From a virus (lineage: Duplodnaviria; Caudoviricetes): 54,408 nt of DNA. Each line of letters begins with the position of its first letter. Within the stretch, counting starts at the first letter, position 1. The DNA lies in the IMG/VR virus record IMGVR_UViG_3300021424_000044, positions 1 to 54,408 of that record; one strand, written 5' to 3'. Of the stretch, positions 1 through 54,408 are shown one piece after another. Made by a program: the position numbers and the translations under genes. The notes beneath the pieces were generated by a model. It made no database searches. It was not told where the DNA came from and worked only from the letters and a program-made list of their open reading frames with translations.

Positions 1-29
1 GTAATTGGAACTGTAAATTTTTGTGCCAC
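1..29 (-). CDS. 5' end of a gene running off the window (MAQKFTVPI...), probable tail fibre-like protein
   Basis: GTG at 29-27 with a GAGG-containing upstream sequence. The N-terminus MAQKF is identical to that of the upstream 431-aa gene. Not in the ORF track. Confidence 0.55.
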
Positions 30-81
30 GACCTCAATCGCTTTCGGTTTCTTCTGATTGACCCCTCAAGGTCAATGTTTG

Positions 82-1377
82 TTAACCAGTTACAACCACC
101 GTGTACGCGTCTGTGGCGGGTGCGGTAGCGAAAGTTACAGTCGCCGTGTTGACGCTGGTTCTTGCCACGTCCGCAAAGACAGTATCGTATGGAGAATTTG
201 TCTCAACAACCTGAATCGTCAGATTCCTTGTGTTCAGGTTGTGGGTTATGGTAAACGAAGCAGATGAGTTGTTGCCAATCGTTTGAGTTACGACGCGAGC
301 CAACGAAGGAACGGATGTTGACCTCGTGCCAGCATCACCGCCTGCGGCGAGGTTTGTTCTTGCGTCCGCTTCCGACGATGCGTTGGTACCACCATGTTCA
401 ATACCGACATCTGTGGCAGACCACGTGCCAGTAGTGATTGTCCCAAGAGTCGTGATTGTTGATTGACCGACGTAGGTGGCGGCGATGTCGACCGCGTCTG
501 CGGTGACCGTAATTCTGTTCGCAGTCCCAACGACGTTGATGGTGTTGCCATCCTTGACCAAACCATCACCAGAAGTAAACGAACCAGTACCAGAGAATTG
601 CGTCCAGTTAATTGCATCGGTGCCGACAGTAAGCGGTCCATTGGATGAAATGGCAAATCCGTGGTCTGCGTTCGTGGTACCTTCTTCAACGAACGTGAAT
701 GTGCCGCCCGAAAGTTCGCCAGTGTCCGCGGTTCCGTTGGCGTCGGACGAACGGGAAGCGGCACCAGCCGCAACGGCGACGTAGATGCCGTTCTCGGATG
801 CGGTGCTTTGGTTCTTGACGAGGACTCTGTCGCCAGCGACGAGAGTTACTCCGTCAATTACGTCGCCAGCCTGAAGGTCCTCGGCGATATTAATCGCCGC
901 AGTTGTCGCGACGCGCACCGACTTCTTGACATCGAGACCCTGGCGGGCAGCGTCAACGTAAGACTTGTTGGCGGCGTGGGTGTCCTGTGTCGGGGTGCCG
1001 ACATGAATCCTTCCGCTACCATCACGTTTGGCGAGTGTGCCGCCAGTTGCGTCCGCTGTTGCGGCGGTTAGGTCGTTGAAATGCGCGGCGGTTAGCAAGC
1101 CCGCATCGTCAACATCGGCAAGATTAAGTTGTAGAGTTACCGCACCAGAACCTTGCGTAACGGTAAGCGCCGTCGCATTCGCTCCAACCGACGAAACGGA
1201 GTACACCATTCGGCGCCATTCTGAACCCGAATAGACCTTGATGGTGTCTTCGGTTGAGTTATAGATGAGGCGACCCTCAAAATTGCCCGAATTCGGGTCA
1301 TTGGCCAAAACTTCAAACGTGGCACTAATCAGTTGGTTCTGATTAAGGTTTAGATTCGTCAAGAACTTCTGAGCCAT
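82..1377 (-). CDS. Tail fibre / virion structural protein (431 aa)
   Basis: Thr/Gly/Ala-rich beta-type sequence. Contains the AANKSYVD motif and the GLDVKKSVRVATT...IDGVTLVAGDRVLVKNQ...ENGIYV block common in phage fibre proteins, with a C-terminal TITHNLNT domain. Lies downstream of the baseplate genes. Confidence 0.7.
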   Translation of the reverse strand: MAQKFLTNLNLNQNQLISATFEVLANDPNSGNFEGRLIYNSTEDTIKVYSGSEWRRMVYSVSSVGANATALTVTQGSGAVTLQLNLADVDDAGLLTAAHFNDLTAATADATGGTLAKRDGSGRIHVGTPTQDTHAANKSYVDAARQGLDVKKSVRVATTAAINIAEDLQAGDVIDGVTLVAGDRVLVKNQSTASENGIYVAVAAGAASRSSDANGTADTGELSGGTFTFVEEGTTNADHGFAISSNGPLTVGTDAINWTQFSGTGSFTSGDGLVKDGNTINVVGTANRITVTADAVDIAATYVGQSTITTLGTITTGTWSATDVGIEHGGTNASSEADARTNLAAGGDAGTRSTSVPSLARVVTQTIGNNSSASFTITHNLNTRNLTIQVVETNSPYDTVFADVARTSVNTATVTFATAPATDAYTVVVTG

Positions 1378-1385
1378 TGTTTACC

Positions 1386-1697
1386 TCACGTCAAATAGGC
1401 GTAACCCGAGAAGGGGGCCGAAAAGGTCACGACCACCTGAGAATTACTTAAATATTGTACTTCACCGTAAACCACCGTGTCTGCAGAATCCACAACAGTT
1501 ACCTGTGGCTTGCCGCCAAGCGTGTGGTTAATGGTCCATGTTGAGGAAACAGAAGCCTGTGTGTGGGTATGGCGATTCGTTAAAACGAATTGACCAGTCA
1601 GGCTTGTAAGTGTTACGAGATTTGGTGAGACATCGTCAACATTTACGTCAATTCTTTGTTCTTGAACGATGACTTGGTTTGGAACAGCGTTACTCAT
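1386..1697 (-). CDS. Small virion / fibre-associated protein (103 aa)
   Basis: The WTINHTLG..PQVTVVD...VVYGEV...VVVTFSAP domain resembles the C-terminus of the 431-aa protein. ATGA overlap with the upstream gene. Confidence 0.6.
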   Translation of the reverse strand: MSNAVPNQVIVQEQRIDVNVDDVSPNLVTLTSLTGQFVLTNRHTHTQASVSSTWTINHTLGGKPQVTVVDSADTVVYGEVQYLSNSQVVVTFSAPFSGYAYLT

Positions 1698-2068
1698 CTG
1701 GTCACCTCAGGTGACAAAGTAAAATTACCTTGCAGTATTCTGCTGACGATTCCATTTGATGCAACGATTTCTAAATCATAAACACCAGAACTTTCTATTG
1801 CCGAGGTATCGGCAGCGGTGATATTCAGTTCAATAATTCCTGTCGCACCGCCAAGTAAGATTCGTCCGTTTTCTGTGGTGAGTGAAATAAGAGTCGTGCT
1901 TGATTCAACTGTTCTTCGTACCTGCATTCTTGCCGTATAGCCAGTGAGATTCCACGGTAGATATGTCGGGTCTGCTGGCGGTGTCGAAGGGTCTGGATAC
2001 TTGAACGTGAGCGTGCGACCAAATGTCGCGCCCGCCTGACAAGTTATGTTGTAAATACCAGCAAGCAT
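1694..2068 (-). CDS. Conserved phage virion protein, Ig-like baseplate/fibre-anchor type (124 aa)
   Basis: YNITCQAGATF...WNLTGYTARMQVR...GVYDLEI...RILQGNF pattern typical of tail-associated phage proteins. AGGAG RBS. Confidence 0.65.
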   Translation of the reverse strand: MLAGIYNITCQAGATFGRTLTFKYPDPSTPPADPTYLPWNLTGYTARMQVRRTVESSTTLISLTTENGRILLGGATGIIELNITAADTSAIESSGVYDLEIVASNGIVSRILQGNFTLSPEVTR

Positions 2069-2133
2069 CGACGCGCGCTCCTAATCACTTCGTCCAATTG
2101 TAGATTACGCGCCCAACAAATTGCGGGCAGTAA

Positions 2134-2349
2134 TTACAAGACGCTTGCTGATTCCTTGTTCTTACCGACCTTCTTTAGGCCCATTGACATGGCAACCGAC
2201 AAAGCAACGGCGACGACGCCGACTTTCAAGTTGTCTGTCGATACCAGACCGTCAAAGTCTGCACCAGTGGCAAGCCACGCACCCAAGTAACCCTGAAGAA
2301 ACGTGCGCGCCGCCCTTTCAGCAACATCCTTAACGAATGAGGTAGCCAT
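2134..2349 (-). CDS. Holin, r1t-like (71 aa)
   Basis: FVKDVAERAARTFLQ signature, two hydrophobic segments, basic C-terminus. AAGGAGG RBS. Confidence 0.75.
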   Translation of the reverse strand: MATSFVKDVAERAARTFLQGYLGAWLATGADFDGLVSTDNLKVGVVAVALSVAMSMGLKKVGKNKESASVL

Positions 2350-2372
2350 AAACCCTCCTTATGGTCATATCA

Positions 2373-2381
2373 ATTTTACCA
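2373..2381 (-). promoter_or_regulatory. Extended -10 promoter (TGG-TAAAAT) for the holin/fibre genes
   Basis: TGnTAAAAT in the short intergenic gap, followed by an AAGGAGG RBS. The identical 9-mer occurs at 19131-19139. Confidence 0.55.
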
Positions 2382-2382
2382 G

Positions 2383-3594
2383 TTATGCAAGCGGAGCGGT
2401 GTTGAGTAGACCATAAGTTGGGTCATCAAGAATCAATGGCAATTCGTTGTAGGCTTCGTGGTTCAACACGAAACCCATCGGCTTGGTTTTCTCAATTATG
2501 GCGACAACTTCTGGTGAGGTATCTCCGTTCTGGGAAACGCCAGGCGTTTCTGACAAGAGCGTGTAAACGTTTATTTGAAAGAACTGTCCACCTGGGAAGA
2601 CCAGAACGATTTTTTCTCCACTCAAAACCTGTTTTGTGCATTCTTTGATTGCCTCAAGTGTTCCAGCATTGCGACCAAAATAAGCGTTCTCCAATTGCCA
2701 CGTTGTGAAGGTGTCAACGTTGCCAATTGATTCAACTCCCGCTGCTGTTGCAACACTTCTGAATAGTGGGGCGCCGTTGAATTGAGACAACCAATCCACA
2801 TAGTCTGCATCTACGTATGATGGATTCATTAATTGACTGTATCGCCAACTTTCATTACTGTTTGCTATTGATATGTCATTGTTTAAGTATTGATAAAACT
2901 TCGTATAAAGTTTTGCCGCAAGTGAGCCAGTGTGTGTAAAAGAATGAAAAAGTTTAGTAAATGGATAATTTGGGTATTCTTGAACTTTGTCTTTGTCCCA
3001 TATGAAAGTGGGCAAAAATTTTCGCATATTGTAAACAAAAAAGTTTTTTGACCATCCAACCTCATTTATGATGTGCGGCATAGACATATAAATTGGGTCT
3101 GTAAGTTGATACTGAATCGTTAGGGAAATCGCAAATTGAATAGTGTCTGCGGAAGTATCAATGTCACCAACTTCTATGACAGGACTAAAAACGACATTCC
3201 ATTGATTTGAAATTAGTTCTTGAGTGTGAGAAACAGATGTTCCCTTAGTCACGTTGGTGAGTGTTGCAGTTACCATGGCTTGCTGCCCAGACATAGATGA
3301 TTGTCTGGATGGATACATTTGGCAGTGAAATTGAGCCTTTCTGTTATTAATGTCTTCATCTGGTGGCACCACGCTAGAAAGCGAGCACGTCATCGACGAT
3401 GTCGTGGTCGGAGTGAGTTTTAGGGAATAATACAGTCCATCTATTATTGTGTCGCCAACTACCGAACGTGTTGAGTTTGTCGATGTCCACGAATGAGAAT
3501 ATGTTTCTGGAGATAAAACATTCCCGTTAGCAGAAAACTTGTAAAACTTATTCGCAATGGGAATTATGTTGCGTGTTGGATTGGATAAGTCCAT
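2383..3594 (-). CDS. Baseplate wedge protein, P2 gpI-like C-terminal domain (403 aa)
   Basis: DADYVDWLSQFNG...GRNAGTLEAIKECTKQVL...IEKTKPMG motifs. Directly follows baseplate J. Confidence 0.65.
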   Translation of the reverse strand: MDLSNPTRNIIPIANKFYKFSANGNVLSPETYSHSWTSTNSTRSVVGDTIIDGLYYSLKLTPTTTSSMTCSLSSVVPPDEDINNRKAQFHCQMYPSRQSSMSGQQAMVTATLTNVTKGTSVSHTQELISNQWNVVFSPVIEVGDIDTSADTIQFAISLTIQYQLTDPIYMSMPHIINEVGWSKNFFVYNMRKFLPTFIWDKDKVQEYPNYPFTKLFHSFTHTGSLAAKLYTKFYQYLNNDISIANSNESWRYSQLMNPSYVDADYVDWLSQFNGAPLFRSVATAAGVESIGNVDTFTTWQLENAYFGRNAGTLEAIKECTKQVLSGEKIVLVFPGGQFFQINVYTLLSETPGVSQNGDTSPEVVAIIEKTKPMGFVLNHEAYNELPLILDDPTYGLLNTAPLA

Positions 3595-3597
3595 AAA

Positions 3598-5037
3598 TCA
3601 AACTGATGCAGACTGCATTGTCAGCACGACTCGTTGTTCGCTTAATTTCAACAAACTTCCTTTTTTGGAAAAGAGAAAGTCATTTCCGCTTGCCGCTCCC
3701 CAGGGTGTCAACGTTACGGTTGCCGAGCCCCCAGAAGAATATGTTCCGCTGGCACTTGCGTTTACAACTTTAAATGTTGTGGCAGTTCGTTCTGTTATTA
3801 CCGTTGACGTGCTGTTGAGTCCAGATGGGGTTATCCCGCTTACAGTTACGGTGTCTCCGACGGCAAAAGTGTTTGCTGCGGTGTATGTTACGGTCTGAGA
3901 CGCACCAGCACCCTCTCGTACGGCGTTTGTTACAGAAGCAGAATCTGTAATTGCAAGACTCAACGAACTCACTGATTTTGCAAATGAATGATTTAAAATA
4001 AATTTAAGAACTGTGTTGTATCTAAGTCTATCTTCATCAAAATCTGAGAATTCTGGAGAAAAGAATCTAACCAAATTTGTGGTCAGCGCCTCTGTTATTT
4101 CGGAAACATCAAACGTCGAATAGTATTGAATCGTTGCGGTTATTTTAAAATCAAGAAGATATGGGTCAACTGTTCCAATATCCATTCCAGCAACAGAACG
4201 CAAAGCAACGGCACTTGTTATGGTGTTTTTTTCAGATTCGGTTAAAAGTCTTTGCGGTCCATAAGCAAACAAAGTTGCATGTCCAGCAACAGCGGCGTCA
4301 GCAACTCCAAAACTTCCATCTTTGTCTGTTAGGTCGTACGTTTTACACCTCGAAATTAAAGTTGGGTTTTCAACCAAAACGTAATTTTGGACTTGTCTTG
4401 CCGTTACGAGCGCGGATGTCATTGTAGATAAATTTGCAACGCCCCTTTCTAGAAAAATATCAAGCGGTTCTGCGTCTTGCCCCTGAACAAAACTCCCAGC
4501 AGCAACCGCAGAAAGTACGTCTGGTTTATAGGAGAGGATTGACAAATTCGTAGATGACGGAATGACTGGAATCGTTCCAATGTTTGTGCAGGTGCAGGTA
4601 ACGGAACCAGTTGGCAGTGGGTCACCTTCTGTATTCGCTGCTATTTCAAGTAGTGTATTTGTTTCAAATGTATATTGAATTTCCAAATCGTCATCTTGAA
4701 TCAAATAAGAAACTATTGTTCCTGCGGGAATGGTAGCGCCATCATTTGTGTTTGCCGTAAAGGTGACACTCATTGTTGCTCTTGTGCCATCGTTGTATGG
4801 CGTTCCAAGCATCTTTATTGCGCCCAAAAACAAAGAATCTGGCAATCTATTGATGGCACCAATGTTTAATGCAGACATGTAGGCAAAAGCCTGAAACATC
4901 GCATCCTCGATTGTCCCCACCCGTAGTTCAAATCCAGGAACAACTGTTTTGGCAACTTCTATTGCGTCAAGATAAACCTGCGTTGGAGAAATATCAAGCG
5001 GTGTTAGGTCGACGTATTGGCGAAAATCTGCTGACAT
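3598..5037 (-). CDS. Baseplate J-like wedge protein (479 aa) with an inserted small beta-barrel domain
   Basis: TIPAGT motif, G.G...QGQDAEP pattern and gene position. Confidence 0.8.
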   Translation of the reverse strand: MSADFRQYVDLTPLDISPTQVYLDAIEVAKTVVPGFELRVGTIEDAMFQAFAYMSALNIGAINRLPDSLFLGAIKMLGTPYNDGTRATMSVTFTANTNDGATIPAGTIVSYLIQDDDLEIQYTFETNTLLEIAANTEGDPLPTGSVTCTCTNIGTIPVIPSSTNLSILSYKPDVLSAVAAGSFVQGQDAEPLDIFLERGVANLSTMTSALVTARQVQNYVLVENPTLISRCKTYDLTDKDGSFGVADAAVAGHATLFAYGPQRLLTESEKNTITSAVALRSVAGMDIGTVDPYLLDFKITATIQYYSTFDVSEITEALTTNLVRFFSPEFSDFDEDRLRYNTVLKFILNHSFAKSVSSLSLAITDSASVTNAVREGAGASQTVTYTAANTFAVGDTVTVSGITPSGLNSTSTVITERTATTFKVVNASASGTYSSGGSATVTLTPWGAASGNDFLFSKKGSLLKLSEQRVVLTMQSASV

Positions 5038-5042
5038 GAGTG

Positions 5043-5342
5043 CTACCTATTGTAAACGAATTTGACACTGGTAACGCCAGAATCATCTGTTGCAGTGGAA
5101 CTTATGCCTTCTATGCGTATTTCTGGAATGAACTTATTTGCGACAATCATTAACTGCTCTGGCGAAACTGTTGAGAAACTTGGGTCGGCGACACCGAAAT
5201 CGGGAGTGAATGGAAAAACAAAGGGTTCAGTCAATAAGCAAATACTCAACAATTGCTTAATATAATCGTCTGTACCGTCACGTAGGCGCACCATGCTTCT
5301 GGTGTCGTTTGAAAACGTTATTGGAAATTTTAATGCATCCAT
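5043..5342 (-). CDS. Baseplate gp25/gpW-like protein (99 aa)
   Basis: LLTEP...PFTPDFGVADP motif, size, and position before baseplate J. Confidence 0.7.
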   Translation of the reverse strand: MDALKFPITFSNDTRSMVRLRDGTDDYIKQLLSICLLTEPFVFPFTPDFGVADPSFSTVSPEQLMIVANKFIPEIRIEGISSTATDDSGVTSVKFVYNR

Positions 5343-5350
5343 AAATTCTC

Positions 5351-5761
5351 CTATGTAGTTGGCTGCTTAAACGAGGACAGATTAATGGCGGGTAGTGGCG
5401 GCACCAATTTTGCCCGCACGGTGTTTAATTCTGTTGTCAACTGGTCAATTAGCGCGTTATATATGAGAACATCAGTAAATACATCGATTCGTTTATTTAG
5501 TGGTCCAATCACGTGTATCTGTTGGGTTTGATTATCAATAAAAGTGCAAAGAACAACATCTCCCTTTTTTAATGTGTTTGTTTTAGTGTTATTGACATAA
5601 TCAACCCGATTGAAAGTGCATCCAAGTTGTTCAACAAATATTGTTGGTCTATTATTGGCAAAAGATTTTACGACACCCTTGTAGACTCCTCCGCCAATCA
5701 ATGGGTGAGAGGACCCTTTAACCCTATTTATTTGATTTTTTCTTGTCTTGTCATTAGGCAT
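5351..5761 (-). CDS. Putative baseplate spike (gpV-like OB-fold N-terminus, 136 aa)
   Basis: GVYKGVV...KKGDVVLCTF pattern. Position between hub and gp25-like genes. Confidence 0.55.
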   Translation of the reverse strand: MPNDKTRKNQINRVKGSSHPLIGGGVYKGVVKSFANNRPTIFVEQLGCTFNRVDYVNNTKTNTLKKGDVVLCTFIDNQTQQIHVIGPLNKRIDVFTDVLIYNALIDQLTTELNTVRAKLVPPLPAINLSSFKQPTT

Positions 5762-5763
5762 GT

Positions 5764-6981
5764 CTAACTCTTTCCTTTATAGTTTTTGTTTGTCTGGTCA
5801 CCAAGTAAGTTCGTTATCGTCAACCAGTCAACCGACCCAGGGTAAATTTGCCCAATCGCTATTTGTTTTATCTTTTTTTCCTGTCTTGGTGGAGTGGCAA
5901 ATCTTACATTTACTGGGTCTGCCACCAATTCCTCATAATCGACTTCAGTTATCAGAAAATCATCCGTAAACCATGGTATGTCACCAACATTAACCGTCAT
6001 CCCTGGTCTTAACCTTACGCCATTTGTTCTCTCGACTATACACGAGCCATCTCCCTCCATCGGGTCATTTTCTGCTTTGTGCATCGATGGCAAGCCGAGC
6101 AATTTAAATCTTTGGTCAATCGCTCCGTTTATTGTTTTTGAAGGATAATGCAAGTAGGTGACATATCTTGTCACTTCTTTATTTGCTTTTGCTTTTTTAT
6201 CATAATACGAATGTTTATATGCGTCATGCCCCCATTTGTACATAAGCCATTGCTGAGTACCAAAATAAAGGGTTCCATCTGACTCAAATAAAACAAATGG
6301 ATTTTTGTTTTCGTCTTTTGATTCTCCAGCCAATCTTTCCAAAACAGTCCACAATGAATCGGCAACGTTGTCCCCGCTTGCTTGTGTTATTTGTCTTGAT
6401 GTTGATGTTTGTTGGGCTATGCAGCCCAACCCATATTTTTTTGCTGCATTTCTAACAAAATCACTCCCAGTTCCTTGTACGACTCCAGGATTTTTGTCCC
6501 TTTTCATTTGCTGGATTGCTTTTGTGTAGCACTGCACTCTCACCGTCGGTGATGCGCCTTCAGACTGCTCTACTGTCACGTCTGCTATTTCTAAAAAATA
6601 AGCCATATATTTATTGTTTACTTCCGCTGCAGCATCCGTAGAAAACCCACCATTTGAAACTCCAGAACCAGACTTAATGTCGTATGTCTTGTGACTTCTG
6701 TAAACAAGGGTCTGTCCAACTTGAAAATAATTTTGTAAAGTCAATTCAAGGCCAGGGTCTATTACGGAAAAAGTCACCGCAGTCGCTGCAGAAATTGAAT
6801 AACTAACGCTTATACTCAAAATTTGAGAATTAAGTTTTGTCAAAAATGGAGGCTTAGTAGATGTGCTGTCTCCCACAAAAACCAAAGGGACATCTCTAGC
6901 CGACCCCTGTATGGGGTTGGGGTCTAATTTTAAAGACTTCCCATCTGGAAGGCTTGGATAGTCGACTTCTGTGTTGCTCAT
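5764..6981 (-). CDS. Baseplate hub / gpD-like tail protein (405 aa)
   Basis: SLWTVLERLA...LFESDGTLYF and LRPGMTVNV...FLITEV motifs, plus position. Confidence 0.65.
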   Translation of the reverse strand: MSNTEVDYPSLPDGKSLKLDPNPIQGSARDVPLVFVGDSTSTKPPFLTKLNSQILSISVSYSISAATAVTFSVIDPGLELTLQNYFQVGQTLVYRSHKTYDIKSGSGVSNGGFSTDAAAEVNNKYMAYFLEIADVTVEQSEGASPTVRVQCYTKAIQQMKRDKNPGVVQGTGSDFVRNAAKKYGLGCIAQQTSTSRQITQASGDNVADSLWTVLERLAGESKDENKNPFVLFESDGTLYFGTQQWLMYKWGHDAYKHSYYDKKAKANKEVTRYVTYLHYPSKTINGAIDQRFKLLGLPSMHKAENDPMEGDGSCIVERTNGVRLRPGMTVNVGDIPWFTDDFLITEVDYEELVADPVNVRFATPPRQEKKIKQIAIGQIYPGSVDWLTITNLLGDQTNKNYKGKS

Positions 6982-8783
6982 GGTGTCGCGTATACAACTT
7001 GAGGATTGGGTTGTGATGTCAGGGATTCTTCGGCCAGACCAACCTCGGCTTCTGGCTTGTCTTTTTCTTTTTCTTTTGGCGTGATGGGTTTGTGTCTTAG
7101 AACTGGCATCCCAATTATTTCTTGTTTTTCGACTGGAATCTCCTGCAGCGTAATCTGCGCAGTTGCTCGAGTTATTTCTAATCGTACGTTTCTTCTTTGT
7201 GCGGTAATTGATAAATCTTGAATGACAAATTGAACTCCTCGCGGAGAACCAGTTTCGTCATACCTAAATTGATTTGTCAAAAGTTTGTCAAGACCGTAAA
7301 ACATTACTGGGAAAGGGGTCTGAGCCATCCTTTGCAATTTCTCAATCTGTTCAGTCACTGGTGCTTCGAGTCCGTCTCCAGTTGCTGGTCCTCCAGTGGC
7401 TACTCTGCCAGGTGACGTGTTTTTTGCAATTAAAAAATTAAATGACACTTGCAACAACCTAAACGCTTTCCAGTCAACAAAAGGGAAACCGCCAGTTCTG
7501 TCGATTTGCACCCATTCACCACCAAAACCACTATAAGAAATCTCGCTTGGGGCAAAATCAAAAGAATAATCATTAATGATTGGCTTTACGGCAACTCCGT
7601 TTTCATTGACCGTTCTTGGGTACACCTGATACATAATTGGCGTTCCCTGTGAAAAAACAATATTTTGCTCTGATAGCGCCCTACCAACGTCGCCAGACGA
7701 TAAAAATATTCCCCTGCTTCTACCGACAGTTATTGTCTGTGTAACTCCAGAACGATACCCTTCTGGACCAAGCCATTTTGTTCCATTCGGAGCAGTTGCA
7801 CCGCCACTACTCGAGCCACCGCCACCACCCGAGCCGCCGCCACCACCACCCGAGCCGCCACCGCCACCCGAGCCGCCACCGCCTGTGCCAGGGTCAACAC
7901 CCGCGCGATTTTGTAAATCATATAATGTTTTTCCAGCAGTTTTCCTAATTATCCCAATTGCTGCAGGGGAGTATCCCCTGTCAGTTAATTCCCTTATTAC
8001 ATTTTCTTGACCCATTTGTTTTGCGATTGTGTCCCATAAACCAACGTAACTGTCTGGATAAATAACACCCTCAAACAAAAATCCGCCCTTGGTTCCAGTT
8101 GATAACTCGAGCAAACCAGAACCTTGAAACTGTTTGTCAAATTGAAAATATCTTGGAAATGCCGCTTGCAATTCCTCAATTGTGGTTATTTTTTTGGTTT
8201 GTATTTTTCCATCCGCGGTTCTTTGATTTACGTATATCGCCTTTGGGTCAGCATTTGCTCCTCCGACTTTTCTTGCGTAATCAACATAGGTATTCCACGC
8301 AGTAAGTATTTCCTGAACTGTCGTATTTGCTTTTAAAACGTTGGTATTTTCGGCGCCAACATACCAGCCAACCCCAGTGTTGGTTAGGGTTCCATAAACT
8401 TGATTTCTTTGGGTAAGTTTTGGTTGCTCCATTGTCGCATCAAATGTTGCAGAAAAAACACTATTTATAAATGACCCTGGAAGTGGTTGACTTAGAACTG
8501 GGTCTTTCCCGCACCATAGGGTCGGCAAGTTTTCATTCCCAACTGAATGAATCATTGGACAACTATTGGTATTTACGGACCCGACTGGAGGAACGCCGTT
8601 TAGGAAATATATGTCTTCATTAATTCGCTTCTTATTGGAATCCAATTTGAACCAAACTATAGGATTTGCCCCAAGTGATGGATATTTTCTTTTATAAGAA
8701 CTTTTAACATTTACACACTGCAAATCTGTTTCCATATACGTAATTGAGCCAACAACATAGGAACGTGGAACACCAAGAGGCAT
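6978..8783 (-). CDS. Tail tube initiator / baseplate protein with N-terminal extension (601 aa)
   Basis: C-terminal FDFAPSEISYS...WVQIDRTG...LQVSFNF...FVIQDLSIT...AQITLQE resembles tube-initiator proteins. Directly follows the tape measure gene. Internal Gly/Ser linker. Confidence 0.55.
   Translation of the reverse strand: MPLGVPRSYVVGSITYMETDLQCVNVKSSYKRKYPSLGANPIVWFKLDSNKKRINEDIYFLNGVPPVGSVNTNSCPMIHSVGNENLPTLWCGKDPVLSQPLPGSFINSVFSATFDATMEQPKLTQRNQVYGTLTNTGVGWYVGAENTNVLKANTTVQEILTAWNTYVDYARKVGGANADPKAIYVNQRTADGKIQTKKITTIEELQAAFPRYFQFDKQFQGSGLLELSTGTKGGFLFEGVIYPDSYVGLWDTIAKQMGQENVIRELTDRGYSPAAIGIIRKTAGKTLYDLQNRAGVDPGTGGGGSGGGGGSGGGGGGSGGGGGSSSGGATAPNGTKWLGPEGYRSGVTQTITVGRSRGIFLSSGDVGRALSEQNIVFSQGTPIMYQVYPRTVNENGVAVKPIINDYSFDFAPSEISYSGFGGEWVQIDRTGGFPFVDWKAFRLLQVSFNFLIAKNTSPGRVATGGPATGDGLEAPVTEQIEKLQRMAQTPFPVMFYGLDKLLTNQFRYDETGSPRGVQFVIQDLSITAQRRNVRLEITRATAQITLQEIPVEKQEIIGMPVLRHKPITPKEKEKDKPEAEVGLAEESLTSQPNPQVVYATP
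7798..7883 (-). repeat. (Gly4-6-Ser)n linker-coding repeat
   Basis: Imperfect tandem repeats of cgagccgccacc(gcca/acca)cc encoding GGGGSGGGGGSGGGGGGSGGGGGSSSGG. Confidence 0.9.
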
Positions 8784-8788
8784 AACCG

Positions 8789-11700
8789 TTAACCTCTATT
8801 CCCATATTCGTACATTGCTCTTTCGAGTTCTGCTTTAATCATCGGAACTGCTTCCTTCACGCCAATCCCATTCACATTCAGATTAATCGTTACGCGATTG
8901 GATTTGGCGGACATCTCACCATCGCCAGAAGTTGAACTTGCGTTAACTTGGGAATAGGAGGGGACCGTGGTGTCACCCATGGGACCAGGCCCAGGGACGA
9001 CATGCAAATGCCTATTTGTTGAACCGCCGTGGAATTCTGCAAACCCACCGTTTCTTTCGACAACCGTCTTGTACATGCCAAGTTGATTGCCGACCAAATC
9101 ATATGCTCGGCCAGTGATATGGTCTGAATTTATAGACCCAAGGTTGTTGGTTCTGAATGACGACGTGACCATGCGTTTTCCAGAAATCATTGAATTCATT
9201 GCTTCGTGTCTTGCCAAGGTCTTAGACAATCTGCTTGAAGTCGTGTCGCCAATTCCCTTGCCGCGAGGGGTTCTTGTATCGGCATCAATGAGGCCAGCGT
9301 CTATAAATAAAGTCCTTAGACTTTCAGCACTCCACCATTCTGGTTTGTCTGCATCCTCGCCAAAGAATTTACCCATATCTTCAACGACTTTCATTTCAGC
9401 AAGCAACAATTCAGCCTCTTTGTCTATGTTGTCCTTGGCAAGGGTGAATGCTTTTTCCTGTGCAGAAATTTGGTCAACTTGAACGTTCATGCCAAATGAT
9501 TGCAGAAACTGTTCCGCACTTGAGAAACCAGCAGTCTTGTAATCTCCAGCCGAAAGTATGTTTGTAAATCTTTCTTGGTCTTGAGTGCTCAAAGTTTTAA
9601 ACTTATTTTCAACTTCAGCCATCATGGCTGGGTCGGTAAGTTTCAAATCGTTCTGTGCTAATACCGCTCCGAGTTGTGGTTTAAGGGTATTAATCATATT
9701 GCTCTCGGCATCCGCGAGTGCTTTGCTGGTTGCTTGTCCAACCTGACCAGAGTGAAATTGATTACCCAAACCACCCAGCGGATTTTTCTTCCCAGTTAAA
9801 GGGTTTACCTCCTGAAACGCAAGTCCTTCGGGGTCGCCTATTTGTCTTTGAAGTTCAAAATATGCTTTTGTTGCATCACCGCCGTACATGTTGGTGAGTT
9901 GCTCAAGATATCCCTGGAATATCACCGATGCATCTTCGGTCGTTACTTTTGCATCTTTGCCCCTGCCTTTAAAGTCCGTGAAAAAGTTCTTTACAATGTC
10001 GTTCAATATATGCGGAGCATTTTGTTGTTTCAGCGCAGTTTCAAAAGCATCCGAAAAAGACTTTGCGTTCATAACTGCAATAGCATTATCTATCTCCCGT
10101 GCTGTTCTGACGATAGTCAGACCCATCGTTTCCAATGAAATGTTGAAGTCGTTCATGTTGTCGGCAAGGTTTACGCCAAATTGCTGAGCCATTTGGACAA
10201 CTTCAACTTCAGTTTTCCCAGTCATTTCCTGAATAAGTTTGATTCGTGCCTCGACTATGTCGGCGGTGTTGTTGTAGGCCTGCTGGTAAGCCGCACCTTT
10301 TTTGCTCAAATCTTCTAAGAATTTTTGGTTGTATGCGTCATCCACGGGCTGGTCTTTTTTGAGAAAGTCAATCCCCATGAATTTATTTTTTTTCTTTTCA
10401 TTGAGTTTGTTGTATTGGGCTTGCGATATTTCTCCAGTTGCATACAACTCATTTATTGAGGCTGCTCTCTCCTTTCTTCTTGCACCCTTACCCTTAATCG
10501 CTTGCATTATGCGTTGACCCCCATAGGCGATATTTCCCCCAATAAAACCAGCAACACCACCAACGCCAGCGCCAGGAAGCGCGCCAGCGCCAAAACCGAG
10601 CGCGCCGATTGCCGCGCCTCCTGCAGTGCCAGCAGCAGTCATGCCCATCACGGTGTCCATGTAACCCATGTTGTAAGTTGCCTCTACACCGCCCTTTGCA
10701 CCCCTGCCAGCAATTTTTGATATCTTGCCCATTCTGTCCGATGCTTTTCTTAATGAGTCAATAAGAGTTGTTTCTTTTTTCCCAGACCTGTGGGCACTTC
10801 CTTCTACCTGTGCCAGTTGAACCATTATTTCACCAGTGGTCAGCGCAAAGAAGTTTTTGACTTGGGCTTGCGCTCTCTTGCTTGCGTTTTTCATGGTGTT
10901 CACTTGGGCCATTATGGCGCCAGTAATGGTGCCGATGGTTATTCCAATAAGAGTGCCTGGCGCCTTCATCACGGCTTTTGCCTTCATCATTCTCGTAGCG
11001 TCATCACCCAGGTCTGCTCGTCCAAAATTGCTTCCAAAGAGCCCACCAGCAGCAGCACCACCCAACATTGCGAATCCAGAGTCTTCGCTTGTTAGACCAA
11101 CACCACCAGCGGCAATTCCTAGACCCATCTTGGGAGAAAACATTGCTGCTGTGCCACCAAGGGAAAGCATCGCCGCCATTTGTTCGTTTTCGACTTTGTC
11201 AGCCATGTTCATCAAAGCCAATGAATACATGAAGCCACCCATTCCACCAAATGGCTTATGTCCTTGCTGAGCGTCTGCGTTGGCTTGGTTTTGGAGGTTG
11301 CGTCCGTTCCCGCCAACTGCTGCCATTGCCCTAAACATTTTTGAAAAATTGCCTGGGGGGCCTGCTGGATTTCCCTTTCCAGTTATGCGCAGCATCGCGC
11401 GCCGTACTGCACTTGGCGTTGGCGCTGGCGGACCGTGAATGGGCCCACCTGGCGGCGGTGGTGGCAGCGAACCGCCTGGTGGCAGCGGAGGCGGTGGTGG
11501 ACCACCACCACCTGGGCCGCCACCGCCAGAACGCAATCTCATTAGGGTTCCAGTTGCTTTGCCCAATGCCTTGCTGAAATGACCAAGACCCCTTGTAGAT
11601 TTATCGGATGCGGTGCCGAGGCTAGTTACGGCAGTTGTCGTTGCTCCAGATGATTTAAGAAGGGTTGATGCGGCTGAGGTACTTGCTGAAGCAGCGGCAG

Positions 11701-13645
11701 AGGGCGCGATAGCGGCGGCAGCGGCTTTACCGATACCTAATTTGCCCATAATTCCTTTTACGGTCATAAACCTTGCTGCTGTGCCACCAGTTTTGTCCCA
11801 CAAATCTTTTGCCTTCGGCCCAAGCCACCCACCTTTCATAAGTCCACCAGCAACAGCGCCAGCGGCAGCCCCCTTGGGGCCAGCAACCTTACCCACCTTA
11901 TAACCCTCGTAAGCGCCTTTGAGTGTCCCCATCAAACTGACTTGTTTTGCCTGCACGTTCATTTGGGCGACGTTCTTGTCAACAAGTGTTCCGCGTATCG
12001 TCTTCATTCCTCTTGCCATCCCCATAAGCGCCAAAAATGCGCTTCTGTCACTAAAGAATGGCAAATTAGAAAGAGTGTTAAACAATGACAAGAATTGGTC
12101 TACGAGCACCGAAACTGATTTGACTATTCGACTTATTGTTGGAAGATTGTTGACAATAATTCTTTCAAAAAGACTTAAAAGTTTCAATAATGCTGAAACA
12201 GAATTGCCAACTTCTTGTCCAAATTTTTCAAATGCAGGAGCACTCTTTTGGAGAGTTCTGTTGAACTCTTCGCTTCTGTCTTTTATCTCATTCCAAATTG
12301 GCTTCCACGCTTTACCAAATGATGATTCAATAACTTCTGCACCATCAATCAATGGTCTTAGTCCATCTGCTATTTCGTTCCAGCCTTTTTTAAAACGGTC
12401 CCACCAGTCGCCAAGACGTTTAAACATTCCTTCTGATTTTGGCAAGTATTCGCTAATCAATTTCAAATAAAAATCTGATACTTTTTGAACAGCGCCAACA
12501 AGAGTGTCAACAAATCCTCCGCGCTTTTCCCATCCAGCAACTATTCCGCTGGACTGTTTTAACGTGTTAGAAATTATTCTAAATATTTTTTCAAGCCCAA
12601 CTTTGGCTTCTGGCAAAAACTGTTGACCGAAATCAGCAAATTGAACTCTTAGCAAGTTAAAATATTTTTTCATTTGTCCAATTAGTGTTCCGTTCACTGC
12701 ATCCATTTGCCCAGTGACTCCACCAAGTTGGGCGAGGGTCCCATCCTGGATTGCCTTAATCAATTCATCCCTTGTATCAATTCCCTTTTTCTTAGCCTCA
12801 TCCATGGCTTTTGTCATCTCTGGTCCCATGGCCTTGGCGGCTTCAGAAATGGCGCCAAATCCTTTTTTCTTGTCCTGGAGAACGGCCACAAGTTCTGCTG
12901 CTTTTGCCAAACCCTCTTCCAATGGTTGACCAGCAGATGCAAAATCAGTAAGACCTTTGAGCAACCCCTTGCTTTGTCCAGTAAACCCAGTTTTTGTTTT
13001 GGCAAGCGTCGAATACACCTTGTTCAGTGCTTCTGCCCCAGCGCCAGCAAGCATGGTGTCAGCATGGAGACTTCGCATGTCAACTTGCGCCTGTCTTAGC
13101 CCACTACCAAATTCTTTGTGACCCCTTCCAGCGTAAGCAAACTGTGCTGCCTGCTGTTCCCTTATCGCCGCAGCCATCAGGCCTATTGCCACCGCAGTAC
13201 CAGCGGCTGTCGCAGCCAATCCCTTGAGGGCAACGTGATACGACTTGACTAAAAATCTTCCAGTTATGAAAAGCGCGTGCACACCGACCAGAGCAATGCT
13301 CATCGCCCCAAGTGACATTGTTGCCATTTTGAGACCGCCAACAAGCATTTTTTGCATCATCCCGCCGAACGCGGCAATTGTTTTATGAATCTTGAACATC
13401 ATTCGTTCAAGGGTCCTGCCCCCTTTATCGACGCTTTTTAACGCTGTGCCCGCTACCGTCGTCGCGGCGGCCATGCGCAACATTGCTTTGCTGACTTTGT
13501 CGCCAGCCTTTGCCATTAAGTAGAGGCGGCCAGTCGTTTTTGTTGCGTGGTCGCCGAGTTCGTCTACTCGTTCCGTTGACCGCGTGGGACCCTCGTCACG
13601 AGTGGTCCTTACGTTGAGAACTATGTTTCTTACTGCGTCAGACAT
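8789..13645 (-). CDS. Tape measure protein (1618 aa) with C-terminal M15-like peptidoglycan peptidase domain
   Basis: Long Ala/Gly-rich helical protein after the chaperone pair. C-terminal SSFR...SDHITGRAYD...HLHV matches the zinc DD-peptidase (M15/LAS) H-x6-D...HxH motif. Confidence 0.88.
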   Translation of the reverse strand: MSDAVRNIVLNVRTTRDEGPTRSTERVDELGDHATKTTGRLYLMAKAGDKVSKAMLRMAAATTVAGTALKSVDKGGRTLERMMFKIHKTIAAFGGMMQKMLVGGLKMATMSLGAMSIALVGVHALFITGRFLVKSYHVALKGLAATAAGTAVAIGLMAAAIREQQAAQFAYAGRGHKEFGSGLRQAQVDMRSLHADTMLAGAGAEALNKVYSTLAKTKTGFTGQSKGLLKGLTDFASAGQPLEEGLAKAAELVAVLQDKKKGFGAISEAAKAMGPEMTKAMDEAKKKGIDTRDELIKAIQDGTLAQLGGVTGQMDAVNGTLIGQMKKYFNLLRVQFADFGQQFLPEAKVGLEKIFRIISNTLKQSSGIVAGWEKRGGFVDTLVGAVQKVSDFYLKLISEYLPKSEGMFKRLGDWWDRFKKGWNEIADGLRPLIDGAEVIESSFGKAWKPIWNEIKDRSEEFNRTLQKSAPAFEKFGQEVGNSVSALLKLLSLFERIIVNNLPTISRIVKSVSVLVDQFLSLFNTLSNLPFFSDRSAFLALMGMARGMKTIRGTLVDKNVAQMNVQAKQVSLMGTLKGAYEGYKVGKVAGPKGAAAGAVAGGLMKGGWLGPKAKDLWDKTGGTAARFMTVKGIMGKLGIGKAAAAAIAPSAAASASTSAASTLLKSSGATTTAVTSLGTASDKSTRGLGHFSKALGKATGTLMRLRSGGGGPGGGGPPPPPLPPGGSLPPPPPGGPIHGPPAPTPSAVRRAMLRITGKGNPAGPPGNFSKMFRAMAAVGGNGRNLQNQANADAQQGHKPFGGMGGFMYSLALMNMADKVENEQMAAMLSLGGTAAMFSPKMGLGIAAGGVGLTSEDSGFAMLGGAAAGGLFGSNFGRADLGDDATRMMKAKAVMKAPGTLIGITIGTITGAIMAQVNTMKNASKRAQAQVKNFFALTTGEIMVQLAQVEGSAHRSGKKETTLIDSLRKASDRMGKISKIAGRGAKGGVEATYNMGYMDTVMGMTAAGTAGGAAIGALGFGAGALPGAGVGGVAGFIGGNIAYGGQRIMQAIKGKGARRKERAASINELYATGEISQAQYNKLNEKKKNKFMGIDFLKKDQPVDDAYNQKFLEDLSKKGAAYQQAYNNTADIVEARIKLIQEMTGKTEVEVVQMAQQFGVNLADNMNDFNISLETMGLTIVRTAREIDNAIAVMNAKSFSDAFETALKQQNAPHILNDIVKNFFTDFKGRGKDAKVTTEDASVIFQGYLEQLTNMYGGDATKAYFELQRQIGDPEGLAFQEVNPLTGKKNPLGGLGNQFHSGQVGQATSKALADAESNMINTLKPQLGAVLAQNDLKLTDPAMMAEVENKFKTLSTQDQERFTNILSAGDYKTAGFSSAEQFLQSFGMNVQVDQISAQEKAFTLAKDNIDKEAELLLAEMKVVEDMGKFFGEDADKPEWWSAESLRTLFIDAGLIDADTRTPRGKGIGDTTSSRLSKTLARHEAMNSMISGKRMVTSSFRTNNLGSINSDHITGRAYDLVGNQLGMYKTVVERNGGFAEFHGGSTNRHLHVVPGPGPMGDTTVPSYSQVNASSTSGDGEMSAKSNRVTINLNVNGIGVKEAVPMIKAELERAMYEYGNRG

Positions 13646-13698
13646 TGTACCTAGCCGAAATTAAAGATGTTCTTTAATGACTCGTGCTGAGGGGAGTG

Positions 13699-13896
13699 CT
13701 ACCGTTTTTTCTCCAGTTCGCGCCGTTCTCGCTCGCGGTCTTGCTCTACCACTTTAGCACAAGCCATTAATATCAGCCATTCAATATCATTGCAGCGCAG
13801 CAATTCGAGGGGGTTTGTACCCCATAGTTCACCAAGCCTTGCGGCATTGACGATTATCGAGTCTTCGATTAATTCGTCGAAGACTCCTTCATAGGG
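13699..13896 (-). CDS. Tail assembly chaperone frameshift extension (lambda gpT-like), -1 frame
   Basis: Open frame PYEGVFDELIEDSIIVNAARLGELWGTNPLELLRCNDIEWLILMACAKVVEQDRERERRELEKKR* overlaps the end of the chaperone gene and has no early ATG. Not in the ORF track. Confidence 0.7.
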   Translation of the reverse strand, partial: PYEGVFDELIEDSIIVNAARLGELWGTNPLELLRCNDIEWLILMACAKVVEQDRERERRELEKKR

Positions 13897-14399
13897 TCCT
13901 CGGTGTCAACAGTGTCGGAATATCCTGCTGCCTCAAGAATTGCTACAGCCGCTGACTCGACATGCGGGTCAACGCCAAAGAAGGCGCGAACACAATCTGG
14001 CTGTGGGCGAGTTGTTTCCGTCATATCAAGAATAAGGTCAGACGCAAAGGTCAATTCATTACCATCGGCGTCTCGAACTTCTTCATCGTTGAACATGATG
14101 CCACGAGTTGTGGAGCCAACCACAAGACAAGCAAATCGAAGCGCATCCATGCCGTTCTTGGTGTCTTCGCCAGCAGCCTTGCGCCACGAACGAATTTGAT
14201 GCTGGGTGATATTCGGGCTAATAATGAGTTTTACGTTGGGGCGCTCAGGGACGTTCAGATAAACGATTGGTCGCTCAACCTTTTTGCGAATGGCAGCAGA
14301 AAGTTGGTCAAGAACAGTAAGTTCTTTTTTTTCTGATTTTTCAGCCTTTGCAGACTTCTTTGGTTCTTCTGGGGATGTGTACAGTTCGTTGTTGCTCAT
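13869..14399 (-). CDS. Tail assembly chaperone (lambda gpG-like)
   Basis: Lies between tube and tape measure genes and ends ...TEDPMKESSTN. Start placed at ATG 14399, 6 nt below a TGCTAGGTT -10. Confidence 0.75.
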   Translation of the reverse strand: MSNNELYTSPEEPKKSAKAEKSEKKELTVLDQLSAAIRKKVERPIVYLNVPERPNVKLIISPNITQHQIRSWRKAAGEDTKNGMDALRFACLVVGSTTRGIMFNDEEVRDADGNELTFASDLILDMTETTRPQPDCVRAFFGVDPHVESAAVAILEAAGYSDTVDTEDPMKESSTN

Positions 14400-14405
14400 G
14401 GGCAC

Positions 14406-14414
14406 AACCTAGCA
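14406..14414 (-). promoter_or_regulatory. Extended -10 (TGC-TAGGTT), probable leaderless promoter
   Basis: TANNNT hexamer with TG extension exactly 6 nt upstream of ATG 14399. No SD sequence. Confidence 0.5.
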
Positions 14415-14451
14415 CACTGGTCTACACTCAGTTGTAAATTATTAAGTTAAT

Positions 14452-14925
14452 TTACTTGCTGGCAACCGTTGAGACCGAGAAGGTCAAAGCAAACGTTGAT
14501 GGAGCGCCCGATGACGAGTCTCCGTCTGGTTCGGTAAGACCGACCAAAAGGGCCTTTGAGTAGATGCGGTCAAGACCTGGCTTCTTCAAGTCACAGTCAA
14601 ATGTCTCAACCGTAATGTCGTAGTAGGCCTTACCGACGTACTCACGCAACTTGGCAATCTTTGCTGCCAAACCGCTGGCGCCGTCAGATGGTGTTCTGTC
14701 GTCGTCGTAGTGTGCGGTGAGCGTAATGTCGCCAATATCGAATGGAGCGCACAGGACGGTGGGCGATGCCTTGCCACCCTCGTAAATCTTCTCTACCGAA
14801 GCGGTGATTTCGCCACCCGACACCTGCGCAAACAGGAAAGTCTCAAACTTGGGCAGGTCCGAGATTTGTTGCGCGCCGTGCGGCGCAACCTTTGCAAGAA
14901 CTTGCCTTTGTGATACTTTTGCCAT
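14452..14925 (-). CDS. Tail tube protein (157 aa)
   Basis: FAQVSGGEI...EKIYEGG...GDITLT...GDSSS pattern. Immediately after the sheath gene. GGAGG RBS. Confidence 0.8.
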   Translation of the reverse strand: MAKVSQRQVLAKVAPHGAQQISDLPKFETFLFAQVSGGEITASVEKIYEGGKASPTVLCAPFDIGDITLTAHYDDDRTPSDGASGLAAKIAKLREYVGKAYYDITVETFDCDLKKPGLDRIYSKALLVGLTEPDGDSSSGAPSTFALTFSVSTVASK

Positions 14926-14942
14926 GATTTATCCTCCGTTGA

Positions 14943-16421
14943 TTAAACGACCGACTTGGTCAGGTTCGACTTGACGATGTCGACTTCAATCTTGTCGCCA
15001 ACGCTCGAAACTCGAACGCCGACTTTTGCCTTGACAAGACCATCGGACAACTGCGAAGTTGGGTTGATTGAAGCATCGCACTTCACTGAGTAACCGAAGT
15101 CGATTCTCTTTCCATTTGTGTCGAACGCTTCAAACAGCGCGCCGTTTGCACGGAGCGGCTCAAGAATCGCGAACAACTTTGACTCAACTGCAGCGAACAC
15201 CGTGTTGCGGCCATCGATGACGCTGAAGATGAGGTCTTCAAGCGAGCGGTTGGCTTCAACCACAACTTGATTGACAACGTCCTGCGCCGTGATATAGCGG
15301 AAGTTCGTCGTGTCAGAAGACAGCGAACGAGCGCCATACACACGAATTGTGTTATTAATGACACGAATTGCATTTACAAATGCGTCATCAAGTGCGTCAC
15401 CATTCGTCTTGTCAATGTCAGTTGCAACACCATTGACAAACGAAGCCACAGAAATCAAACCAGCGCCTGGTTTGTGGGCACCAACCTGAGTGTGTGCGAC
15501 CGCTCGTTTTGCGGCAGCGTAACCCACAGGTGGAATCAATCGATTGACACCAGCGATGCTTGTCGGAACAAAAACCCACGGATAGAAATAAGCGACGTGC
15601 TCGGTGTTGTCACCAGCCGCAGACAAGGTTTGTCCAGTAGACGTTGCCTCTGCAATCGTGTCGTCAAACGCGCCATACAGAAAGGCGACCCTGTTATATG
15701 TATTGGCATGATTTGCCAAAGCCGTCTGAACCGTTGCGTTTGACGACTCTGCGCATATTACGGCACCAGTTCCAAATGATTCAAGGAACAAACTGAGTCC
15801 AGCGACATAGTCGGCTGCGGCTACGTCTTCTTCATTGTCATCCCCAGCACTAAGCGCGACTGGTGATGCGTCGTTGTGTGGTACGCCAGCCTCACCAAGG
15901 TCCGTGGCGCTTACAAGTTTTGACACCGTTGGGTTGGAATTAATGCGACCGACTGCTTGCGCAACCGTCGTGACATTGCCCGTGCTGAACACAAGCGTGC
16001 CACCATCAAAAATCTTAATGATGAATGTACCAGTAGCAGTTCCTGGATTTATACACTGAACAGTGATGCCAGTACTCCACGCACCAGGACCGTTGGCTGT
16101 AATCGTCATGACGTTTGTTCCGCCAGCGCCAGCCGTTGTGTCGAGGGTTCTTGAACCAGTTGAATGACCAGAACCAGCAACACGCGCAATCCACGCTCTT
16201 GTCCCACCCTCTTCAAAGAATGTCTGCACTGAAGGATGCGTGTACGAGTACGACGCATAACCACCATAGATTGCTTCAAATTCTTCGAGACTTGTGACCA
16301 ACTTGGATGAAGTCACTGGACCACGCGCCGTCTTGCCAACAAAGAACGCCTGTGATGTCTCAACTGCCGTTGTGGCGTTTGGTCCAACTCTTACTGCTGT
16401 TTGTATGCTTACGCCTGGCAT
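14943..16421 (-). CDS. Contractile tail sheath protein (492 aa)
   Basis: MPGV start, FFEEGGTRAWIARV, GPGAWS, YFYPWV...IPPVG and IRVYGARSLS motifs. Confidence 0.92.
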   Translation of the reverse strand: MPGVSIQTAVRVGPNATTAVETSQAFFVGKTARGPVTSSKLVTSLEEFEAIYGGYASYSYTHPSVQTFFEEGGTRAWIARVAGSGHSTGSRTLDTTAGAGGTNVMTITANGPGAWSTGITVQCINPGTATGTFIIKIFDGGTLVFSTGNVTTVAQAVGRINSNPTVSKLVSATDLGEAGVPHNDASPVALSAGDDNEEDVAAADYVAGLSLFLESFGTGAVICAESSNATVQTALANHANTYNRVAFLYGAFDDTIAEATSTGQTLSAAGDNTEHVAYFYPWVFVPTSIAGVNRLIPPVGYAAAKRAVAHTQVGAHKPGAGLISVASFVNGVATDIDKTNGDALDDAFVNAIRVINNTIRVYGARSLSSDTTNFRYITAQDVVNQVVVEANRSLEDLIFSVIDGRNTVFAAVESKLFAILEPLRANGALFEAFDTNGKRIDFGYSVKCDASINPTSQLSDGLVKAKVGVRVSSVGDKIEVDIVKSNLTKSVV

Positions 16422-16466
16422 GACACCTTCCTCACTACTTGAGAACTACGCGTATTAATTTGATTC

Positions 16467-16781
16467 CTATTGTACAGAACTGTTGTCTTCTGTGACAGCA
16501 ACTGTTGGTTCTAATTGAACTTCGACTGGTTCAACATTTTTTACTTTTGATTTTGGTGATTTTGGGGCTGAAACGGTGTGAAGTACTTGCAATTTTCCTT
16601 TTTCAATTCCCGCCTTGCAGATGGGGCACGACTCATCAACGGCTGCGACCCTCATGCTCGAAAGGATTCTGCCGTCTTCACCAATTTCAAGGGGTCCAAG
16701 GGTGACGTTTTTGACGATGAGTGCTGGACCATTGACCGACGAGTAGTCGCCGTTTTCAATAATTTTGAATAGATGCGACAT
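16467..16781 (-). CDS. Hypothetical protein (104 aa) preceding the sheath gene
   Basis: AAGGAG RBS, upstream TACAAT -10, fills the gap in the operon. Confidence 0.65.
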   Translation of the reverse strand: MSHLFKIIENGDYSSVNGPALIVKNVTLGPLEIGEDGRILSSMRVAAVDESCPICKAGIEKGKLQVLHTVSAPKSPKSKVKNVEPVEVQLEPTVAVTEDNSSVQ

Positions 16782-16830
16782 TTTCGCAGTCTCCTTACGT
16801 ATTGCGGTATAAATTGTACCTTATAGATAG

Positions 16831-17466
16831 TTAGTCAATAGTATGGGTTTCAAAGCCAGAACTTGTCATCAAGTTGGTATCCGTAAGTCCCTGTTGGGAA
16901 ATTGATAGTTCAATCTCTGAAATTTCCCCAATATCTTGACGGGTTACCACTTCATTAATGCCCAGGTCGTAACCGATGTAGGCGCCGCACAGAACCCTGT
17001 CGCCTTTCAGCAAAGTGATTTCAGAAAACTCTTCTCTCATGGTTGCTTCGTCAATCATTACTTGAAATGACTGTCTTGGGTCAACCGCTTGCAGACACGG
17101 ATAGTCCAAAAGGGCAGAACGAATAACTGAGGTGAGCCTATCTCTGGCAATGGTCGCCTCGTCTGCACCGACGGCCCTGCACCAAACATAAGTTCTCATT
17201 GCATAGACAACTCGATATAGCGGGTCTGGTCCATCAAAACCCATTCTGTCAAAACGTGTTGTTGATATTGCAACGGTAATAATTGTTGGCCACACATCAA
17301 GGGCGAGCGGTTCATAAGTGAAGTATTTTTCTGGCATTGGCAACTCAGTGCTGGAAATATCCCAACCATTTCTATAGCGAACAACTCGTTTCGGCAAATC
17401 GTTTTGCAAATACGACGATACATAGTTCTTGGCAAAATGTGAGCCATGCATCAGATAGTTAGCCAT
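16831..17466 (-). CDS. Putative tail terminator / tail completion protein (211 aa)
   Basis: Position between the virion morphogenesis and sheath genes. WPTIITVAI pattern. Confidence 0.55.
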   Translation of the reverse strand: MANYLMHGSHFAKNYVSSYLQNDLPKRVVRYRNGWDISSTELPMPEKYFTYEPLALDVWPTIITVAISTTRFDRMGFDGPDPLYRVVYAMRTYVWCRAVGADEATIARDRLTSVIRSALLDYPCLQAVDPRQSFQVMIDEATMREEFSEITLLKGDRVLCGAYIGYDLGINEVVTRQDIGEISEIELSISQQGLTDTNLMTSSGFETHTID

Positions 17467-17467
17467 A

Positions 17468-17947
17468 TCAATCCACTCCGTCTAGTCCCTCAACAATGTA
17501 GTCGACAACTGTTTTTGCTGCGTCATCAATCCATCTTTGTGGCGCAAAAAGAATCGGGCGTGCTGGCATTCGTTCGGTTCCGTATTGATGAAATCTTGCA
17601 ATTTTCCCCGAGAATTTAAATGTTGCACCGCGCGCCCCACCGTCAAGTTTTGGACCTTTGGAAACTTGTCTAAATAATTCACCGCTTTGAACCAGTAGTG
17701 GCGCTCCAGGAAAATTCGTTGCTTTCCATGATGCATATTCTGCGTCCAGTGGTTTCCATCCGCCAGACGGTAGACCCTGTGCGGTGAAGTTGGAAATCAT
17801 GTAGCCCCTTAGGCTTTCATGCAACTTGGGCCAAACAGGGCGCAAATCACGCATTCTTTTGCGCACGTCTTTTAGATACTCGTTTGCGTCATCATCACCA
17901 TCAATGTCTACTTTTATTTTGACATCAAATTCAGCAAAACGGGCCAT
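17468..17947 (-). CDS. Phage virion morphogenesis protein (Mu gpG / P2 gpS-like, 159 aa)
   Basis: F..QG.PSGGWKPL...LLVQSGEL...ARFHQYGT.RMPARP motifs. Confidence 0.85.
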   Translation of the reverse strand: MARFAEFDVKIKVDIDGDDDANEYLKDVRKRMRDLRPVWPKLHESLRGYMISNFTAQGLPSGGWKPLDAEYASWKATNFPGAPLLVQSGELFRQVSKGPKLDGGARGATFKFSGKIARFHQYGTERMPARPILFAPQRWIDDAAKTVVDYIVEGLDGVD

Positions 17948-18819
17948 TATGCAATTCTTCTTCGAGAATATTTTTTAAGTTGCATTAATTCGGTCTCCAA
18001 AAATCCAGTTTCGACGGTGGCCACACCTCGTGGATTTAGGTCTTTAACACCGACAACGTCATCGTGCATATTTTGCATTTCTCGTGTTGCGGCACGAAGA
18101 ATCATGAGTTTAAACATCTTGATGTTGTCACCATCTAGCCCACCCCTGTACGTAACCCTGATTATGTCGTTTGCAAAACCAGTGTAAATATCCAATCCGT
18201 ATCTGCGGACGGTGTAGTCACTTCCGTTTGCTGTTGCTGTTCCACCCGACGTGTAAGCACCAGTAACACCAGAATTAGCAATAGAAAAAGTATTAGTTGC
18301 TACGGCAGTGATTATTTTGGCATTGATATTGTATGTCGCTGGTGTTGCTCCCGTAATCGTTACGGTTTGACCAAGAGTAAATCCATGATTTCCCGCAGTG
18401 TAGGTTGCGGTTCCAGATGAAACTGTTGCAGCAGTAATTGTTGCGGTTCTCTTTACTGCCTCACCAAGGATTTTATTGTTGATTGTTGGTCCATCCATTT
18501 CAACTTTTGAAACAGAAACGATTGGTGTATGCCTCATGTAAATTGTGCTTGGCGGTGCTGCGTATGTGATAATTCCATTTGGGTCAGAATCCCCAAGGCC
18601 AAGTCCTTGATTATAAAAATAGGAACCCATTGGAACATTCACGTGGTTGGCTTCGAGAATGTGGGTCTCATCCACAAATTGAGTCACCTCGACAGGGCGC
18701 CCAAGATAGGTCTCCATTTCGCTTTGGAGGCCCTGCAGAATCATTTCTGCTGCGTCCTGTTGGCGCAAGGACAAAGATATGTCCATGTATGTCGTAAGGT
18801 CAGTAAGTGTTACCAACAT
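17947..18819 (-). CDS. Head-tail adaptor (gp6/gp15-like) with inserted beta-barrel domain (290 aa)
   Basis: LVTLTDLTTYM...METYLGR, PIVSVSKV, IRVTYRGG, ...LKKYSRR pattern. Confidence 0.75.
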   Translation of the reverse strand: MLVTLTDLTTYMDISLSLRQQDAAEMILQGLQSEMETYLGRPVEVTQFVDETHILEANHVNVPMGSYFYNQGLGLGDSDPNGIITYAAPPSTIYMRHTPIVSVSKVEMDGPTINNKILGEAVKRTATITAATVSSGTATYTAGNHGFTLGQTVTITGATPATYNINAKIITAVATNTFSIANSGVTGAYTSGGTATANGSDYTVRRYGLDIYTGFANDIIRVTYRGGLDGDNIKMFKLMILRAATREMQNMHDDVVGVKDLNPRGVATVETGFLETELMQLKKYSRRRIA

Positions 18820-18852
18820 CTAACTAACCTCCACTTAGGGGGCAAAGGCAAT

Positions 18853-19077
18853 TTAGCCTCTGCGGCGAAGACGACCGAGCAGGCCTCGTGCAAGTTCAGA
18901 TGCTCTTTCGGTTAGACGAGAAAGGCGGCGTCTTGTCTTGCCAGCGCGACCCTCATCCTCGTCACCTTTCTGGACAATAACGTCAAAGCAAACAACCATT
19001 CCTCTTATCTTGCCGTAATCAAGTGGCTTCTTTCCGCCACCCAAACCAAACTTTTCGTTGCGACCATCTAGAAACAT
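18853..19077 (-). CDS. Small basic hypothetical protein (74 aa, Arg-rich C-terminus)
   Basis: 3' part of ORF 18853..19239. AAGGAG RBS 9 nt before ATG 19077 and TGGTAAAAT promoter at 19131-19139. Confidence 0.55.
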   Translation of the reverse strand: MFLDGRNEKFGLGGGKKPLDYGKIRGMVVCFDVIVQKGDEDEGRAGKTRRRLSRLTERASELARGLLGRLRRRG

Positions 19078-19130
19078 TGGGATGAACTCCTTGGTTTTGA
19101 AGCGCAACACTTGACGAAGCGCTCCACCAA

Positions 19131-19139
19131 ATTTTACCA
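19131..19139 (-). promoter_or_regulatory. Extended -10 promoter (TGG-TAAAAT) for the neck operon
   Basis: Same 9-mer as 2373-2381, in the gap after the ibrB-like gene. Confidence 0.5.
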
Positions 19140-19159
19140 TTATTGGCGTAGCGACAGCG

Positions 19160-19714
19160 TTATCTATCTGAATTTGGGGGTCGCTCGGTCTCGATTGCCT
19201 CCACGGTGCCAGCAGGAGCCTCAATCGGAACCCATGCACGAGAATACTTGTGCTCTGAAATGTTTAATTTTTTGATAAGTGTTCCATCTAACAAAAGATG
19301 CAATTCATCGTATTTGATTGTCAATAATTTATCCAAATCCTCTTCTGAATACTTATTGCTATAAATCAAATCGCGAACCACTTTCGCAACCTTGTGTGCC
19401 ACAAGCGTGCCACGTCCGCGGTTTAATTGCAAATGCATGAGCGACGCTTCCAGGGTGTCGCATTCGCGAATGACACATGGAATTACATCGCCAATACGTT
19501 TGGCCATCTTTTCGTTTTCCTTCACCAACATCCATCGGTGGTAGCCATCAATAATCGCATTATCTGCCTTACGAACCAAAATTGGGAATATAAATCCATA
19601 TTGTTGAAGTGATGCAGAAAGCGTTAGTAGGTCTGGGCGAAGAACGTGATTGGAGTGCCAGTCGCCTTTCTTTAGTTCAGACACTGGTAGATATTCGGTG
19701 GCCACTAATCTCAT
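19160..19714 (-). CDS. ibrB: ParB/Srx N-terminal domain protein, IbrB-like (184 aa)
   Basis: SLQQYGFIFPILV...IIDGYHRW...LNRGRG motifs. Translationally coupled to the PAPS-reductase gene. Confidence 0.75.
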   Translation of the reverse strand: MRLVATEYLPVSELKKGDWHSNHVLRPDLLTLSASLQQYGFIFPILVRKADNAIIDGYHRWMLVKENEKMAKRIGDVIPCVIRECDTLEASLMHLQLNRGRGTLVAHKVAKVVRDLIYSNKYSEEDLDKLLTIKYDELHLLLDGTLIKKLNISEHKYSRAWVPIEAPAGTVEAIETERPPNSDR

Positions 19715-20853
19715 TCTTCCTCCATGTTCATTTCTGATGATTCAATTTCCCTAACTGAATGAACCCTGGTTTTGGGGCCTATCGGCGTCGCCGCAACCGA
19801 GGGTGCGATTGAGTGCATGAAGAGAGAATTTATCAACGCATAAATTGTGTATGACTTTGGGTCTTTGACCTGTTTGCGTCTATATTCTGCTACAAAAGCC
19901 ATTGCCCTCTGTTTTTTGGTTTCGCCAATCATGTATTCGTCAATGAATTCCTTAACGCCATCCCAGCCTCGCTTTGCATGCTGGGATATGAGCGCCTCTA
20001 TGTCAAAGACTGGCCAATATCTGTGTTGGGCATCTATGTATGGGAAGCACTCAACGAGTCGGTCATAAAACTCTGGCTCCGTGGCAACGACATCTCCAAT
20101 TCTACGAATCGCAGTTGCATGAAGTGGGATGCCAACTCTAGTGTTACTGCCAGTAACAGCAGCCCTGTCGTAGTACTCACAATACCGTTCGTTGTGCTCT
20201 TCGATAATAAATTTAAAAACATCAGCGGTCTGCCAATCATAAATAACCTTGGCGAACTTTAAGGGCATTTTGCGCTTCATCTTGTACGGCGTAACAATGT
20301 AGTTTTCGTGAAGTTTTTGTACCAGTGAGCGATATCTAACCATTGATTCATTTGCTCTAACCCCAGTTATGAATGCAACATTGCCTTTCTTACCCTGCAT
20401 GGTGTAGTAGTCGGGATGCTCTGGCATATATGTGTGCCCGCTAACTCCAAAATTCTTTGCCGATATTGAGTATGACGGCATTTCTCTAATTAGCCTGCCT
20501 TCGGCACGACGCTTTTCGCTCCACAAAATCACAGACTGTCGTCGCCCAAGTACCCATACCTCTGACCCGTGGGAAAGGCAATACCATTCCATATCTACCC
20601 ATGGCTTATCCCTGATGTATTCAACGTACTCAATTACCGCAGGACTAACCATTTCCTCGTCACGAAAAATAACTTTGACTGGACCAAGTCCACGTTCCTC
20701 GTGTACTTCCTTGGCCAACAAAAGAACGGCAGTGGAATCTTTACCGCCAGAAAACTGGACACAAACCGTATCGAAAGTGTCGTAAACATGGCGAATACGT
20801 TGACGCGCAGCCTCGACGCAATTGATGTCCAGAAATAGGCGTTGCCGTGTCAT
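19711..20853 (-). CDS. ibrA: PAPS-reductase (PP-loop) family protein, IbrA-like (380 aa)
   Basis: EAARQRI...FSGGKDS PP-loop, FRDEE, GVRANESMVR, IYDW..ADVF motifs. Confidence 0.8.
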   Translation of the reverse strand: MTRQRLFLDINCVEAARQRIRHVYDTFDTVCVQFSGGKDSTAVLLLAKEVHEERGLGPVKVIFRDEEMVSPAVIEYVEYIRDKPWVDMEWYCLSHGSEVWVLGRRQSVILWSEKRRAEGRLIREMPSYSISAKNFGVSGHTYMPEHPDYYTMQGKKGNVAFITGVRANESMVRYRSLVQKLHENYIVTPYKMKRKMPLKFAKVIYDWQTADVFKFIIEEHNERYCEYYDRAAVTGSNTRVGIPLHATAIRRIGDVVATEPEFYDRLVECFPYIDAQHRYWPVFDIEALISQHAKRGWDGVKEFIDEYMIGETKKQRAMAFVAEYRRKQVKDPKSYTIYALINSLFMHSIAPSVAATPIGPKTRVHSVREIESSEMNMEEE

Positions 20854-21644
20854 GCGTCTGTATGTGCGTCAATGAAATTGATTAGGCGCTCTGCGGTTGT
20901 TGTTCCGTCAATCGCTGGGTCATTGCGCAACCAACGAATAAAGTCGTACCAGCGACGCTGTTGTTCTGGTGAATCAAAAACGACCTGAACTGAAACTATT
21001 GCCTGGGGCGCCGAACCAGGAACAGCGACGGTGGAGCCCTGAAGGACTACGCTCTTTTGGTCAATATCCTTTGGTGCAATCAGTTTCGCTTCTCCGTCTT
21101 CGTCTTTTTGCGCAAGCGATGAAATTTGCTTTTCTACTTCCTCTGACACCTGTGTCGGTTGGGCAACAATCACTGGCGGAACATAGACGCTAGAAATTAT
21201 TTCGTCGTTTGCCTTCATTGTGGCTCGCTCGTCCATGGCGGCCATTTCGAATTCGTCCCACCCAAGACCACTCCATAGGTCACTAAAATCCTGTGAAACT
21301 TCTGTCAACATTTTCTGCAACATATCGTCATCGGTGTAGCCAAGTTCCATCGTTCGGTTGTCGGCTAGGGCGTATGCAATTGCTCGCTTGTCGTCGCCGT
21401 CAATAAATACAACTGCAATTTCATTCCATCCAAGTTGCTTGGCAGCCATAACCTGATGATTTCCCGCAACAATCGTCGCAGTGCCGTCGTCGTTTTTCTT
21501 GGCGACGATTGGCTTAATCTGTCCAAACTCTTGATATGAAGCCGCAATCGCGTTTACGTCGCCCTTGCGGGGGTTGTTGTTGAGGTGTACAAGTTGGTCA
21601 ATCGGGAACACCAATGATTTCAGCGAGGGATGGATGTTGCTCAT
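20850..21644 (-). CDS. ParB/Srx N-terminal domain protein (264 aa)
   Basis: NNPRKGDV.AIAASYQEFGQIKPIV...IVAGNH...ALADNRT motifs. Confidence 0.8.
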   Translation of the reverse strand: MSNIHPSLKSLVFPIDQLVHLNNNPRKGDVNAIAASYQEFGQIKPIVAKKNDDGTATIVAGNHQVMAAKQLGWNEIAVVFIDGDDKRAIAYALADNRTMELGYTDDDMLQKMLTEVSQDFSDLWSGLGWDEFEMAAMDERATMKANDEIISSVYVPPVIVAQPTQVSEEVEKQISSLAQKDEDGEAKLIAPKDIDQKSVVLQGSTVAVPGSAPQAIVSVQVVFDSPEQQRRWYDFIRWLRNDPAIDGTTTAERLINFIDAHTDA

Positions 21645-21979
21645 ACCTGTACCCGTACGTTTGCGTTCAAGGTTCGCAGTGAATCCATTGATGTTCGCAG
21701 GGAAAGAAGTTTTTCTCGTTTGGATTTAACCAGTGCCTCTGCAATTTTGTAGTCGTAATCAAAGTCGGCCATTTTGTAGTCGGCCCACGCTTCGCGTTCC
21801 TTGATGGAGCCCTTGGCTGACAGATACTCTTTGGCCCAATTTGCTTTATAAAGAGATTCTTTTTTGGCCGCGTCTTCAGCCAACTTTTCAAAGGCCTCGG
21901 TTTCTTCTTCAAGTAGGTCCATCATGCGCAACAACTCTTGCTCGATTTCTACTTGACTTATCGGAGCAGTTCGGACCAT
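21641..21979 (-). CDS. Helical hypothetical protein (112 aa), possibly a UvsY-like recombination mediator
   Basis: Coiled-coil sequence, AAGGAG RBS, recombination gene neighbourhood. The function is a guess. Confidence 0.55.
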   Translation of the reverse strand: MVRTAPISQVEIEQELLRMMDLLEEETEAFEKLAEDAAKKESLYKANWAKEYLSAKGSIKEREAWADYKMADFDYDYKIAEALVKSKREKLLSLRTSMDSLRTLNANVRVQV

Positions 21980-22518
21980 TTTGTATTTCTCCTTAGTGCT
22001 TTAAACAGTGGTTCCCAATCTACCTTTTGCAAAGCCGCCAACTGGTCTTTCGACCAGGAATACCACGATTCGTTCAATTTGGCGTAAGCCATCTGCTCCA
22101 GCACCCATGCATCGCATTCATCGTGGCTGTAACCTTCCACAAACCGCATTGGAAACTGCTTTTGTAATGATGCCAAAACGTCGGCTTTACTAGAATTGCC
22201 GTTGCCAGTCGCGAATTTGGCCCTGCACTTTGGGGGCACTTCAACAATTTCAAACCCAGCCTTATGTAGGGCCACCTTGACAACACCCCCCAACTCACCC
22301 AAAGAGTGGGCCCTTGAGAATCGCGACCCAAAGGAGTATCCCTCCACGACCACTGCTATGGATTGTGCCGTCAGAGCAGAACCTACGATTCGGTCTGATA
22401 TTTCTGCCAATCGCTCAACGCCACGCAGTTTTGATTTGATTGAAAAAGTTTGCCCATTGATGCTTACGCCAGTAGACGTAAGCGATAGGTCAAGGCCCAT
22501 CATTTTCGGATAATCCAT
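21958..22518 (-). CDS. ruvC: RuvC-like Holliday junction resolvase
   Basis: MGLDLSLTSTG, VVVEGYSF, LGELGGVVK, KFATGNGNSSKADV and HDECDA motifs. Start uncertain (22500-22536). Confidence 0.85.
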   Translation of the reverse strand: MDYPKMMGLDLSLTSTGVSINGQTFSIKSKLRGVERLAEISDRIVGSALTAQSIAVVVEGYSFGSRFSRAHSLGELGGVVKVALHKAGFEIVEVPPKCRAKFATGNGNSSKADVLASLQKQFPMRFVEGYSHDECDAWVLEQMAYAKLNESWYSWSKDQLAALQKVDWEPLFKALRRNTKWSELLR

Positions 22519-22546
22519 TTTAGCCAGGCTGCCCATGGCCACAAGA

Positions 22547-22861
22547 TTAGTTGCTGGGTGGCTTGTCCCAGTGATGCTTTGATAAACCCAAATCAAATGC
22601 TAATTGCGGGTATTTGCCAATCCTGTCATGACATTTTCTGCAGACAGCCAACAAGTTGGATTCATCCAGTATTGAGCCACCCTGTGAACGTCTAACTAAT
22701 TCGTGAATGTCCTGCGATGGATTTTGTTGATAAGTGACCTTGCCATCGTGTTTGGCAAACACTCCACAGGCTTGGCAATAGGGATATTTTTCAATAAGTT
22801 TGACAACCAAGGGTCTTCTTAGTTGATACTGCTGCTCTTTCTTTTTGCTGCGAAAGCGCAT
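22547..22861 (-). CDS. HNH endonuclease (104 aa)
   Basis: CQAC...DIHELVRRSQGG...NLLAVCRKCH. Confidence 0.85.
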   Translation of the reverse strand: MRFRSKKKEQQYQLRRPLVVKLIEKYPYCQACGVFAKHDGKVTYQQNPSQDIHELVRRSQGGSILDESNLLAVCRKCHDRIGKYPQLAFDLGLSKHHWDKPPSN

Positions 22862-23388
22862 TACAGATTGCTTTCGTTAATCCCCTCGAAGGCCCACTCG
22901 TTGTCCAATGCCCGCCACAACGCCCTATCAATTTCTGTTGCTTCAAGGTCGTATTCGTCAAGAAGCGAGCGATGCTTGGCAATTGCCTTTCTATAAAAGT
23001 TGGCATCACTGTTTAAAGTCAACGCATCGCGCTGAACGTGGTCAGATGTGCCAGTCTCAATCATTTGAGTTACATCATCAAGTCGTCGATTGACATGAAA
23101 CTTAAACCGTTCAATCTTCATTTTGTGCGACCTATATGCATAGTCAGCCTCTTGAGCGAGAATTACTCCATCTTCGCCCATGGAACCAAAGCGGCGCGCG
23201 TCTGATTCTTGGTCTGCTTCTATGTTTGAGATTTGATTATCAAGGTTTTGAATGAGCAACACCAATGCTCGTTGCCAGCGACTCCAATTTTCTGAAGCCA
23301 GCAAGGTCTGGCGCTGGCGGCTGGAAATCTTGTTTTTCACATCCTCGGATACGAGTCGTGCAAATTCATCATCTGTTATGTAACTCAT
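22861..23388 (-). CDS. Hypothetical protein (175 aa)
   Basis: Long ORF overlapping the start/stop codons of both neighbours. Confidence 0.7.
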   Translation of the reverse strand: MSYITDDEFARLVSEDVKNKISSRQRQTLLASENWSRWQRALVLLIQNLDNQISNIEADQESDARRFGSMGEDGVILAQEADYAYRSHKMKIERFKFHVNRRLDDVTQMIETGTSDHVQRDALTLNSDANFYRKAIAKHRSLLDEYDLEATEIDRALWRALDNEWAFEGINESNL

Positions 23389-24179
23389 CGTTTACCCCAT
23401 ACTGGACAAATTGGCTTGTAGGAACACCAATCACACAATTTAGATTTTACAGCCTCGAATTCACCAGTTTGACAACGATGGTCAATTTCTTCTTTGATGC
23501 GCGCAACCCTACCAATTGTTTTGGAAAGAGATTCGGGTGTCACTTCTTCTGTAAATTTCACACCATCACGAAGATAAATGAGTTCCAGTGACGTAACAGG
23601 AAATATCTGTATTTCTTGCATAATTGCCGCATAGATGCGCAACTGCTCAAACTTATCCGACACCCATTCAACGCGCGGCGTTTTGCCAGTTTTGTAATCC
23701 GAGATAGTCAACCCGTTATCGTCGTGCAACGATTTCGTGTAGCGGTCGATAAAGCCCTTGAGCATCACGCCACCAAGAGCGTGATTCAACTCGCTTTCCA
23801 AACCTATTGGATGGACTTTGGTTGGGTCTTCTACCAACCAAAGATTTTCTATACAGAACCACGCTTGCCACCTAAAATTAGAAATCTCGTCGGCGCGACG
23901 TAGATGGGTTTGGACTGTTTCTGCGTACTTATCCATATAGACACTGCGTGCTTGGTTGCGGGCAGTATCTTTCGTTCTAAATTCTGGCGAAAACGCATAC
24001 AGCGATTCCAGAACGTCATGCACGAAATTGCCCAAAATCGCTTCAATCCCTGGTTTATCTGGAATTTGGTCAATCTTGCTGAATCGAAATTTCAGCGGAC
24101 ATTGCTCAAACGTGGCCAATGAAGTTGGCGACAAATGTGGTGGCGGTATCAGTACCTGTTCACTCTTTGGCGGCAACAT
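23385..24179 (-). CDS. PD-(D/E)XK RecB/Cas4-like exonuclease (264 aa)
   Basis: LSPTSLATFEQCP, GNFVH..LE, GFIDR...DYKTG, QLRIY and C-terminal CDWC..KPICP (Fe-S-type Cys set). Confidence 0.88.
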   Translation of the reverse strand: MLPPKSEQVLIPPPHLSPTSLATFEQCPLKFRFSKIDQIPDKPGIEAILGNFVHDVLESLYAFSPEFRTKDTARNQARSVYMDKYAETVQTHLRRADEISNFRWQAWFCIENLWLVEDPTKVHPIGLESELNHALGGVMLKGFIDRYTKSLHDDNGLTISDYKTGKTPRVEWVSDKFEQLRIYAAIMQEIQIFPVTSLELIYLRDGVKFTEEVTPESLSKTIGRVARIKEEIDHRCQTGEFEAVKSKLCDWCSYKPICPVWGKR

Positions 24180-24816
24180 GACTACCGCTAAATTGTAGTC
24201 GAACTGCCTCGGCCAGAAGGGCGTCTAGTTCATCTGACGTCACCGTTTCTGCGCCTTTTGGTTTTGGCTTGTCTCCGTAGGTTGTTTTCCAAAATGCGCC
24301 GATTGCCTCTTTTTGGTCCTTGTTCAAACCAGCGGAAATGTTCTTGAAGTTTTCCCACTTTTGCTGGTGTTCGGAAAGAGGCGCACTGGATGCGTCAATA
24401 ACCTGCTCAATTTCCATTGCTTCTTCACTGCGGGCAAGGTAAAGACCGACACCAAATGTCTGCGCCGCCTTCTTCACGGCATCAGAAATGGCGCCCTTAA
24501 ATTCGTCGCCCAAGTCAAGGATTGCTCCAGCCTTGGTGCGCTTAATTTTCTGACCACCGATTCCGTCGCGGGTAATCGTGCTGAATTCAGTGAGAAAATA
24601 CTCAATGCGAACATGCGCTATCACAAAGTCTGGGTCGTTTGGGTCACGGTGACAACTCTGAATAGTCATTGACCACTTGTCAACGCCAAGTACTTTGTTG
24701 AGACGATTGATGACTTCACTGACGGGAATGTAGGTCAGATTGACCCCACCCTTATTGATTATCTTTTCCATCTCCTGCGGAAATGGTTCGGATAGACGAC
24801 TGTAGGTATCGCTCAT
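24160..24816 (-). CDS. Rad52/Sak-like single-strand annealing protein (218 aa)
   Basis: LTYI...VINRLNKVLG...W, KGAISDAVKKAAQTFGVGLYL motifs. Confidence 0.85.
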   Translation of the reverse strand: MSDTYSRLSEPFPQEMEKIINKGGVNLTYIPVSEVINRLNKVLGVDKWSMTIQSCHRDPNDPDFVIAHVRIEYFLTEFSTITRDGIGGQKIKRTKAGAILDLGDEFKGAISDAVKKAAQTFGVGLYLARSEEAMEIEQVIDASSAPLSEHQQKWENFKNISAGLNKDQKEAIGAFWKTTYGDKPKPKGAETVTSDELDALLAEAVRLQFSGSHVAAKE

Positions 24817-25319
24817 TTGTTCTTGTCCCCCAATCGGACGATGACGTTTGTTTTGTGTTCGCCTTGTTCGCAGTATAGGTCAGGGTTGATGCCCAGTTCC
24901 CCCAACTTGCCAACGCGCCAATACGAAACAGCAGCGTAATCAAGCAGTTTTTCAACCATTTGCGTTGCCGTCATGGTGCGCTCGCCAGTATCCATGTCAA
25001 CCGACATTTCATTCAGGCGTTCGGCTACTCGTGTTGCAAGTTTGCCGTGGTCCCATTTCTTGCGGTCTGTTGCGCTCTTCTTTTCAACGGAAGCGCCAGA
25101 CTGTGTTTCCACAAGGCCACGGTTGCCCATGAGCATGCCGACCTTGCCAGCAAATGAGTCGTAGATGATTCCCATGTCACGCTTGACCATGTTTAATTGC
25201 ACGAGCATCTCGCCCGCTTCTGCAATGTCTGGTGTTGTACGGATGTATTCATCCAGCAGGGCATCAATATCCATGATGTCCTTGCGCCATTTTTCAAATA
25301 CAGAAATATCAAGTGACAT
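24813..25319 (-). CDS. Hypothetical phage protein (~168 aa)
   Basis: AGGAG RBS before ATG 25319. KWDH...YWRVGKLGELGINPDLYCE pattern. Confidence 0.7.
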   Translation of the reverse strand: MSLDISVFEKWRKDIMDIDALLDEYIRTTPDIAEAGEMLVQLNMVKRDMGIIYDSFAGKVGMLMGNRGLVETQSGASVEKKSATDRKKWDHGKLATRVAERLNEMSVDMDTGERTMTATQMVEKLLDYAAVSYWRVGKLGELGINPDLYCEQGEHKTNVIVRLGDKNK

Positions 25320-25349
25320 TACCAATCTCCTAAGTAGTGGGTTATTAAC

Positions 25350-26657
25350 TCAGACTACGATACTGGCTTTACGTCTCTGTGGCAACCCCAAACCTGTTAA
25401 ATAATTGAATGCCCCCGTAGCCGAGTCAACTTGGTCATCATGGTTGGCGGATTCTGGGAATGAGGACAATTCGTCCAACCAATCGCCCAGCCATGCCCCC
25501 CTGACCACCCTGACATTGCCATTGGCGAGGGCGGCGGCAAAAGGCCGTGCTCTTGTGATTTTGTCGCCAGTTGACCGATTGGCCCCAAAATCAAAACCAG
25601 GCAACACGTATCGGGCGTATTGGTCTATTAGCGCCTTGCCAGACGAGCCAGGTTCTTGCTCCATCCTTATTGGGACGACAACGCCATCTTCGTAGGCGGT
25701 TTGGGCGACGAATTGTTCTACTTTATCTGCCTTAATCCTCTTCTTTTTTACGTCAAGAACATAAGAAATCCCTTGGTCAAAGAGCATCAATGTGCCAACC
25801 GTCCAGTCGGGGTCTGGTGTTGATTGGTTGGGTTCCGTGGCCGCCAAGTCCCAGAATCTGACCATTCTTGCTGACGAGGTAACCACTGGCACTTCGTCCT
25901 TATCTATTATTACAACTGACGTTCGGTCAAACATGCTGCCAAGCGTTGTGGACCACCAGTCTCCTTCTTCCAGTCTCTTGCGCTCTACAGGGTCCAACGC
26001 AGACAGTGCTTGACGATAAGAGTCGGCATCAATGCCTGGGTTGTCGGTCAGCCGCGACGGAACAAAAATTCTTCCCTTTTCTTGCCCCTCGACAATGAAC
26101 CTTTGGCGTACCCAGTTTGGCGCTGGGTTTGAGGCGCACCTCATGCGCAGGGGAACTGATGAAAGCGGCCCTGTCGCTGGTCTGCGAAGACGAGAAAAGA
26201 GGTAACGGTAGTCAGATTCCCTAATCTCTGTCACCTCGTCCATGCCTATGAATTGGAATTCAGAACCCTTATAACGCAAATAGTCATTTGTGTTATTTAG
26301 GTACCCGAACGAAACTCGCGCACTGGAGGGAAATGTTGCGACGAAACTGTTGTTGTTCCAATGTACGTCGTCATACTGCGTGACCCAAGTTCTGAATCTG
26401 TCCATCAAGGCGCCAGGAAGTGATAGGTCGGCGAAAGTTCTTCTGAACAAAATTGCAGAATACCCAGGGATATCAACATACTGAAGCGCTGCCATCAGCA
26501 AGGCAGAAGACTTGCCACCACCAGCCGCTCCGCCAAAAAGGGCCTCGATTGAGTATGTTCTTAAAAAAACCTTTTGATTTATTGACGGCTGTTCAGGACA
26601 ATATGAGGGTGCTTTTGGTTCTAGATATTCAAGAATTTTATTCCAGTCTTTAGTCAC
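25350..26657 (-). CDS. terL: Terminase large subunit
   Basis: Walker A GGAAGGGKS, Walker B IGMDE, ASNP motif, RFWDLAA and HDDQVDS nuclease motifs. Start placed at GTG 26657. Confidence 0.95.
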   Translation of the reverse strand: MTKDWNKILEYLEPKAPSYCPEQPSINQKVFLRTYSIEALFGGAAGGGKSSALLMAALQYVDIPGYSAILFRRTFADLSLPGALMDRFRTWVTQYDDVHWNNNSFVATFPSSARVSFGYLNNTNDYLRYKGSEFQFIGMDEVTEIRESDYRYLFSRLRRPATGPLSSVPLRMRCASNPAPNWVRQRFIVEGQEKGRIFVPSRLTDNPGIDADSYRQALSALDPVERKRLEEGDWWSTTLGSMFDRTSVVIIDKDEVPVVTSSARMVRFWDLAATEPNQSTPDPDWTVGTLMLFDQGISYVLDVKKKRIKADKVEQFVAQTAYEDGVVVPIRMEQEPGSSGKALIDQYARYVLPGFDFGANRSTGDKITRARPFAAALANGNVRVVRGAWLGDWLDELSSFPESANHDDQVDSATGAFNYLTGLGLPQRRKASIVV

Positions 26658-26698
26658 TCTCCAATCGTAGACCAAGATGTGCGCTAGTTTAGGACGAC
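26658..26698. promoter_or_regulatory. 41-bp divergent promoter region with two back-to-back TANNNT boxes
   Basis: TACGAT (minus, 26664-26669) lies 6 nt before the terL GTG. TAGTTT (plus, 26685-26690) lies 8 nt before ATG 26699. Confidence 0.45.
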
Positions 26699-26878
26699 AT
26701 GGACAAGGTGCTCGCATTTTTGCGCAGGGCAGTAAATAGAACTACCTTCGCGAATATCTTGATGTCGTCATTTATACTATTTACTGCGATAGGTGGCTTC
26801 CTTATAGCGCCGCCTATTGGTTTTATCGTCGCGGGAGTTACCTGTGGAGTTTTCGGATATCTGTTGGGCGCTGAGTAG
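26699..26878 (+). CDS. Small two-helix membrane protein upstream of portal (59 aa)
   Basis: Translated by hand: MDKVLAFLRRAVNRTTFANILMSSFILFTAIGGFLIAPPIGFIVAGVTCGVFGYLLGAE. Below the ORF-track cutoff. Such genes commonly precede HK97-type portals. Confidence 0.75.
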   Translation: MDKVLAFLRRAVNRTTFANILMSSFILFTAIGGFLIAPPIGFIVAGVTCGVFGYLLGAE

Positions 26879-26885
26879 TTAACAA

Positions 26886-28898
26886 ATGGCTTGGAACTCA
26901 TTTAGAAACAAATCTTTAGGCAACGCCGCCGCTAAGGCATTGGGCGTTGGGGCACCGATAAGTCTTGACCCAGGCCGCGCAGGCAAGCCGTACCACGACA
27001 TGTGGGATATCGAGCGCGCTTACCGCGAAGGGTTCCAAAAAATTACCTGGGTCCAAAGGTGTATTGACGCAATCGCTGGAAACCAAGCAAGATTACCCAT
27101 CATCCTTCGCAAAGACAATTCTCGGGATGGCCAAATCATCACTGGGAGAAGAGCACTTCGTTCTCCCCTAATTGAAATCTTTAATACCAAAGCCAACGAA
27201 GGTGAAAATTCATTTGTTTTTCGCTACAGGCTGTCGTCGCAATTGTTGATGTCTTCGCGTGGAGCGTTTATTGAAAAAGTCAAAGGACGCGATGGACGAT
27301 TGATTGGCCTCAATCTTTTGCCACCGCAATTCACCGCACCGATTCCAGACCCAAAGAAATTTATTTCTGGCTACGAAGTGAAGATGCCGACTGGGCAAAC
27401 AATAATTCTAAAACCAGAAGATGTGCTTTGGGTTCGTCGACCACACCCACTTGACCCGTATCTGTCGCTCACTCCAATGGAATCTGCTGGAATTGCGATT
27501 GAAATTGAAAACTTGGCAAAGGTCTATAACCGCAACTACCTAATCAATGATGGTCGCCCTGGCGGAATCCTTGTTGTCAAAGGCGAAATTGATGACGATG
27601 ATAAAGATGAATTACGTAACAGATTTAGGGGCAATATAGGGCGCGCAGGACACACAACCGTAATATCGTCTGACGAAGGTGTCGACTATGTTGACACTTC
27701 GGCAAATCCGAGAGACGCCGCATATGTTCAAATGCGGCAAATTCAGAAAGAAGAAATTCTTGCCGCATTCGGAGTTCCAGAATCGGTAATTGGAAATGCA
27801 TCTGGCAGAACGTTCAGCAATGCCGCAGAAGAGCATCGCGTGTTCTGGAACGAAACCATGCTTCCACATATTGATTTGCTTGCGCGCGCATTTGATGAAC
27901 TTGATGAAGTCAACTATGTGGATTTTGATGTAACAAGCGTTCCAATTCTTATTTTGTACAAGCAGGAGCGCTCTCGTTACTATATGGAAGAAGTTCAGAT
28001 GGGTCTCATTAGTACCAATGAATATCGTGAAGCAACAAGCAGGAAAACAGTCGAAAGTGACCTTGCTGATTCTTTGTTGATGAATCCAAACCTTACGCCA
28101 ATCGCCAACACTGAAAAGAAAATGGAACAGCAACCACAAGCAGGAATGCCAGGAATGCCAGGTATGCCGCCTGGTGCCCCAGGGATGCCACCACAAGGTG
28201 GGGCGCCAGTTGACCCAACCGCGAGCCCGCTCGACCCCAATACGATGGCTGGCGCGCTCGCCCAAGAGGGTGTTCCACCAGGAGGTCAATTGCCGCCAGA
28301 AGCCGCTGGGATGCCAGCCGCAGAACCGCAGCCTGGAATGGAAAACACAGCATTACCGCCAGGTCAGCAATTGTCCGCCGAGGCGTTTGGTCTCATCGAA
28401 ACCAAAGAGGACAACGTCTCGCTTCAGCGATGGTCCGCGATTCTTAATCGAGCCTTGGAAAGAACCATCGAACGCCAACAGAGAGTTACTCTTGAAAAAA
28501 CAAATGGCGCGAAGGCCAAGAAGGCTCTACAAAACGGCAGTCTTGCAATTGACATGATTTTTAATACCGAAGTCTGGGACAGGCAGTTTGAGGAAGACAT
28601 CAGGCCAGTTCTCTCCACCATCATTTCAGATAGTTCCGAGTACTCAGAAAAGACCCTTGACCAATCCGATGTGGTGGCACAACTTGGTGCGCAGATGCAG
28701 AGATTTAGGGAAGTTAATGAGTCAACTTATAACGCACTTAACTCCGCCTATGTGACCAGTCTCAACGTAAAAGACGCAGAGCAGCGCAGCATTATCTTCA
28801 AGTCGAGTTGTGTGGCCATATTTTCAAACATCTTGGCCAAGTCGGTGAACGAGATATCGAGTAACGAAGCCCGACGAGCGTGGATGTTCGCAAACTAA
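26886..28898 (+). CDS. HK97-family portal protein with Pro-rich linker and C-terminal extension (670 aa)
   Basis: WVQRCIDAIA...LP, NDGRPGGIL, EEILAAFGVP...TFSNA and ISTNEYRE motifs. Confidence 0.93.
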   Translation: MAWNSFRNKSLGNAAAKALGVGAPISLDPGRAGKPYHDMWDIERAYREGFQKITWVQRCIDAIAGNQARLPIILRKDNSRDGQIITGRRALRSPLIEIFNTKANEGENSFVFRYRLSSQLLMSSRGAFIEKVKGRDGRLIGLNLLPPQFTAPIPDPKKFISGYEVKMPTGQTIILKPEDVLWVRRPHPLDPYLSLTPMESAGIAIEIENLAKVYNRNYLINDGRPGGILVVKGEIDDDDKDELRNRFRGNIGRAGHTTVISSDEGVDYVDTSANPRDAAYVQMRQIQKEEILAAFGVPESVIGNASGRTFSNAAEEHRVFWNETMLPHIDLLARAFDELDEVNYVDFDVTSVPILILYKQERSRYYMEEVQMGLISTNEYREATSRKTVESDLADSLLMNPNLTPIANTEKKMEQQPQAGMPGMPGMPPGAPGMPPQGGAPVDPTASPLDPNTMAGALAQEGVPPGGQLPPEAAGMPAAEPQPGMENTALPPGQQLSAEAFGLIETKEDNVSLQRWSAILNRALERTIERQQRVTLEKTNGAKAKKALQNGSLAIDMIFNTEVWDRQFEEDIRPVLSTIISDSSEYSEKTLDQSDVVAQLGAQMQRFREVNESTYNALNSAYVTSLNVKDAEQRSIIFKSSCVAIFSNILAKSVNEISSNEARRAWMFAN

Positions 28899-28984
28899 TT
28901 TCTGTATTCTTTACATAATGACCAAATACTTTCAATGAGTCGGTCCATTGTCGTTTATTATTGCTATGGCAAAAAGGATTTTTG

Positions 28985-31900
28985 ATGGAAGATATCAAAT
29001 TTAAGTCCAACTCTGGACAGTTCAATATTGACCAAGCACAAGGAATAGTGGAGTGCTTCGTCGCTGGGATAGGCAATAAGGACTCCGTCGGCGACATTGT
29101 CGTTTCTGGCGCGTTCGCAAAGAGCCTAGTCCGCAGAAAGCCAAGAGTTGTCTGGGGCCACAACTGGAATGACCCAATTGGCAAAGTCCTAGAAATTTAT
29201 GAAGTTCCGCCAAATGACCCACGGCTTCCACAAAAGATGAAACTTGCTGGCATCGGTGGACTATATGCCAAAGTGCAATTCAATCTGAATTCGGAAAAGG
29301 GTCGAGAAGCGTTTACCAATGTCGCGTTTTTTGGAGAAGAGCAAGAGTGGTCGATTGGCTACAAGACGCTTGATGCGATATATGACAATGGCAGACAGGC
29401 AAACATTCTGCGTGAAGTTGAGTTGTACGAACTGAGCCCTGTCCTTCACGGCGCAAATCAACTTACTGGAACAATCTCTGTAAAAACAGAGGAAGAAAAA
29501 AATCATATGATGCACATGGTGGGCGGCGGTTCAGCGGTTGCCGTCATAGAAAAGCCAAAAGGTCCAGTTGACCCATTTGCGCAAGGTGTTGCGCAGCCAG
29601 CAGACAGCGATAGAACCGCAGCGCTCGAAAGAGAACTTGCCACAAGAACTGGCGGCCCAGTGAAAATTATGAAAGCAAACGAAAGTTCGGTTGTTTTCAT
29701 GAAGCCAGGCAGGGGAGTTTTCCGTCTTGGTTATTACTTTGACGGCGAACAGTATATGTTTGGCAAACCCGAGAAAATGGGCGCGACGATGATGGTCGTC
29801 TCCCCAAGTTCTGGTCGCCCAACCTCAGGTCCAGGAATGCCAAGAATTCCAAATTTCCCTGCGGTTCAGGGCAAGCCATCTACATCAGGGCCAATCATTC
29901 CAGTTAAGTATGGGAATGATGCAGCAGCCACTGGGTTTTTTAATCTGGATGATGAAAAATCATTGACCGAACAACTGTCGGAGCAGCCAGATTTCGTTGA
30001 GCAACTTTCGGGGATTATCGGCTCTCTGCAGGGTTTGGTCAATCAACACCGCTCCGAAAAATCAGAGTTGATGATTCCATGTAAGCCACAGGACGCCTTT
30101 GAGACAAAACAAGCCCTTGACCCAGTGTTTGATTATCACAGAATTGAAACATACGTTACGGAAGATGGCATCGTAATCGCGTCGCCACTGAGTGGAGATG
30201 CTTACGAGGCGGTGGAAAATGCGACCAAATCACTCCTCGGAAGAATTGGCAGGAGTCTTGGTGGCGGGGGAAAAGTTAGGCGCGGCAGGGCCGCGCTAGC
30301 CAGAATCGAAGGGGTACTAGACCCCAGAAAACGTCGTGACTTTGATGGCGACGGACTCATCTTTGATGGCACATGGATGGAGCAACCAGACCCAAATCGC
30401 GCACAATCTGTCTATAGGCAAGTTTCGTTTCTTCGTTCTAGCGGCAAAAAGCCCAAGGAAGTCACTGATGCATTGACTGGGGACGAAGTTCCTCGTTTGG
30501 AAATTAATTTTACCAGAACAGAAAAAATAAAGATTCTTGAGGTTTTGGACAACGTAATCAGTGAAAATCAATTGACCGAAGACAATCCAATAACAAAGTT
30601 GAGAGATTCGATAAAGAATGCCAAGAAAGTTGGCGAACAACTTCAACCGCAACTTTTCGGACCAGACGGCGAAAGTTTGCTTGATGGCGCAAAAGCAGAA
30701 TTTGAAAAATTGCAACCAAGTTTTGAAAAGCATGGCGGCAAAAAACCTGGAACAAAGGGCAGAACGCCAACTGACATAATCAAAGATGTTTTGACCAATA
30801 AGCGTTATGAAAGAAGAAATATCGACAAGCGTGCCAAGGGCGGTCTTGGTGGCACCTCTGCAAGGCAGGGAACAGCGCAGGGCAGACGGACAAACATTGT
30901 TGGCTCCAGTAAGCCCCTTCCACGGCTCGGGGGTAGGCGCGACGGAAAGTTGAACGTAGACGATTTTATTGAAAAAGAATTTTTGCCATTTGATTGGTAC
31001 AAGATGTCTGGTGATGAAAAACTGAAATGGCTCAACAGCAAGCCAGATGGCGCTGGAAATGAAGGGACCAATGAGGAAGCGTTGATAGGTTTGCGGCCCA
31101 AACAAGAGGCATGGCGAAAAACGGTCGAGCAAATAACCAATGACGCGATTGAGCAGTCCCTTGAGGAAGAGGACCCTGCTGAAAATCTTAGGGAGCGCAG
31201 GCAAGCGGCGAGTGAGGACCGCGCGGAAAGAGCGGCGGCGCCACGACGCGTATGGGAACAGACCATAGAAAGAGAAGAAAAAGAAAAGGCCAAGGTCGAA
31301 GAAAAACGCCGCAAGATGCGAGAAGCGGCGGCGGCAAGAAAGGCAAAAGACGAAAAGCGCGAGCCTCGCGAATTCCAGTCTGACCCAGATAGACCAGACA
31401 CGATTGCACACAAGCGAACAGCGGAAAAAATAACTAGAGATTCGGACAAAATCAGAACATTTCTGGACGCGCAATCAGCAAAAGGAAGGGTTAATAAGAC
31501 TGTTGAGGATTTAATCAGCGATGGCCTTGATGATGTTGATGTGTTGATTGCTGACGAGGATGATGTTCCAACGCTTGAATCACTAAGTGAGGCACGAGAC
31601 AAAATTGAAGCGCTTATTGCGACACTCACCGACCCAGACTTGATTGAAAAAATCAACAAGCGAAGAAAGATAAATAAAGAAACTGGCAAAGAAGAAGATG
31701 AACTAGAAGTTGTCACAACCCTTAGCAATGCTGAACAACAGTTGATTCAAGGCTTGAAAACTGTTTCTGGCAGATTGTCCGAACACATCAGTGAATGGGA
31801 GGACAGAGAGTCAGACCTTGATGCCGAAAGGGACCTCATTGGCCGTGCTGGAAGGTCTGGTATCAGGGCGGAAGATTCTGGGTATGACTTTGATGAATAT

Positions 31901-32470
31901 GGTGGCGGAGATGATGGGGCTGATGAGGTAACCAACTTCAGTGTAAACAGGAATCCAAATTTGCTAAGAAGTGGCGGTTCTGGGGTCAGGCGAAGGGACT
32001 TGAACACAGTAGTGAATGAGGCTCGACAATTTCAAACAACACTGGCAAGAAGAAAAACCAGCGGGGGGTTGCGCTCTGGCGGCGGAGGAGACAAAACGCC
32101 AAGAACGGAAATAATTAAAGAGTCGACATGGTGGAGGGGTATCGATACGTCACTAAGGAGAGAAATAGATAAAGCAGAAACATCTGCCATAAAAGATGGT
32201 TTGACGCTTTTGCAACAAAAAATCTCTAAATATAAGGCTGGCGCATTTACGCCTGGCTCCAAGAGAACGAACGTAGGTTCAATCAAAATTACAGCCGATG
32301 AAGCAGACAAAATTCTTGACGCAGTTATGGCGGTAATTGATAGACAAATGACTGCTGGAAAAGGCGGAAGCGTAGGCAGCAGAGCAGAAATTTTTGCGGA
32401 ACTGCTTGAGGCTGTCTCGTCAGCAGCAATGTCAACGTTTATAGATAAAAGCGGTTCGCCCGCGGACTGA
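28985..32470 (+). CDS. HK97-type prohead protease (S78) fused to a ~950-aa extension
   Basis: GNKDSVGDIVVSGAF, VVWGHNW (His), WSIGY (Ser) and LYELSPVLHGAN motifs. The extension carries the DGDG cassette and 3 LRSxG motifs. Confidence 0.9.
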   Translation: MEDIKFKSNSGQFNIDQAQGIVECFVAGIGNKDSVGDIVVSGAFAKSLVRRKPRVVWGHNWNDPIGKVLEIYEVPPNDPRLPQKMKLAGIGGLYAKVQFNLNSEKGREAFTNVAFFGEEQEWSIGYKTLDAIYDNGRQANILREVELYELSPVLHGANQLTGTISVKTEEEKNHMMHMVGGGSAVAVIEKPKGPVDPFAQGVAQPADSDRTAALERELATRTGGPVKIMKANESSVVFMKPGRGVFRLGYYFDGEQYMFGKPEKMGATMMVVSPSSGRPTSGPGMPRIPNFPAVQGKPSTSGPIIPVKYGNDAAATGFFNLDDEKSLTEQLSEQPDFVEQLSGIIGSLQGLVNQHRSEKSELMIPCKPQDAFETKQALDPVFDYHRIETYVTEDGIVIASPLSGDAYEAVENATKSLLGRIGRSLGGGGKVRRGRAALARIEGVLDPRKRRDFDGDGLIFDGTWMEQPDPNRAQSVYRQVSFLRSSGKKPKEVTDALTGDEVPRLEINFTRTEKIKILEVLDNVISENQLTEDNPITKLRDSIKNAKKVGEQLQPQLFGPDGESLLDGAKAEFEKLQPSFEKHGGKKPGTKGRTPTDIIKDVLTNKRYERRNIDKRAKGGLGGTSARQGTAQGRRTNIVGSSKPLPRLGGRRDGKLNVDDFIEKEFLPFDWYKMSGDEKLKWLNSKPDGAGNEGTNEEALIGLRPKQEAWRKTVEQITNDAIEQSLEEEDPAENLRERRQAASEDRAERAAAPRRVWEQTIEREEKEKAKVEEKRRKMREAAAARKAKDEKREPREFQSDPDRPDTIAHKRTAEKITRDSDKIRTFLDAQSAKGRVNKTVEDLISDGLDDVDVLIADEDDVPTLESLSEARDKIEALIATLTDPDLIEKINKRRKINKETGKEEDELEVVTTLSNAEQQLIQGLKTVSGRLSEHISEWEDRESDLDAERDLIGRAGRSGIRAEDSGYDFDEYGGGDDGADEVTNFSVNRNPNLLRSGGSGVRRRDLNTVVNEARQFQTTLARRKTSGGLRSGGGGDKTPRTEIIKESTWWRGIDTSLRREIDKAETSAIKDGLTLLQQKISKYKAGAFTPGSKRTNVGSIKITADEADKILDAVMAVIDRQMTAGKGGSVGSRAEIFAELLEAVSSAAMSTFIDKSGSPAD

Positions 32471-32514
32471 CAAGTGATTTGTAATAGATTTCACCACCGA
32501 ATAAGTCTGTGAAG

Positions 32515-32520
32515 TATAAT
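32515..32520 (+). promoter_or_regulatory. -10 box TATAAT upstream of the 439-aa gene
   Basis: Consensus hexamer in an AT-rich intergenic gap, with an AAGGAG RBS before ATG 32604. Confidence 0.55.
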
Positions 32521-32603
32521 TTGTGAAAACGAATTTTAAGAAATACAACGCAAGACGGGTGCCTGTGGTATTGTCGTCTCGCAACACATAAGGAGCCATC
32601 ACA

Positions 32604-33923
32604 ATGGATTACGACAAGAACGCAGTGGTTAAGTTGGACACCGACGGCTCCGTTTTGAAGTGCGCCAAGGGTGCTGACGCAGAGGGCTGCGGCTACAGCA
32701 TGGGCGCCAAGGTTTGCGCAAAGTGCGGCGCCATGCCCGTTCAGATGAAGGCCATGCCGATGGATGACGACGAGGAAATGGACGACCAGGAAGAAATGGT
32801 TGATGCCGAAGACGAAGATGACGAAGACGCGGTCGAAGAGGATGCGGACGAGGATGACGGCGAGGAAGACGACATTGATGCCAAGACCATGATGCAGGAC
32901 GAGGACGAGGACGAAGACGAAGAGGAAGAGGAAGAGGAAGAGGAAGAGGAAGAGAGTTCCGAACTTGAGGAAATGAAATCTCGTCGTCTAAGAAACATGG
33001 GCTACAAAACAGCCGATGTTGGCGCTCGTGGTTACCTGTGCGCAATTGACCGTAAGGTTTACCCAGGTGGTCAGCCAGTTTGTGACGACTGCGTCGGCGG
33101 ATGCATGGCCGAAAAGGGTATGCCAGGTCTGCTTCATGTTGAAGGTATTGCGGAAGACATGTTTGACGGCAAGGTTTTGGACTCTGGCTATTCAGCAGAA
33201 GCCGACATGTTTGTCGTTGACGTTGAGGCCAAGGATGGTCGCGCCGTTGAGGTGTTCGTTGACGGAACCAGTGCAGAAGTATTGGGCTGGCACAAGTTGG
33301 ACGGAAGTGCGTTTGAGCAGAAGTCGCTTGTTGACGAGATGATGCTCATCGACTTCAACGACGCCGCCGAAATCGCAGTCAAGTCGATTGAGGGCAACGT
33401 TGTGGCTGTTGAGCCAGATGTGTTCGAAGGGTTTGACGCATACGCAGTTGAAATCGACGGCATTGACGGTAAGTCATATGACGTGTTCGTTTCTCTTGAT
33501 GGCGAAGTCCTTGGCTACGACAAGTACGAGGAAGAGGATGCACAAGACATCGAAGCAGAGGCTGCAGAAATTGCATTGAAGCGCGCCTTCACAGACGAAC
33601 AGCGAACAAGCATGGCCAAGGAGGGAACTGCCCTTCCAGATGGCTCTTATCCAATTGGCAACAAGGAGGACTTGTCGAACGCGATTCAGGCTTTTGGTCG
33701 CGCCAAGGATAAGTCTGCCGCCAAGCGCCACATCATCAAGCGCGCAAAGGCGCTGGGTGCTGAGGCAATGATTCCAGCAAACTGGGTTGCTGGGGCCAAA
33801 GCCGATACGGGCCAGTCCGTGGGGGCTGACGGAGAAGCAGTTGACTCGGAGTTCATGTCACAATTGCTTGAATTTGAGTTGCTCAATGCCGAGGTTGAAG
33901 AAAACCAAACCCCAGAATCGTAA
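32604..33923 (+). CDS. Acidic head-associated protein: Cys clusters, poly-D/E tract, two PepSY-like repeats, C-terminal DUF6582-like domain (439 aa)
   Basis: CAKG..C..CAKC and CAID..CDDCVGGC. FNDAAEIAVKSIEGNVVAVE...YAVEI...DGKSYDVFVSLDGEVL is PepSY-like. ALPDGSYPI.NKEDL.NAIQAFGRA...KRHIIKRAKALG. Confidence 0.7.
   Translation: MDYDKNAVVKLDTDGSVLKCAKGADAEGCGYSMGAKVCAKCGAMPVQMKAMPMDDDEEMDDQEEMVDAEDEDDEDAVEEDADEDDGEEDDIDAKTMMQDEDEDEDEEEEEEEEEEEESSELEEMKSRRLRNMGYKTADVGARGYLCAIDRKVYPGGQPVCDDCVGGCMAEKGMPGLLHVEGIAEDMFDGKVLDSGYSAEADMFVVDVEAKDGRAVEVFVDGTSAEVLGWHKLDGSAFEQKSLVDEMMLIDFNDAAEIAVKSIEGNVVAVEPDVFEGFDAYAVEIDGIDGKSYDVFVSLDGEVLGYDKYEEEDAQDIEAEAAEIALKRAFTDEQRTSMAKEGTALPDGSYPIGNKEDLSNAIQAFGRAKDKSAAKRHIIKRAKALGAEAMIPANWVAGAKADTGQSVGADGEAVDSEFMSQLLEFELLNAEVEENQTPES
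32896..32954 (+). repeat. GAGGAC/GAGGAA hexamer run encoding poly-Asp/Glu
   Basis: gaggacgaggacgaagacgaagaggaagaggaagaggaagaggaagaggaagag. Confidence 0.9.
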
Positions 33924-33949
33924 TCCGATTCCAGAAAAAGGCGCCTGCC

Positions 33950-36900
33950 ATGCAGGAACGTAAAGTATTAATTGCGCGCGTCATAAAGAGCGCTCGGGTT
34001 TTGCCTACATCGAAAGATACGCCGCAAGAGCGCATATCGAAATTTGTAGAGGCACAGAAGCAGGTTGTCGCGTACCCGTTTTCGCCAGAACTTTCGGTGA
34101 AGGCACTCGGGCAAGCACTCAAAAACAACAAGGACCCTTCTGCCGACAACAAGGAAAAACGCAAAAAGGCAGAATCCAATTTCACTCGTATCGGTGTTGC
34201 TGTTTTTGACCCAGATGCGACACCCAAAAAGGGCCAATACTTTGAGATAAGACCTCGCAAAGTAAATCAAGACGGACAACTTGGCGATGTGCCGAATGTT
34301 GGTTGGCTTGACCCACGAAAGACGGTCAAACCAGAAGATTTGGTTAACCAGGGCAAGAAGTTTCTAGCGTCGAAAAAGGGACCATCTGTAAGAAAGGTTC
34401 CAGCCAAGAAAAACCCGCGCACTGGACAAATGGAAGTTAAGGCGCTGGGCAGAACAATCGGCAGGGCCGCTGGGAACATCGGGCAAGCAGCCGCAAGGGC
34501 GGCTGGGGTTCTCGTTGATGCTGACGGCAAGTTCAGATGCCCGCCAGGAGTTCCAGCGGCCAATCAATTTACGGATGAAGTTGGAAGCAACTGTTTTGAT
34601 TTTTCCCCATTGGTAGCCCGAGCGTTGGTGAAAATCGCTGAAAAGTTTGGACATCAAATGATGGAAAAACTTAGCAAAGTTAATAACGCAACCCCCTTTG
34701 AGCGGAATGACGATTATCAACTTGTCCTGCGTAGTAGTGGCGGAAGACTCCGTGGCACAGTCCTTGGTCCAGAGAAAGAAAGACTTCGCGGAACACTTCT
34801 TGGTCCTGATGGAAAACCAATACCGCCGACACCACCACCGCCGCCAGCAACACCAATTGAGCCTTTTGATTTGATTGAGCGCGAACTTGAGATAGCAGAA
34901 AGAGACCTTGCAAGAATTGCTGGTTCTGGAGAAATAATTGACCCAGACACCTATGAAGAAAAATTTGAAGAAGCGTTTCGCGCCGCATACCCAGAATTGA
35001 CTGACGAAGAAATCAAGTCGCTTGCCAAAATCGCATCAGAGCGTGAGCGCATGAGAGATAAATTACGCGCAGAGCAGAGAAGCGCACTGGACCTAATAAG
35101 GTCGCTTGGAATAGACGTTGACGAAAGTGACCCAGTGTCAGTTCAAAGAGGAATAGCGCTGGCGTTGTTGAAAATGAAAGAGATGGGCTGGGATATCGAC
35201 CTTGACTCATATTTTGGTGAAGGATTTTCCGAAAATCCAGAGCGAGCATTACTCGCATACAGGAACACCATCGCAAATATGGCTTTGGATGGGACGCTTG
35301 ATGCGGTAAGGCAGGGGATAATTCACGGGATGAGCCCAGCCGATTTAGAGGTACTGCAAAGAAAATACGGGTCAAAATTTGAAGAAATGTTGGTGCAGGG
35401 GATAGTTGATGGCTCCAACCCTTCTGAAATTTTCCCTGATGACGAAAAAGCACAACAGTTGCTTGCCATGGGTCAAAGGTCTCTCGCCAAGGCTCAACAA
35501 TTTGAGACTGGCACCCTTTTGCAATTGATAAATGCAAGGCAAGAGAACCCCGAACTTACGCAAGATATAAAAAGTATTGTTCATGTTGCTTACGACCCCA
35601 GTGACCCGTTTTTTGGGGGGATGAGTATTGACGAAAAGGGCAATTTGCAGTTTCAGATGAATCTCGGCGGAATGTTACTGCTACACCCAGCCGCGTCGTT
35701 GTCGGATTCGGATTCATTCCTGTATGAACCAACTGGGACCGCTGGAACAGAAATAGAAAAATTGAAAAGAATAGGCGAAGTTGTAAGCGCGGAAAATAGG
35801 CACCGCCTGCTTGATTCATACATGGGGGGCCTAACGACATTTGCAGAACAAATATCTAAAATCCGCAACGGCGAAGGCTACATGACGCAGAGTCTCAACG
35901 ATTCATTTGGTGGTATGGCGCTTGGCCAATTCGTTGCTTTTCATGAACTGACGCATGGGCGCCAACTTTCCATGGCAAGGGAGATAATCAAGTCAAGAAA
36001 CCCTGGAATGTCAAACAGTGAGGCTATGGCACTGTTGGGTCAAATGATTTTTCAGGGCAGAAAATTCACGGATTCAAGAGGTGTTGACTTCGATTACGGA
36101 ACAATGATTACCGACCCGCAAGTGATGCTCACCGCATGTGCGAACATGAGGGAAATAGTTCATCACTTAATCGACAATAAAGTCGGAGGTACATACGGTC
36201 CCTCGCATTACTATTCCACGTTTTACTTAAACGAGGTCATGAGCAAAGCCAATAATTATTCTGACGTGAGCGACCTAAGAGACAGTCTCGTTATGCGGAA
36301 GCGAGAATTGGAGGCCGCAGGAAAAAACGAAGAAGACGCAGAATACAAGGGTCTGATTATGGCTATAGGGCGTATTGACGGTGTCCTAGCAAGTGCCACC
36401 GATGACGAAGACGCCCTATTAAAGATGCGCAGACAAGTAAACGAAATGGCTCAAGTTACATATTTGGAAATGCAGGCAGACCTTTCGGCTGCAGTGAAAT
36501 TCGGGCTCATAAAAGAAACTCCAGAAATAAAGGCATTCCTGGCTCCGCTATCGCTTGGCCAAGACCTCCCAGAAATAAAAAAGAATATTGTGCCGCCGCC
36601 GCCGCCAGCACCGCCTGGCCCACCACCAACGAGGCGAGATAAGTTGAGGGAATTGGCAGGGATAGGTAAACGAGCAAGAAAAATTTCGATGATGGACTTG
36701 CGAGACATGGTTGAGGGAATCGCTGACATAGATGAAGCCACTGATAAAACTGGTGGTCTTTCTGCTCACGACAGGACTCTCATGTCGGCAGGTATGGCGT
36801 CAGCCGCAAAATTTGATAGTAGGGGCTCTGCATCCAGATGGGGCAAACAAGTCAGAGACGCTGTGTTGCGCGACATGACAGAAAAACATCGTGAGGTGTT

Positions 36901-39900
36901 GGAATCTGAATGGCGTGAACTTTTCGATGTTAAAAACCCAATAGCAGAAGACGGAACAAACCAGTCCATATTGGACCATAGGCTGATTATGGGTGGTGTT
37001 GACGACTCCTGGCTCTCAAATGAAATAGAAAATGGCTTCATTCCATTGGTAGAAGTTGTTGGTGAATCCAAACTTCCGAATTCTGTGGCTGCTGAAATAG
37101 TTATACCTGGTGGCGCCATTAGCGAATTTGGCGAGGAAATGAAGGGGAGAAGAATAGAAATCAGAACACATTTCACTGGGGTCATCAAATCCGACGACAA
37201 CCTTGGTTCCTCAGATTCCATTACAAATCCAATTGACAATCAAAGATTGATTGTCGCCGTACCAGAGGGGTATTCGGGCCTTCCCGACTACACGCCAGGA
37301 ACAGACAAAAGCGAAATTGGCTCGATAATTCTTCCCCCTGGGGAAATAGAAATTGTTGGTGTTAGGGATGACGGTGTCGCAATTGGCCGCGTAACGTCGC
37401 AGCGAAGCGCCGACGATATTATCGACGCAAAACGCCAAGAACTTAAAGCATTTGACGACAAAAAAACTGACATTGGCGAAAAAATAACAGTCAGAAAAGC
37501 CATAAATAGGCTTGAAAGACAACAAGAGACCCGCAGACTTTCTGCGCTTCGTTCCGCTGGTAATACCGCTCGCGCATTACCAGATGAAGATAGAACAAAA
37601 CTTCCATCAGCAAAGTCGAGCAAAACACGCGACGTACTTGAGCGCCTCAATGCCGTTGGAATTAAATTTGGCATCAGCAGCAAAAAAGACAGGGAGAGAA
37701 AACGCAAGGAGCGATTGTCCAGGGTTGGCGGAGATAATGCGCGTGTCGGGATGAGCGTTAGAACAGACACGTATGAATTCGAAAGTCCAGAAGAGTCGCA
37801 GGTGAGGGTTTCGAAAAGCATCGATAGGGCTGTAGAACTAATTAAAGAGGGCAAACTTCCTGGACTGGCGCCAGAAGTTGCAGAAATCATGAAGGACAAA
37901 TCCCCAGAAGAAATTAGAGCCATTCTTGTTGCTTCCGCACGTTCGTTTGTCGATGGACTTGATAAGAGACCGCGATTTAGGGTGCGTGGAACAAGGGTCC
38001 GAGACGTAAAGGACGCCAGAGAAATACCGTTACTTGGATTCTTGAAAACTGGTGTTTACAAAACCACCTATGATGCTGACGCAACTGGTGTCGCGGCGGC
38101 ATCCGATGTGGGAAGGAGGGCGGAGTATGAGATTCTGCTTGGTTTACCAGAGGGGGCCGATGAATCCCTGAGGCCAGCACATGGCTTCATGACGCATAGA
38201 GACCAAATTGAGTTTGAGGACGAGTGGGCAAAAGCACAGATTGACGCTGCTGAAAAACGGTCGCCAAACGCCGTTTCGTTTAGAGACCCAAGCGTTATCC
38301 CGCCAGCATCTGGCTCCAATAACAAACTCAAGGATGCTGACGGCAAACTGAGGGCTGTTGACTCATTGCCATATCAGTATGGTGACAGCGAAATAGTGTT
38401 GAGAACCGACGCGGCCAATCGTTCTGTCGGAACAATGGGTGACTCGCTAAATGGCTTTAGGACCCCATTCCAACTTGATGGCTCATCCACCGATGATGAA
38501 TTATTGGAGTCTTTTATTCTCAATAGGGGTTCTGCGGCTGACAAGGGCGATATTACCGCTTCAGAACAAAGACGAATTGCAAACCTGTTGAATGCCGCAG
38601 TCGGCAAAAATCACGCACACACCACCGACTGGACGGAAGATGGTGGGGTTCCACAAAGGGATTATGTAGAAGCAGTTGTTGCTGGTTCTTTTGATATGAG
38701 CGACGTGGAAGAAATAAAAATTTCCAAGGGCTTCCAAGATGCAGAAATAATGCCGTTTGCAAAAGTTGACGCTCAAAATGTCGGGGGTGATGAGGTGGTT
38801 GAATTATTGCAAGACGTACTCCCACAAAAAGATATAGATGAGGTTAAAAAACTTATTTCATCTCCACAAACAGACCCAGACAAAAAGCGCCTTGCTGAGG
38901 ACATTAAGCAATTAATCGCGGCGAGACTCCAGTTGGTAAGAGAAAGAAGTGGCAGAAGGCAAGTGCGCGCACGAGTTGCACAACATTCATCGGATGGCAA
39001 TGTTCCCAAGGTTACTTTCTTGAATCCTGATGGAATAAACATTGATGACCCCAGGACCTTCAAGAGAACAATGGACGCCGTCGGTATGGGCGAAGAGCAC
39101 GAAATAGACGACATCGTCAAATATGCAACCGCAAAAGCCATCCGTGAAAGACTTTCTGGCTCTGGCATTTCTGTTGACGACGATGCATCATTCGCTGCCC
39201 TGAAGCCAAAACCAGTTATATCTGTTGCCAATAATAAACCAGCACTTCGCTCCAGTGGCGCCGCGACACCAAAAACAAGAACGCAAATACTTTCCGAACT
39301 GACAAGTTCGGGGAATAAGCCAGACTATGCCCCAATAGGTTCTCGTTCACTACAGATGATGGACGAGGCAAAAAAGAGGCGAGAAGAACTATCCCAAATA
39401 CTTGATTCGGCAAGAATGATAACCCCCAATTTTGAAGAAGATGAATTGAGCGAAGTTCTCAACATGGCCGACAAGACTTTTGCTTGGGCAGATGAGGAAC
39501 TTATTGCATCCTTAAGACAATTACGAAATCGCCCTGGTCTCTCAGATGCTGGTAGAAAGAAAATTGACCGCGCATTACAAGAACTACAACAAAGAAAAAA
39601 GGAATTTGTTGCAGCGGGTGAACGAGGATTTGTTCCAGGGATTCGCAGAAGCGGCGCCGACAAAAGCCGACGCCTCGCAAGGCGTTCTGAATCTGCCGCT
39701 CGCAGAATGGAATCTGGTGACCCAGCACAAATAGCCCGAGGTTTGAGAGACATTCGCAGCGCAAGAATGAGCGCCGAGGGGAGGGAGAACACCACCCGAA
39801 TCGCCCAAAACCAAGTTATCCGAGGGAGTGGTTCAAGGTCTGCTTTCAGGACAAGGGGTGTTGGCGCCTCACTTCGTTCTTCTGGTGCCACAAGAAGTGT

Positions 39901-40963
39901 GGATGACAAACTTTCCGAAGGGCCAAGAAACCTTCAGTATGGAACAGACTCACAAAATTTGCCGCGCGTGGCGACGGCGGATGAATTGGAAAAGCGATTT
40001 GGGAATTCCACAAAGGCTCACAGAAAATATTTTCGTCAATACGGCGTAAAACTCGTGGGCAACATACCCGATGACCCAGTTGAAAGAGAAACTTACTACG
40101 CGTCTTTGCAAGCGTTGGATGATTTATTTAAAAACGTAGACCATAAACAACTGTTGAAAGGACTCAAATTTAAGGTAAGAGTTAATTCTTTTGTAACAAA
40201 GGGTGGCGAGGGACCATTTGGAGAATTTTCAAGGGTAAAAAGAATATTTGCAGATTATGGAAAAGATAAAATCCAAATGAGCATCTCAACTGACAGAATT
40301 ACCAAAAACGCAAAAGAACTTCACGACGATTCGCTCAGGTATCGTTTTGTTGACCCGATGACAAACCAAATGTTGTCTTCCTTTGTGAACAGACTTTACA
40401 TAAGTCCAGAAAGACTTAAAGGCTCAAATGGCTCCCAAGAAGAAATAGCAAGAAGGCTTGCGTATGCATGTGCAGTTCACGAATTTGGACACTTCCTTGA
40501 TTTTGCAGCGGTCAGAAAGGAAGATAGGACAAGAATGAGGTCCCTTCTTGGTGAAGGAGTATTTGGTGAAAGGGACTTGGCAACCGAAGAACTCGGCGCC
40601 TATAGAACAGCGCGTTTAGTTGAGCAATTGAATCAGATGCCGTCTGTGTCTTCGTACGGAGTATCAAGCCCACAGGAAAAACTCGCAGAGGCGTTCACCG
40701 CCTGGTTCTTGTTTTCCAAACGACCAGATATAGCGATTAATGGCGACCTTTCGCTAAGCGATAAAGAAAGGTCGCAACCAATATCAGGAACAATTGGCGG
40801 ATTTGCCAAACCAGTTGTTGAACTCTTGCTGGAAGAATTGGGACCAAGAGTCAAATCCGCTAAACAAAACAAAAACGATGATGATGATGATGATGATTTG
40901 CCACCACTTGTCGCCATGTACGCCCTGTTTCCGTTTATGATTGAAGATGGTGGAAAAGCGTGA
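33950..40963 (+). CDS. Giant modular protein (2337 aa): two zincin HExxH domains, a DUF3626/ART-like domain and a degenerate VIP2-like ART
   Basis: HELTH (35942-35956) with a later E..AD. HEFGH (40478-40492) with later SSYG...EKLAEAF. RPAHG...YGDSEIVL...GDS...YVEAVVAG is DUF3626-like. Four LRS[S/A]G motifs. Confidence 0.75.
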   Translation: MQERKVLIARVIKSARVLPTSKDTPQERISKFVEAQKQVVAYPFSPELSVKALGQALKNNKDPSADNKEKRKKAESNFTRIGVAVFDPDATPKKGQYFEIRPRKVNQDGQLGDVPNVGWLDPRKTVKPEDLVNQGKKFLASKKGPSVRKVPAKKNPRTGQMEVKALGRTIGRAAGNIGQAAARAAGVLVDADGKFRCPPGVPAANQFTDEVGSNCFDFSPLVARALVKIAEKFGHQMMEKLSKVNNATPFERNDDYQLVLRSSGGRLRGTVLGPEKERLRGTLLGPDGKPIPPTPPPPPATPIEPFDLIERELEIAERDLARIAGSGEIIDPDTYEEKFEEAFRAAYPELTDEEIKSLAKIASERERMRDKLRAEQRSALDLIRSLGIDVDESDPVSVQRGIALALLKMKEMGWDIDLDSYFGEGFSENPERALLAYRNTIANMALDGTLDAVRQGIIHGMSPADLEVLQRKYGSKFEEMLVQGIVDGSNPSEIFPDDEKAQQLLAMGQRSLAKAQQFETGTLLQLINARQENPELTQDIKSIVHVAYDPSDPFFGGMSIDEKGNLQFQMNLGGMLLLHPAASLSDSDSFLYEPTGTAGTEIEKLKRIGEVVSAENRHRLLDSYMGGLTTFAEQISKIRNGEGYMTQSLNDSFGGMALGQFVAFHELTHGRQLSMAREIIKSRNPGMSNSEAMALLGQMIFQGRKFTDSRGVDFDYGTMITDPQVMLTACANMREIVHHLIDNKVGGTYGPSHYYSTFYLNEVMSKANNYSDVSDLRDSLVMRKRELEAAGKNEEDAEYKGLIMAIGRIDGVLASATDDEDALLKMRRQVNEMAQVTYLEMQADLSAAVKFGLIKETPEIKAFLAPLSLGQDLPEIKKNIVPPPPPAPPGPPPTRRDKLRELAGIGKRARKISMMDLRDMVEGIADIDEATDKTGGLSAHDRTLMSAGMASAAKFDSRGSASRWGKQVRDAVLRDMTEKHREVLESEWRELFDVKNPIAEDGTNQSILDHRLIMGGVDDSWLSNEIENGFIPLVEVVGESKLPNSVAAEIVIPGGAISEFGEEMKGRRIEIRTHFTGVIKSDDNLGSSDSITNPIDNQRLIVAVPEGYSGLPDYTPGTDKSEIGSIILPPGEIEIVGVRDDGVAIGRVTSQRSADDIIDAKRQELKAFDDKKTDIGEKITVRKAINRLERQQETRRLSALRSAGNTARALPDEDRTKLPSAKSSKTRDVLERLNAVGIKFGISSKKDRERKRKERLSRVGGDNARVGMSVRTDTYEFESPEESQVRVSKSIDRAVELIKEGKLPGLAPEVAEIMKDKSPEEIRAILVASARSFVDGLDKRPRFRVRGTRVRDVKDAREIPLLGFLKTGVYKTTYDADATGVAAASDVGRRAEYEILLGLPEGADESLRPAHGFMTHRDQIEFEDEWAKAQIDAAEKRSPNAVSFRDPSVIPPASGSNNKLKDADGKLRAVDSLPYQYGDSEIVLRTDAANRSVGTMGDSLNGFRTPFQLDGSSTDDELLESFILNRGSAADKGDITASEQRRIANLLNAAVGKNHAHTTDWTEDGGVPQRDYVEAVVAGSFDMSDVEEIKISKGFQDAEIMPFAKVDAQNVGGDEVVELLQDVLPQKDIDEVKKLISSPQTDPDKKRLAEDIKQLIAARLQLVRERSGRRQVRARVAQHSSDGNVPKVTFLNPDGINIDDPRTFKRTMDAVGMGEEHEIDDIVKYATAKAIRERLSGSGISVDDDASFAALKPKPVISVANNKPALRSSGAATPKTRTQILSELTSSGNKPDYAPIGSRSLQMMDEAKKRREELSQILDSARMITPNFEEDELSEVLNMADKTFAWADEELIASLRQLRNRPGLSDAGRKKIDRALQELQQRKKEFVAAGERGFVPGIRRSGADKSRRLARRSESAARRMESGDPAQIARGLRDIRSARMSAEGRENTTRIAQNQVIRGSGSRSAFRTRGVGASLRSSGATRSVDDKLSEGPRNLQYGTDSQNLPRVATADELEKRFGNSTKAHRKYFRQYGVKLVGNIPDDPVERETYYASLQALDDLFKNVDHKQLLKGLKFKVRVNSFVTKGGEGPFGEFSRVKRIFADYGKDKIQMSISTDRITKNAKELHDDSLRYRFVDPMTNQMLSSFVNRLYISPERLKGSNGSQEEIARRLAYACAVHEFGHFLDFAAVRKEDRTRMRSLLGEGVFGERDLATEELGAYRTARLVEQLNQMPSVSSYGVSSPQEKLAEAFTAWFLFSKRPDIAINGDLSLSDKERSQPISGTIGGFAKPVVELLLEELGPRVKSAKQNKNDDDDDDDLPPLVAMYALFPFMIEDGGKA

Positions 40964-41415
40964 AGTCAATACTTGTTGGAAAACTTGAAAAAACGAAGGT
41001 TTATTACGTCGTTGATTCAATACACAAAAATGCTGACTGCATTCTGGTCGGCCAACTAGGCGATACCAAGGTGACAAATTTCTGGGAATTTATTGACTGG
41101 AATAAAAACATTCAAAAAATAACGAATACTAATTTTCACGATTACCTCTGGAATGGACATCAGTCCAAATCGGGTCCGCACTGGTATTCTGTTTTTGTCG
41201 AGAAATCTTTGCCAGTCGACCAAAATCTTCTTGATGGCACAGTTGTCAATGAGGATGTCTTGAGAAGGCGCCCCAAAGTACTCGAATACGAGAACAGAGC
41301 AATTGACTTCATGGTTTCACTTCAATCACAGGTCCCATCATCGAAGACGATGCAACACTGGGCGACAAGAAGAGTAAATAGGAAAAGAAAAAAGCGTGGC
41401 AAGAATTATGAATGA
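40960..41415 (+). CDS. Hypothetical protein (151 aa)
   Basis: GTGA overlap with the giant ORF stop. AT-richer than its neighbours. Confidence 0.65.
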   Translation: MKSILVGKLEKTKVYYVVDSIHKNADCILVGQLGDTKVTNFWEFIDWNKNIQKITNTNFHDYLWNGHQSKSGPHWYSVFVEKSLPVDQNLLDGTVVNEDVLRRRPKVLEYENRAIDFMVSLQSQVPSSKTMQHWATRRVNRKRKKRGKNYE

Positions 41416-42073
41416 GCGTTACGAATTCAAAGCGCCACAAGATGTCATTTTTGACCTTCCACAGGAAAGAATCACTGGAGATATTCTTCGCGGTTATGGC
41501 CCAAGAAGAGGAAACTTGGAAAGACTTTTGCGCTACTGGCGACCAATCATGCGCAAGCCAGGGGGCTTTAGACGTTGTCGTATTATCCTGGCCGACCATC
41601 CAGAACTGTATCCGTTAAACAACATTTGCGCTTGGCTACACCATGAAACTACAGGACTTTGGCCAAACGAAGGTTGCCATCACCCTGGCATGAAAAATTG
41701 CAAAGGAAAATTAAAGAAAAGAAACTGGACAAATAGGGAGTTTTTGTCTCGACTAAAAAGGCCAATTCGTGCTCCTGGAAAACTTGCGCGAAGCGCGGGC
41801 AAGGACAAGCCGCTTGGGAAGTCTGCCAACTATTTGGAAGTAGACGAGTTTTATTCAGAAAAAGTTTGGCGAGCCACGATTGATGAGGAAGCGCCAATTA
41901 TTACTGGCGGAGACCAAAAGTACGCCATGACTGTTCTTAAGGAATTCATGGATGCAGAGCCAGATTTCGTAAAGTATCTTCGTGACGACAACAACTGGGA
42001 AATAGAGGGCGAAGATGATGCTGGCATGCCAGCAAAGGCTGCTTATATTGCCCAGAAATGTTGTGGTGGATGA
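41408..42073 (+). CDS. Head-cluster protein with Cys/His metal-binding-like domain (~221 aa)
   Basis: LLRYW...PGGFRRC...ICAWLHHETTGLWP pattern, recalled from actinophage head-region proteins. Confidence 0.6.
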   Translation: MNERYEFKAPQDVIFDLPQERITGDILRGYGPRRGNLERLLRYWRPIMRKPGGFRRCRIILADHPELYPLNNICAWLHHETTGLWPNEGCHHPGMKNCKGKLKKRNWTNREFLSRLKRPIRAPGKLARSAGKDKPLGKSANYLEVDEFYSEKVWRATIDEEAPIITGGDQKYAMTVLKEFMDAEPDFVKYLRDDNNWEIEGEDDAGMPAKAAYIAQKCCGG

Positions 42074-44130
42074 TGAGAACAGATAGACGAGCGGTTTCGC
42101 AAATTAGGAAAATAATTGAGAAAAGTGCTTGCTGCCCTGATTCGGACATTGTAAAAACACGCGTTGTTTTTGTTCATGGAGAAACAGCCCCACAAGATGT
42201 AATGCGTTCATACGGCGCATATCGCCAAGAAATCATTTCTTTCAAAGCGCTAATCAAGCGAGGCGGCAGGGGTAGAGACTTTGAGTTCAAGAGAATTGGT
42301 TTAGTTGCCTCCAACAACCCAGTACTTCAAGGTGTTCAGGCGGTTGGCTCCGTCCTTACTCCTGGAAACTTGAGCGTGATAAGAAGCCCAATTCGCTCCG
42401 CAATCGCAAGAACATTGACCCCAGGCGTTCCTGGAATGCCTGGAAGAAATCAATGGAGAGATGGTGTGTCCAGATGTCCAGAGGGTTATCAATATGGCGG
42501 AAGATTTACGGATAATAGATTCTCCACGTGTGGCCAAAAACTTTTTGCACTACCTGGACCACTGGGAGCGGCGATTGGTCTCATCAGAAGACTTGCACGT
42601 GCGGCAAATCCACCAGTTTCAAACGTTTCTTCAACTGTTCTTGGCGCTGGTGATGCGCCAGACAATCTCATTCAATCTCGCGCACCGCAGATTCCAAAGG
42701 TGACAATGTCCAATCCACAAAAGGCATTGGCGGAAGTTAAAAAGTTGGTGAAGCCATTGGGCTCTGTCGATAATCCAGCAGCACGAATGGTTCGTCGCGA
42801 TGGATTTGTTCTTGAGCCAGTTGTGCCGCCATCAGTTTTGAGAACCATTCCAGACAACAGGGACATGGAGGGCGCAACTTACATGTTGAGCGTCGCAAGC
42901 CCTGACCTGATTGGCAAGGACGAACTCGGTCTTTTGTCAAATACTGGAGTGACAAGTCTTAAATACGTTCTGCCTGGCGGTTCTGTTCTTACGTTGGAAA
43001 AACGTCGTCAACTGACCGTTGGCGAAAGAAGAAAACTTGGAAGAACTGTAAATGCGGCAATGGATGCTGACAACTCTCGCGACCCATCGGCGCGTCTAAA
43101 AATGGTCGCACAAGAGACTGGTGAAGGTATCGGATATTCAGAATCGTTTGTCGGTGTTTCGCGACCAAACGAAATTGGCGAAGACGGCAAGCAGCGCTGG
43201 GCAACCCGTGCATTCAAGAAGCGTGTTGCAAAAGCACAAACTGAAGAAAAGCCAGAAGAACAACAGCGCCAGCCAGATTCCGTTTCCCCAATTGGTAAGG
43301 ACATCACGACACTTGCTGGAGCGGTGGCCCATATTCAGCGCGGCGGCTCACTGGTCAACATATCCCCAGACATCTTGCAGCAAGCACTTGCCAAGGTTTC
43401 CGAAATCAAGAAAGACAAGATAAACGACAATCAAACAATGCTGACACTGCCCAATGGTGACCAGTATGTTCAAAAGGCGGCAAAGTCGGATTTCGAGGCA
43501 GTAACTCAACGATTTGTGTCGCAAGTTCAGCAACACATGGGCGTCGAATCACCCAACATCGTATTGGTCGGTACTGGTAATAAACGTTCGTATTTGGTGG
43601 AGGACGCTGCAACCGCCTTGAAAGGTGCAAAAATTGATACAGAGGCTGGGTTTGCCCAGGCGCCGTGGTCAGACGTAATGCGATTGATGGTCGCAGACCT
43701 GTTGACGGATATGGGCAACAGAAACAGCGGCTCAATTGAAATAGCCGACTACAACGGAAAAAAGAAGTTGATTCCAATATCTAATGACGGTGCAGGGTTG
43801 GTTGAATTATCTAATATTTCCATTCGTGAAAGAACACAGGCCCAACTCCGAGACTTAGTCCAGCCTTCCGAATCGCAGTTGTACATCAAGTATTTCAAAG
43901 AGTTGAAGGCACGACAGCGCGCTCAGCAATTGCAATTTCTTGCTACACTTATTCAGCGCGCACGAGCGTTTAATTTGAGTAGTTTTAAATCAAGGCTTTA
44001 CACAGATGGTAAACTTAACTCTGGCGAGAAAATTCACTTGAATATTCTTGAAACCTTGTACACAACCAGACTTGAAAAACTCGTACAGCAAGACTCAGCG
44101 CTACAAGACGTGATTTCGGGAAGACAATGA
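42070..44130 (+). CDS. Head-cluster protein (~686 aa) with CPxG..GRFTD motif and C-terminal degenerate HipA/PI3K-like kinase fold
   Basis: RCPEGYQYGGRFTD..C. YVQK...QHMGVESP...MVADLLTDMGNRNSG...LIPISND. ATGA overlaps at both ends. Confidence 0.65.
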   Translation: MMRTDRRAVSQIRKIIEKSACCPDSDIVKTRVVFVHGETAPQDVMRSYGAYRQEIISFKALIKRGGRGRDFEFKRIGLVASNNPVLQGVQAVGSVLTPGNLSVIRSPIRSAIARTLTPGVPGMPGRNQWRDGVSRCPEGYQYGGRFTDNRFSTCGQKLFALPGPLGAAIGLIRRLARAANPPVSNVSSTVLGAGDAPDNLIQSRAPQIPKVTMSNPQKALAEVKKLVKPLGSVDNPAARMVRRDGFVLEPVVPPSVLRTIPDNRDMEGATYMLSVASPDLIGKDELGLLSNTGVTSLKYVLPGGSVLTLEKRRQLTVGERRKLGRTVNAAMDADNSRDPSARLKMVAQETGEGIGYSESFVGVSRPNEIGEDGKQRWATRAFKKRVAKAQTEEKPEEQQRQPDSVSPIGKDITTLAGAVAHIQRGGSLVNISPDILQQALAKVSEIKKDKINDNQTMLTLPNGDQYVQKAAKSDFEAVTQRFVSQVQQHMGVESPNIVLVGTGNKRSYLVEDAATALKGAKIDTEAGFAQAPWSDVMRLMVADLLTDMGNRNSGSIEIADYNGKKKLIPISNDGAGLVELSNISIRERTQAQLRDLVQPSESQLYIKYFKELKARQRAQQLQFLATLIQRARAFNLSSFKSRLYTDGKLNSGEKIHLNILETLYTTRLEKLVQQDSALQDVISGRQ

Positions 44131-47100
44131 GACAATACGCGGTACTAAAGAATGTGGTTCGCGACGTTAATTTTGGCGTCGTCGTAAAGTCCGATGGAAA
44201 CCTTAAGTTTTTTGGTTGGTCCCAAAAAGCAGTGGAGTGGGCAAACTGGGCAAATTCCAACAATGCCGACCTAAGTCAACTTCCGCCGAATATCTCTGTG
44301 GGTGAATTCAGGGGTATGTCCGACGAGACAATGAAGAGCATTATTCTGAATTCCCAAGATGCCGTCGCTGCTGGTTCGGCAACAATCAGCACCAAGACCT
44401 TGGCCTTTGATTTGGGGCGCGAGCACAACCCAAATGCGTCAAAATTCCCCTCTTTTATTGATTCGCCAATTTCTGGAGACTGGGTCTCAAAGCATAAGTC
44501 AATAAATTTCAAGGCGCATAACTTCAGAAAAGAAGTTGTACAGAATGAACTTGCCCTAAGGGTCCGCATTCACGAATTGGCTTTCAATAACGAGACTAAA
44601 CAATTTGTTTCAAAGCCCAATAAAATTACCGCAACCCACACTCGTTCAGAAATTCAAAAAAAGATGTCGCGCGGTGCGGAGCGAAAATTCGGTAAGCAAA
44701 TTGTTGAATACACGAACAAAGAAATCCTGAAAAACTACGTTGCCCCAACAATCAAGAGAGATACGCTGGGGAAATCCACCAAGGAAATTCTTGATACCTA
44801 TACAAAGGCAAGGCTCGGACGAGCGATTGGACGCGCTGCTGGTAACGCGATTCGCGGAGCAGCGTCAAGCAGGACAGCAAGAGGTGTTGCACGAAGATTT
44901 ATTTCTGGTACTCTCGACCCACGCAAGAGAAGAGACCATGACGGAGACGGGTTGATTTTTGACGGTACATGGCGGGAAATGCCAGACCCCAATAGATTTG
45001 TTTCTGCGCCGCGTGCCAGCGAAACCTCAACGGGCATGTTGATGGAGGGTACTCCTGGTCTTCGACGCCGCGGCGGAATGAACCTTCCAGGTGGTGGCGG
45101 TGTTGGAATTAGAAGTACTGACCCAGAAGAAAATAGGAGAGTAGAAGACAGCCTAAGAGCCCAAGATGAACTGCGACAACAATTTACGGCAGAAGTAGAA
45201 AAAATAGTCAATACACTAAGGGATGCTGGTCTTACTATCGAAAAACCAAAGCGTGGAAAGCGCGAACGAAGACTTTCTGACGGCACTTCCCTAAGAAGTT
45301 CTGGTGCAACCGCGAACGAGCCGCCACGTGCCGCCGCTGCGGTTCAGATGGCGTTTGACACGCGAAATAGTCGCAAAGCATCAAAGATGACGTATGACCC
45401 GCAGACGAATTCTGTTGAAGTCACATATAAAGACGGAAGAATGAAAAGATTTGACAATGTCCCATACGATGAAGCAAGACGCGCTGGGGCCGATGACGCA
45501 ATAGACAGACTCATTACAGACATGGAAACTGGCCGCATAGGCAAGGAATCCAAAGAGCCAATTATGGGCATTCGTTCATCTGGCAGAAGACCCAAACCAG
45601 ACGTTGACATGACAGATATGACGCCAGAAGAAAGAGAAGCGAATAGACCTAGTAGCGTTTCAGAAGATGAGTATCGTCGCCGAATTCGACGTGATGTCGA
45701 CCGAAGTTTGCGCAGGGCCGACGAAGAAGGTTTGCGTTCGTCTGGGAAATATACACGCGGGAACATGTCGCGCCTCACCCCTCAAAGCCAAAGTCGCGTT
45801 GACAACGCAAAAGAAATGCTTGATTCTGGAAGAGTTGACAACGTCAGGCAACTGACGACCCAGGTCGAAGGTCTTGATTTACGTATTTCCAGAAATCAAA
45901 ATTATCTTGATTCGCTAAGGGACACGCTTCGCAGGTTGGGCCCTGGTGACAAGCGCCGCCCAGATACAGAAAAAGATTTTGAACGCGCCGAGCAAGAACT
46001 TGGCGTTGATATGGCGATTCGCGACCTAACTCAGCAAAGACTCAAGAAAATCGACAGGGGCCCAAAGCCAGGTGGTTTGCGCTCTAGTGGTAATCGAAAT
46101 ACTGCAGAAAAACTCCCTGACGAAGGCGGAGAACCTGGTCGCTATGACGACATGCCGAGCGTTGAGGACGCTGTTAAAAAACTTACCTCTGGCGACAGAA
46201 TGTCAGCAGACGAACTCGAATATCTGGAGGAGGTGACGGACAGAATCCTCGATGACCCAGACACACCAGAAAATATTCGGGATTCAATGTTGGATTTGAA
46301 AAATCAAATTGCTGCACGAAGAAAGAATGGCGGCAATACGCTTCGCTCCAGTGGTGGAGGGGGAAGACGACGCGCAACCACGCCAACCCCAGTGGACGTT
46401 GAAGCATATCTCAAAGACTGGTTGGAAAATCGAAATCGCAATCGGCCATATATGCCTGGACAAGATACTGGCCAAAAAACACCTGTCGATGATATCCCAG
46501 ACCTGTCCGACGAAGCGATTCGTGACGAAATCGACAGAATTGAAAATCGTCCTCGCGTATATGACGGCAACGTTACTGCTGCTCGCATGGACGGCGAGCG
46601 CAAGGCGGCGCTGGAAAGAGAATTGCAAAGAAGACGGAGAGGCGGAGGCAGAAGAAAGCCAACTCAAAACACTAAGCGCCCGTTCTCGAGCGAACCAAAA
46701 CCAGAGACCAACAGACCACTTTCGACGGGCAGTAACCAGCGCGTTAGTAACTGGTTGAATTCACCCGAAGGTAGAAGGAGTGTTCAGACCCTTAGGTCAT
46801 CTGGGGCAGGCCGTGAGGAATTTGGGTCGACCGCAACTGGTGGTTTCAAATACCCCAATGCGTCGCAAAGAAAGCGAATATTCAACAGCAAGGAAGACGT
46901 CGACGATTTCATACAGGACCTCAAAGACGATTACGAGGCTCGCCGAAGACGATTAGAACAAGAACTTGGCTTTGAAGATGGCTACTACATGGACGACGAA
47001 GAACTTATTGAAAAGTTCATGGACGACTACGGAATGTCGAGAGGCGAAGCGCGCCAAGAAATGCGCAAATACAGACGTAATTACGACCTTCTAGAAAAAG

Positions 47101-50100
47101 AACAGGAAATTCACGAGCGTCGTCTCGATGAACTTGATGCAGAGAAATCAAGGCTTCCACACCAGCAGGAAATTGACGACCCGATTGAACTCGACACAAA
47201 TGGTTTCCCCAAAAATCCAGAACAGACGGAACGTTTTAACGAACTGATGGAGGAGGGGAATCCAGTCTTCAAGGCCCGCAAGAGGCCAACACGAAAACCC
47301 AAGGAAACAGAAGACAAACGAGACCCAGAAGTTGAAGACCTCATTTCCAACATTATGTCGTCCACCGCTGGTCCAAGCGAAGGGTCAAAGCGTTCACTCC
47401 GCTCTTCTGGCGCTGGCCCAGAAACCCAGGATAGACCAGAAATAACATCAATTACGAAATTGATTGAGAATGACTACGACAGCATGCTGCAGGGTGGGGC
47501 CGACATGGATTCTGGCATGAGAGAAGTCGCTAGAACGGTTGGACTTAACGAAAAACAAACTGAAAAGTTGTCCAAGATTGCTTACACCTTGGACAGACAA
47601 AGGGACGAACTTCCGCAAACCGCAAGTGACCAAAAGAGGCTCGTTGACGGAATCATGGAGGAAAGATTTGGCAATCAACCACTGAATGACGACCAAAAAG
47701 CGTCAGTGCGGGAGGCTCTGTCGGCATTTATTGCCTACGCCGCGAAGAACGCAAAAGCAGAAGCCAACGGAAAAGCGAAGCCACGCCGCGACAGCGAGCC
47801 AGATGACATTCAGTCGATGATTAGAAGATTGCAGAGCGGGCAGCAACTGAGTGATGACGAACTCGACATGCTTGATGAACTGAAAAACATCGTCAGAGGG
47901 AAACGGAATGTAACCGAAGACGAACTTGATGCAATGGCTGACCTGGAAAAGGAAATACAAAGGGCACGACGCGCACCACGTCGCCAATTCGAACCAGCAC
48001 AGCAGGCTCTCTTTTCACGAGGAAACGTAAGAACGGATGTGCCGCTAAGTTCCCGTAGGTCTCTTGCAAGAACCGAGCGTGCCGCTAAACCACGAGGGAC
48101 AACGCTCCGTAGCGCTGGTGGAGATAAAACAAAAACACCAAGAACACCAGCACCAAAGAGTGGCGCTCCGCGCGGTGTTGGTGCTGGTCCTGGTGGCAAG
48201 GCTGGCCACGCAAGAATGACAAGAACGTATGGTCGTGACAAGAAGGGCAGTGACGGAAAGGTATTTGACTCCCTCACACCAGAACAGAAGGATGCCGTTA
48301 AGAAGACTCTTGTCGAAGAGGTCAAGCCAGCATTGGATAAGAAACTAAAGGGTTTCTTCAGTAAGTATTGGAAAGCCAGAAGCGAAAGAGGCTCTAAGAA
48401 ACAAAGCCTTTTGGCTGTCCGTAGAAGAGCAAAGGGTGACGCTCGCGGAAGATACGACAAAGTCGCAGAAGACACCCCACTTGAGTCGGCAGATATTTAC
48501 GAGATGCTTTATCGACTTGACGGACAAGTGTCCGAAGGTCTACTTGAAAAGTTTGAAGTGTCCGATAAGGACTCGCGAGAATTAAAACTCACCGAAGATG
48601 GTGAGGCCAAGGTGAGCGCGGCCAAGAATGGATACACAGTTCAGCAAAGAGCCTTGGATGACGCTCAGACAATCATGAACATGATTGAAGACGGGGACTT
48701 CTCCGCTCTTGAGCACTTGCATCCTGCCACCAAGAAGAAGATTGCTGACGTAATCAAAAAGAACGGCGGCGAGGTTCCAAAAGGTTGGATTGATTCAGAG
48801 TCATCAGTCGCTGGTTGGGCTGGCGGAGAAGGACGAACAAAGGCCCCAGACGCAATCGACCTAGAGAAAGAACGTGGAATAGGGAAAAAGAAAAAAGAAA
48901 AGCGACTCTCCCTGTTCCAAAGACTGCGCCGCGTCGACCCAGAAAGAGAACGAAAAGTTGAATTGCGCGCTGCAAGAAGACAGGGCCGACTCCGCGAGGG
49001 TATTGAACTTGACCCTGACCTACAGTTGAAGCGACGTATTCTTCGTGGCCGCGCCATGAAGAGAACTTTTATGTCGAGGTTTAGGAAGAACCGCGACCCA
49101 GAAACGCTTGCAACAGACATGAGGGAAAGGCGAGAAGAGGTTGCAGTTCTTAAAACAAATGCTACGGATGGAAAGGTTGAGGTTACTGACGGTTATGTCG
49201 ACCTTTTGCACGCTCTTGACCAAGGCTTGATTGGGATTAATGAAAAGAAGAGAAAGGGAGCAAGCGAAGAAGAAGTTGAAAGCGAACATAAAGCGTTGTT
49301 GCGCAGACTGTGGGAAAACTCGGGCTTTTCAGAAACGCCAATCCAACTGAAAGAAGATGAGGTTAAGTTACTCCTTGATGCTGGTTGGCAACCCATCATG
49401 CGTGGCACTGGCCACGAAAAAGTCAATAGCGAAACCTATGTTGAGCAATTCATCACCTCGGAAGGACGATTTATCCCAGGTCAGGGTGGCTCCGCGTTCG
49501 GAATCGGCGAATACTTCTCGTACCCAGGCGAATGGGGTAGTTACCATGGCGCGAATCCAACCGACAGACACACGCTCGTGGCACTCCTGCCCCCAACATC
49601 AACAATTGTCAAGCAGAGTGAAATTGCACGTGAACATGCAAATCTCGGCGCCATCACAACAAAAATTTCGGACGCATTCAAAATAATCGGTGGTCGAGAT
49701 GCGACCAAAGCCATGGAGCCAGAAGAACTGGTCGCCGAAATAGACAAAGCGGTCCCAGACCTGTCATCCGACGCATCGCGAACTGGTCAGATAATTAAGC
49801 AATTACGCGACAGGCTTGAGGCATTGTCAAAACTGCCCAAAACAAACGACGAAGAACGCGGTGCAGTTCAAGCACAAAAGGAAAAGATTTTGAATTCGCT
49901 TGACTATCTACAGCGTTTTTCCAAGCAACGCTCGCCAGAAATGATTGCACCGCTTATCGGTGTTGACGCCATTGACACAAACGAGAATGACTCCTCCATT
50001 AAGGACCCAATTCTCCTTCACAACAGAACGTCTGTTGCGGTTCTTCAGGTACCGACAACCTACGACCAGGGCTTGGCATTGGTTTCTGGCCCCAATGGCG

Positions 50101-50993
50101 AACGAAGGCCCAAGGCGTGGCTTAAGTGGAAGCGGAAGAGTGTTGAAACACCAGAAAGAGAAGCACCAAGAAGAAGGTCGCCACGTCGCGCAAGACGAGC
50201 ACAGCCGCCAGCACCCCAGCCAGCAGCAACCCCAAATCCGCCGACGCCAACCCCAAGTACGCCAACGCCATCCCCAAGTACACCAACGCCACCCACTCCG
50301 TCACCAGACGGCAAGGGCGCAAAAGCACCAGTTGATGTTTCGTCATGGACTTCAAGCAGACCACAGTCGACTGGCTCAAATCCAGCCACACTGCTTACTG
50401 CGCCAGACGGAACCCAGTACTACACCAAACTGCCAAAAGGAACCCCAGACGACAAGGACAGAATGGAAACAGAAGCCCTTGCATCAGAACTTTATAAGTT
50501 GGCTGGGATTCAAAGCGCCGATGTTCAAATGGGGACCCGCAATGGTCAGCCAGTGACCATTTCAAGAATGGTGCAATCGCGTATGCCAAATTCGCAGGGT
50601 GACCAAGACGAAGCACTTAAGGGTTTTGTTGTGGATGCGTGGCTCGCAAACTGGGACGCACCGCTTAACGACAATATCAAGATTGATAGCAATGGCAACG
50701 CAGTGAGACTCGATGTTGGCGGCTCACTTGATTTCAGGGCGCAAGGCGCACGAAAAGGTAAGGCATGGGGCAACACGGTTGGTGAAATTGAATCAATGAA
50801 AAAAGGTGGAACATACGATTTCAAAAAGATTACGGATGCTGCAATCAAGCAGCAAGCCAAAGCACTGGGTAACGTAACTGACACAGATATTAGGGCAACA
50901 GTTTCCAGAATTGTCTCTGACCCAGCAAGGGCAAAGGCACTTGCTGATACGCTTATTGCACGACGAGATGACATAGTCAAGAGGTATGCATAG
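44127..50993 (+). CDS. Giant modular protein (2288 aa): DGDG cassette, KTSC-like, helical repeats, ART-like, C-terminal HipA/PI3K-like kinase
   Basis: MTYDPQTNSVEVTYKDG...FDNVP is KTSC-like. IMRG...GSAFGIGEYFS...LHNRTSV is ART-like. GSNP...YYTK...EALASELY...DAWLANWD...N...RLDVGGSL is kinase-like. Eight [L/I]RS[S/A]G motifs. Confidence 0.75.
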   Translation: MRQYAVLKNVVRDVNFGVVVKSDGNLKFFGWSQKAVEWANWANSNNADLSQLPPNISVGEFRGMSDETMKSIILNSQDAVAAGSATISTKTLAFDLGREHNPNASKFPSFIDSPISGDWVSKHKSINFKAHNFRKEVVQNELALRVRIHELAFNNETKQFVSKPNKITATHTRSEIQKKMSRGAERKFGKQIVEYTNKEILKNYVAPTIKRDTLGKSTKEILDTYTKARLGRAIGRAAGNAIRGAASSRTARGVARRFISGTLDPRKRRDHDGDGLIFDGTWREMPDPNRFVSAPRASETSTGMLMEGTPGLRRRGGMNLPGGGGVGIRSTDPEENRRVEDSLRAQDELRQQFTAEVEKIVNTLRDAGLTIEKPKRGKRERRLSDGTSLRSSGATANEPPRAAAAVQMAFDTRNSRKASKMTYDPQTNSVEVTYKDGRMKRFDNVPYDEARRAGADDAIDRLITDMETGRIGKESKEPIMGIRSSGRRPKPDVDMTDMTPEEREANRPSSVSEDEYRRRIRRDVDRSLRRADEEGLRSSGKYTRGNMSRLTPQSQSRVDNAKEMLDSGRVDNVRQLTTQVEGLDLRISRNQNYLDSLRDTLRRLGPGDKRRPDTEKDFERAEQELGVDMAIRDLTQQRLKKIDRGPKPGGLRSSGNRNTAEKLPDEGGEPGRYDDMPSVEDAVKKLTSGDRMSADELEYLEEVTDRILDDPDTPENIRDSMLDLKNQIAARRKNGGNTLRSSGGGGRRRATTPTPVDVEAYLKDWLENRNRNRPYMPGQDTGQKTPVDDIPDLSDEAIRDEIDRIENRPRVYDGNVTAARMDGERKAALERELQRRRRGGGRRKPTQNTKRPFSSEPKPETNRPLSTGSNQRVSNWLNSPEGRRSVQTLRSSGAGREEFGSTATGGFKYPNASQRKRIFNSKEDVDDFIQDLKDDYEARRRRLEQELGFEDGYYMDDEELIEKFMDDYGMSRGEARQEMRKYRRNYDLLEKEQEIHERRLDELDAEKSRLPHQQEIDDPIELDTNGFPKNPEQTERFNELMEEGNPVFKARKRPTRKPKETEDKRDPEVEDLISNIMSSTAGPSEGSKRSLRSSGAGPETQDRPEITSITKLIENDYDSMLQGGADMDSGMREVARTVGLNEKQTEKLSKIAYTLDRQRDELPQTASDQKRLVDGIMEERFGNQPLNDDQKASVREALSAFIAYAAKNAKAEANGKAKPRRDSEPDDIQSMIRRLQSGQQLSDDELDMLDELKNIVRGKRNVTEDELDAMADLEKEIQRARRAPRRQFEPAQQALFSRGNVRTDVPLSSRRSLARTERAAKPRGTTLRSAGGDKTKTPRTPAPKSGAPRGVGAGPGGKAGHARMTRTYGRDKKGSDGKVFDSLTPEQKDAVKKTLVEEVKPALDKKLKGFFSKYWKARSERGSKKQSLLAVRRRAKGDARGRYDKVAEDTPLESADIYEMLYRLDGQVSEGLLEKFEVSDKDSRELKLTEDGEAKVSAAKNGYTVQQRALDDAQTIMNMIEDGDFSALEHLHPATKKKIADVIKKNGGEVPKGWIDSESSVAGWAGGEGRTKAPDAIDLEKERGIGKKKKEKRLSLFQRLRRVDPERERKVELRAARRQGRLREGIELDPDLQLKRRILRGRAMKRTFMSRFRKNRDPETLATDMRERREEVAVLKTNATDGKVEVTDGYVDLLHALDQGLIGINEKKRKGASEEEVESEHKALLRRLWENSGFSETPIQLKEDEVKLLLDAGWQPIMRGTGHEKVNSETYVEQFITSEGRFIPGQGGSAFGIGEYFSYPGEWGSYHGANPTDRHTLVALLPPTSTIVKQSEIAREHANLGAITTKISDAFKIIGGRDATKAMEPEELVAEIDKAVPDLSSDASRTGQIIKQLRDRLEALSKLPKTNDEERGAVQAQKEKILNSLDYLQRFSKQRSPEMIAPLIGVDAIDTNENDSSIKDPILLHNRTSVAVLQVPTTYDQGLALVSGPNGERRPKAWLKWKRKSVETPEREAPRRRSPRRARRAQPPAPQPAATPNPPTPTPSTPTPSPSTPTPPTPSPDGKGAKAPVDVSSWTSSRPQSTGSNPATLLTAPDGTQYYTKLPKGTPDDKDRMETEALASELYKLAGIQSADVQMGTRNGQPVTISRMVQSRMPNSQGDQDEALKGFVVDAWLANWDAPLNDNIKIDSNGNAVRLDVGGSLDFRAQGARKGKAWGNTVGEIESMKKGGTYDFKKITDAAIKQQAKALGNVTDTDIRATVSRIVSDPARAKALADTLIARRDDIVKRYA
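50200..50310 (+). repeat. Pro/Thr-rich linker repeat (PTPTPSTPTPSPSTPTPP)
   Basis: Imperfect repeats of acgcca(a/t)ccccaagtac separating the ART-like and kinase-like domains. Confidence 0.8.
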
Positions 50994-50995
50994 TC

Positions 50996-51379
50996 ATGGA
51001 TTACTCACAGGGTATTAAAGCGATGGAGTTGGCAGAAAAAGAATTGCTGGAATTAATGGACTATCCCCCATTCAGCGAAATCGACGGCGGTGACGAAGTC
51101 GAACCCGACTGGGGTTTCCCGTCAATCAGTGAACGTGGTGAGGATTTGGCGGAGGCAATCCGCGATGCCATTGACCTCGTACGGACCGAGCAAAAGCGTC
51201 TAGAAAAAGCGGGCAAACGAATGTATGACATGGATGGCGCCATACTCGCTAAAGCATTTACAGATGTAGAGAAAGAATTTGCCGATGACCTTGACGAAGC
51301 ACGCTTGTACCGAAAGCGTTTTCCAAAAACCAGAATTTCTGCCCTGATGCAGGCGTGGAAGCCAAAACAACAAAAGTAG
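50996..51379 (+). CDS. Small acidic hypothetical protein (127 aa)
   Basis: Starts 2 nt after the giant ORF stop, GAGG RBS. Confidence 0.7.
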   Translation: MDYSQGIKAMELAEKELLELMDYPPFSEIDGGDEVEPDWGFPSISERGEDLAEAIRDAIDLVRTEQKRLEKAGKRMYDMDGAILAKAFTDVEKEFADDLDEARLYRKRFPKTRISALMQAWKPKQQK

Positions 51380-51388
51380 GTTTGGCTC

Positions 51389-54097
51389 ATGGCCGATGAG
51401 CAGTCCGATACAAATTCTCGTGTTTTTGCCATTCGCGCATCACAGTGGATTGGTTGTTCTGGAGCGCACAAACACGAGGGTAAGTGGATGCCGTGCGAAA
51501 CGCATGAAGAACTTCTAAAAATTTCTGGTGAGGCAGAGCCAAAAAAGAAAACTGCTTTTGAAGATTTGTACAAAAGATACAACACGCGAAAAGCAAAAGG
51601 GAAAAAGAAAAAGCGCGGTTGGGAAAATTTAAGAGAATTAAGACCGCTTGGCGGGTTTGCAACACTTGAGGGCGGCGGCATAGTTTCTGCCCCAATAAAT
51701 TCAACAATTTACTCTGGTGGCGTTAAGTCATACATTCCTGGCGTAACTCCAAGAGATAATGACCCAGACGTTTTCACAGACATCGAATCGGCGCGCAAAA
51801 GAAGCAGGATGCTGGGGTGCATTGGGGTGAGAAGAATGCCTTCTGCAAGCGGAAGAACAGTTTGGATGCCGTGTACAACGAATACCGATTATGCGCGCCT
51901 TGCTGGAACGACATTTCTTGGCAGAAGAGGTCAGCAAGAAGCACAGCGCAGAATGATTAGAACGATTGTCAGAAACGAATTCCGTAACGAAGAGCGAAAC
52001 AGAAGAATTAGAAAGAAGTCACTGTTCGAGGAGTTGGTCCAAGACAAGAGTCTACTTGGAAGAGCCATAGGCAGAATAAATTCACCTGGTTCTTTGTCAA
52101 GAAGACTAAGAAGAGGAATGTCTGCTGGCGGCAGAATTGAAGGAGTACTTGACCCCCGCGTGAGAAGAGACCTTGATGGCGACGGTCTCATTTTTGATGG
52201 CACGTGGAGAGAAATGCCAGACCCAACCAGGGCGACAACCGCAGCGTCGAGAGTGCTACGAAGTTCTGGTGATGCGACACCACCAGAAATGAAATGGTGG
52301 AAATCTAAAACAGACAACACCTGGCTGACGCCAAACAGAATTGGCAAAGGGGGGAAACTCAAAGCCTCCGAAATACTCAACTTTGACAGAGTGCGCTTGC
52401 GAAAAGACAGAGACGAACAAGCCGAAGTTCTCGGTGTATCACGAGAAGTCATAGACGCCATGCACCAGCCAGGCGCATCATTGGACCCAGAGGATGCAGA
52501 CAAACTCTCCCTAAGAGCACTTGAATTGCACCCAGCGCTCATTTGGGGCGCATCATGGCTAGAGCCAGATAGGAAAAAGAAAACCAAAATACGAAGAACC
52601 AAAAGTTCACGCGGCAAGTACGGCTCGCTTGACGGAAGACAGGTTCGCGCCAAAAAACGTGGCGCTGGGGAATTGGACGACAGGGACAAGCGCGTTCTTG
52701 AAATGCGCGCAAACGGCGCAACAATGCAGGAAATAGCGGATGAACTCAAAGTAACAAAACAAAGGGCTGACCAAATTTACAAGAGGGCGGTTAAAAGAAA
52801 TACGCAAGCAGACATCAGTAGAGATGGCAGCATCCTTCGCAGTCAGGGGACAAATCTTGCGCGCGGTGACGGGATGATTCGCCGAGACGAACGTGGAAAG
52901 CCAATTCGTCAGGCAGACAGAAGAAAAGAAACCCTTGAGCAGACAATAGCCAAACTCAAAGAAATGGGTTTTTCTGATGAAGAGATAAATCTGCTTATGA
53001 CTGGTGACCGAAACACACCTGTCGATACGACCACAAGAGATGTTGATACCTCAGAGGCAAGAAGGCTTCGGTCTTCTGGTCGAGTCAATTCGCCAGTTGG
53101 TCTAAGGTCTGGCGGCTTCAGTATTAGTCAGATGGAAATAACGCCGCCCAAAGAGTGGCCAGAATCGTCAAAAACACACATGCTCAACTGGGCAAATGGA
53201 AGACCATCTTTCAATATCCCATACTCAATAAGCCAAAAACACAAGCGTGATGGAAGTCTTTCCGACAGAGAATGGAAGACGCTACTTAGGTTCTACAAGC
53301 AATGGGGCCCAGAAAATACATCTGGGAGAAGATTGCGTTCTGGTGGCGGTGGAAACATCACTGATACATACACCAATGTTGGTGCAAGAAGAATGGCACA
53401 AATCATTCTTGACAGAGTAAAGCCGCAGTCCAGAAATAAGCCAGTAGGTAAAAGACGGCACTTCCACATAATTGGTCCAGGCGGAATGGGAAAGACCACG
53501 CTGCGCGAGTTTCTAACGAAAGAAGGGGTAATACCTGGCGACGACGAAGCGGCGCTTGTTGACCCCGATTTCATCAAAATGGGAATTGTTGGGTATGAGG
53601 GTGGAAAAGGTTCAGAACTTGTTCATAGGGAGTCGGCACATTCGGCAACACATACGGTGAATGACGCGCGAAAAGAGGGCATGGACATAATCACTGAAGG
53701 AACTGGATACAGACTGCACGACTACAAAACGACAAGTGACAATACCTATGAGAAGGTGTTTCACATTCCGTACCTGCCATACGATGAAGCAGAAAGGCGA
53801 GTCCGCGTAAGAAATGCACAAGGAAAAAGACAATTGCCAGTTAGTCAAATAAGGGCCAAGGGTGCTGGCCTGTATGGATTCATAACCGACCACCTGAGAA
53901 GAGGCGAAGCGCAAACAATGTATATCTGGGACATGGACGTTCCAGAAGGGGCTGCGCCAAGGGTCATCGCAAAAATAGAAGATGGTGTTTTTCAGGCTTT
54001 TGACGAACCAAAATTCAAGGCTTGGGCCGTGCAGCACGGTGGTAGGGGTGGGGATTCCGATATCTCCTGGTTCAGGAGAAACTTCCCTTCTAAATAA
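51389..54097 (+). CDS. Modular protein (902 aa): two DUF3721-like repeats, DGDG cassette, two HTH-like modules, C-terminal zeta-toxin-like P-loop kinase
   Basis: IGCSGAH...WMPC and LGCIG...WMPC. QAEVLGVSREVI and ATMQEIADELKVTKQRADQI. IIGPGGMGKTT...VDPDFIK...VHRES...DIITEGTG. Five LRSxG motifs. Confidence 0.75.
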   Translation: MADEQSDTNSRVFAIRASQWIGCSGAHKHEGKWMPCETHEELLKISGEAEPKKKTAFEDLYKRYNTRKAKGKKKKRGWENLRELRPLGGFATLEGGGIVSAPINSTIYSGGVKSYIPGVTPRDNDPDVFTDIESARKRSRMLGCIGVRRMPSASGRTVWMPCTTNTDYARLAGTTFLGRRGQQEAQRRMIRTIVRNEFRNEERNRRIRKKSLFEELVQDKSLLGRAIGRINSPGSLSRRLRRGMSAGGRIEGVLDPRVRRDLDGDGLIFDGTWREMPDPTRATTAASRVLRSSGDATPPEMKWWKSKTDNTWLTPNRIGKGGKLKASEILNFDRVRLRKDRDEQAEVLGVSREVIDAMHQPGASLDPEDADKLSLRALELHPALIWGASWLEPDRKKKTKIRRTKSSRGKYGSLDGRQVRAKKRGAGELDDRDKRVLEMRANGATMQEIADELKVTKQRADQIYKRAVKRNTQADISRDGSILRSQGTNLARGDGMIRRDERGKPIRQADRRKETLEQTIAKLKEMGFSDEEINLLMTGDRNTPVDTTTRDVDTSEARRLRSSGRVNSPVGLRSGGFSISQMEITPPKEWPESSKTHMLNWANGRPSFNIPYSISQKHKRDGSLSDREWKTLLRFYKQWGPENTSGRRLRSGGGGNITDTYTNVGARRMAQIILDRVKPQSRNKPVGKRRHFHIIGPGGMGKTTLREFLTKEGVIPGDDEAALVDPDFIKMGIVGYEGGKGSELVHRESAHSATHTVNDARKEGMDIITEGTGYRLHDYKTTSDNTYEKVFHIPYLPYDEAERRVRVRNAQGKRQLPVSQIRAKGAGLYGFITDHLRRGEAQTMYIWDMDVPEGAAPRVIAKIEDGVFQAFDEPKFKAWAVQHGGRGGDSDISWFRRNFPSK

Positions 54098-54103
54098 AAC
54101 ATC

Positions 54104-54148
54104 TATTTACACACATTGATTTGCCCATATTTACACAAGAGTTACACT
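54104..54148 (+). repeat. Direct repeats TATTTACACA x2 (24-bp spacing) plus a partial GTTACACT
   Basis: Copies at 54104-54113, 54128-54137 and 54141-54148, upstream of the probable capsid gene. Confidence 0.6.
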
Positions 54149-54250
54149 ACGCAACAATTATTTTCTGTATCTTTGATACCTAAGGGCTGGGTGCTTACCT
54201 GAGCCATGAAGCAACAAGTCCAAATACTCACAAGAAAGCAAGTCAATCAC

Positions 54251-54408
54251 ATGTCTACTCAAGACACCAGCAGATTGAACGAACTGCAGACAGCACTTCG
54301 TTCAAAGATGGCGGACAATAAGGCAATCGCCGATTCGTTCCGCGTCGAAGACGGCACCGTTGTCGTCTCTTCGGCACAAAAGAATGCGTTCGACAAGAAC
54401 ATGTCCGA
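54251..54408 (+). CDS. 5' end of probable HK97-type major capsid protein (coiled-coil delta/scaffold domain)
   Basis: MSTQDTSRLNELQTALRSKMADNKAIADSFRVEDGTVVVSSAQKNAFDKNMS..., open to the window end and following the head cluster. Identity is inferred from position and helical character only. Confidence 0.6.
   Translation, partial: MSTQDTSRLNELQTALRSKMADNKAIADSFRVEDGTVVVSSAQKNAFDKNMS

Follow-up and report, generated by a model that had tools for sequence, protein, structure and literature searches.

Lineage-specific linker motifs in the giant head-cluster proteins of an uncultured myovirus clade as candidate processing sites of virion-delivered polyproteins

The giant proteins encoded between the portal and capsid genes of an uncultured clade of myoviruses carry a short recurrent peptide. 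In the window analyzed here (the whole stretch of 54,408 nucleotides) this peptide is [LI]RS[SGAQ]G, and it is well supported as a selected peptide signal sited in linkers. The motifs are probably recognition sites for one phage-encoded processing protease, and the four giant ORFs that bear them, A to D, would then be virion-delivered polyproteins.

The mechanism that we propose is as follows. A (a protease-scaffold fusion), B, C, and D, 6,696 aa in total, would serve as polyproteins. Each chain would open with a conserved N-terminal domain and an address module, which would recruit it to the procapsid, and downstream of the address module different modules would be strung on disordered linkers, each linker bearing one site. 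Full cutting at the 20 sites would yield 24 pieces of 12-959 aa, among them an HTH module, a zeta-like kinase, two HExxH modules, a KTSC-like module, and several charged peptides, and these pieces would reach the host along with the DNA. The site would act as an evolvable code, of which each lineage of the clade has its own version, uniform over all its sites; new modules would join at sites and bring a fresh site copy with them. The enzyme would most likely be the S78 protease of A, reading a core made of a small residue, L/M/A, any residue, and Ser. Packaging, cleavage, the choice of enzyme, and ejection are steps that we infer from the sequences.

The locus

We compared six records: the window (G000) and five related phage records (G001-G005). 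All six share the order portal, S78 protease fusion, giant ORFs, and HK97-type capsid gene, and the insert of giant ORFs between protease and capsid measures 25-61 kb. No cultured close relative was found; the best portal match (40%) is Brevibacterium phage Cantare, which does not have the giant ORFs. The features of the window are these:

8789..13645, minus strand: tape-measure protein, 1618 aa; one motif, LRSGG, at 11536-11522
26886..28898, plus strand: portal protein (PHROG portal families, E 7e-62); 0 motif copies
28961..32470, plus strand: ORF A, 1169 aa; likely ATG start at 28985
29039..29494, plus strand: S78 (HK97 gp4-type) prohead protease domain, A aa 27-178 (Pfam PF04586, PHROG)
30212..30430, plus strand: address module of A (LLGRIGR...GVLDPRKRRDFDGDGLIFDGTWMEQPDPNR), paralogous to the C and D modules
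30431..30445, plus strand: motif LRSSG, A aa 491
31964..31978, plus strand: motif LRSGG, A aa 1002
32069..32083, plus strand: motif LRSGG, A aa 1037, adjoining the conserved C-terminal domain of A
32604..33923, plus strand: acidic 439-aa protein with CxxC pairs, a poly-Glu run, and a conserved C-terminus; motif-free, clade-universal
33950..40963, plus strand: ORF B, 2337 aa; conserved N-terminal fragment, then motifs at 34727, 37547, 39245, and 39872
34427-34594, plus strand: partial address module of B, within the conserved N-terminal fragment
35942..35956, plus strand: HExxH (HELTH), B aa 665
40478..40492, plus strand: HExxH (HEFGH), B aa 2177; weak Peptidase_Mx match, E 0.027
41396..42073, plus strand: Cys/His-rich 225-aa protein; motif-free, clade-universal
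42058..44130, plus strand: 690-aa protein (p690); motif-free, clade-universal
44127..50993, plus strand: ORF C, 2288 aa; conserved N-terminal fragment, address module at 44799-45026
45291, 45570, 45732, 46077, 46341, 46791, 47397, and 48105, plus strand: the 8 motif copies of ORF C
45369..45473, plus strand: KTSC-like stretch (Pfam PF13619), between the C motifs at 45291 and 45570
51389..54097, plus strand: ORF D, 902 aa; DUF3721 repeats, address module at 52040-52255, 5 motifs
52256, 52835, 53066, 53102, and 53333, plus strand: the 5 motif copies of ORF D
53372..54094, plus strand: zeta-toxin-like P-loop kinase module, D aa 662-902 (Pfam, Foldseek, pLDDT)
54206..54408, plus strand: N-terminus (67 aa) of the HK97-type major capsid protein; the record ends inside the gene

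The acidic ORF at 32604-33923 does not encode the capsid protein; the HK97-type capsid gene begins at 54206.

The motif is a peptide signal

The earlier note had placed 20 motif copies in the giant ORFs, and we reproduced all 20 coordinates, with the same tally of 3 in A, 4 in B, 8 in C, and 5 in D. The number expected from composition is 0.019 for A, 0.042 for B, 0.039 for C, and 0.022 for D, which sums to ~0.12, an enrichment of ~170-fold. As a null model, each ORF was shuffled 2000 times as a whole and 2000 times locally in 60-aa stretches, and the maximum in any shuffle was 2 copies, such that composition does not explain the frequency of the motif. Wherever RS[SGAQT]G occurs in ORFs A-D, the residue before it is L or I. 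A six-frame scan of the window adds a single copy, at 11536 on the minus strand, within the tape-measure ORF, and there are 0 copies in the portal, the acidic 439-aa ORF, the three small ORFs, and the 690-aa ORF. The near-variants reported before are also there: IRRSG (B aa 1898), IRGSG (B aa 1957), and GIRST (C aa 328).

Could the count be a product of composition, of a DNA repeat, or of chance? The linkers do have much R, S, and G. But 20 copies are seen where ~0.12 are expected, and the shuffles never exceed 2. Moreover, no two of the 20 copies share a 15-mer; their codons come from both Ser families and both Arg families, with CTN, TTG, or ATT in the first position, and their 30+30-nt flanks have a mean identity of 27.5%, the level of random sequence. 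Because the 15-mers are distinct and the flanks unrelated, the motif is not a DNA repeat, and the proposal that selection acts on the peptide is borne out. Finally, the motifs of the other lineages are absent, at 0-2 copies in the protease-to-capsid interval. We take the composition, repeat, and chance explanations as refuted, and give them next to no credence.

Motif sites, linkers, and module insertions

In a structure model of D, 5 of 5 motif sites are found in segments with pLDDT <50, between folded modules (aa 302-394, 428-473 (HTH), 497-549, 575-643, and 662-902 (zeta-like kinase)), while the background is 232 of 902 residues with pLDDT <50. The flanks of the motifs are poor in hydrophobic residues and rich in disorder-promoting ones in all 6 genomes (permutation p <= 0.004). 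That the motif marks module boundaries, as the earlier note had it, is thus well supported by the model and the flanks together. The model of ORF A (16 sequences) has a mean pLDDT of only 54, so its three sites cannot be judged from it; 601 of its 1161 residues, even those of the S78 domain, have pLDDT <50.

The same sites are where D homologs grow. Among 48 homologs of D, all 11 insertions of at least 40 aa are at two motif sites, s483 (8 insertions) and s572 (3), and 7 of the 11 are flanked at both ends by the protein's own motif, which supports the idea of a plug-in linker that lets domains be added. Some fragments also turn up in another ORF in another lineage: D_f3, D_f5, and A_f4 have matches in the protease ORF of G003.

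Lineage versions of the motif

The motif is not the same in all six records. The lineage versions are LRSSG (G000 and G001), GLASST (G002), GMRSR, DSGAM, and EAGM[SA], and the protease-to-capsid interval has, by regular expression, 20 copies of its own version in G000, 17 in G001, 12 in G002, 42 in G003, 21 in G004, and 24 in G005. One C-type giant ORF of G004 (2,040 aa) has 0 copies of its own lineage's motif. When the five D sites are followed through the 48 homologs, they read LRS[SQT]G, GL[AS]S[ST]T, RGARSxS, L[AR]SGR, or GLRS.., with a single type per protein. At the two homologous A sites in 12 close relatives the type switches in concert, and it likewise does so at the shared sites of B and C. 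We read this uniformity, with concerted switching at homologous sites across a lineage, as the signature of one trans-acting reader.

Who would the reader be? One answer is a host protease, with the lineage motifs following different hosts. The motif does shift fast between phages with close structural proteins, and a change of host could shift it while the phage protease stays unchanged. However, LRSSG, DSGAM, and EAGM[SA] would demand very different host enzymes, and at least two protease candidates are encoded by the phages themselves. Nor was a prophage relative found: a search by portal among 185,579 species genomes gave one weak, irrelevant match of 28% identity. A host enzyme is in our opinion very unlikely, and we return to a reader encoded by the phage.

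A conserved address module

Each giant ORF has, close to its N-terminus, one copy of a conserved module of ~60 aa with the consensus K[AS]LG..IG...DP..RRD.D.D.L.F[DE]G....PDP, and one copy follows the protease domain. We call it the address module. It is homologous in all six lineages, the copy in A is paralogous to those in C and D (63% over 77 aa), and in the giant ORFs it precedes the first copy of the motif. A search with its profile found 140 cluster representatives among 1.84 billion; 105 of the 140 matches have one stretch (median length 1,820 aa, longest 6,391 aa). In the 35 address-module proteins that have a recurrent 4-mer (at least 5 copies), 259 of 261 copies come after the module, compared with 231.7 expected, and the first copy is downstream of it in 33 of the 35. 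The module may have a targeting role, by which it would recruit the chain into the procapsid.

Candidate enzymes

ORF A consists of the S78 domain, a middle region, the address module, a motif, a helical scaffold-like region, two motifs, and a conserved C-terminal domain. The S78 domain matches PF04586 (E 4.2e-10, 40.5 bits, compared with a cut-off of 21) and the PHROG head maturation protease (E 3e-26), and S78 is the only protease family found by Pfam and PHROG in the window, with no T4 gp21-type protease. A PDB sequence search with the domain gave nothing usable. It is 29% identical to HK97 gp4, with WGH-N, WS-IGY, and E-LS conserved. The WGHN His and the EWSIGY Ser align with an H and an S of HK97 gp4, which we take to be its catalytic residues, and they are invariant among the relatives aligned. 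With its His, Ser, and Glu columns kept, the S78 protease of A looks intact. The scaffold-like helical region has motif sites on either side, as would be expected for self-processing. In G003-G005 the protease is fused to thousands of cargo residues (3,658-4,578 aa).

If the S78 protease is the reader, it has hardly changed along with what it reads. The S78 domain is nearly invariant between motif classes; as an example, between G000 (LRSSG) and L010 (RGARS) there are ~5 conservative differences in ~160 aa, in an alignment read by eye. A search for class-specific residues in the S78 alignment across motif classes found none, and when the divergence of a same-class pair is compared with that of a class-switch pair for portal, S78, s2, p690, and acidic proteins, there is no outlier. 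That S78 alone sets the lineage-specific positions is hard to reconcile with a domain that is nearly unchanged between classes. On the other side, all motif classes, when aligned on the Ser, fit [G/S/A]-[L/M/A/G]-[R/A/S/M]-S, so a conserved enzyme could read that core. The S78 protease, then, could read only the shared small-hydrophobic-x-Ser core, and the universal zincin-like domain would be the main alternative.

The capsid protein is the canonical S78 substrate. Capsid homologs in the 5 relatives have a full length of 435-477 aa, are 32-36% identical to HK97 gp5, and in alignment to it have a long helical N-terminal domain. The lineage motif is absent from the capsid protein, including the N-terminal domain and the delta/mature junction. 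The alignment with HK97 gp5 cannot place the maturation site, the HK97 junction falling at a non-conserved place. TR/SIG was tried as that site and dropped, since the HK97 junction falls elsewhere. The tape-measure protein, on the other hand, bears the motif of its own lineage in G000, G001, and G002; the one of G004 has two copies of a near-variant, NSGAM, and G005 has no clear case. A tape-measure protein is not a head protein: it assembles outside the head, is ejected, and is never inside the prohead. A motif in the tape-measure protein, none in the capsid protein, and a near-invariant S78 domain complicate the reading in which the prohead protease does the cutting, and with these three observations in-head cutting by that enzyme is only one of two versions still in play.

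In the other version, which we consider unlikely while giving it real weight, the sites are read by a metalloprotease borne in the cargo, which could be the zincin-like module (the universal HE[FML]GH[FL][FL]D type) or a domain of the MPTase kind. It would act by self-processing, either within the capsid or once the cargo has entered the host. The chains, still intact, would pass through the tail with the tape-measure protein and be cleaved inside the cell, as in the model proposed for polyvalent proteins. This would account for the motif in a protein that is ejected yet never within the prohead, and for class differences that S78 is too conserved to explain. HExxH modules are present in all six lineages (of the HE[FML]GH[FL][FL]D type in G000, G001, G002, G004, and G005, with variant HExxH candidates in G003), and the D-type ORF of G003 ends in a bona fide MPTase-PolyVal domain (PF18818, E 3.5e-46), a domain for which Iyer et al. 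2017 predict such a role (PMC5512222). Against it, the HExxH modules of the window are below every Pfam cut-off, and MPTase-PolyVal has no match in G000, G001, or G004 and one of only E 0.02 in G002. The zincin-like fragment is 34% identical between G000 and G001 despite their shared motif, so its rapid divergence is not linked to the motif. And the sites around the scaffold part of the protease ORF fit prohead maturation more simply.

Does the motif have to be cut at all? It might be read by docking to the capsid interior, in the way of an encapsulin cargo-loading peptide, by modification (of the conserved Ser, for instance), or as a signal for passage through the portal and tail channel. Disordered linkers, several copies per chain, and co-variation by lineage would fit binding or modification too; the bearers, cargo and tape-measure protein, are those expected to exit through the tail; and Ser is common to most classes. 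But the capsid proteins of G001 (LRSSG) and G002 (GLASST) share 96% identity, and we reject the capsid protein as a partner co-evolving with the motif. There is no universal Ser to modify, either: in the DSGAM and EAGM classes, Met may be followed by S, A, R, T, or G. Motif-bracketed modules and sites around the scaffold of the protease ORF are, in addition, what cleavage of a polyprotein predicts. We judge a motif read without cleavage to be decidedly improbable, and keep to sites that are cut.

A bolder reading joins several of these observations, and we put it forward as speculation that is unlikely to be right. In an uncultured myovirus clade with genomes of ~150 kb, the injected chains would follow a two-part code, in which a universal loading module of ~60 aa is combined with a cut site that each lineage rewrites simultaneously at all of its 20-50 positions. 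The reader would be a fast-evolving cargo protease acting in the host, not the near-invariant prohead protease, and the tape-measure protein would be cut there too. A DNA phage would be using at entry a polyprotein strategy like that of RNA viruses, and rewriting the code would shield the chains from mis-cutting or non-cutting by the enzyme of a co-infecting relative. About a quarter to two fifths of the genome would be given to virion-delivered polyproteins, the two-fifths share being an estimate from record lengths and CheckV completeness.

Relation to known systems

Phage head proteases are known to cut at short motifs, L/I-x-E in T4 and S/A/G-x-E in phiKZ. The scheme proposed here resembles T4 (gp21), phiKZ (gp175), and SPN3US (gp245), each of which has one protease that processes many head proteins at a short motif; among the substrates are the enzyme's own chain, scaffold-like propeptides, and proteins destined for ejection into the host. 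In contrast with T4 gp21, the protease here is of the HK97 gp4/S78 type, and the recurrent motifs do not have the terminal Glu of L/I-x-E, S/A/G-x-E, or A-x-E. In SPN3US, 14 cleavage sites are described in 9 substrates, propeptides can bear several sites, and N-terminal propeptides are thought to aid targeting (PMC10052503). Unlike in those three phages, the chains here have 900-6,500 aa and up to ~25 sites each, and would be split into modules instead of being trimmed of a propeptide. The motif varies between close relatives and is shared by the tape-measure protein, and a conserved 60-aa address module takes the place of a short targeting peptide. The address module and a tape-measure protein bearing its lineage's own motif are new features.

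The HK97 protease enters the shell via its C-terminal part. The address module of A follows the S78 domain at a place matching that part, and the order portal, protease, capsid, the S78 His and Ser columns, and the similarity of the capsid to gp5 are likewise as in HK97. The difference from HK97 gp4/gp5 is that giant ORFs separate the protease from the capsid and that the protease forms a fusion with a scaffold-like region or with cargo. Encapsulin cargo-loading peptides are short Gly/Leu/Ser/basic peptides tied to an HK97-fold shell; unlike them, the motifs are internal, multi-copy, found also in the tape-measure protein, and do not co-vary with the shell protein. In picornaviruses (3C sites), adenovirus, and African swine fever virus (core processing), a viral protease releases many functional units from a single reading frame at a short consensus in linkers. 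The likeness is in the working only: there is no homology, the protease fold is different, and in this dsDNA tailed phage the substrates would be virion cargo, not replication or core proteins.

Phages and conjugative elements also have polyvalent proteins (Iyer, Burroughs, Anand, de Souza, and Aravind 2017), huge multidomain proteins in late or virion gene blocks, for which delivery along with the DNA and processing into units were proposed (PMC5512222). The zeta-like kinase, HTH, KTSC-like, and HExxH modules of the window are of that kind, and G003 has the hallmark MPTase-PolyVal domain; the window ORFs differ in that they match no LPD or MPTase family above cut-off (LPD23 at E 0.1 only). 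The passages of that paper on processing predict self-processing by the MPTase domain and name no cleavage motif, address module, or lineage code (PMC5512222). Among the open-access papers searched, none describes such a system in this clade or in phages of the S78 type.

Should the motif prove to be a cut site, the clade's virion cargo could be read from sequence as an address module followed by the modules between sites, which would cover hundreds of unknown protein modules and chains of up to 6,466 aa. The clade would then offer a natural case of a protease site that changes in step with its ~20-50 substrates per genome, so that the co-evolution of enzyme specificity and substrate code could be tested directly between close relatives. 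Motif-guided processing of head and ejection proteins would extend from T4-type proteases to an HK97-type phage, and the polyvalent protein idea would gain a concrete processing signal. An address module and a cleavable linker would be the minimum for loading chosen proteins into a phage head.

Modules carried by the giant ORFs

The domain names proposed in the earlier note fared unevenly. Two are solid, both in D: the Sigma70_r4 HTH (E 7.8e-8) and the zeta-like kinase (Pfam Zeta_toxin, 24.8 bits, compared with a cut-off of 22.3). The kinase is modeled with pLDDT ~88-94, and its Foldseek matches (3q8x, 1gvn, 2p5t, and 4z8q, E 5.6e-6 to 1.6e-4) include epsilon/zeta, PezT, and AvrRxo1 (E 5.6e-6). 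The KTSC-like stretch in C is weak (PF13619, E 2.6e-4, 21.1 bits, below the cut-off of 25). The two putative zincins of B do have HExxH motifs, with one weak Peptidase_Mx match between them, and the DUF3626-like domain found no match at E <= 1.

Searches of B, C, and the small ORFs against Pfam and PHROGs, and of their fragments against Pfam, gave almost nothing, and PDB sequence searches with p690 and B_f5 gave nothing usable. Many fragments of C are charged and poorly conserved, with no family match and with homologs only in the closest relative, and are no more than candidate effectors. ORF C ends in a conserved C-terminal fragment of 959 aa. G003, G004, and G005 have a separate ORF of 915-956 aa with an HExxH, and the address module is seen in those of G004 and G005. 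For p690, the ESM Atlas gives a sub-threshold lead (score <0.9) to MuF/ADP-ribosyl-toxin clusters. ORF D combines several unrelated modules within the head gene block: DUF3721, the sigma-r4 HTH, and the zeta-like kinase.

A motif between the head protease and the capsid gene

The observation made in the earlier note, of repeated and enriched copies of [LI]RS[SGAQ]G in four giant or fusion ORFs, is confirmed. All 20 copies are found at the positions claimed, against 0.019-0.042 copies per ORF expected by composition, and shuffles never gave more than 2 (2000 whole-ORF and 2000 local 60-aa shuffles per ORF). A six-frame scan of the window finds a single further copy, within the tape-measure ORF. 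As the note had argued, the motif is not a DNA repeat: no two of the 20 copies have the same 15-mer, Ser and Arg are each written with codons of both families, and flank identity is 27.5%, the random level. Distinct 15-mers with random-level flanks indicate selection at the peptide level.

The window, of 54,408 bases, is an entire linear IMG/VR virus record (CheckV completeness estimate 36%), with myovirus tail and packaging genes on its minus strand. The features needed here are:

8789-13645, minus strand, tape-measure protein (1618 aa)
11536-11522, minus strand, one copy of LRSGG in a Gly/Pro-rich stretch of the tape-measure protein
14943-16421, minus strand, sheath
minus strand, baseplate wedge-like gene
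25350-26717, minus strand, large terminase
26886-28898, plus strand, portal
28961-32470, plus strand, ORF A, starting with an S78 (HK97 gp4-type) prohead protease domain
32604-33923, acidic protein
33950-40963, plus strand, ORF B
42058-44130, 690-aa protein
44127-50993, plus strand, ORF C
51389-54097, plus strand, ORF D
54206-54408, plus strand, capsid protein N-terminus (67-codon open frame), with full-length homologs in five relatives

Those capsid homologs have 435-477 aa and are 32-36% identical to HK97 gp5 over the whole length. With the capsid N-terminus at 54206-54408, all four motif-bearing ORFs fall in the stretch from the head protease domain to the capsid gene.

Each lineage has its own motif

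A search of IMG/VR with the portal gave 178 related stretches, of which 80 were retained, and for five records (G001-G005) we compared the interval between portal and capsid with that of the window's genome (G000). The same gene order is kept throughout: portal, S78 fusion, acidic protein, giant B, two small ORFs, a ~690-aa protein, giant C, a small ORF, giant D, and capsid. Sizes range from 1,122 to 4,578 aa for the S78 fusion and from 877 to 6,466 aa for giant D. Measured between the first base of the protease ORF and the last base of the final giant ORF, the block spans 25-27 kb in G000-G002, 42 kb in G003, and ~60-61 kb in both G004 and G005. The last two records (109 and 117 kb, estimated 73-79% complete) have single ORFs of 6,466, 5,244, 4,578 and 3,750 aa. 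No close cultured phage was found, the best portal identity being 40%, to Brevibacterium phage Cantare, which is without giant ORFs; and a search of the species-genome collection turned up no prophage relative.

Within the A-D-type ORFs, one short motif dominates in each record, and it differs between lineages.

Table. Dominant motif by genome
G000, G001: [ST]LRS[SG]G
G002: GL[AR]S[SRT]T
G003: G[MLF]RS[RS]
G004: (G)DSGAM
G005: [DE]x[ES]AGM[SA]

Counts by fixed regular expressions give each genome 12-42 copies of its own motif within its interval (to which the three ORF A copies of G000, and likewise those of G001, belong), and the motifs of other lineages occur 0-2 times inside the interval and 0-1 times outside. 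The motif switches in concert at homologous positions of D, A, B and C. Across 48 homologs of D, the five sites read LRS[SQT]G, GL[AS]S[ST]T, RGARSxS, L[AR]SGR or GLRS.., with a single type per protein. ORF A has two conserved sites, and in 12 close relatives these read FLRSSG, SLRSGG, RGLRSEG, RLASGR, RGARSES, GLRSET, GLSSDT and GLASST, among others, and shared sites in B and C switch alike (for example TLRSSGGGG, TLRSSGSS, GLSSSTSS). Sites are both gained and lost among close relatives.

Linkers, modules and insertions

The earlier note placed the motif at module boundaries, and this holds in the structure model of ORF D (38 sequences, mean pLDDT 66.9), the one on which we place sites, as that of ORF A is too poor for use. 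Confident modules at aa 302-394, 428-473 (HTH), 497-549, 575-643 and 662-902 leave all five copies in segments with pLDDT < 50 (282-301, 474-496, 550-574 and 644-661), where the background is 232 of 902 residues with pLDDT < 50. By Foldseek, the module at 662-902 is similar to zeta, PezT and AvrRxo1 kinases (E 5.6e-6; TM on target 0.58-0.63). In 6/6 genomes, the 15+15 residues flanking the sites are less hydrophobic and richer in disorder-promoting residues than background (permutation p <= 0.004). That the linkers are also basic, as had been claimed, is true of G000 and G001, but not of the other four genomes.

Insertions go to the same places. All 11 insertions of at least 40 aa in the 48 D homologs fall at two of the five sites (s483, n=8; s572, n=3), and 7 of them have copies of the protein's own motif on both sides, as in NTLRSEG...[122 aa]...NTLRSSG and RGLSSST...[394 aa]...RGLSSST; the remaining 4 are one-sided or linker expansions. 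An in silico cut of the G000 ORFs at the sites yields 24 fragments, 12-959 aa long. In each ORF the leading fragment is conserved across all lineages and those after it are variable; some turn up in a different ORF elsewhere, namely D_f3, D_f5 and A_f4, which have matches in the protease ORF of G003. Comparison across relatives strongly supports the proposal of the earlier note that these ORFs would be polyproteins in which the motif acts as a plug-in linker.

An address module ahead of the motifs

A new finding of this analysis is a conserved stretch of ~60 aa ahead of the first motif copy, which we call the address module. The sequence LGRxIGR...GVLDPR.RRD.DGDGLIFDGTW.E.PDP.R is common to A, C and D, with a partial copy in B, and every other lineage has a homologous module, such as MNP.TARDADLDRLVLEG....GRG.PDPTPFG in G004 and G005. 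The module includes an invariant pair of Asp residues. Giant ORFs carry it once each, in the N-terminal part, and one copy follows the S78 domain. An extra ORF of 3,365 aa elsewhere in G002 has the module and four copies of the G002 motif. A C-type giant ORF of G004 (61985-68107; L095/L096; 2,040 aa) has the module and zero copies of DSGAM.

A profile of the module matches only 140 cluster representatives among 1.84 billion proteins. We set aside 30 with several stretches per protein as probable unrelated Asp-rich repeats. The median length of the 105 remaining representatives is 1,820 aa (43 have at least 2,000 aa; the longest, 6,391 aa), and 35 of them carry a recurrent 4-mer in at least 5 copies (EAGM, SGSM, TGRM, GMRS, LSSG, STRS, GVSG, GADL and others). 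In these 35 proteins, 259 of 261 copies come after the address module (231.7 expected), and the first copy does so in 33. We infer that the module would be a loading tag.

There is also a second mini-motif, K[AS]LG, with 7 copies vs. 0.75 expected in G000 and 7 vs. 1.1 in G005. In the window it is found at the portal N-terminus (26910-26945), at 33747 (acidic protein C-terminus), at 34100 and 34439 (B), at 50859 (C), and in the tape-measure protein 12 residues upstream of LRSGG. The portal N-terminus, the acidic protein C-terminus (KRAKALG..IP) and the starts of address modules are conserved places for this element, which may serve in docking.

Which enzyme would read the motif?

Cutting of the chains, their packaging and the enzyme responsible are what we infer from these patterns. 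Cleavage of some kind at the motif is quite probable, and the default candidate enzyme is S78, to which we give close to an even chance of being the one that cuts. The domain is present and passes the family cut-off, the His, Ser and Glu columns that it has in common with HK97 gp4 are retained, and the scaffold-like helical region of its own ORF is bordered by sites. Several observations speak against S78 being the only reader. The domain is near-invariant between motif classes, no lineage motif is found in the capsid protein, and the tape-measure protein does bear it: LRSGG in G000, LRSSG and LRSGG in G001, GLASST in G002, and the near-variant NSGAM twice in G004. When aligned on Ser, all motif classes fit [G/S/A]-[L/M/A/G]-[R/A/S/M]-S, so that a conserved enzyme could read this core, with some other factor tuning the remaining positions.

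Alternatively, the reader could be a cargo-borne or other phage protease, which we consider less likely. The main such alternative is the zincin-like module HE[FML]GH[FL][FL]D. HExxH modules are present in every lineage, and in G003 the D-type ORF ends at its C-terminus in a true, full MPTase-PolyVal domain (48673-49053, L093; E 3.5e-46), a domain proposed as the processing enzyme of polyvalent proteins (PMC5512222). By eye, an ArdC-N-like stretch precedes this domain, and together the two would make a classical anti-restriction-type polyvalent module in G003.

Comparison with known systems

That T4-type proteases cut a range of head and ejection proteins at a guiding motif is established; SPN3US gp245 has 14 sites in 9 substrates (PMC10052503). 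The present system differs in its protease family (S78), in scale (chains up to 6,466 aa), in the address module, in a site that is rewritten rapidly and in concert, and in having the site also in the tape-measure protein; the proposed cutting would be between modules, as opposed to removing a single propeptide. In the open-access literature searched, we found no description of such motif-punctuated giant proteins for this clade or for S78-type phages.

Other genes

No search supports the acidic ORF (32604-33923) as a capsid protein. Its sequence shows two CxxC pairs, a stretch of ~17 Glu, a weak PepSY match (E 0.002), and a C-terminal half conserved in 6/6 lineages; it could perhaps offset the basic linkers. 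The C-terminus of the tape-measure protein has, by eye, a SxHxxGxAxD...HxH pattern, and looks like a LAS/M15-type cell-wall peptidase. The structural genes have a PAPS-reductase-like gene in their midst (19711-20853, minus strand; PHROG 2302, E 8.5e-78). A low-complexity insert, GMPGMPGMPPGAPGMPP, is present in the portal at aa ~420-440 (28140-28200) and recurs in relatives too. For the 690-aa protein, the ESM Atlas offers a lead to MuF/ADP-ribosyl-toxin clusters, with score < 0.9. This protein (at aa ~125-160, 42430-42530) and the N-terminal fragment of B (at aa ~185-215, 34500-34590) have in common the pattern RCPxG...FTD....C.

Follow-up and report, generated by a model that had tools for sequence, protein, structure and literature searches.

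A module shared by the prohead protease fusion and large head-module proteins of an uncultured myovirus is a candidate capsid-interior incorporation tag

Three otherwise unrelated proteins of an uncultured myovirus share a module of ~77 amino acids, in which a K-x-LGRxIGR leader is followed first by a basic stretch and then by a 30-aa core of the DxDGDG type. Its carriers are an S78 prohead-protease fusion, a giant protein of 2288 aa (orf2288) and a 902-aa DUF3721/sigma-r4/zeta-like protein (orf902). Judging from sequence, the module is best read, albeit tentatively, as a tag for incorporation into the capsid interior.

Results

Genomic setting

The stretch of DNA analysed (54,408 nucleotides in full; hereafter the window) is part of the genome of this myovirus, which measures roughly 150 kb; CheckV estimates the completeness of the window at 36%. 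The portal gene forms the start of the head module that contains the cassette genes (Table 1). At the other end, the window breaks off within the major capsid gene, whose translation is the N-terminus of P0253, a 454-aa capsid protein of the HK97 family with 2427 database relatives at E <= 1e-20. In a related viral record, G001, a Phage_capsid gene directly follows the orthologue of orf902. The interval from portal to major capsid gene encodes the protease fusion together with several giant proteins that we regard as putative polyproteins.

Table 1. Head-module genes of the window, copies of the shared module and candidate protease sites.
Feature	Position	Strand	Evidence or detail
Portal protein gene, 670 aa	26886..28898	+	Pfam Phage_portal E 4.7e-53; PHROG portal families
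Prohead protease fusion	28985..32470	+	Peptidase_S78 aa 27-178, E 4e-10; phrog_80 E 3e-26
Module copy 1: leader KSLLGRIGR, basic linker, core IEGVLDPRKRRDFDGDGLIFDGTWMEQPDP (30305-30394)	30227..30394	+	translation, BLASTP
Three LRSxG sites of protease fusion	30431-30445, 31964-31978, 32069-32083	+	motif scan
2337-aa giant	33950..40963	+	four LRSxG sites: 34727, 37547, 39245, 39872
2288-aa giant (orf2288)	44127..50993	+	seven LRS[SA]G and one IRSSG, aa 389 to 1327
Module copy 2: leader KARLGRAIGR, basic linker, core ISGTLDPRKRRDHDGDGLIFDGTWREMPDP (44901-44990)	44805..44990	+	translation, BLASTP
902-aa protein (orf902)	51389..54097	+	Pfam: 2 x DUF3721, Sigma70_r4 HTH, Zeta_toxin-like P-loop domain
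Module copy 3: leader KSLLGRAIGR, basic linker, core IEGVLDPRVRRDLDGDGLIFDGTWREMPDP (52136-52225)	52046..52225	+	translation, BLASTP
Major capsid protein gene, 5' end, truncated by window end	54206..54408	+	ATG 54206 or 54251

One module in three unrelated proteins

All three core peptides are exact translations of the plus strand, and the leaders that a sequence-only reading of the window had placed ahead of them are present at aa 423 of the protease ORF, aa 227 of orf2288 and aa 220 of orf902. The same reading had called the carriers otherwise unrelated, and BLASTP between them indeed matches just the ~77-aa segment, at 54-59% identity and with E values from 1e-14 to 3e-16, which argues that sharing of the module is not due to chance. 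What had been described as a 30-aa cassette is shared but is not the full unit: since the leader and the basic linker also belong to it, the common unit is longer than 30 aa.

In pairwise comparison, the 30-aa cores are identical at 25-26 of 30 positions, and the identical residues are encoded by different codons in 17/25, 10/26 and 12/26 cases. With so many identical residues differently encoded, the module is not a recent DNA copy, and this codon divergence rules out recent duplication or gene conversion. The copies are, on the sequence data, old and maintained by selection at the protein level. Conservation in the core region amounts to 0.83-0.88 against protein means of 0.47-0.73. In orf2288 (six orthologues) the 30-aa window that starts 8 residues before DxDGDG scores 0.88 compared to a mean of 0.47 and ranks 17th among 2259 windows.

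For the protease gene, ATG 28985 (1161 aa) is the probable start, and not TTG 28961 (1169 aa, the start in the ORF list); in the database, the window's protease protein is 1161 aa long. Its PHROG match, phrog_80, is annotated as head maturation protease. Based on an alignment of 38 homologues (A4) and an AF2 model, the fusion runs from the S78 domain through two small predicted domains, the leader plus cassette and a variable charged region to a conserved C-terminal domain of ~130 aa. Its core is found at aa 460 and its LRSxG sites at aa 491, 1002 and 1037, the first of them 12 aa past the core. orf902 combines the module (core at aa 261) with two DUF3721 domains, a Sigma70_r4 HTH and a Zeta_toxin-like P-loop domain; five LRSxG sites fall at aa 290, 483, 560, 572 and 649, starting with an LRSSG at 52256, 10 aa past the core. 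The core of orf2288, at aa 270, likewise precedes the sites of that protein, and cutting at all of these would yield 9 modules. Thus, as had been claimed, the core lies upstream of every LRSxG of its own protein in all three window carriers.

The 2337-aa giant also has the leader attributed to it, KALGRTIGR (aa 164; nt 34439-34465), followed by a Cys-containing variant in place of the DGDG core (DADGKFRCPPG...FTD...C, 34517-34594). Leader and variant are strongly conserved and stand ahead of the first site in 6/6 orthologues. Neither giant has a significant Pfam domain and a PDB sequence search was empty for both; for orf2288, PHROG gave no sequence match either.

Candidate protease sites change in concert between genomes

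LRS[SGAQ]G occurs 19 times in four window proteins when 0.07 occurrences are expected (2000 residue shuffles, maximum 2). In six-frame translation of the window, the counts of LRS.G are 1, 13 and 7 for the plus frames and 0, 0 and 1 for the minus frames. The motif takes the form LRS[SG]G in G000, G002 and G003, GL[AR]S[SRT]T in G001 and G005, and LASGR in G004, co-varying at all sites, genome by genome, while the core is unchanged. The predicted junction between the delta domain and the mature part of the capsid protein, ETR-SIGEAF here and SLRSE-TIGEAF in another lineage, is similar, though not identical, to LRSSG. Given this concerted change between genomes and the likeness to the predicted capsid junction, the L[RA]S-type motif is probably the site of the S78 prohead protease and is treated below as a candidate site. 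Note that the start of the leader, K-S-L-L-G, resembles the capsid junctions F-K-S-I-G and E-T-R-S-I-G of relatives, and that co-varying sites also occur without the DGDG core, in a tape-measure-like protein and the 2337-aa giant.

Distribution and grammar in the clade

The module recurs in the same three gene types in 5/5 related viral records (15 matches at E <= 3e-22), and in the records where capsid genes were located (G001, G002 and G003) the module genes lie between the portal and the capsid gene. Profile matches are not strictly confined to that interval, however: the strong ones are, in 5/5 records, but diverged copies are found outside it, one in a 3355-aa gene of G001, 25 kb downstream, and another past the capsid gene, in a DUF6321 protein of G002 and G003.

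A database profile search returned 130 proteins, the best 120 of which were used to describe architectures and grammar. These 120 comprise 37 S78 fusions, 39 DUF3721/sigma-r4/zeta-like proteins, 3 DUF3626 proteins and 41 proteins without a Pfam domain; 117 contain the core, never more than once. In the 117, we count 226 generic sites after the core and 6 before it, where 62.7 would be expected under uniform positions. The first site follows the end of the core (G-[TS]) at a median distance of 22 aa (88 proteins in which a site follows the core). In the grammar first proposed, the order of tag before sites holds for almost all of these sites. Gordonia phages in culture that are related in TerL and capsid protein (43% identity) also place effector-like genes in the interval from portal to capsid gene, and they lack the core.

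The core resembles a calcium-binding loop

The core conforms to D-x-[DN]-x-[DN]-G-h-[IV]-x-[DE]-G-[TS]-x-x-E, which within the clade narrows to D-x-[DN]-x-[DN]-G-h-I-F-D-G-T-W-x-E-x-P-D-P. Across the aligned copies from the window and its relatives, D-x-[DN]-x-[DN]-G is present in 24/24, including DANRDG, DVDRDG and DANNNG, and D, G, T and E are invariant downstream of the loop. The suggestion that DxDGDG represents a known type of calcium-binding loop is thus borne out at the level of linear pattern, which all 24 copies fit even without DGDG; retention of D-x-[DN]-x-[DN]-G where DGDG has been lost is what one would expect of a Ca2+ loop. In loops of this type, Ca2+ is bound through positions 1, 3 and 5 and a main-chain oxygen. 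The core has the look of a generic linear motif of the Ca2+-loop kind and is probably, as a prediction, a single Ca2+-binding loop.

More specific assignments fared less well. We rejected a canonical EF-hand or dockerin because position 12 is T/S and not acidic, prolines occupy both flanks and there is no Pfam match: neither family was found among the 24 module copies at E <= 10, where the lone Pfam match was to DUF4936 (E 0.031). Profile matches of the core in the PDB are to dockerin and ALG-2/EF-hand Ca2+ loops and are non-significant (E 0.33-2.4). Asp-Pro self-cleavage, a property of FrpC-type modules, was rejected as well, in that the upstream D-P varies to N-P or D-R, or is missing, in distant carriers.

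Structure prediction returned no fold for the core, either in the protease or in tandem-core models. An AF2 model of protease residues 1-494 (residue 1 being ATG 28985) has a mean pLDDT of 53.8. In it, a helix at 404-422 covers most of the leader (415-423), which forms the helix end, and the blocks of the core region (441-470) reach a pLDDT of 50-62 between flanking residues below 50, values that fit a linear motif in need of a partner or ion. The core does not pack confidently on the protease domain in this model, in which the domain itself is poorly modelled. In the model of a protein family with tandem cores, built from 5 sequences, pLDDT averages 45.5 and nearly all core residues are below 50. 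Complex prediction for the module with the capsid monomer (P0253 residues 16-454 in a 62-row alignment, paired with module alignment A3 of 24 rows) gave an ipSAE of 0.00 in two runs, the mark being 0.32 and controls not having been run, so that the outcome counts neither way on binding. The module as query found no usable match in the ESM Atlas.

The core beyond the clade

The core alone has a wider distribution than the clade, with 141 representative clusters that consist mostly of large virus proteins, and is often multi-copy (67/132 core-bearing representatives). Carriers outside the clade include Phage_portal+MuF+GNAT fusions, ART-PolyVal proteins and kinases, that is, proteins expected inside capsids, and one giant carrier adjoins the major head protein. 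Portal-fused polyvalent proteins hold 4-5 cores, placed between domains, an arrangement that makes targeting alone hard to credit. One complete genome has 7 cores across three adjacent giants and one complete jumbo genome has a single core. In other phages, small proteins of 90-124 aa end in the core, some of them with a hydrophobic segment, and two small carriers are encoded just upstream of the major tail protein gene; in small carriers from other viruses, the core is linked to tails that are rich in Lys, Ala and Pro and resemble histone H1. Across 18 other carrier records we find the PF05065 capsid in 3, the PF04860 portal in 1 and S78 above cut-off in 0, and the 3 complete carrier genomes score 0/3 for each. 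As the core is not bound to one capsid system, a docking partner would need to be generic.

A strict DNA pattern recovers 21 stretches on 19 viral contigs, against 6 from prokaryote genomes totalling 596 Gb. Among deposited phages there was no match to the portal-protease region by megablast, nor by tblastn to the 56-aa module, the N-terminus of the G001 3355-aa protein or the tandem-core protein; the low-complexity filter was on in these searches, so that absence from deposited phages is weak evidence. With the ART polyvalent protein as tblastn query only ART domains matched, and the Dolichospermum phage region found there lacks the core. The G001 3355-aa protein drew a blank in a PDB sequence search, as did the 3355-aa and 4249-aa carriers in PHROGs, and a related-locus search with two distant carriers returned one weak locus for one and none for the other. 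Pfam has no family for the core, and the literature matches listed contain no description of it in phages, supplementary files and any motif tables in them lying outside the scope of that search.

Discussion

Why should a protease and several large proteins of the same head module carry the same element? The view that it is a common address tag which docks cargo is in keeping with its presence in head-module genes, its position before co-varying sites and the fact that protease fusion and putative cargo have it in common, as they would a targeting signal. It sits less easily with the diverged copies outside the interval and with the core in phages without S78, PF04860 and PF05065, and the repeated cores of portal-fused proteins, the small proteins that end in the core, the giant and tape-measure-like proteins with sites but no DGDG core and the core-free Gordonia phages likewise speak against it. 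Imagine a module of ~75 aa, intrinsically disordered and made up of an amphipathic basic leader, a basic linker and an acidic core, that is present once per polyprotein, ahead of all cutting sites. Such a module would most likely be a common handle that brings protease and cargo polyproteins into the assembling procapsid or holds them there. The S78 protease would then cut at L-[RA]-S-x-x, with the first site usually 10-25 residues past the core, and set free the downstream modules (HTH/sigma-r4, zeta-like kinase and others) as separate internal proteins that would probably be ejected. In the protease itself, the first cut would leave the module as a C-terminal tail, much as in the HK97 protease. 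The occurrence of the module, how well it is conserved, where its genes lie, its single copy per protein, its place ahead of the sites and the joint variation of those sites among genomes are direct observations; from these patterns we infer that the loop binds Ca2+, that the sites are cut, and that the module docks and on what.

Parts of this scenario have precedents. As proposed for the module, the T4 CTS is a short peptide N-terminal to a maturation site in head-interior proteins (IPIII and others, from which the gp21 prohead protease removes it), and one signal type serves several unrelated cargo proteins. It differs in its length of ~10 residues, its location at the extreme N-terminus and the lack of an acidic DxDGDG loop. 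In the three window proteins, in contrast, folded domains come first and the module is 220-450 residues in; it has no sequence similarity to the CTS, and the window protease is of the S78 and not the T4 type, with L[RA]S as its probable site. The site motif of the T4 prohead protease is L/I-x-E. The HK97 maturation protease gp4 reportedly has a C-terminal encapsidation tail. The parallel would extend to an S78-family protease, a non-catalytic tail for procapsid entry and a capsid protein that carries its scaffold (delta) domain at the N-terminus, and the module would be the C-terminal tail of the protease if the first LRSSG were cut. Unlike in HK97, however, the tail is also present on cargo, and the protease is fused to ~680 further residues. 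Encapsulin cargo-loading peptides, too, are short and shared and load different cargo into an HK97-fold shell, but they are C-terminal, hydrophobic/Gly-rich and devoid of an acidic loop.

A different set of similarities concerns the carriers. Polyvalent proteins are very large multidomain proteins of head/packaging modules, often fused to MuF/portal, for which packaging and injection are predicted (Iyer et al. 2017, PMC5512222). The distant core carriers are of exactly that kind (Phage_portal+MuF+GNAT, ART-PolyVal, kinases); in the window, orf902 combines Sigma70_r4, Zeta_toxin-like and DUF3721 domains, and the two giants have no significant Pfam domain. The window giants are set apart by being almost free of recognisable domains and divided by a repeated protease-site-like motif. 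The main text of PMC5512222 contains neither 'DGD' nor 'calcium'. In the giant phages phiKZ and SPN3US, according to the abstracts of three papers (PMC5694885, PMC7411985, PMC10052503), many head-interior proteins are cut by a prohead protease that recognises a short consensus, with loss of N-terminal propeptides. There, protease family and motif differ from ours and each protein is made by itself, not as part of a polyprotein of 2000+ residues; those abstracts make no mention of a shared Ca2+-loop module. The core itself recalls the Dx[DN]xDG calcium-binding loop of EF-hands and dockerins (Rigden et al. 2011, PMC3123361), in that a hydrophobic pair comes directly after D-x-[DN]-x-[DN]-G. It departs from EF-hands and dockerins in having no helix-loop-helix and no Glu/Asp at loop position 12, and in standing alone in a disordered, proline-flanked segment.

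There are other scenarios that might explain why the core is so widely retained. It could be a generic Ca2+-dependent switch or a self-association motif whose partner is an ion or another copy and not a capsid protein, which we deem unlikely while still taking it seriously. Ca2+ in the virion or the environment would stiffen or cross-link interior proteins, which would loosen, separate or unfold once ejected into the low-Ca2+ cytoplasm; alternatively, cargo would cluster with the protease fusion through like-with-like pairing. A function of this sort, partner-free or like-with-like, explains well why the core is conserved across unrelated head gene families. It also agrees with the loop pattern in 24/24 copies, even without DGDG, and the invariant D, G, T and E after it, with the multi-copy cores (67/132 representatives, and 7 in three adjacent giants of one complete genome), and with PDB resemblances that, while non-significant (E 0.33-2.4), are solely to dockerin and EF-hand Ca2+ loops. 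Yet the spacing of later ligands is unlike that of a canonical EF-hand (T at position 12, flanking prolines, no Pfam match), one complete jumbo genome has a single copy, and a switch alone leaves unexplained why proteins of the clade have exactly one core, always before the first site.

One module per polyprotein, immediately before the first site, would fit a module that is an element of protease recruitment or processing, that is, an exosite or composite signal that brings the S78 protease to nearby L[RA]S sites. The K-S bond before the leader may then be cut as well, K-S-L-L-G being like the capsid junctions F-K-S-I-G and E-T-R-S-I-G. Such a role would further suit a protease fusion that carries the module and must free itself by cutting, and cores at domain junctions in the polyvalent proteins of other phages. 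We nonetheless consider it improbable: S78 exceeds the cut-off in 0/18 other carrier records, co-varying sites exist where the core does not, in the 2337-aa giant and the tape-measure-like protein, the site motif varies between genomes when the core does not, and AF2 shows no confident packing of core on protease, albeit with a poorly modelled protease domain. Finally, strongly basic flanks (KVRRGRAAL..., PRKRRD) and the histone-H1-like Lys/Ala/Pro-rich tails of small carriers in other viruses might point to a DNA-associated element, in which basic flanks and a cation-bridging acidic loop would tie interior proteins to packaged DNA, along which they would be arranged and with which they would leave. 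This is very improbable: the proteins would need to be inside the procapsid ahead of DNA packaging, binding of DNA by an acidic loop would be unusual, and many distant carriers have flanks that are not basic.

Incorporation into the capsid interior thus remains our preferred, tentative account of the module in this clade. A bolder proposal, to which we attach little credence, is that the core, taken as 15-20 residues (D-x-[DN]-x-[DN]-G-h-[IV]-x-[DE]-G-[TS]-x-x-E-x-P), is a universal, undescribed linear motif of capsid-interior proteins in many unrelated tailed phages. It would act as a Ca2+-dependent latch that, by self-pairing or pinning, secures polyvalent effector modules, protease and portal extensions in the Ca2+-rich virion and releases them in the Ca2+-poor cytoplasm for ejection, unfolding or activation, and here it would have become the single loading handle of protease-cut polyproteins.

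How large cargo proteins are loaded, retained and released in phage heads is known in detail only for a few model phages. That polyvalent effector proteins so widely contain the core suggests that it is a general element of these proteins which annotation has missed, and sister genomes whose site motifs have changed in concert provide a natural experiment in protease specificity. If there is a portable tag common to protease and cargo, it would provide a testable loading rule for a large and abundant group of uncultured phages and a means of loading foreign proteins into HK97-type capsids.

The shared module and its place in the genome

The 54.4-kb window record, which is classed as 'linear' in IMG/VR with an estimated completeness of 36% and no detected end repeats, carries an S78 prohead protease gene next after the portal gene, and this protease is fused to ~980 further residues. 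3' of the fusion lie, in order, a 439-aa acidic protein, a 2337-aa ORF, three smaller ORFs, and ORFs of 2288, 127 and 902 aa. In the final 200 bases the major capsid gene begins, agreeing letter for letter with the N-terminal part of P0253, a capsid protein of the HK97 family; in the related record G001 (91% complete), a Phage_capsid gene lies directly behind the orf902 orthologue. Together, these two observations place all module genes between the portal and capsid genes. The 439-aa protein occupies the position expected of a scaffold gene; it contains no LRSxG site and shows a weak PepSY-like similarity that falls below the cut-off (E 0.002).

Features of the window, with strand where assigned
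Feature	Position	Strand	Remarks
Tape-measure-like ORF, 1618 aa	8789-13645	-	
Tail sheath gene	14943-16421	-	
Baseplate-like gene		-	Minus-strand tail gene group
PAPS-reductase-like gene	19711-20853	-	phrog_2302 E 8.5e-78; between tail-sheath and large terminase genes
Large terminase	25350-26717		
Portal gene	26886-28898	+	Phage_portal E 4.7e-53; first of the plus-strand genes
439-aa protein behind protease	32604-33923	+	Cys-rich N-terminus; ~80-residue Asp/Glu run
2337-aa giant (orf2337)	33950-40963	+	HExxH strings HELTH and HEFGH
DG-x-x-RCP-x-G...FTD...C, two Cys	34517-34594		orf2337, after leader
DG-x-x-RCP-x-G...FTD...C, two Cys	~42480-42570		orf690, aa ~145-172
orf902	51389-54097	+	2 DUF3721 motifs, Sigma70 region-4 HTH, Zeta_toxin-like P-loop domain; LRSxG sites between

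A sequence-only reading had picked out three 30-aa DGDG peptides (30305-30394, 44901-44990 and 52136-52225), their leaders, and a further leader in the 2337-aa ORF (~34439), and all of these lie where it placed them. By BLASTP, the sole segment common to the window's large proteins spans ~77 aa (54-59% identity, E 1e-14 to 3e-16), so that the shared unit comprises leader, basic linker and core. Core copies are identical at 25-26 of 30 residues, while codons for identical residues differ at 17/25, 10/26 and 12/26 positions; the copies are old and maintained by selection on the peptide, not recent duplicates. Within each protein, few parts are better conserved than the core region (0.83-0.88 versus protein means of 0.47-0.73).

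The 2337-aa giant has the leader and four sites, and a conserved DADGKFRCPPG...FTD...C element, found in 6/6 orthologues, replaces the DGDG core. The copy of this two-Cys element in the 690-aa orf690 reads RDGVSRCPEGYQYGGRFTDNRFSTCG. We take the element to be similar to a thrombospondin-type-3-like Ca2+ repeat. BLASTP finds no link between the giant and the 690-aa ORF. The HExxH strings of the giant, which lack a supporting profile match, could belong to metallopeptidase-like domains, a type that has been described in polyvalent proteins. To judge by its domains, orf902 looks like a packaged set of transcription or host-takeover factors.

Concerted change at repeated sites

LRS[SGAQ]G occurs 19 times in four window proteins, against 0.07 expected from shuffles, and LRSxG is nearly missing from the window's other reading frames. 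The motif is genome-specific and shifts at all sites together, reading LRS[SG]G in the window, G002 and G003, GL[AR]S[SRT]T in G001 and G005, and LASGR in G004 (G001-G005 being related viral records). Located via the conserved S-I-G-E-x-F behind it, the predicted junction between capsid delta-domain and mature protein falls at ~residue 100-115 and reads ETR-SIGEAF in the window lineage, SLRSE-TIGEAF in another and FK-SIGDEF in others; the HK97 scaffold domain measures 103 residues, according to PMC10275583. The concerted change and the resemblance to the capsid junction make L[RA]S a likely substrate site of a co-evolving S78 protease, with the predicted cut perhaps before the Ser. The K-site of the earlier reading is a conjecture. 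The leader start K-S-L-L-G is similar to capsid junctions such as F-K-S-I-G, but it sits within a helix predicted by AF2.

In the window's tape-measure-like protein, LRSGG stands at aa 704 in a Gly/Ser/Pro-rich stretch, with LLKSSG nearby, and orthologues carry their own genome's motif (LRSSG and LRSGG in G002, GLASST in G001). Given this agreement, the same protease may process the tape measure, bearing in mind that the region is of low complexity and chance is possible.

Relatives within the clade

The protease fusion has 13 IMG/VR relatives at 46-79% identity. When the module profile was run on the five longest related records, each (5/5) yielded three strong matches: the protease fusion, one giant (1900-2600 aa) and one DUF3721/sigma/zeta-like protein (880-1020 aa), with E <= 3e-22 for all 15. 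A further three matches are weak (~1e-6). One is N-terminal in a 3355-aa ORF of G001 that is remote from the head module; the others, one each in G002 and G003, are in a DUF6321 protein immediately 3' of the capsid gene. In the G004/L008 lineage DGDG gives way to DANRDG, DVDRDG or DANNNG, so that the conserved feature is D-x-[DN]-x-[DN]-G, a calcium-loop pattern.

The G001 giant (L039:836-10903), with four GLRS[TR]T sites and 25 kb away from the head module, and P0044, P0049, P0070, P0094 and P0113 are proteins of 3200-4250 aa with a diverged leader and core at aa ~8-137. Pfam, PHROG and PDB give no match; one might guess at a virion-packaged enzyme, for example an RNA polymerase, but this is no more than a guess. 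The DUF6321 proteins of G002 (L044:8629-10209) and G003, and likewise P0107, carry a diverged core, DHDGDGVINDGTPDEKPAP; the core pattern is unmatched in the DUF6321 protein of G001.

A word-indexed database search with the module profile returned 130 proteins, of which the best 120 were analysed. All 120 are metagenome-derived, any names being automatic, and they comprise 37 S78 fusions, 39 DUF3721/sigma/zeta-like proteins, 3 with DUF3626 and 41 without a Pfam domain. A regular expression finds the core in 117 of these best 120, at most once per protein. Across the same 120, generic L[RA]S-type sites number 226 after the core and 6 before it, against a uniform expectation of 62.7 before. Where a site follows the core (88 proteins), the median distance from core end (G-[TS]) to first site is 22 residues; in 29 proteins the generic pattern is unmatched after the core, and variants such as GLQS and GLSS can be seen.

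The core beyond the clade

When 1.84 billion representatives were scanned in full with HMMER, 141 clusters reached E <= 1e-3 and 39 reached <= 1e-10, but not one came to <= 1e-30. The core pattern is present in 132/141 and in more than one copy in 67/141; the first copy lies within 100 residues of the N-terminus in 66, the last within 40 residues of the C-terminus in 8, and a leader-like element precedes the core in 24. Length is at least 800 aa in 99/141. In a sample of clusters, Pfam identifies Phage_portal+MuF+GNAT fusions, in which 4-5 cores lie between the domains, along with ART-PolyVal proteins, kinases (PI3/4- and HipA-like) and a 3566-aa protein with the order DUF3721...NUDIX...zeta...HTH. 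Distant carriers fit 'polyvalent proteins' as defined by Iyer et al. 2017 (PMC5512222), in the main text of which the core motif is unmentioned, as it is in the MuF toxin paper.

A strict DNA pattern encoding DGDGDG-x-I-x-DGT is found in 21 stretches on 19 viral contigs, whereas prokaryote genomes totalling 596 Gb contain 6. Among 18 other viral carrier records, 3 have the PF05065 capsid, 1 has the PF04860 portal and none has S78 above cut-off; three complete carrier genomes, with 7, 2 and 1 core copies, each lack PF05065, S78 and PF04860. Among carriers with nameable neighbours, a three-core giant adjoins a major head protein, 2.3 kb separate a 326-aa carrier from a major head protein, two small C-terminal core carriers sit immediately upstream of a major tail protein, and a jumbo-phage carrier adjoins an RNA-polymerase-beta-like gene; for the other carriers examined, neighbours either yielded no name or were glycosyltransferase-like. 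Since the core is shared by phages whose head families differ, is repeated in portal-fused proteins and is terminal in small proteins, it is a generic element, whose partner is not one single capsid, portal or protease family.

Some small viral proteins join the core to Lys/Ala/Pro-rich histone-H1-like tails (P0110, P0121, P0128, P0132, P0134); others have two tandem cores and a C-terminal domain (P0061, P0090, P0093) that looks, by eye, like a peptidoglycan-binding domain. In cultured Bendigovirus phages, represented by Gordonia phage Gray (MK279853.1, 9166-26714, L075), terminase and capsid are ~43% identical to the window's; the portal-capsid interval again holds effector-like genes (RNA ligase, VIP2-like ART, 971-aa HTH protein), but the core motif is absent from these phages.

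Pfam has no family for the core motif, whole-protein PHROG scans of carriers matched nothing over the module, and no publication describing the motif was found in the main texts searched. Already known in kind are peptides shared by head-interior proteins, polyproteins cut by a protease, and Ca2+-loop motifs; what is new, as far as our searches reach, is this particular module, together with its rule of one copy per polyprotein and the site motif's concerted drift.

What the module might do

The AF2 model of protease fusion residues 1-494 is weak overall (mean pLDDT 53.8), with two small domains at ~80. Most of the leader lies in a helix (404-422), and part of the basic linker is also helical, with low confidence; the core region (pLDDT 50-62) has a two-residue bridge, L-I with Q-P; in the tandem-core family the core region is disordered in the AF2 model. 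Given this low confidence and disorder, the module looks like a linear motif requiring an ion or partner. It has no significant relative in PDB or Pfam, the nearest, non-significant matches being dockerin and EF-hand loops. That the core is a Ca2+-dependent latch, or a motif pairing like with like, strikes us as somewhat doubtful. Recruitment of the protease by the module is improbable: there are core carriers without S78 and sites without a core, and the core remains stable while the neighbouring site motif changes. A DNA-associated element would be a very unlikely answer.

The sequence-only reading had proposed the core as a candidate capsid-targeting signal. The reading that we favour, tentatively, is that the module might be a handle for loading proteins into the procapsid interior or retaining them there. 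A procapsid handle fits because there is one module per polyprotein, just ahead of the first site, on both the protease and the cargo encoded in the head module. The T4 capsid targeting sequence has the same grammar as the module and its following sites, and the HK97 gp4 tail the same as the module on the protease fusion. Such a handle would load or hold polyproteins inside the procapsid, where the protease would then free the modules downstream of it.
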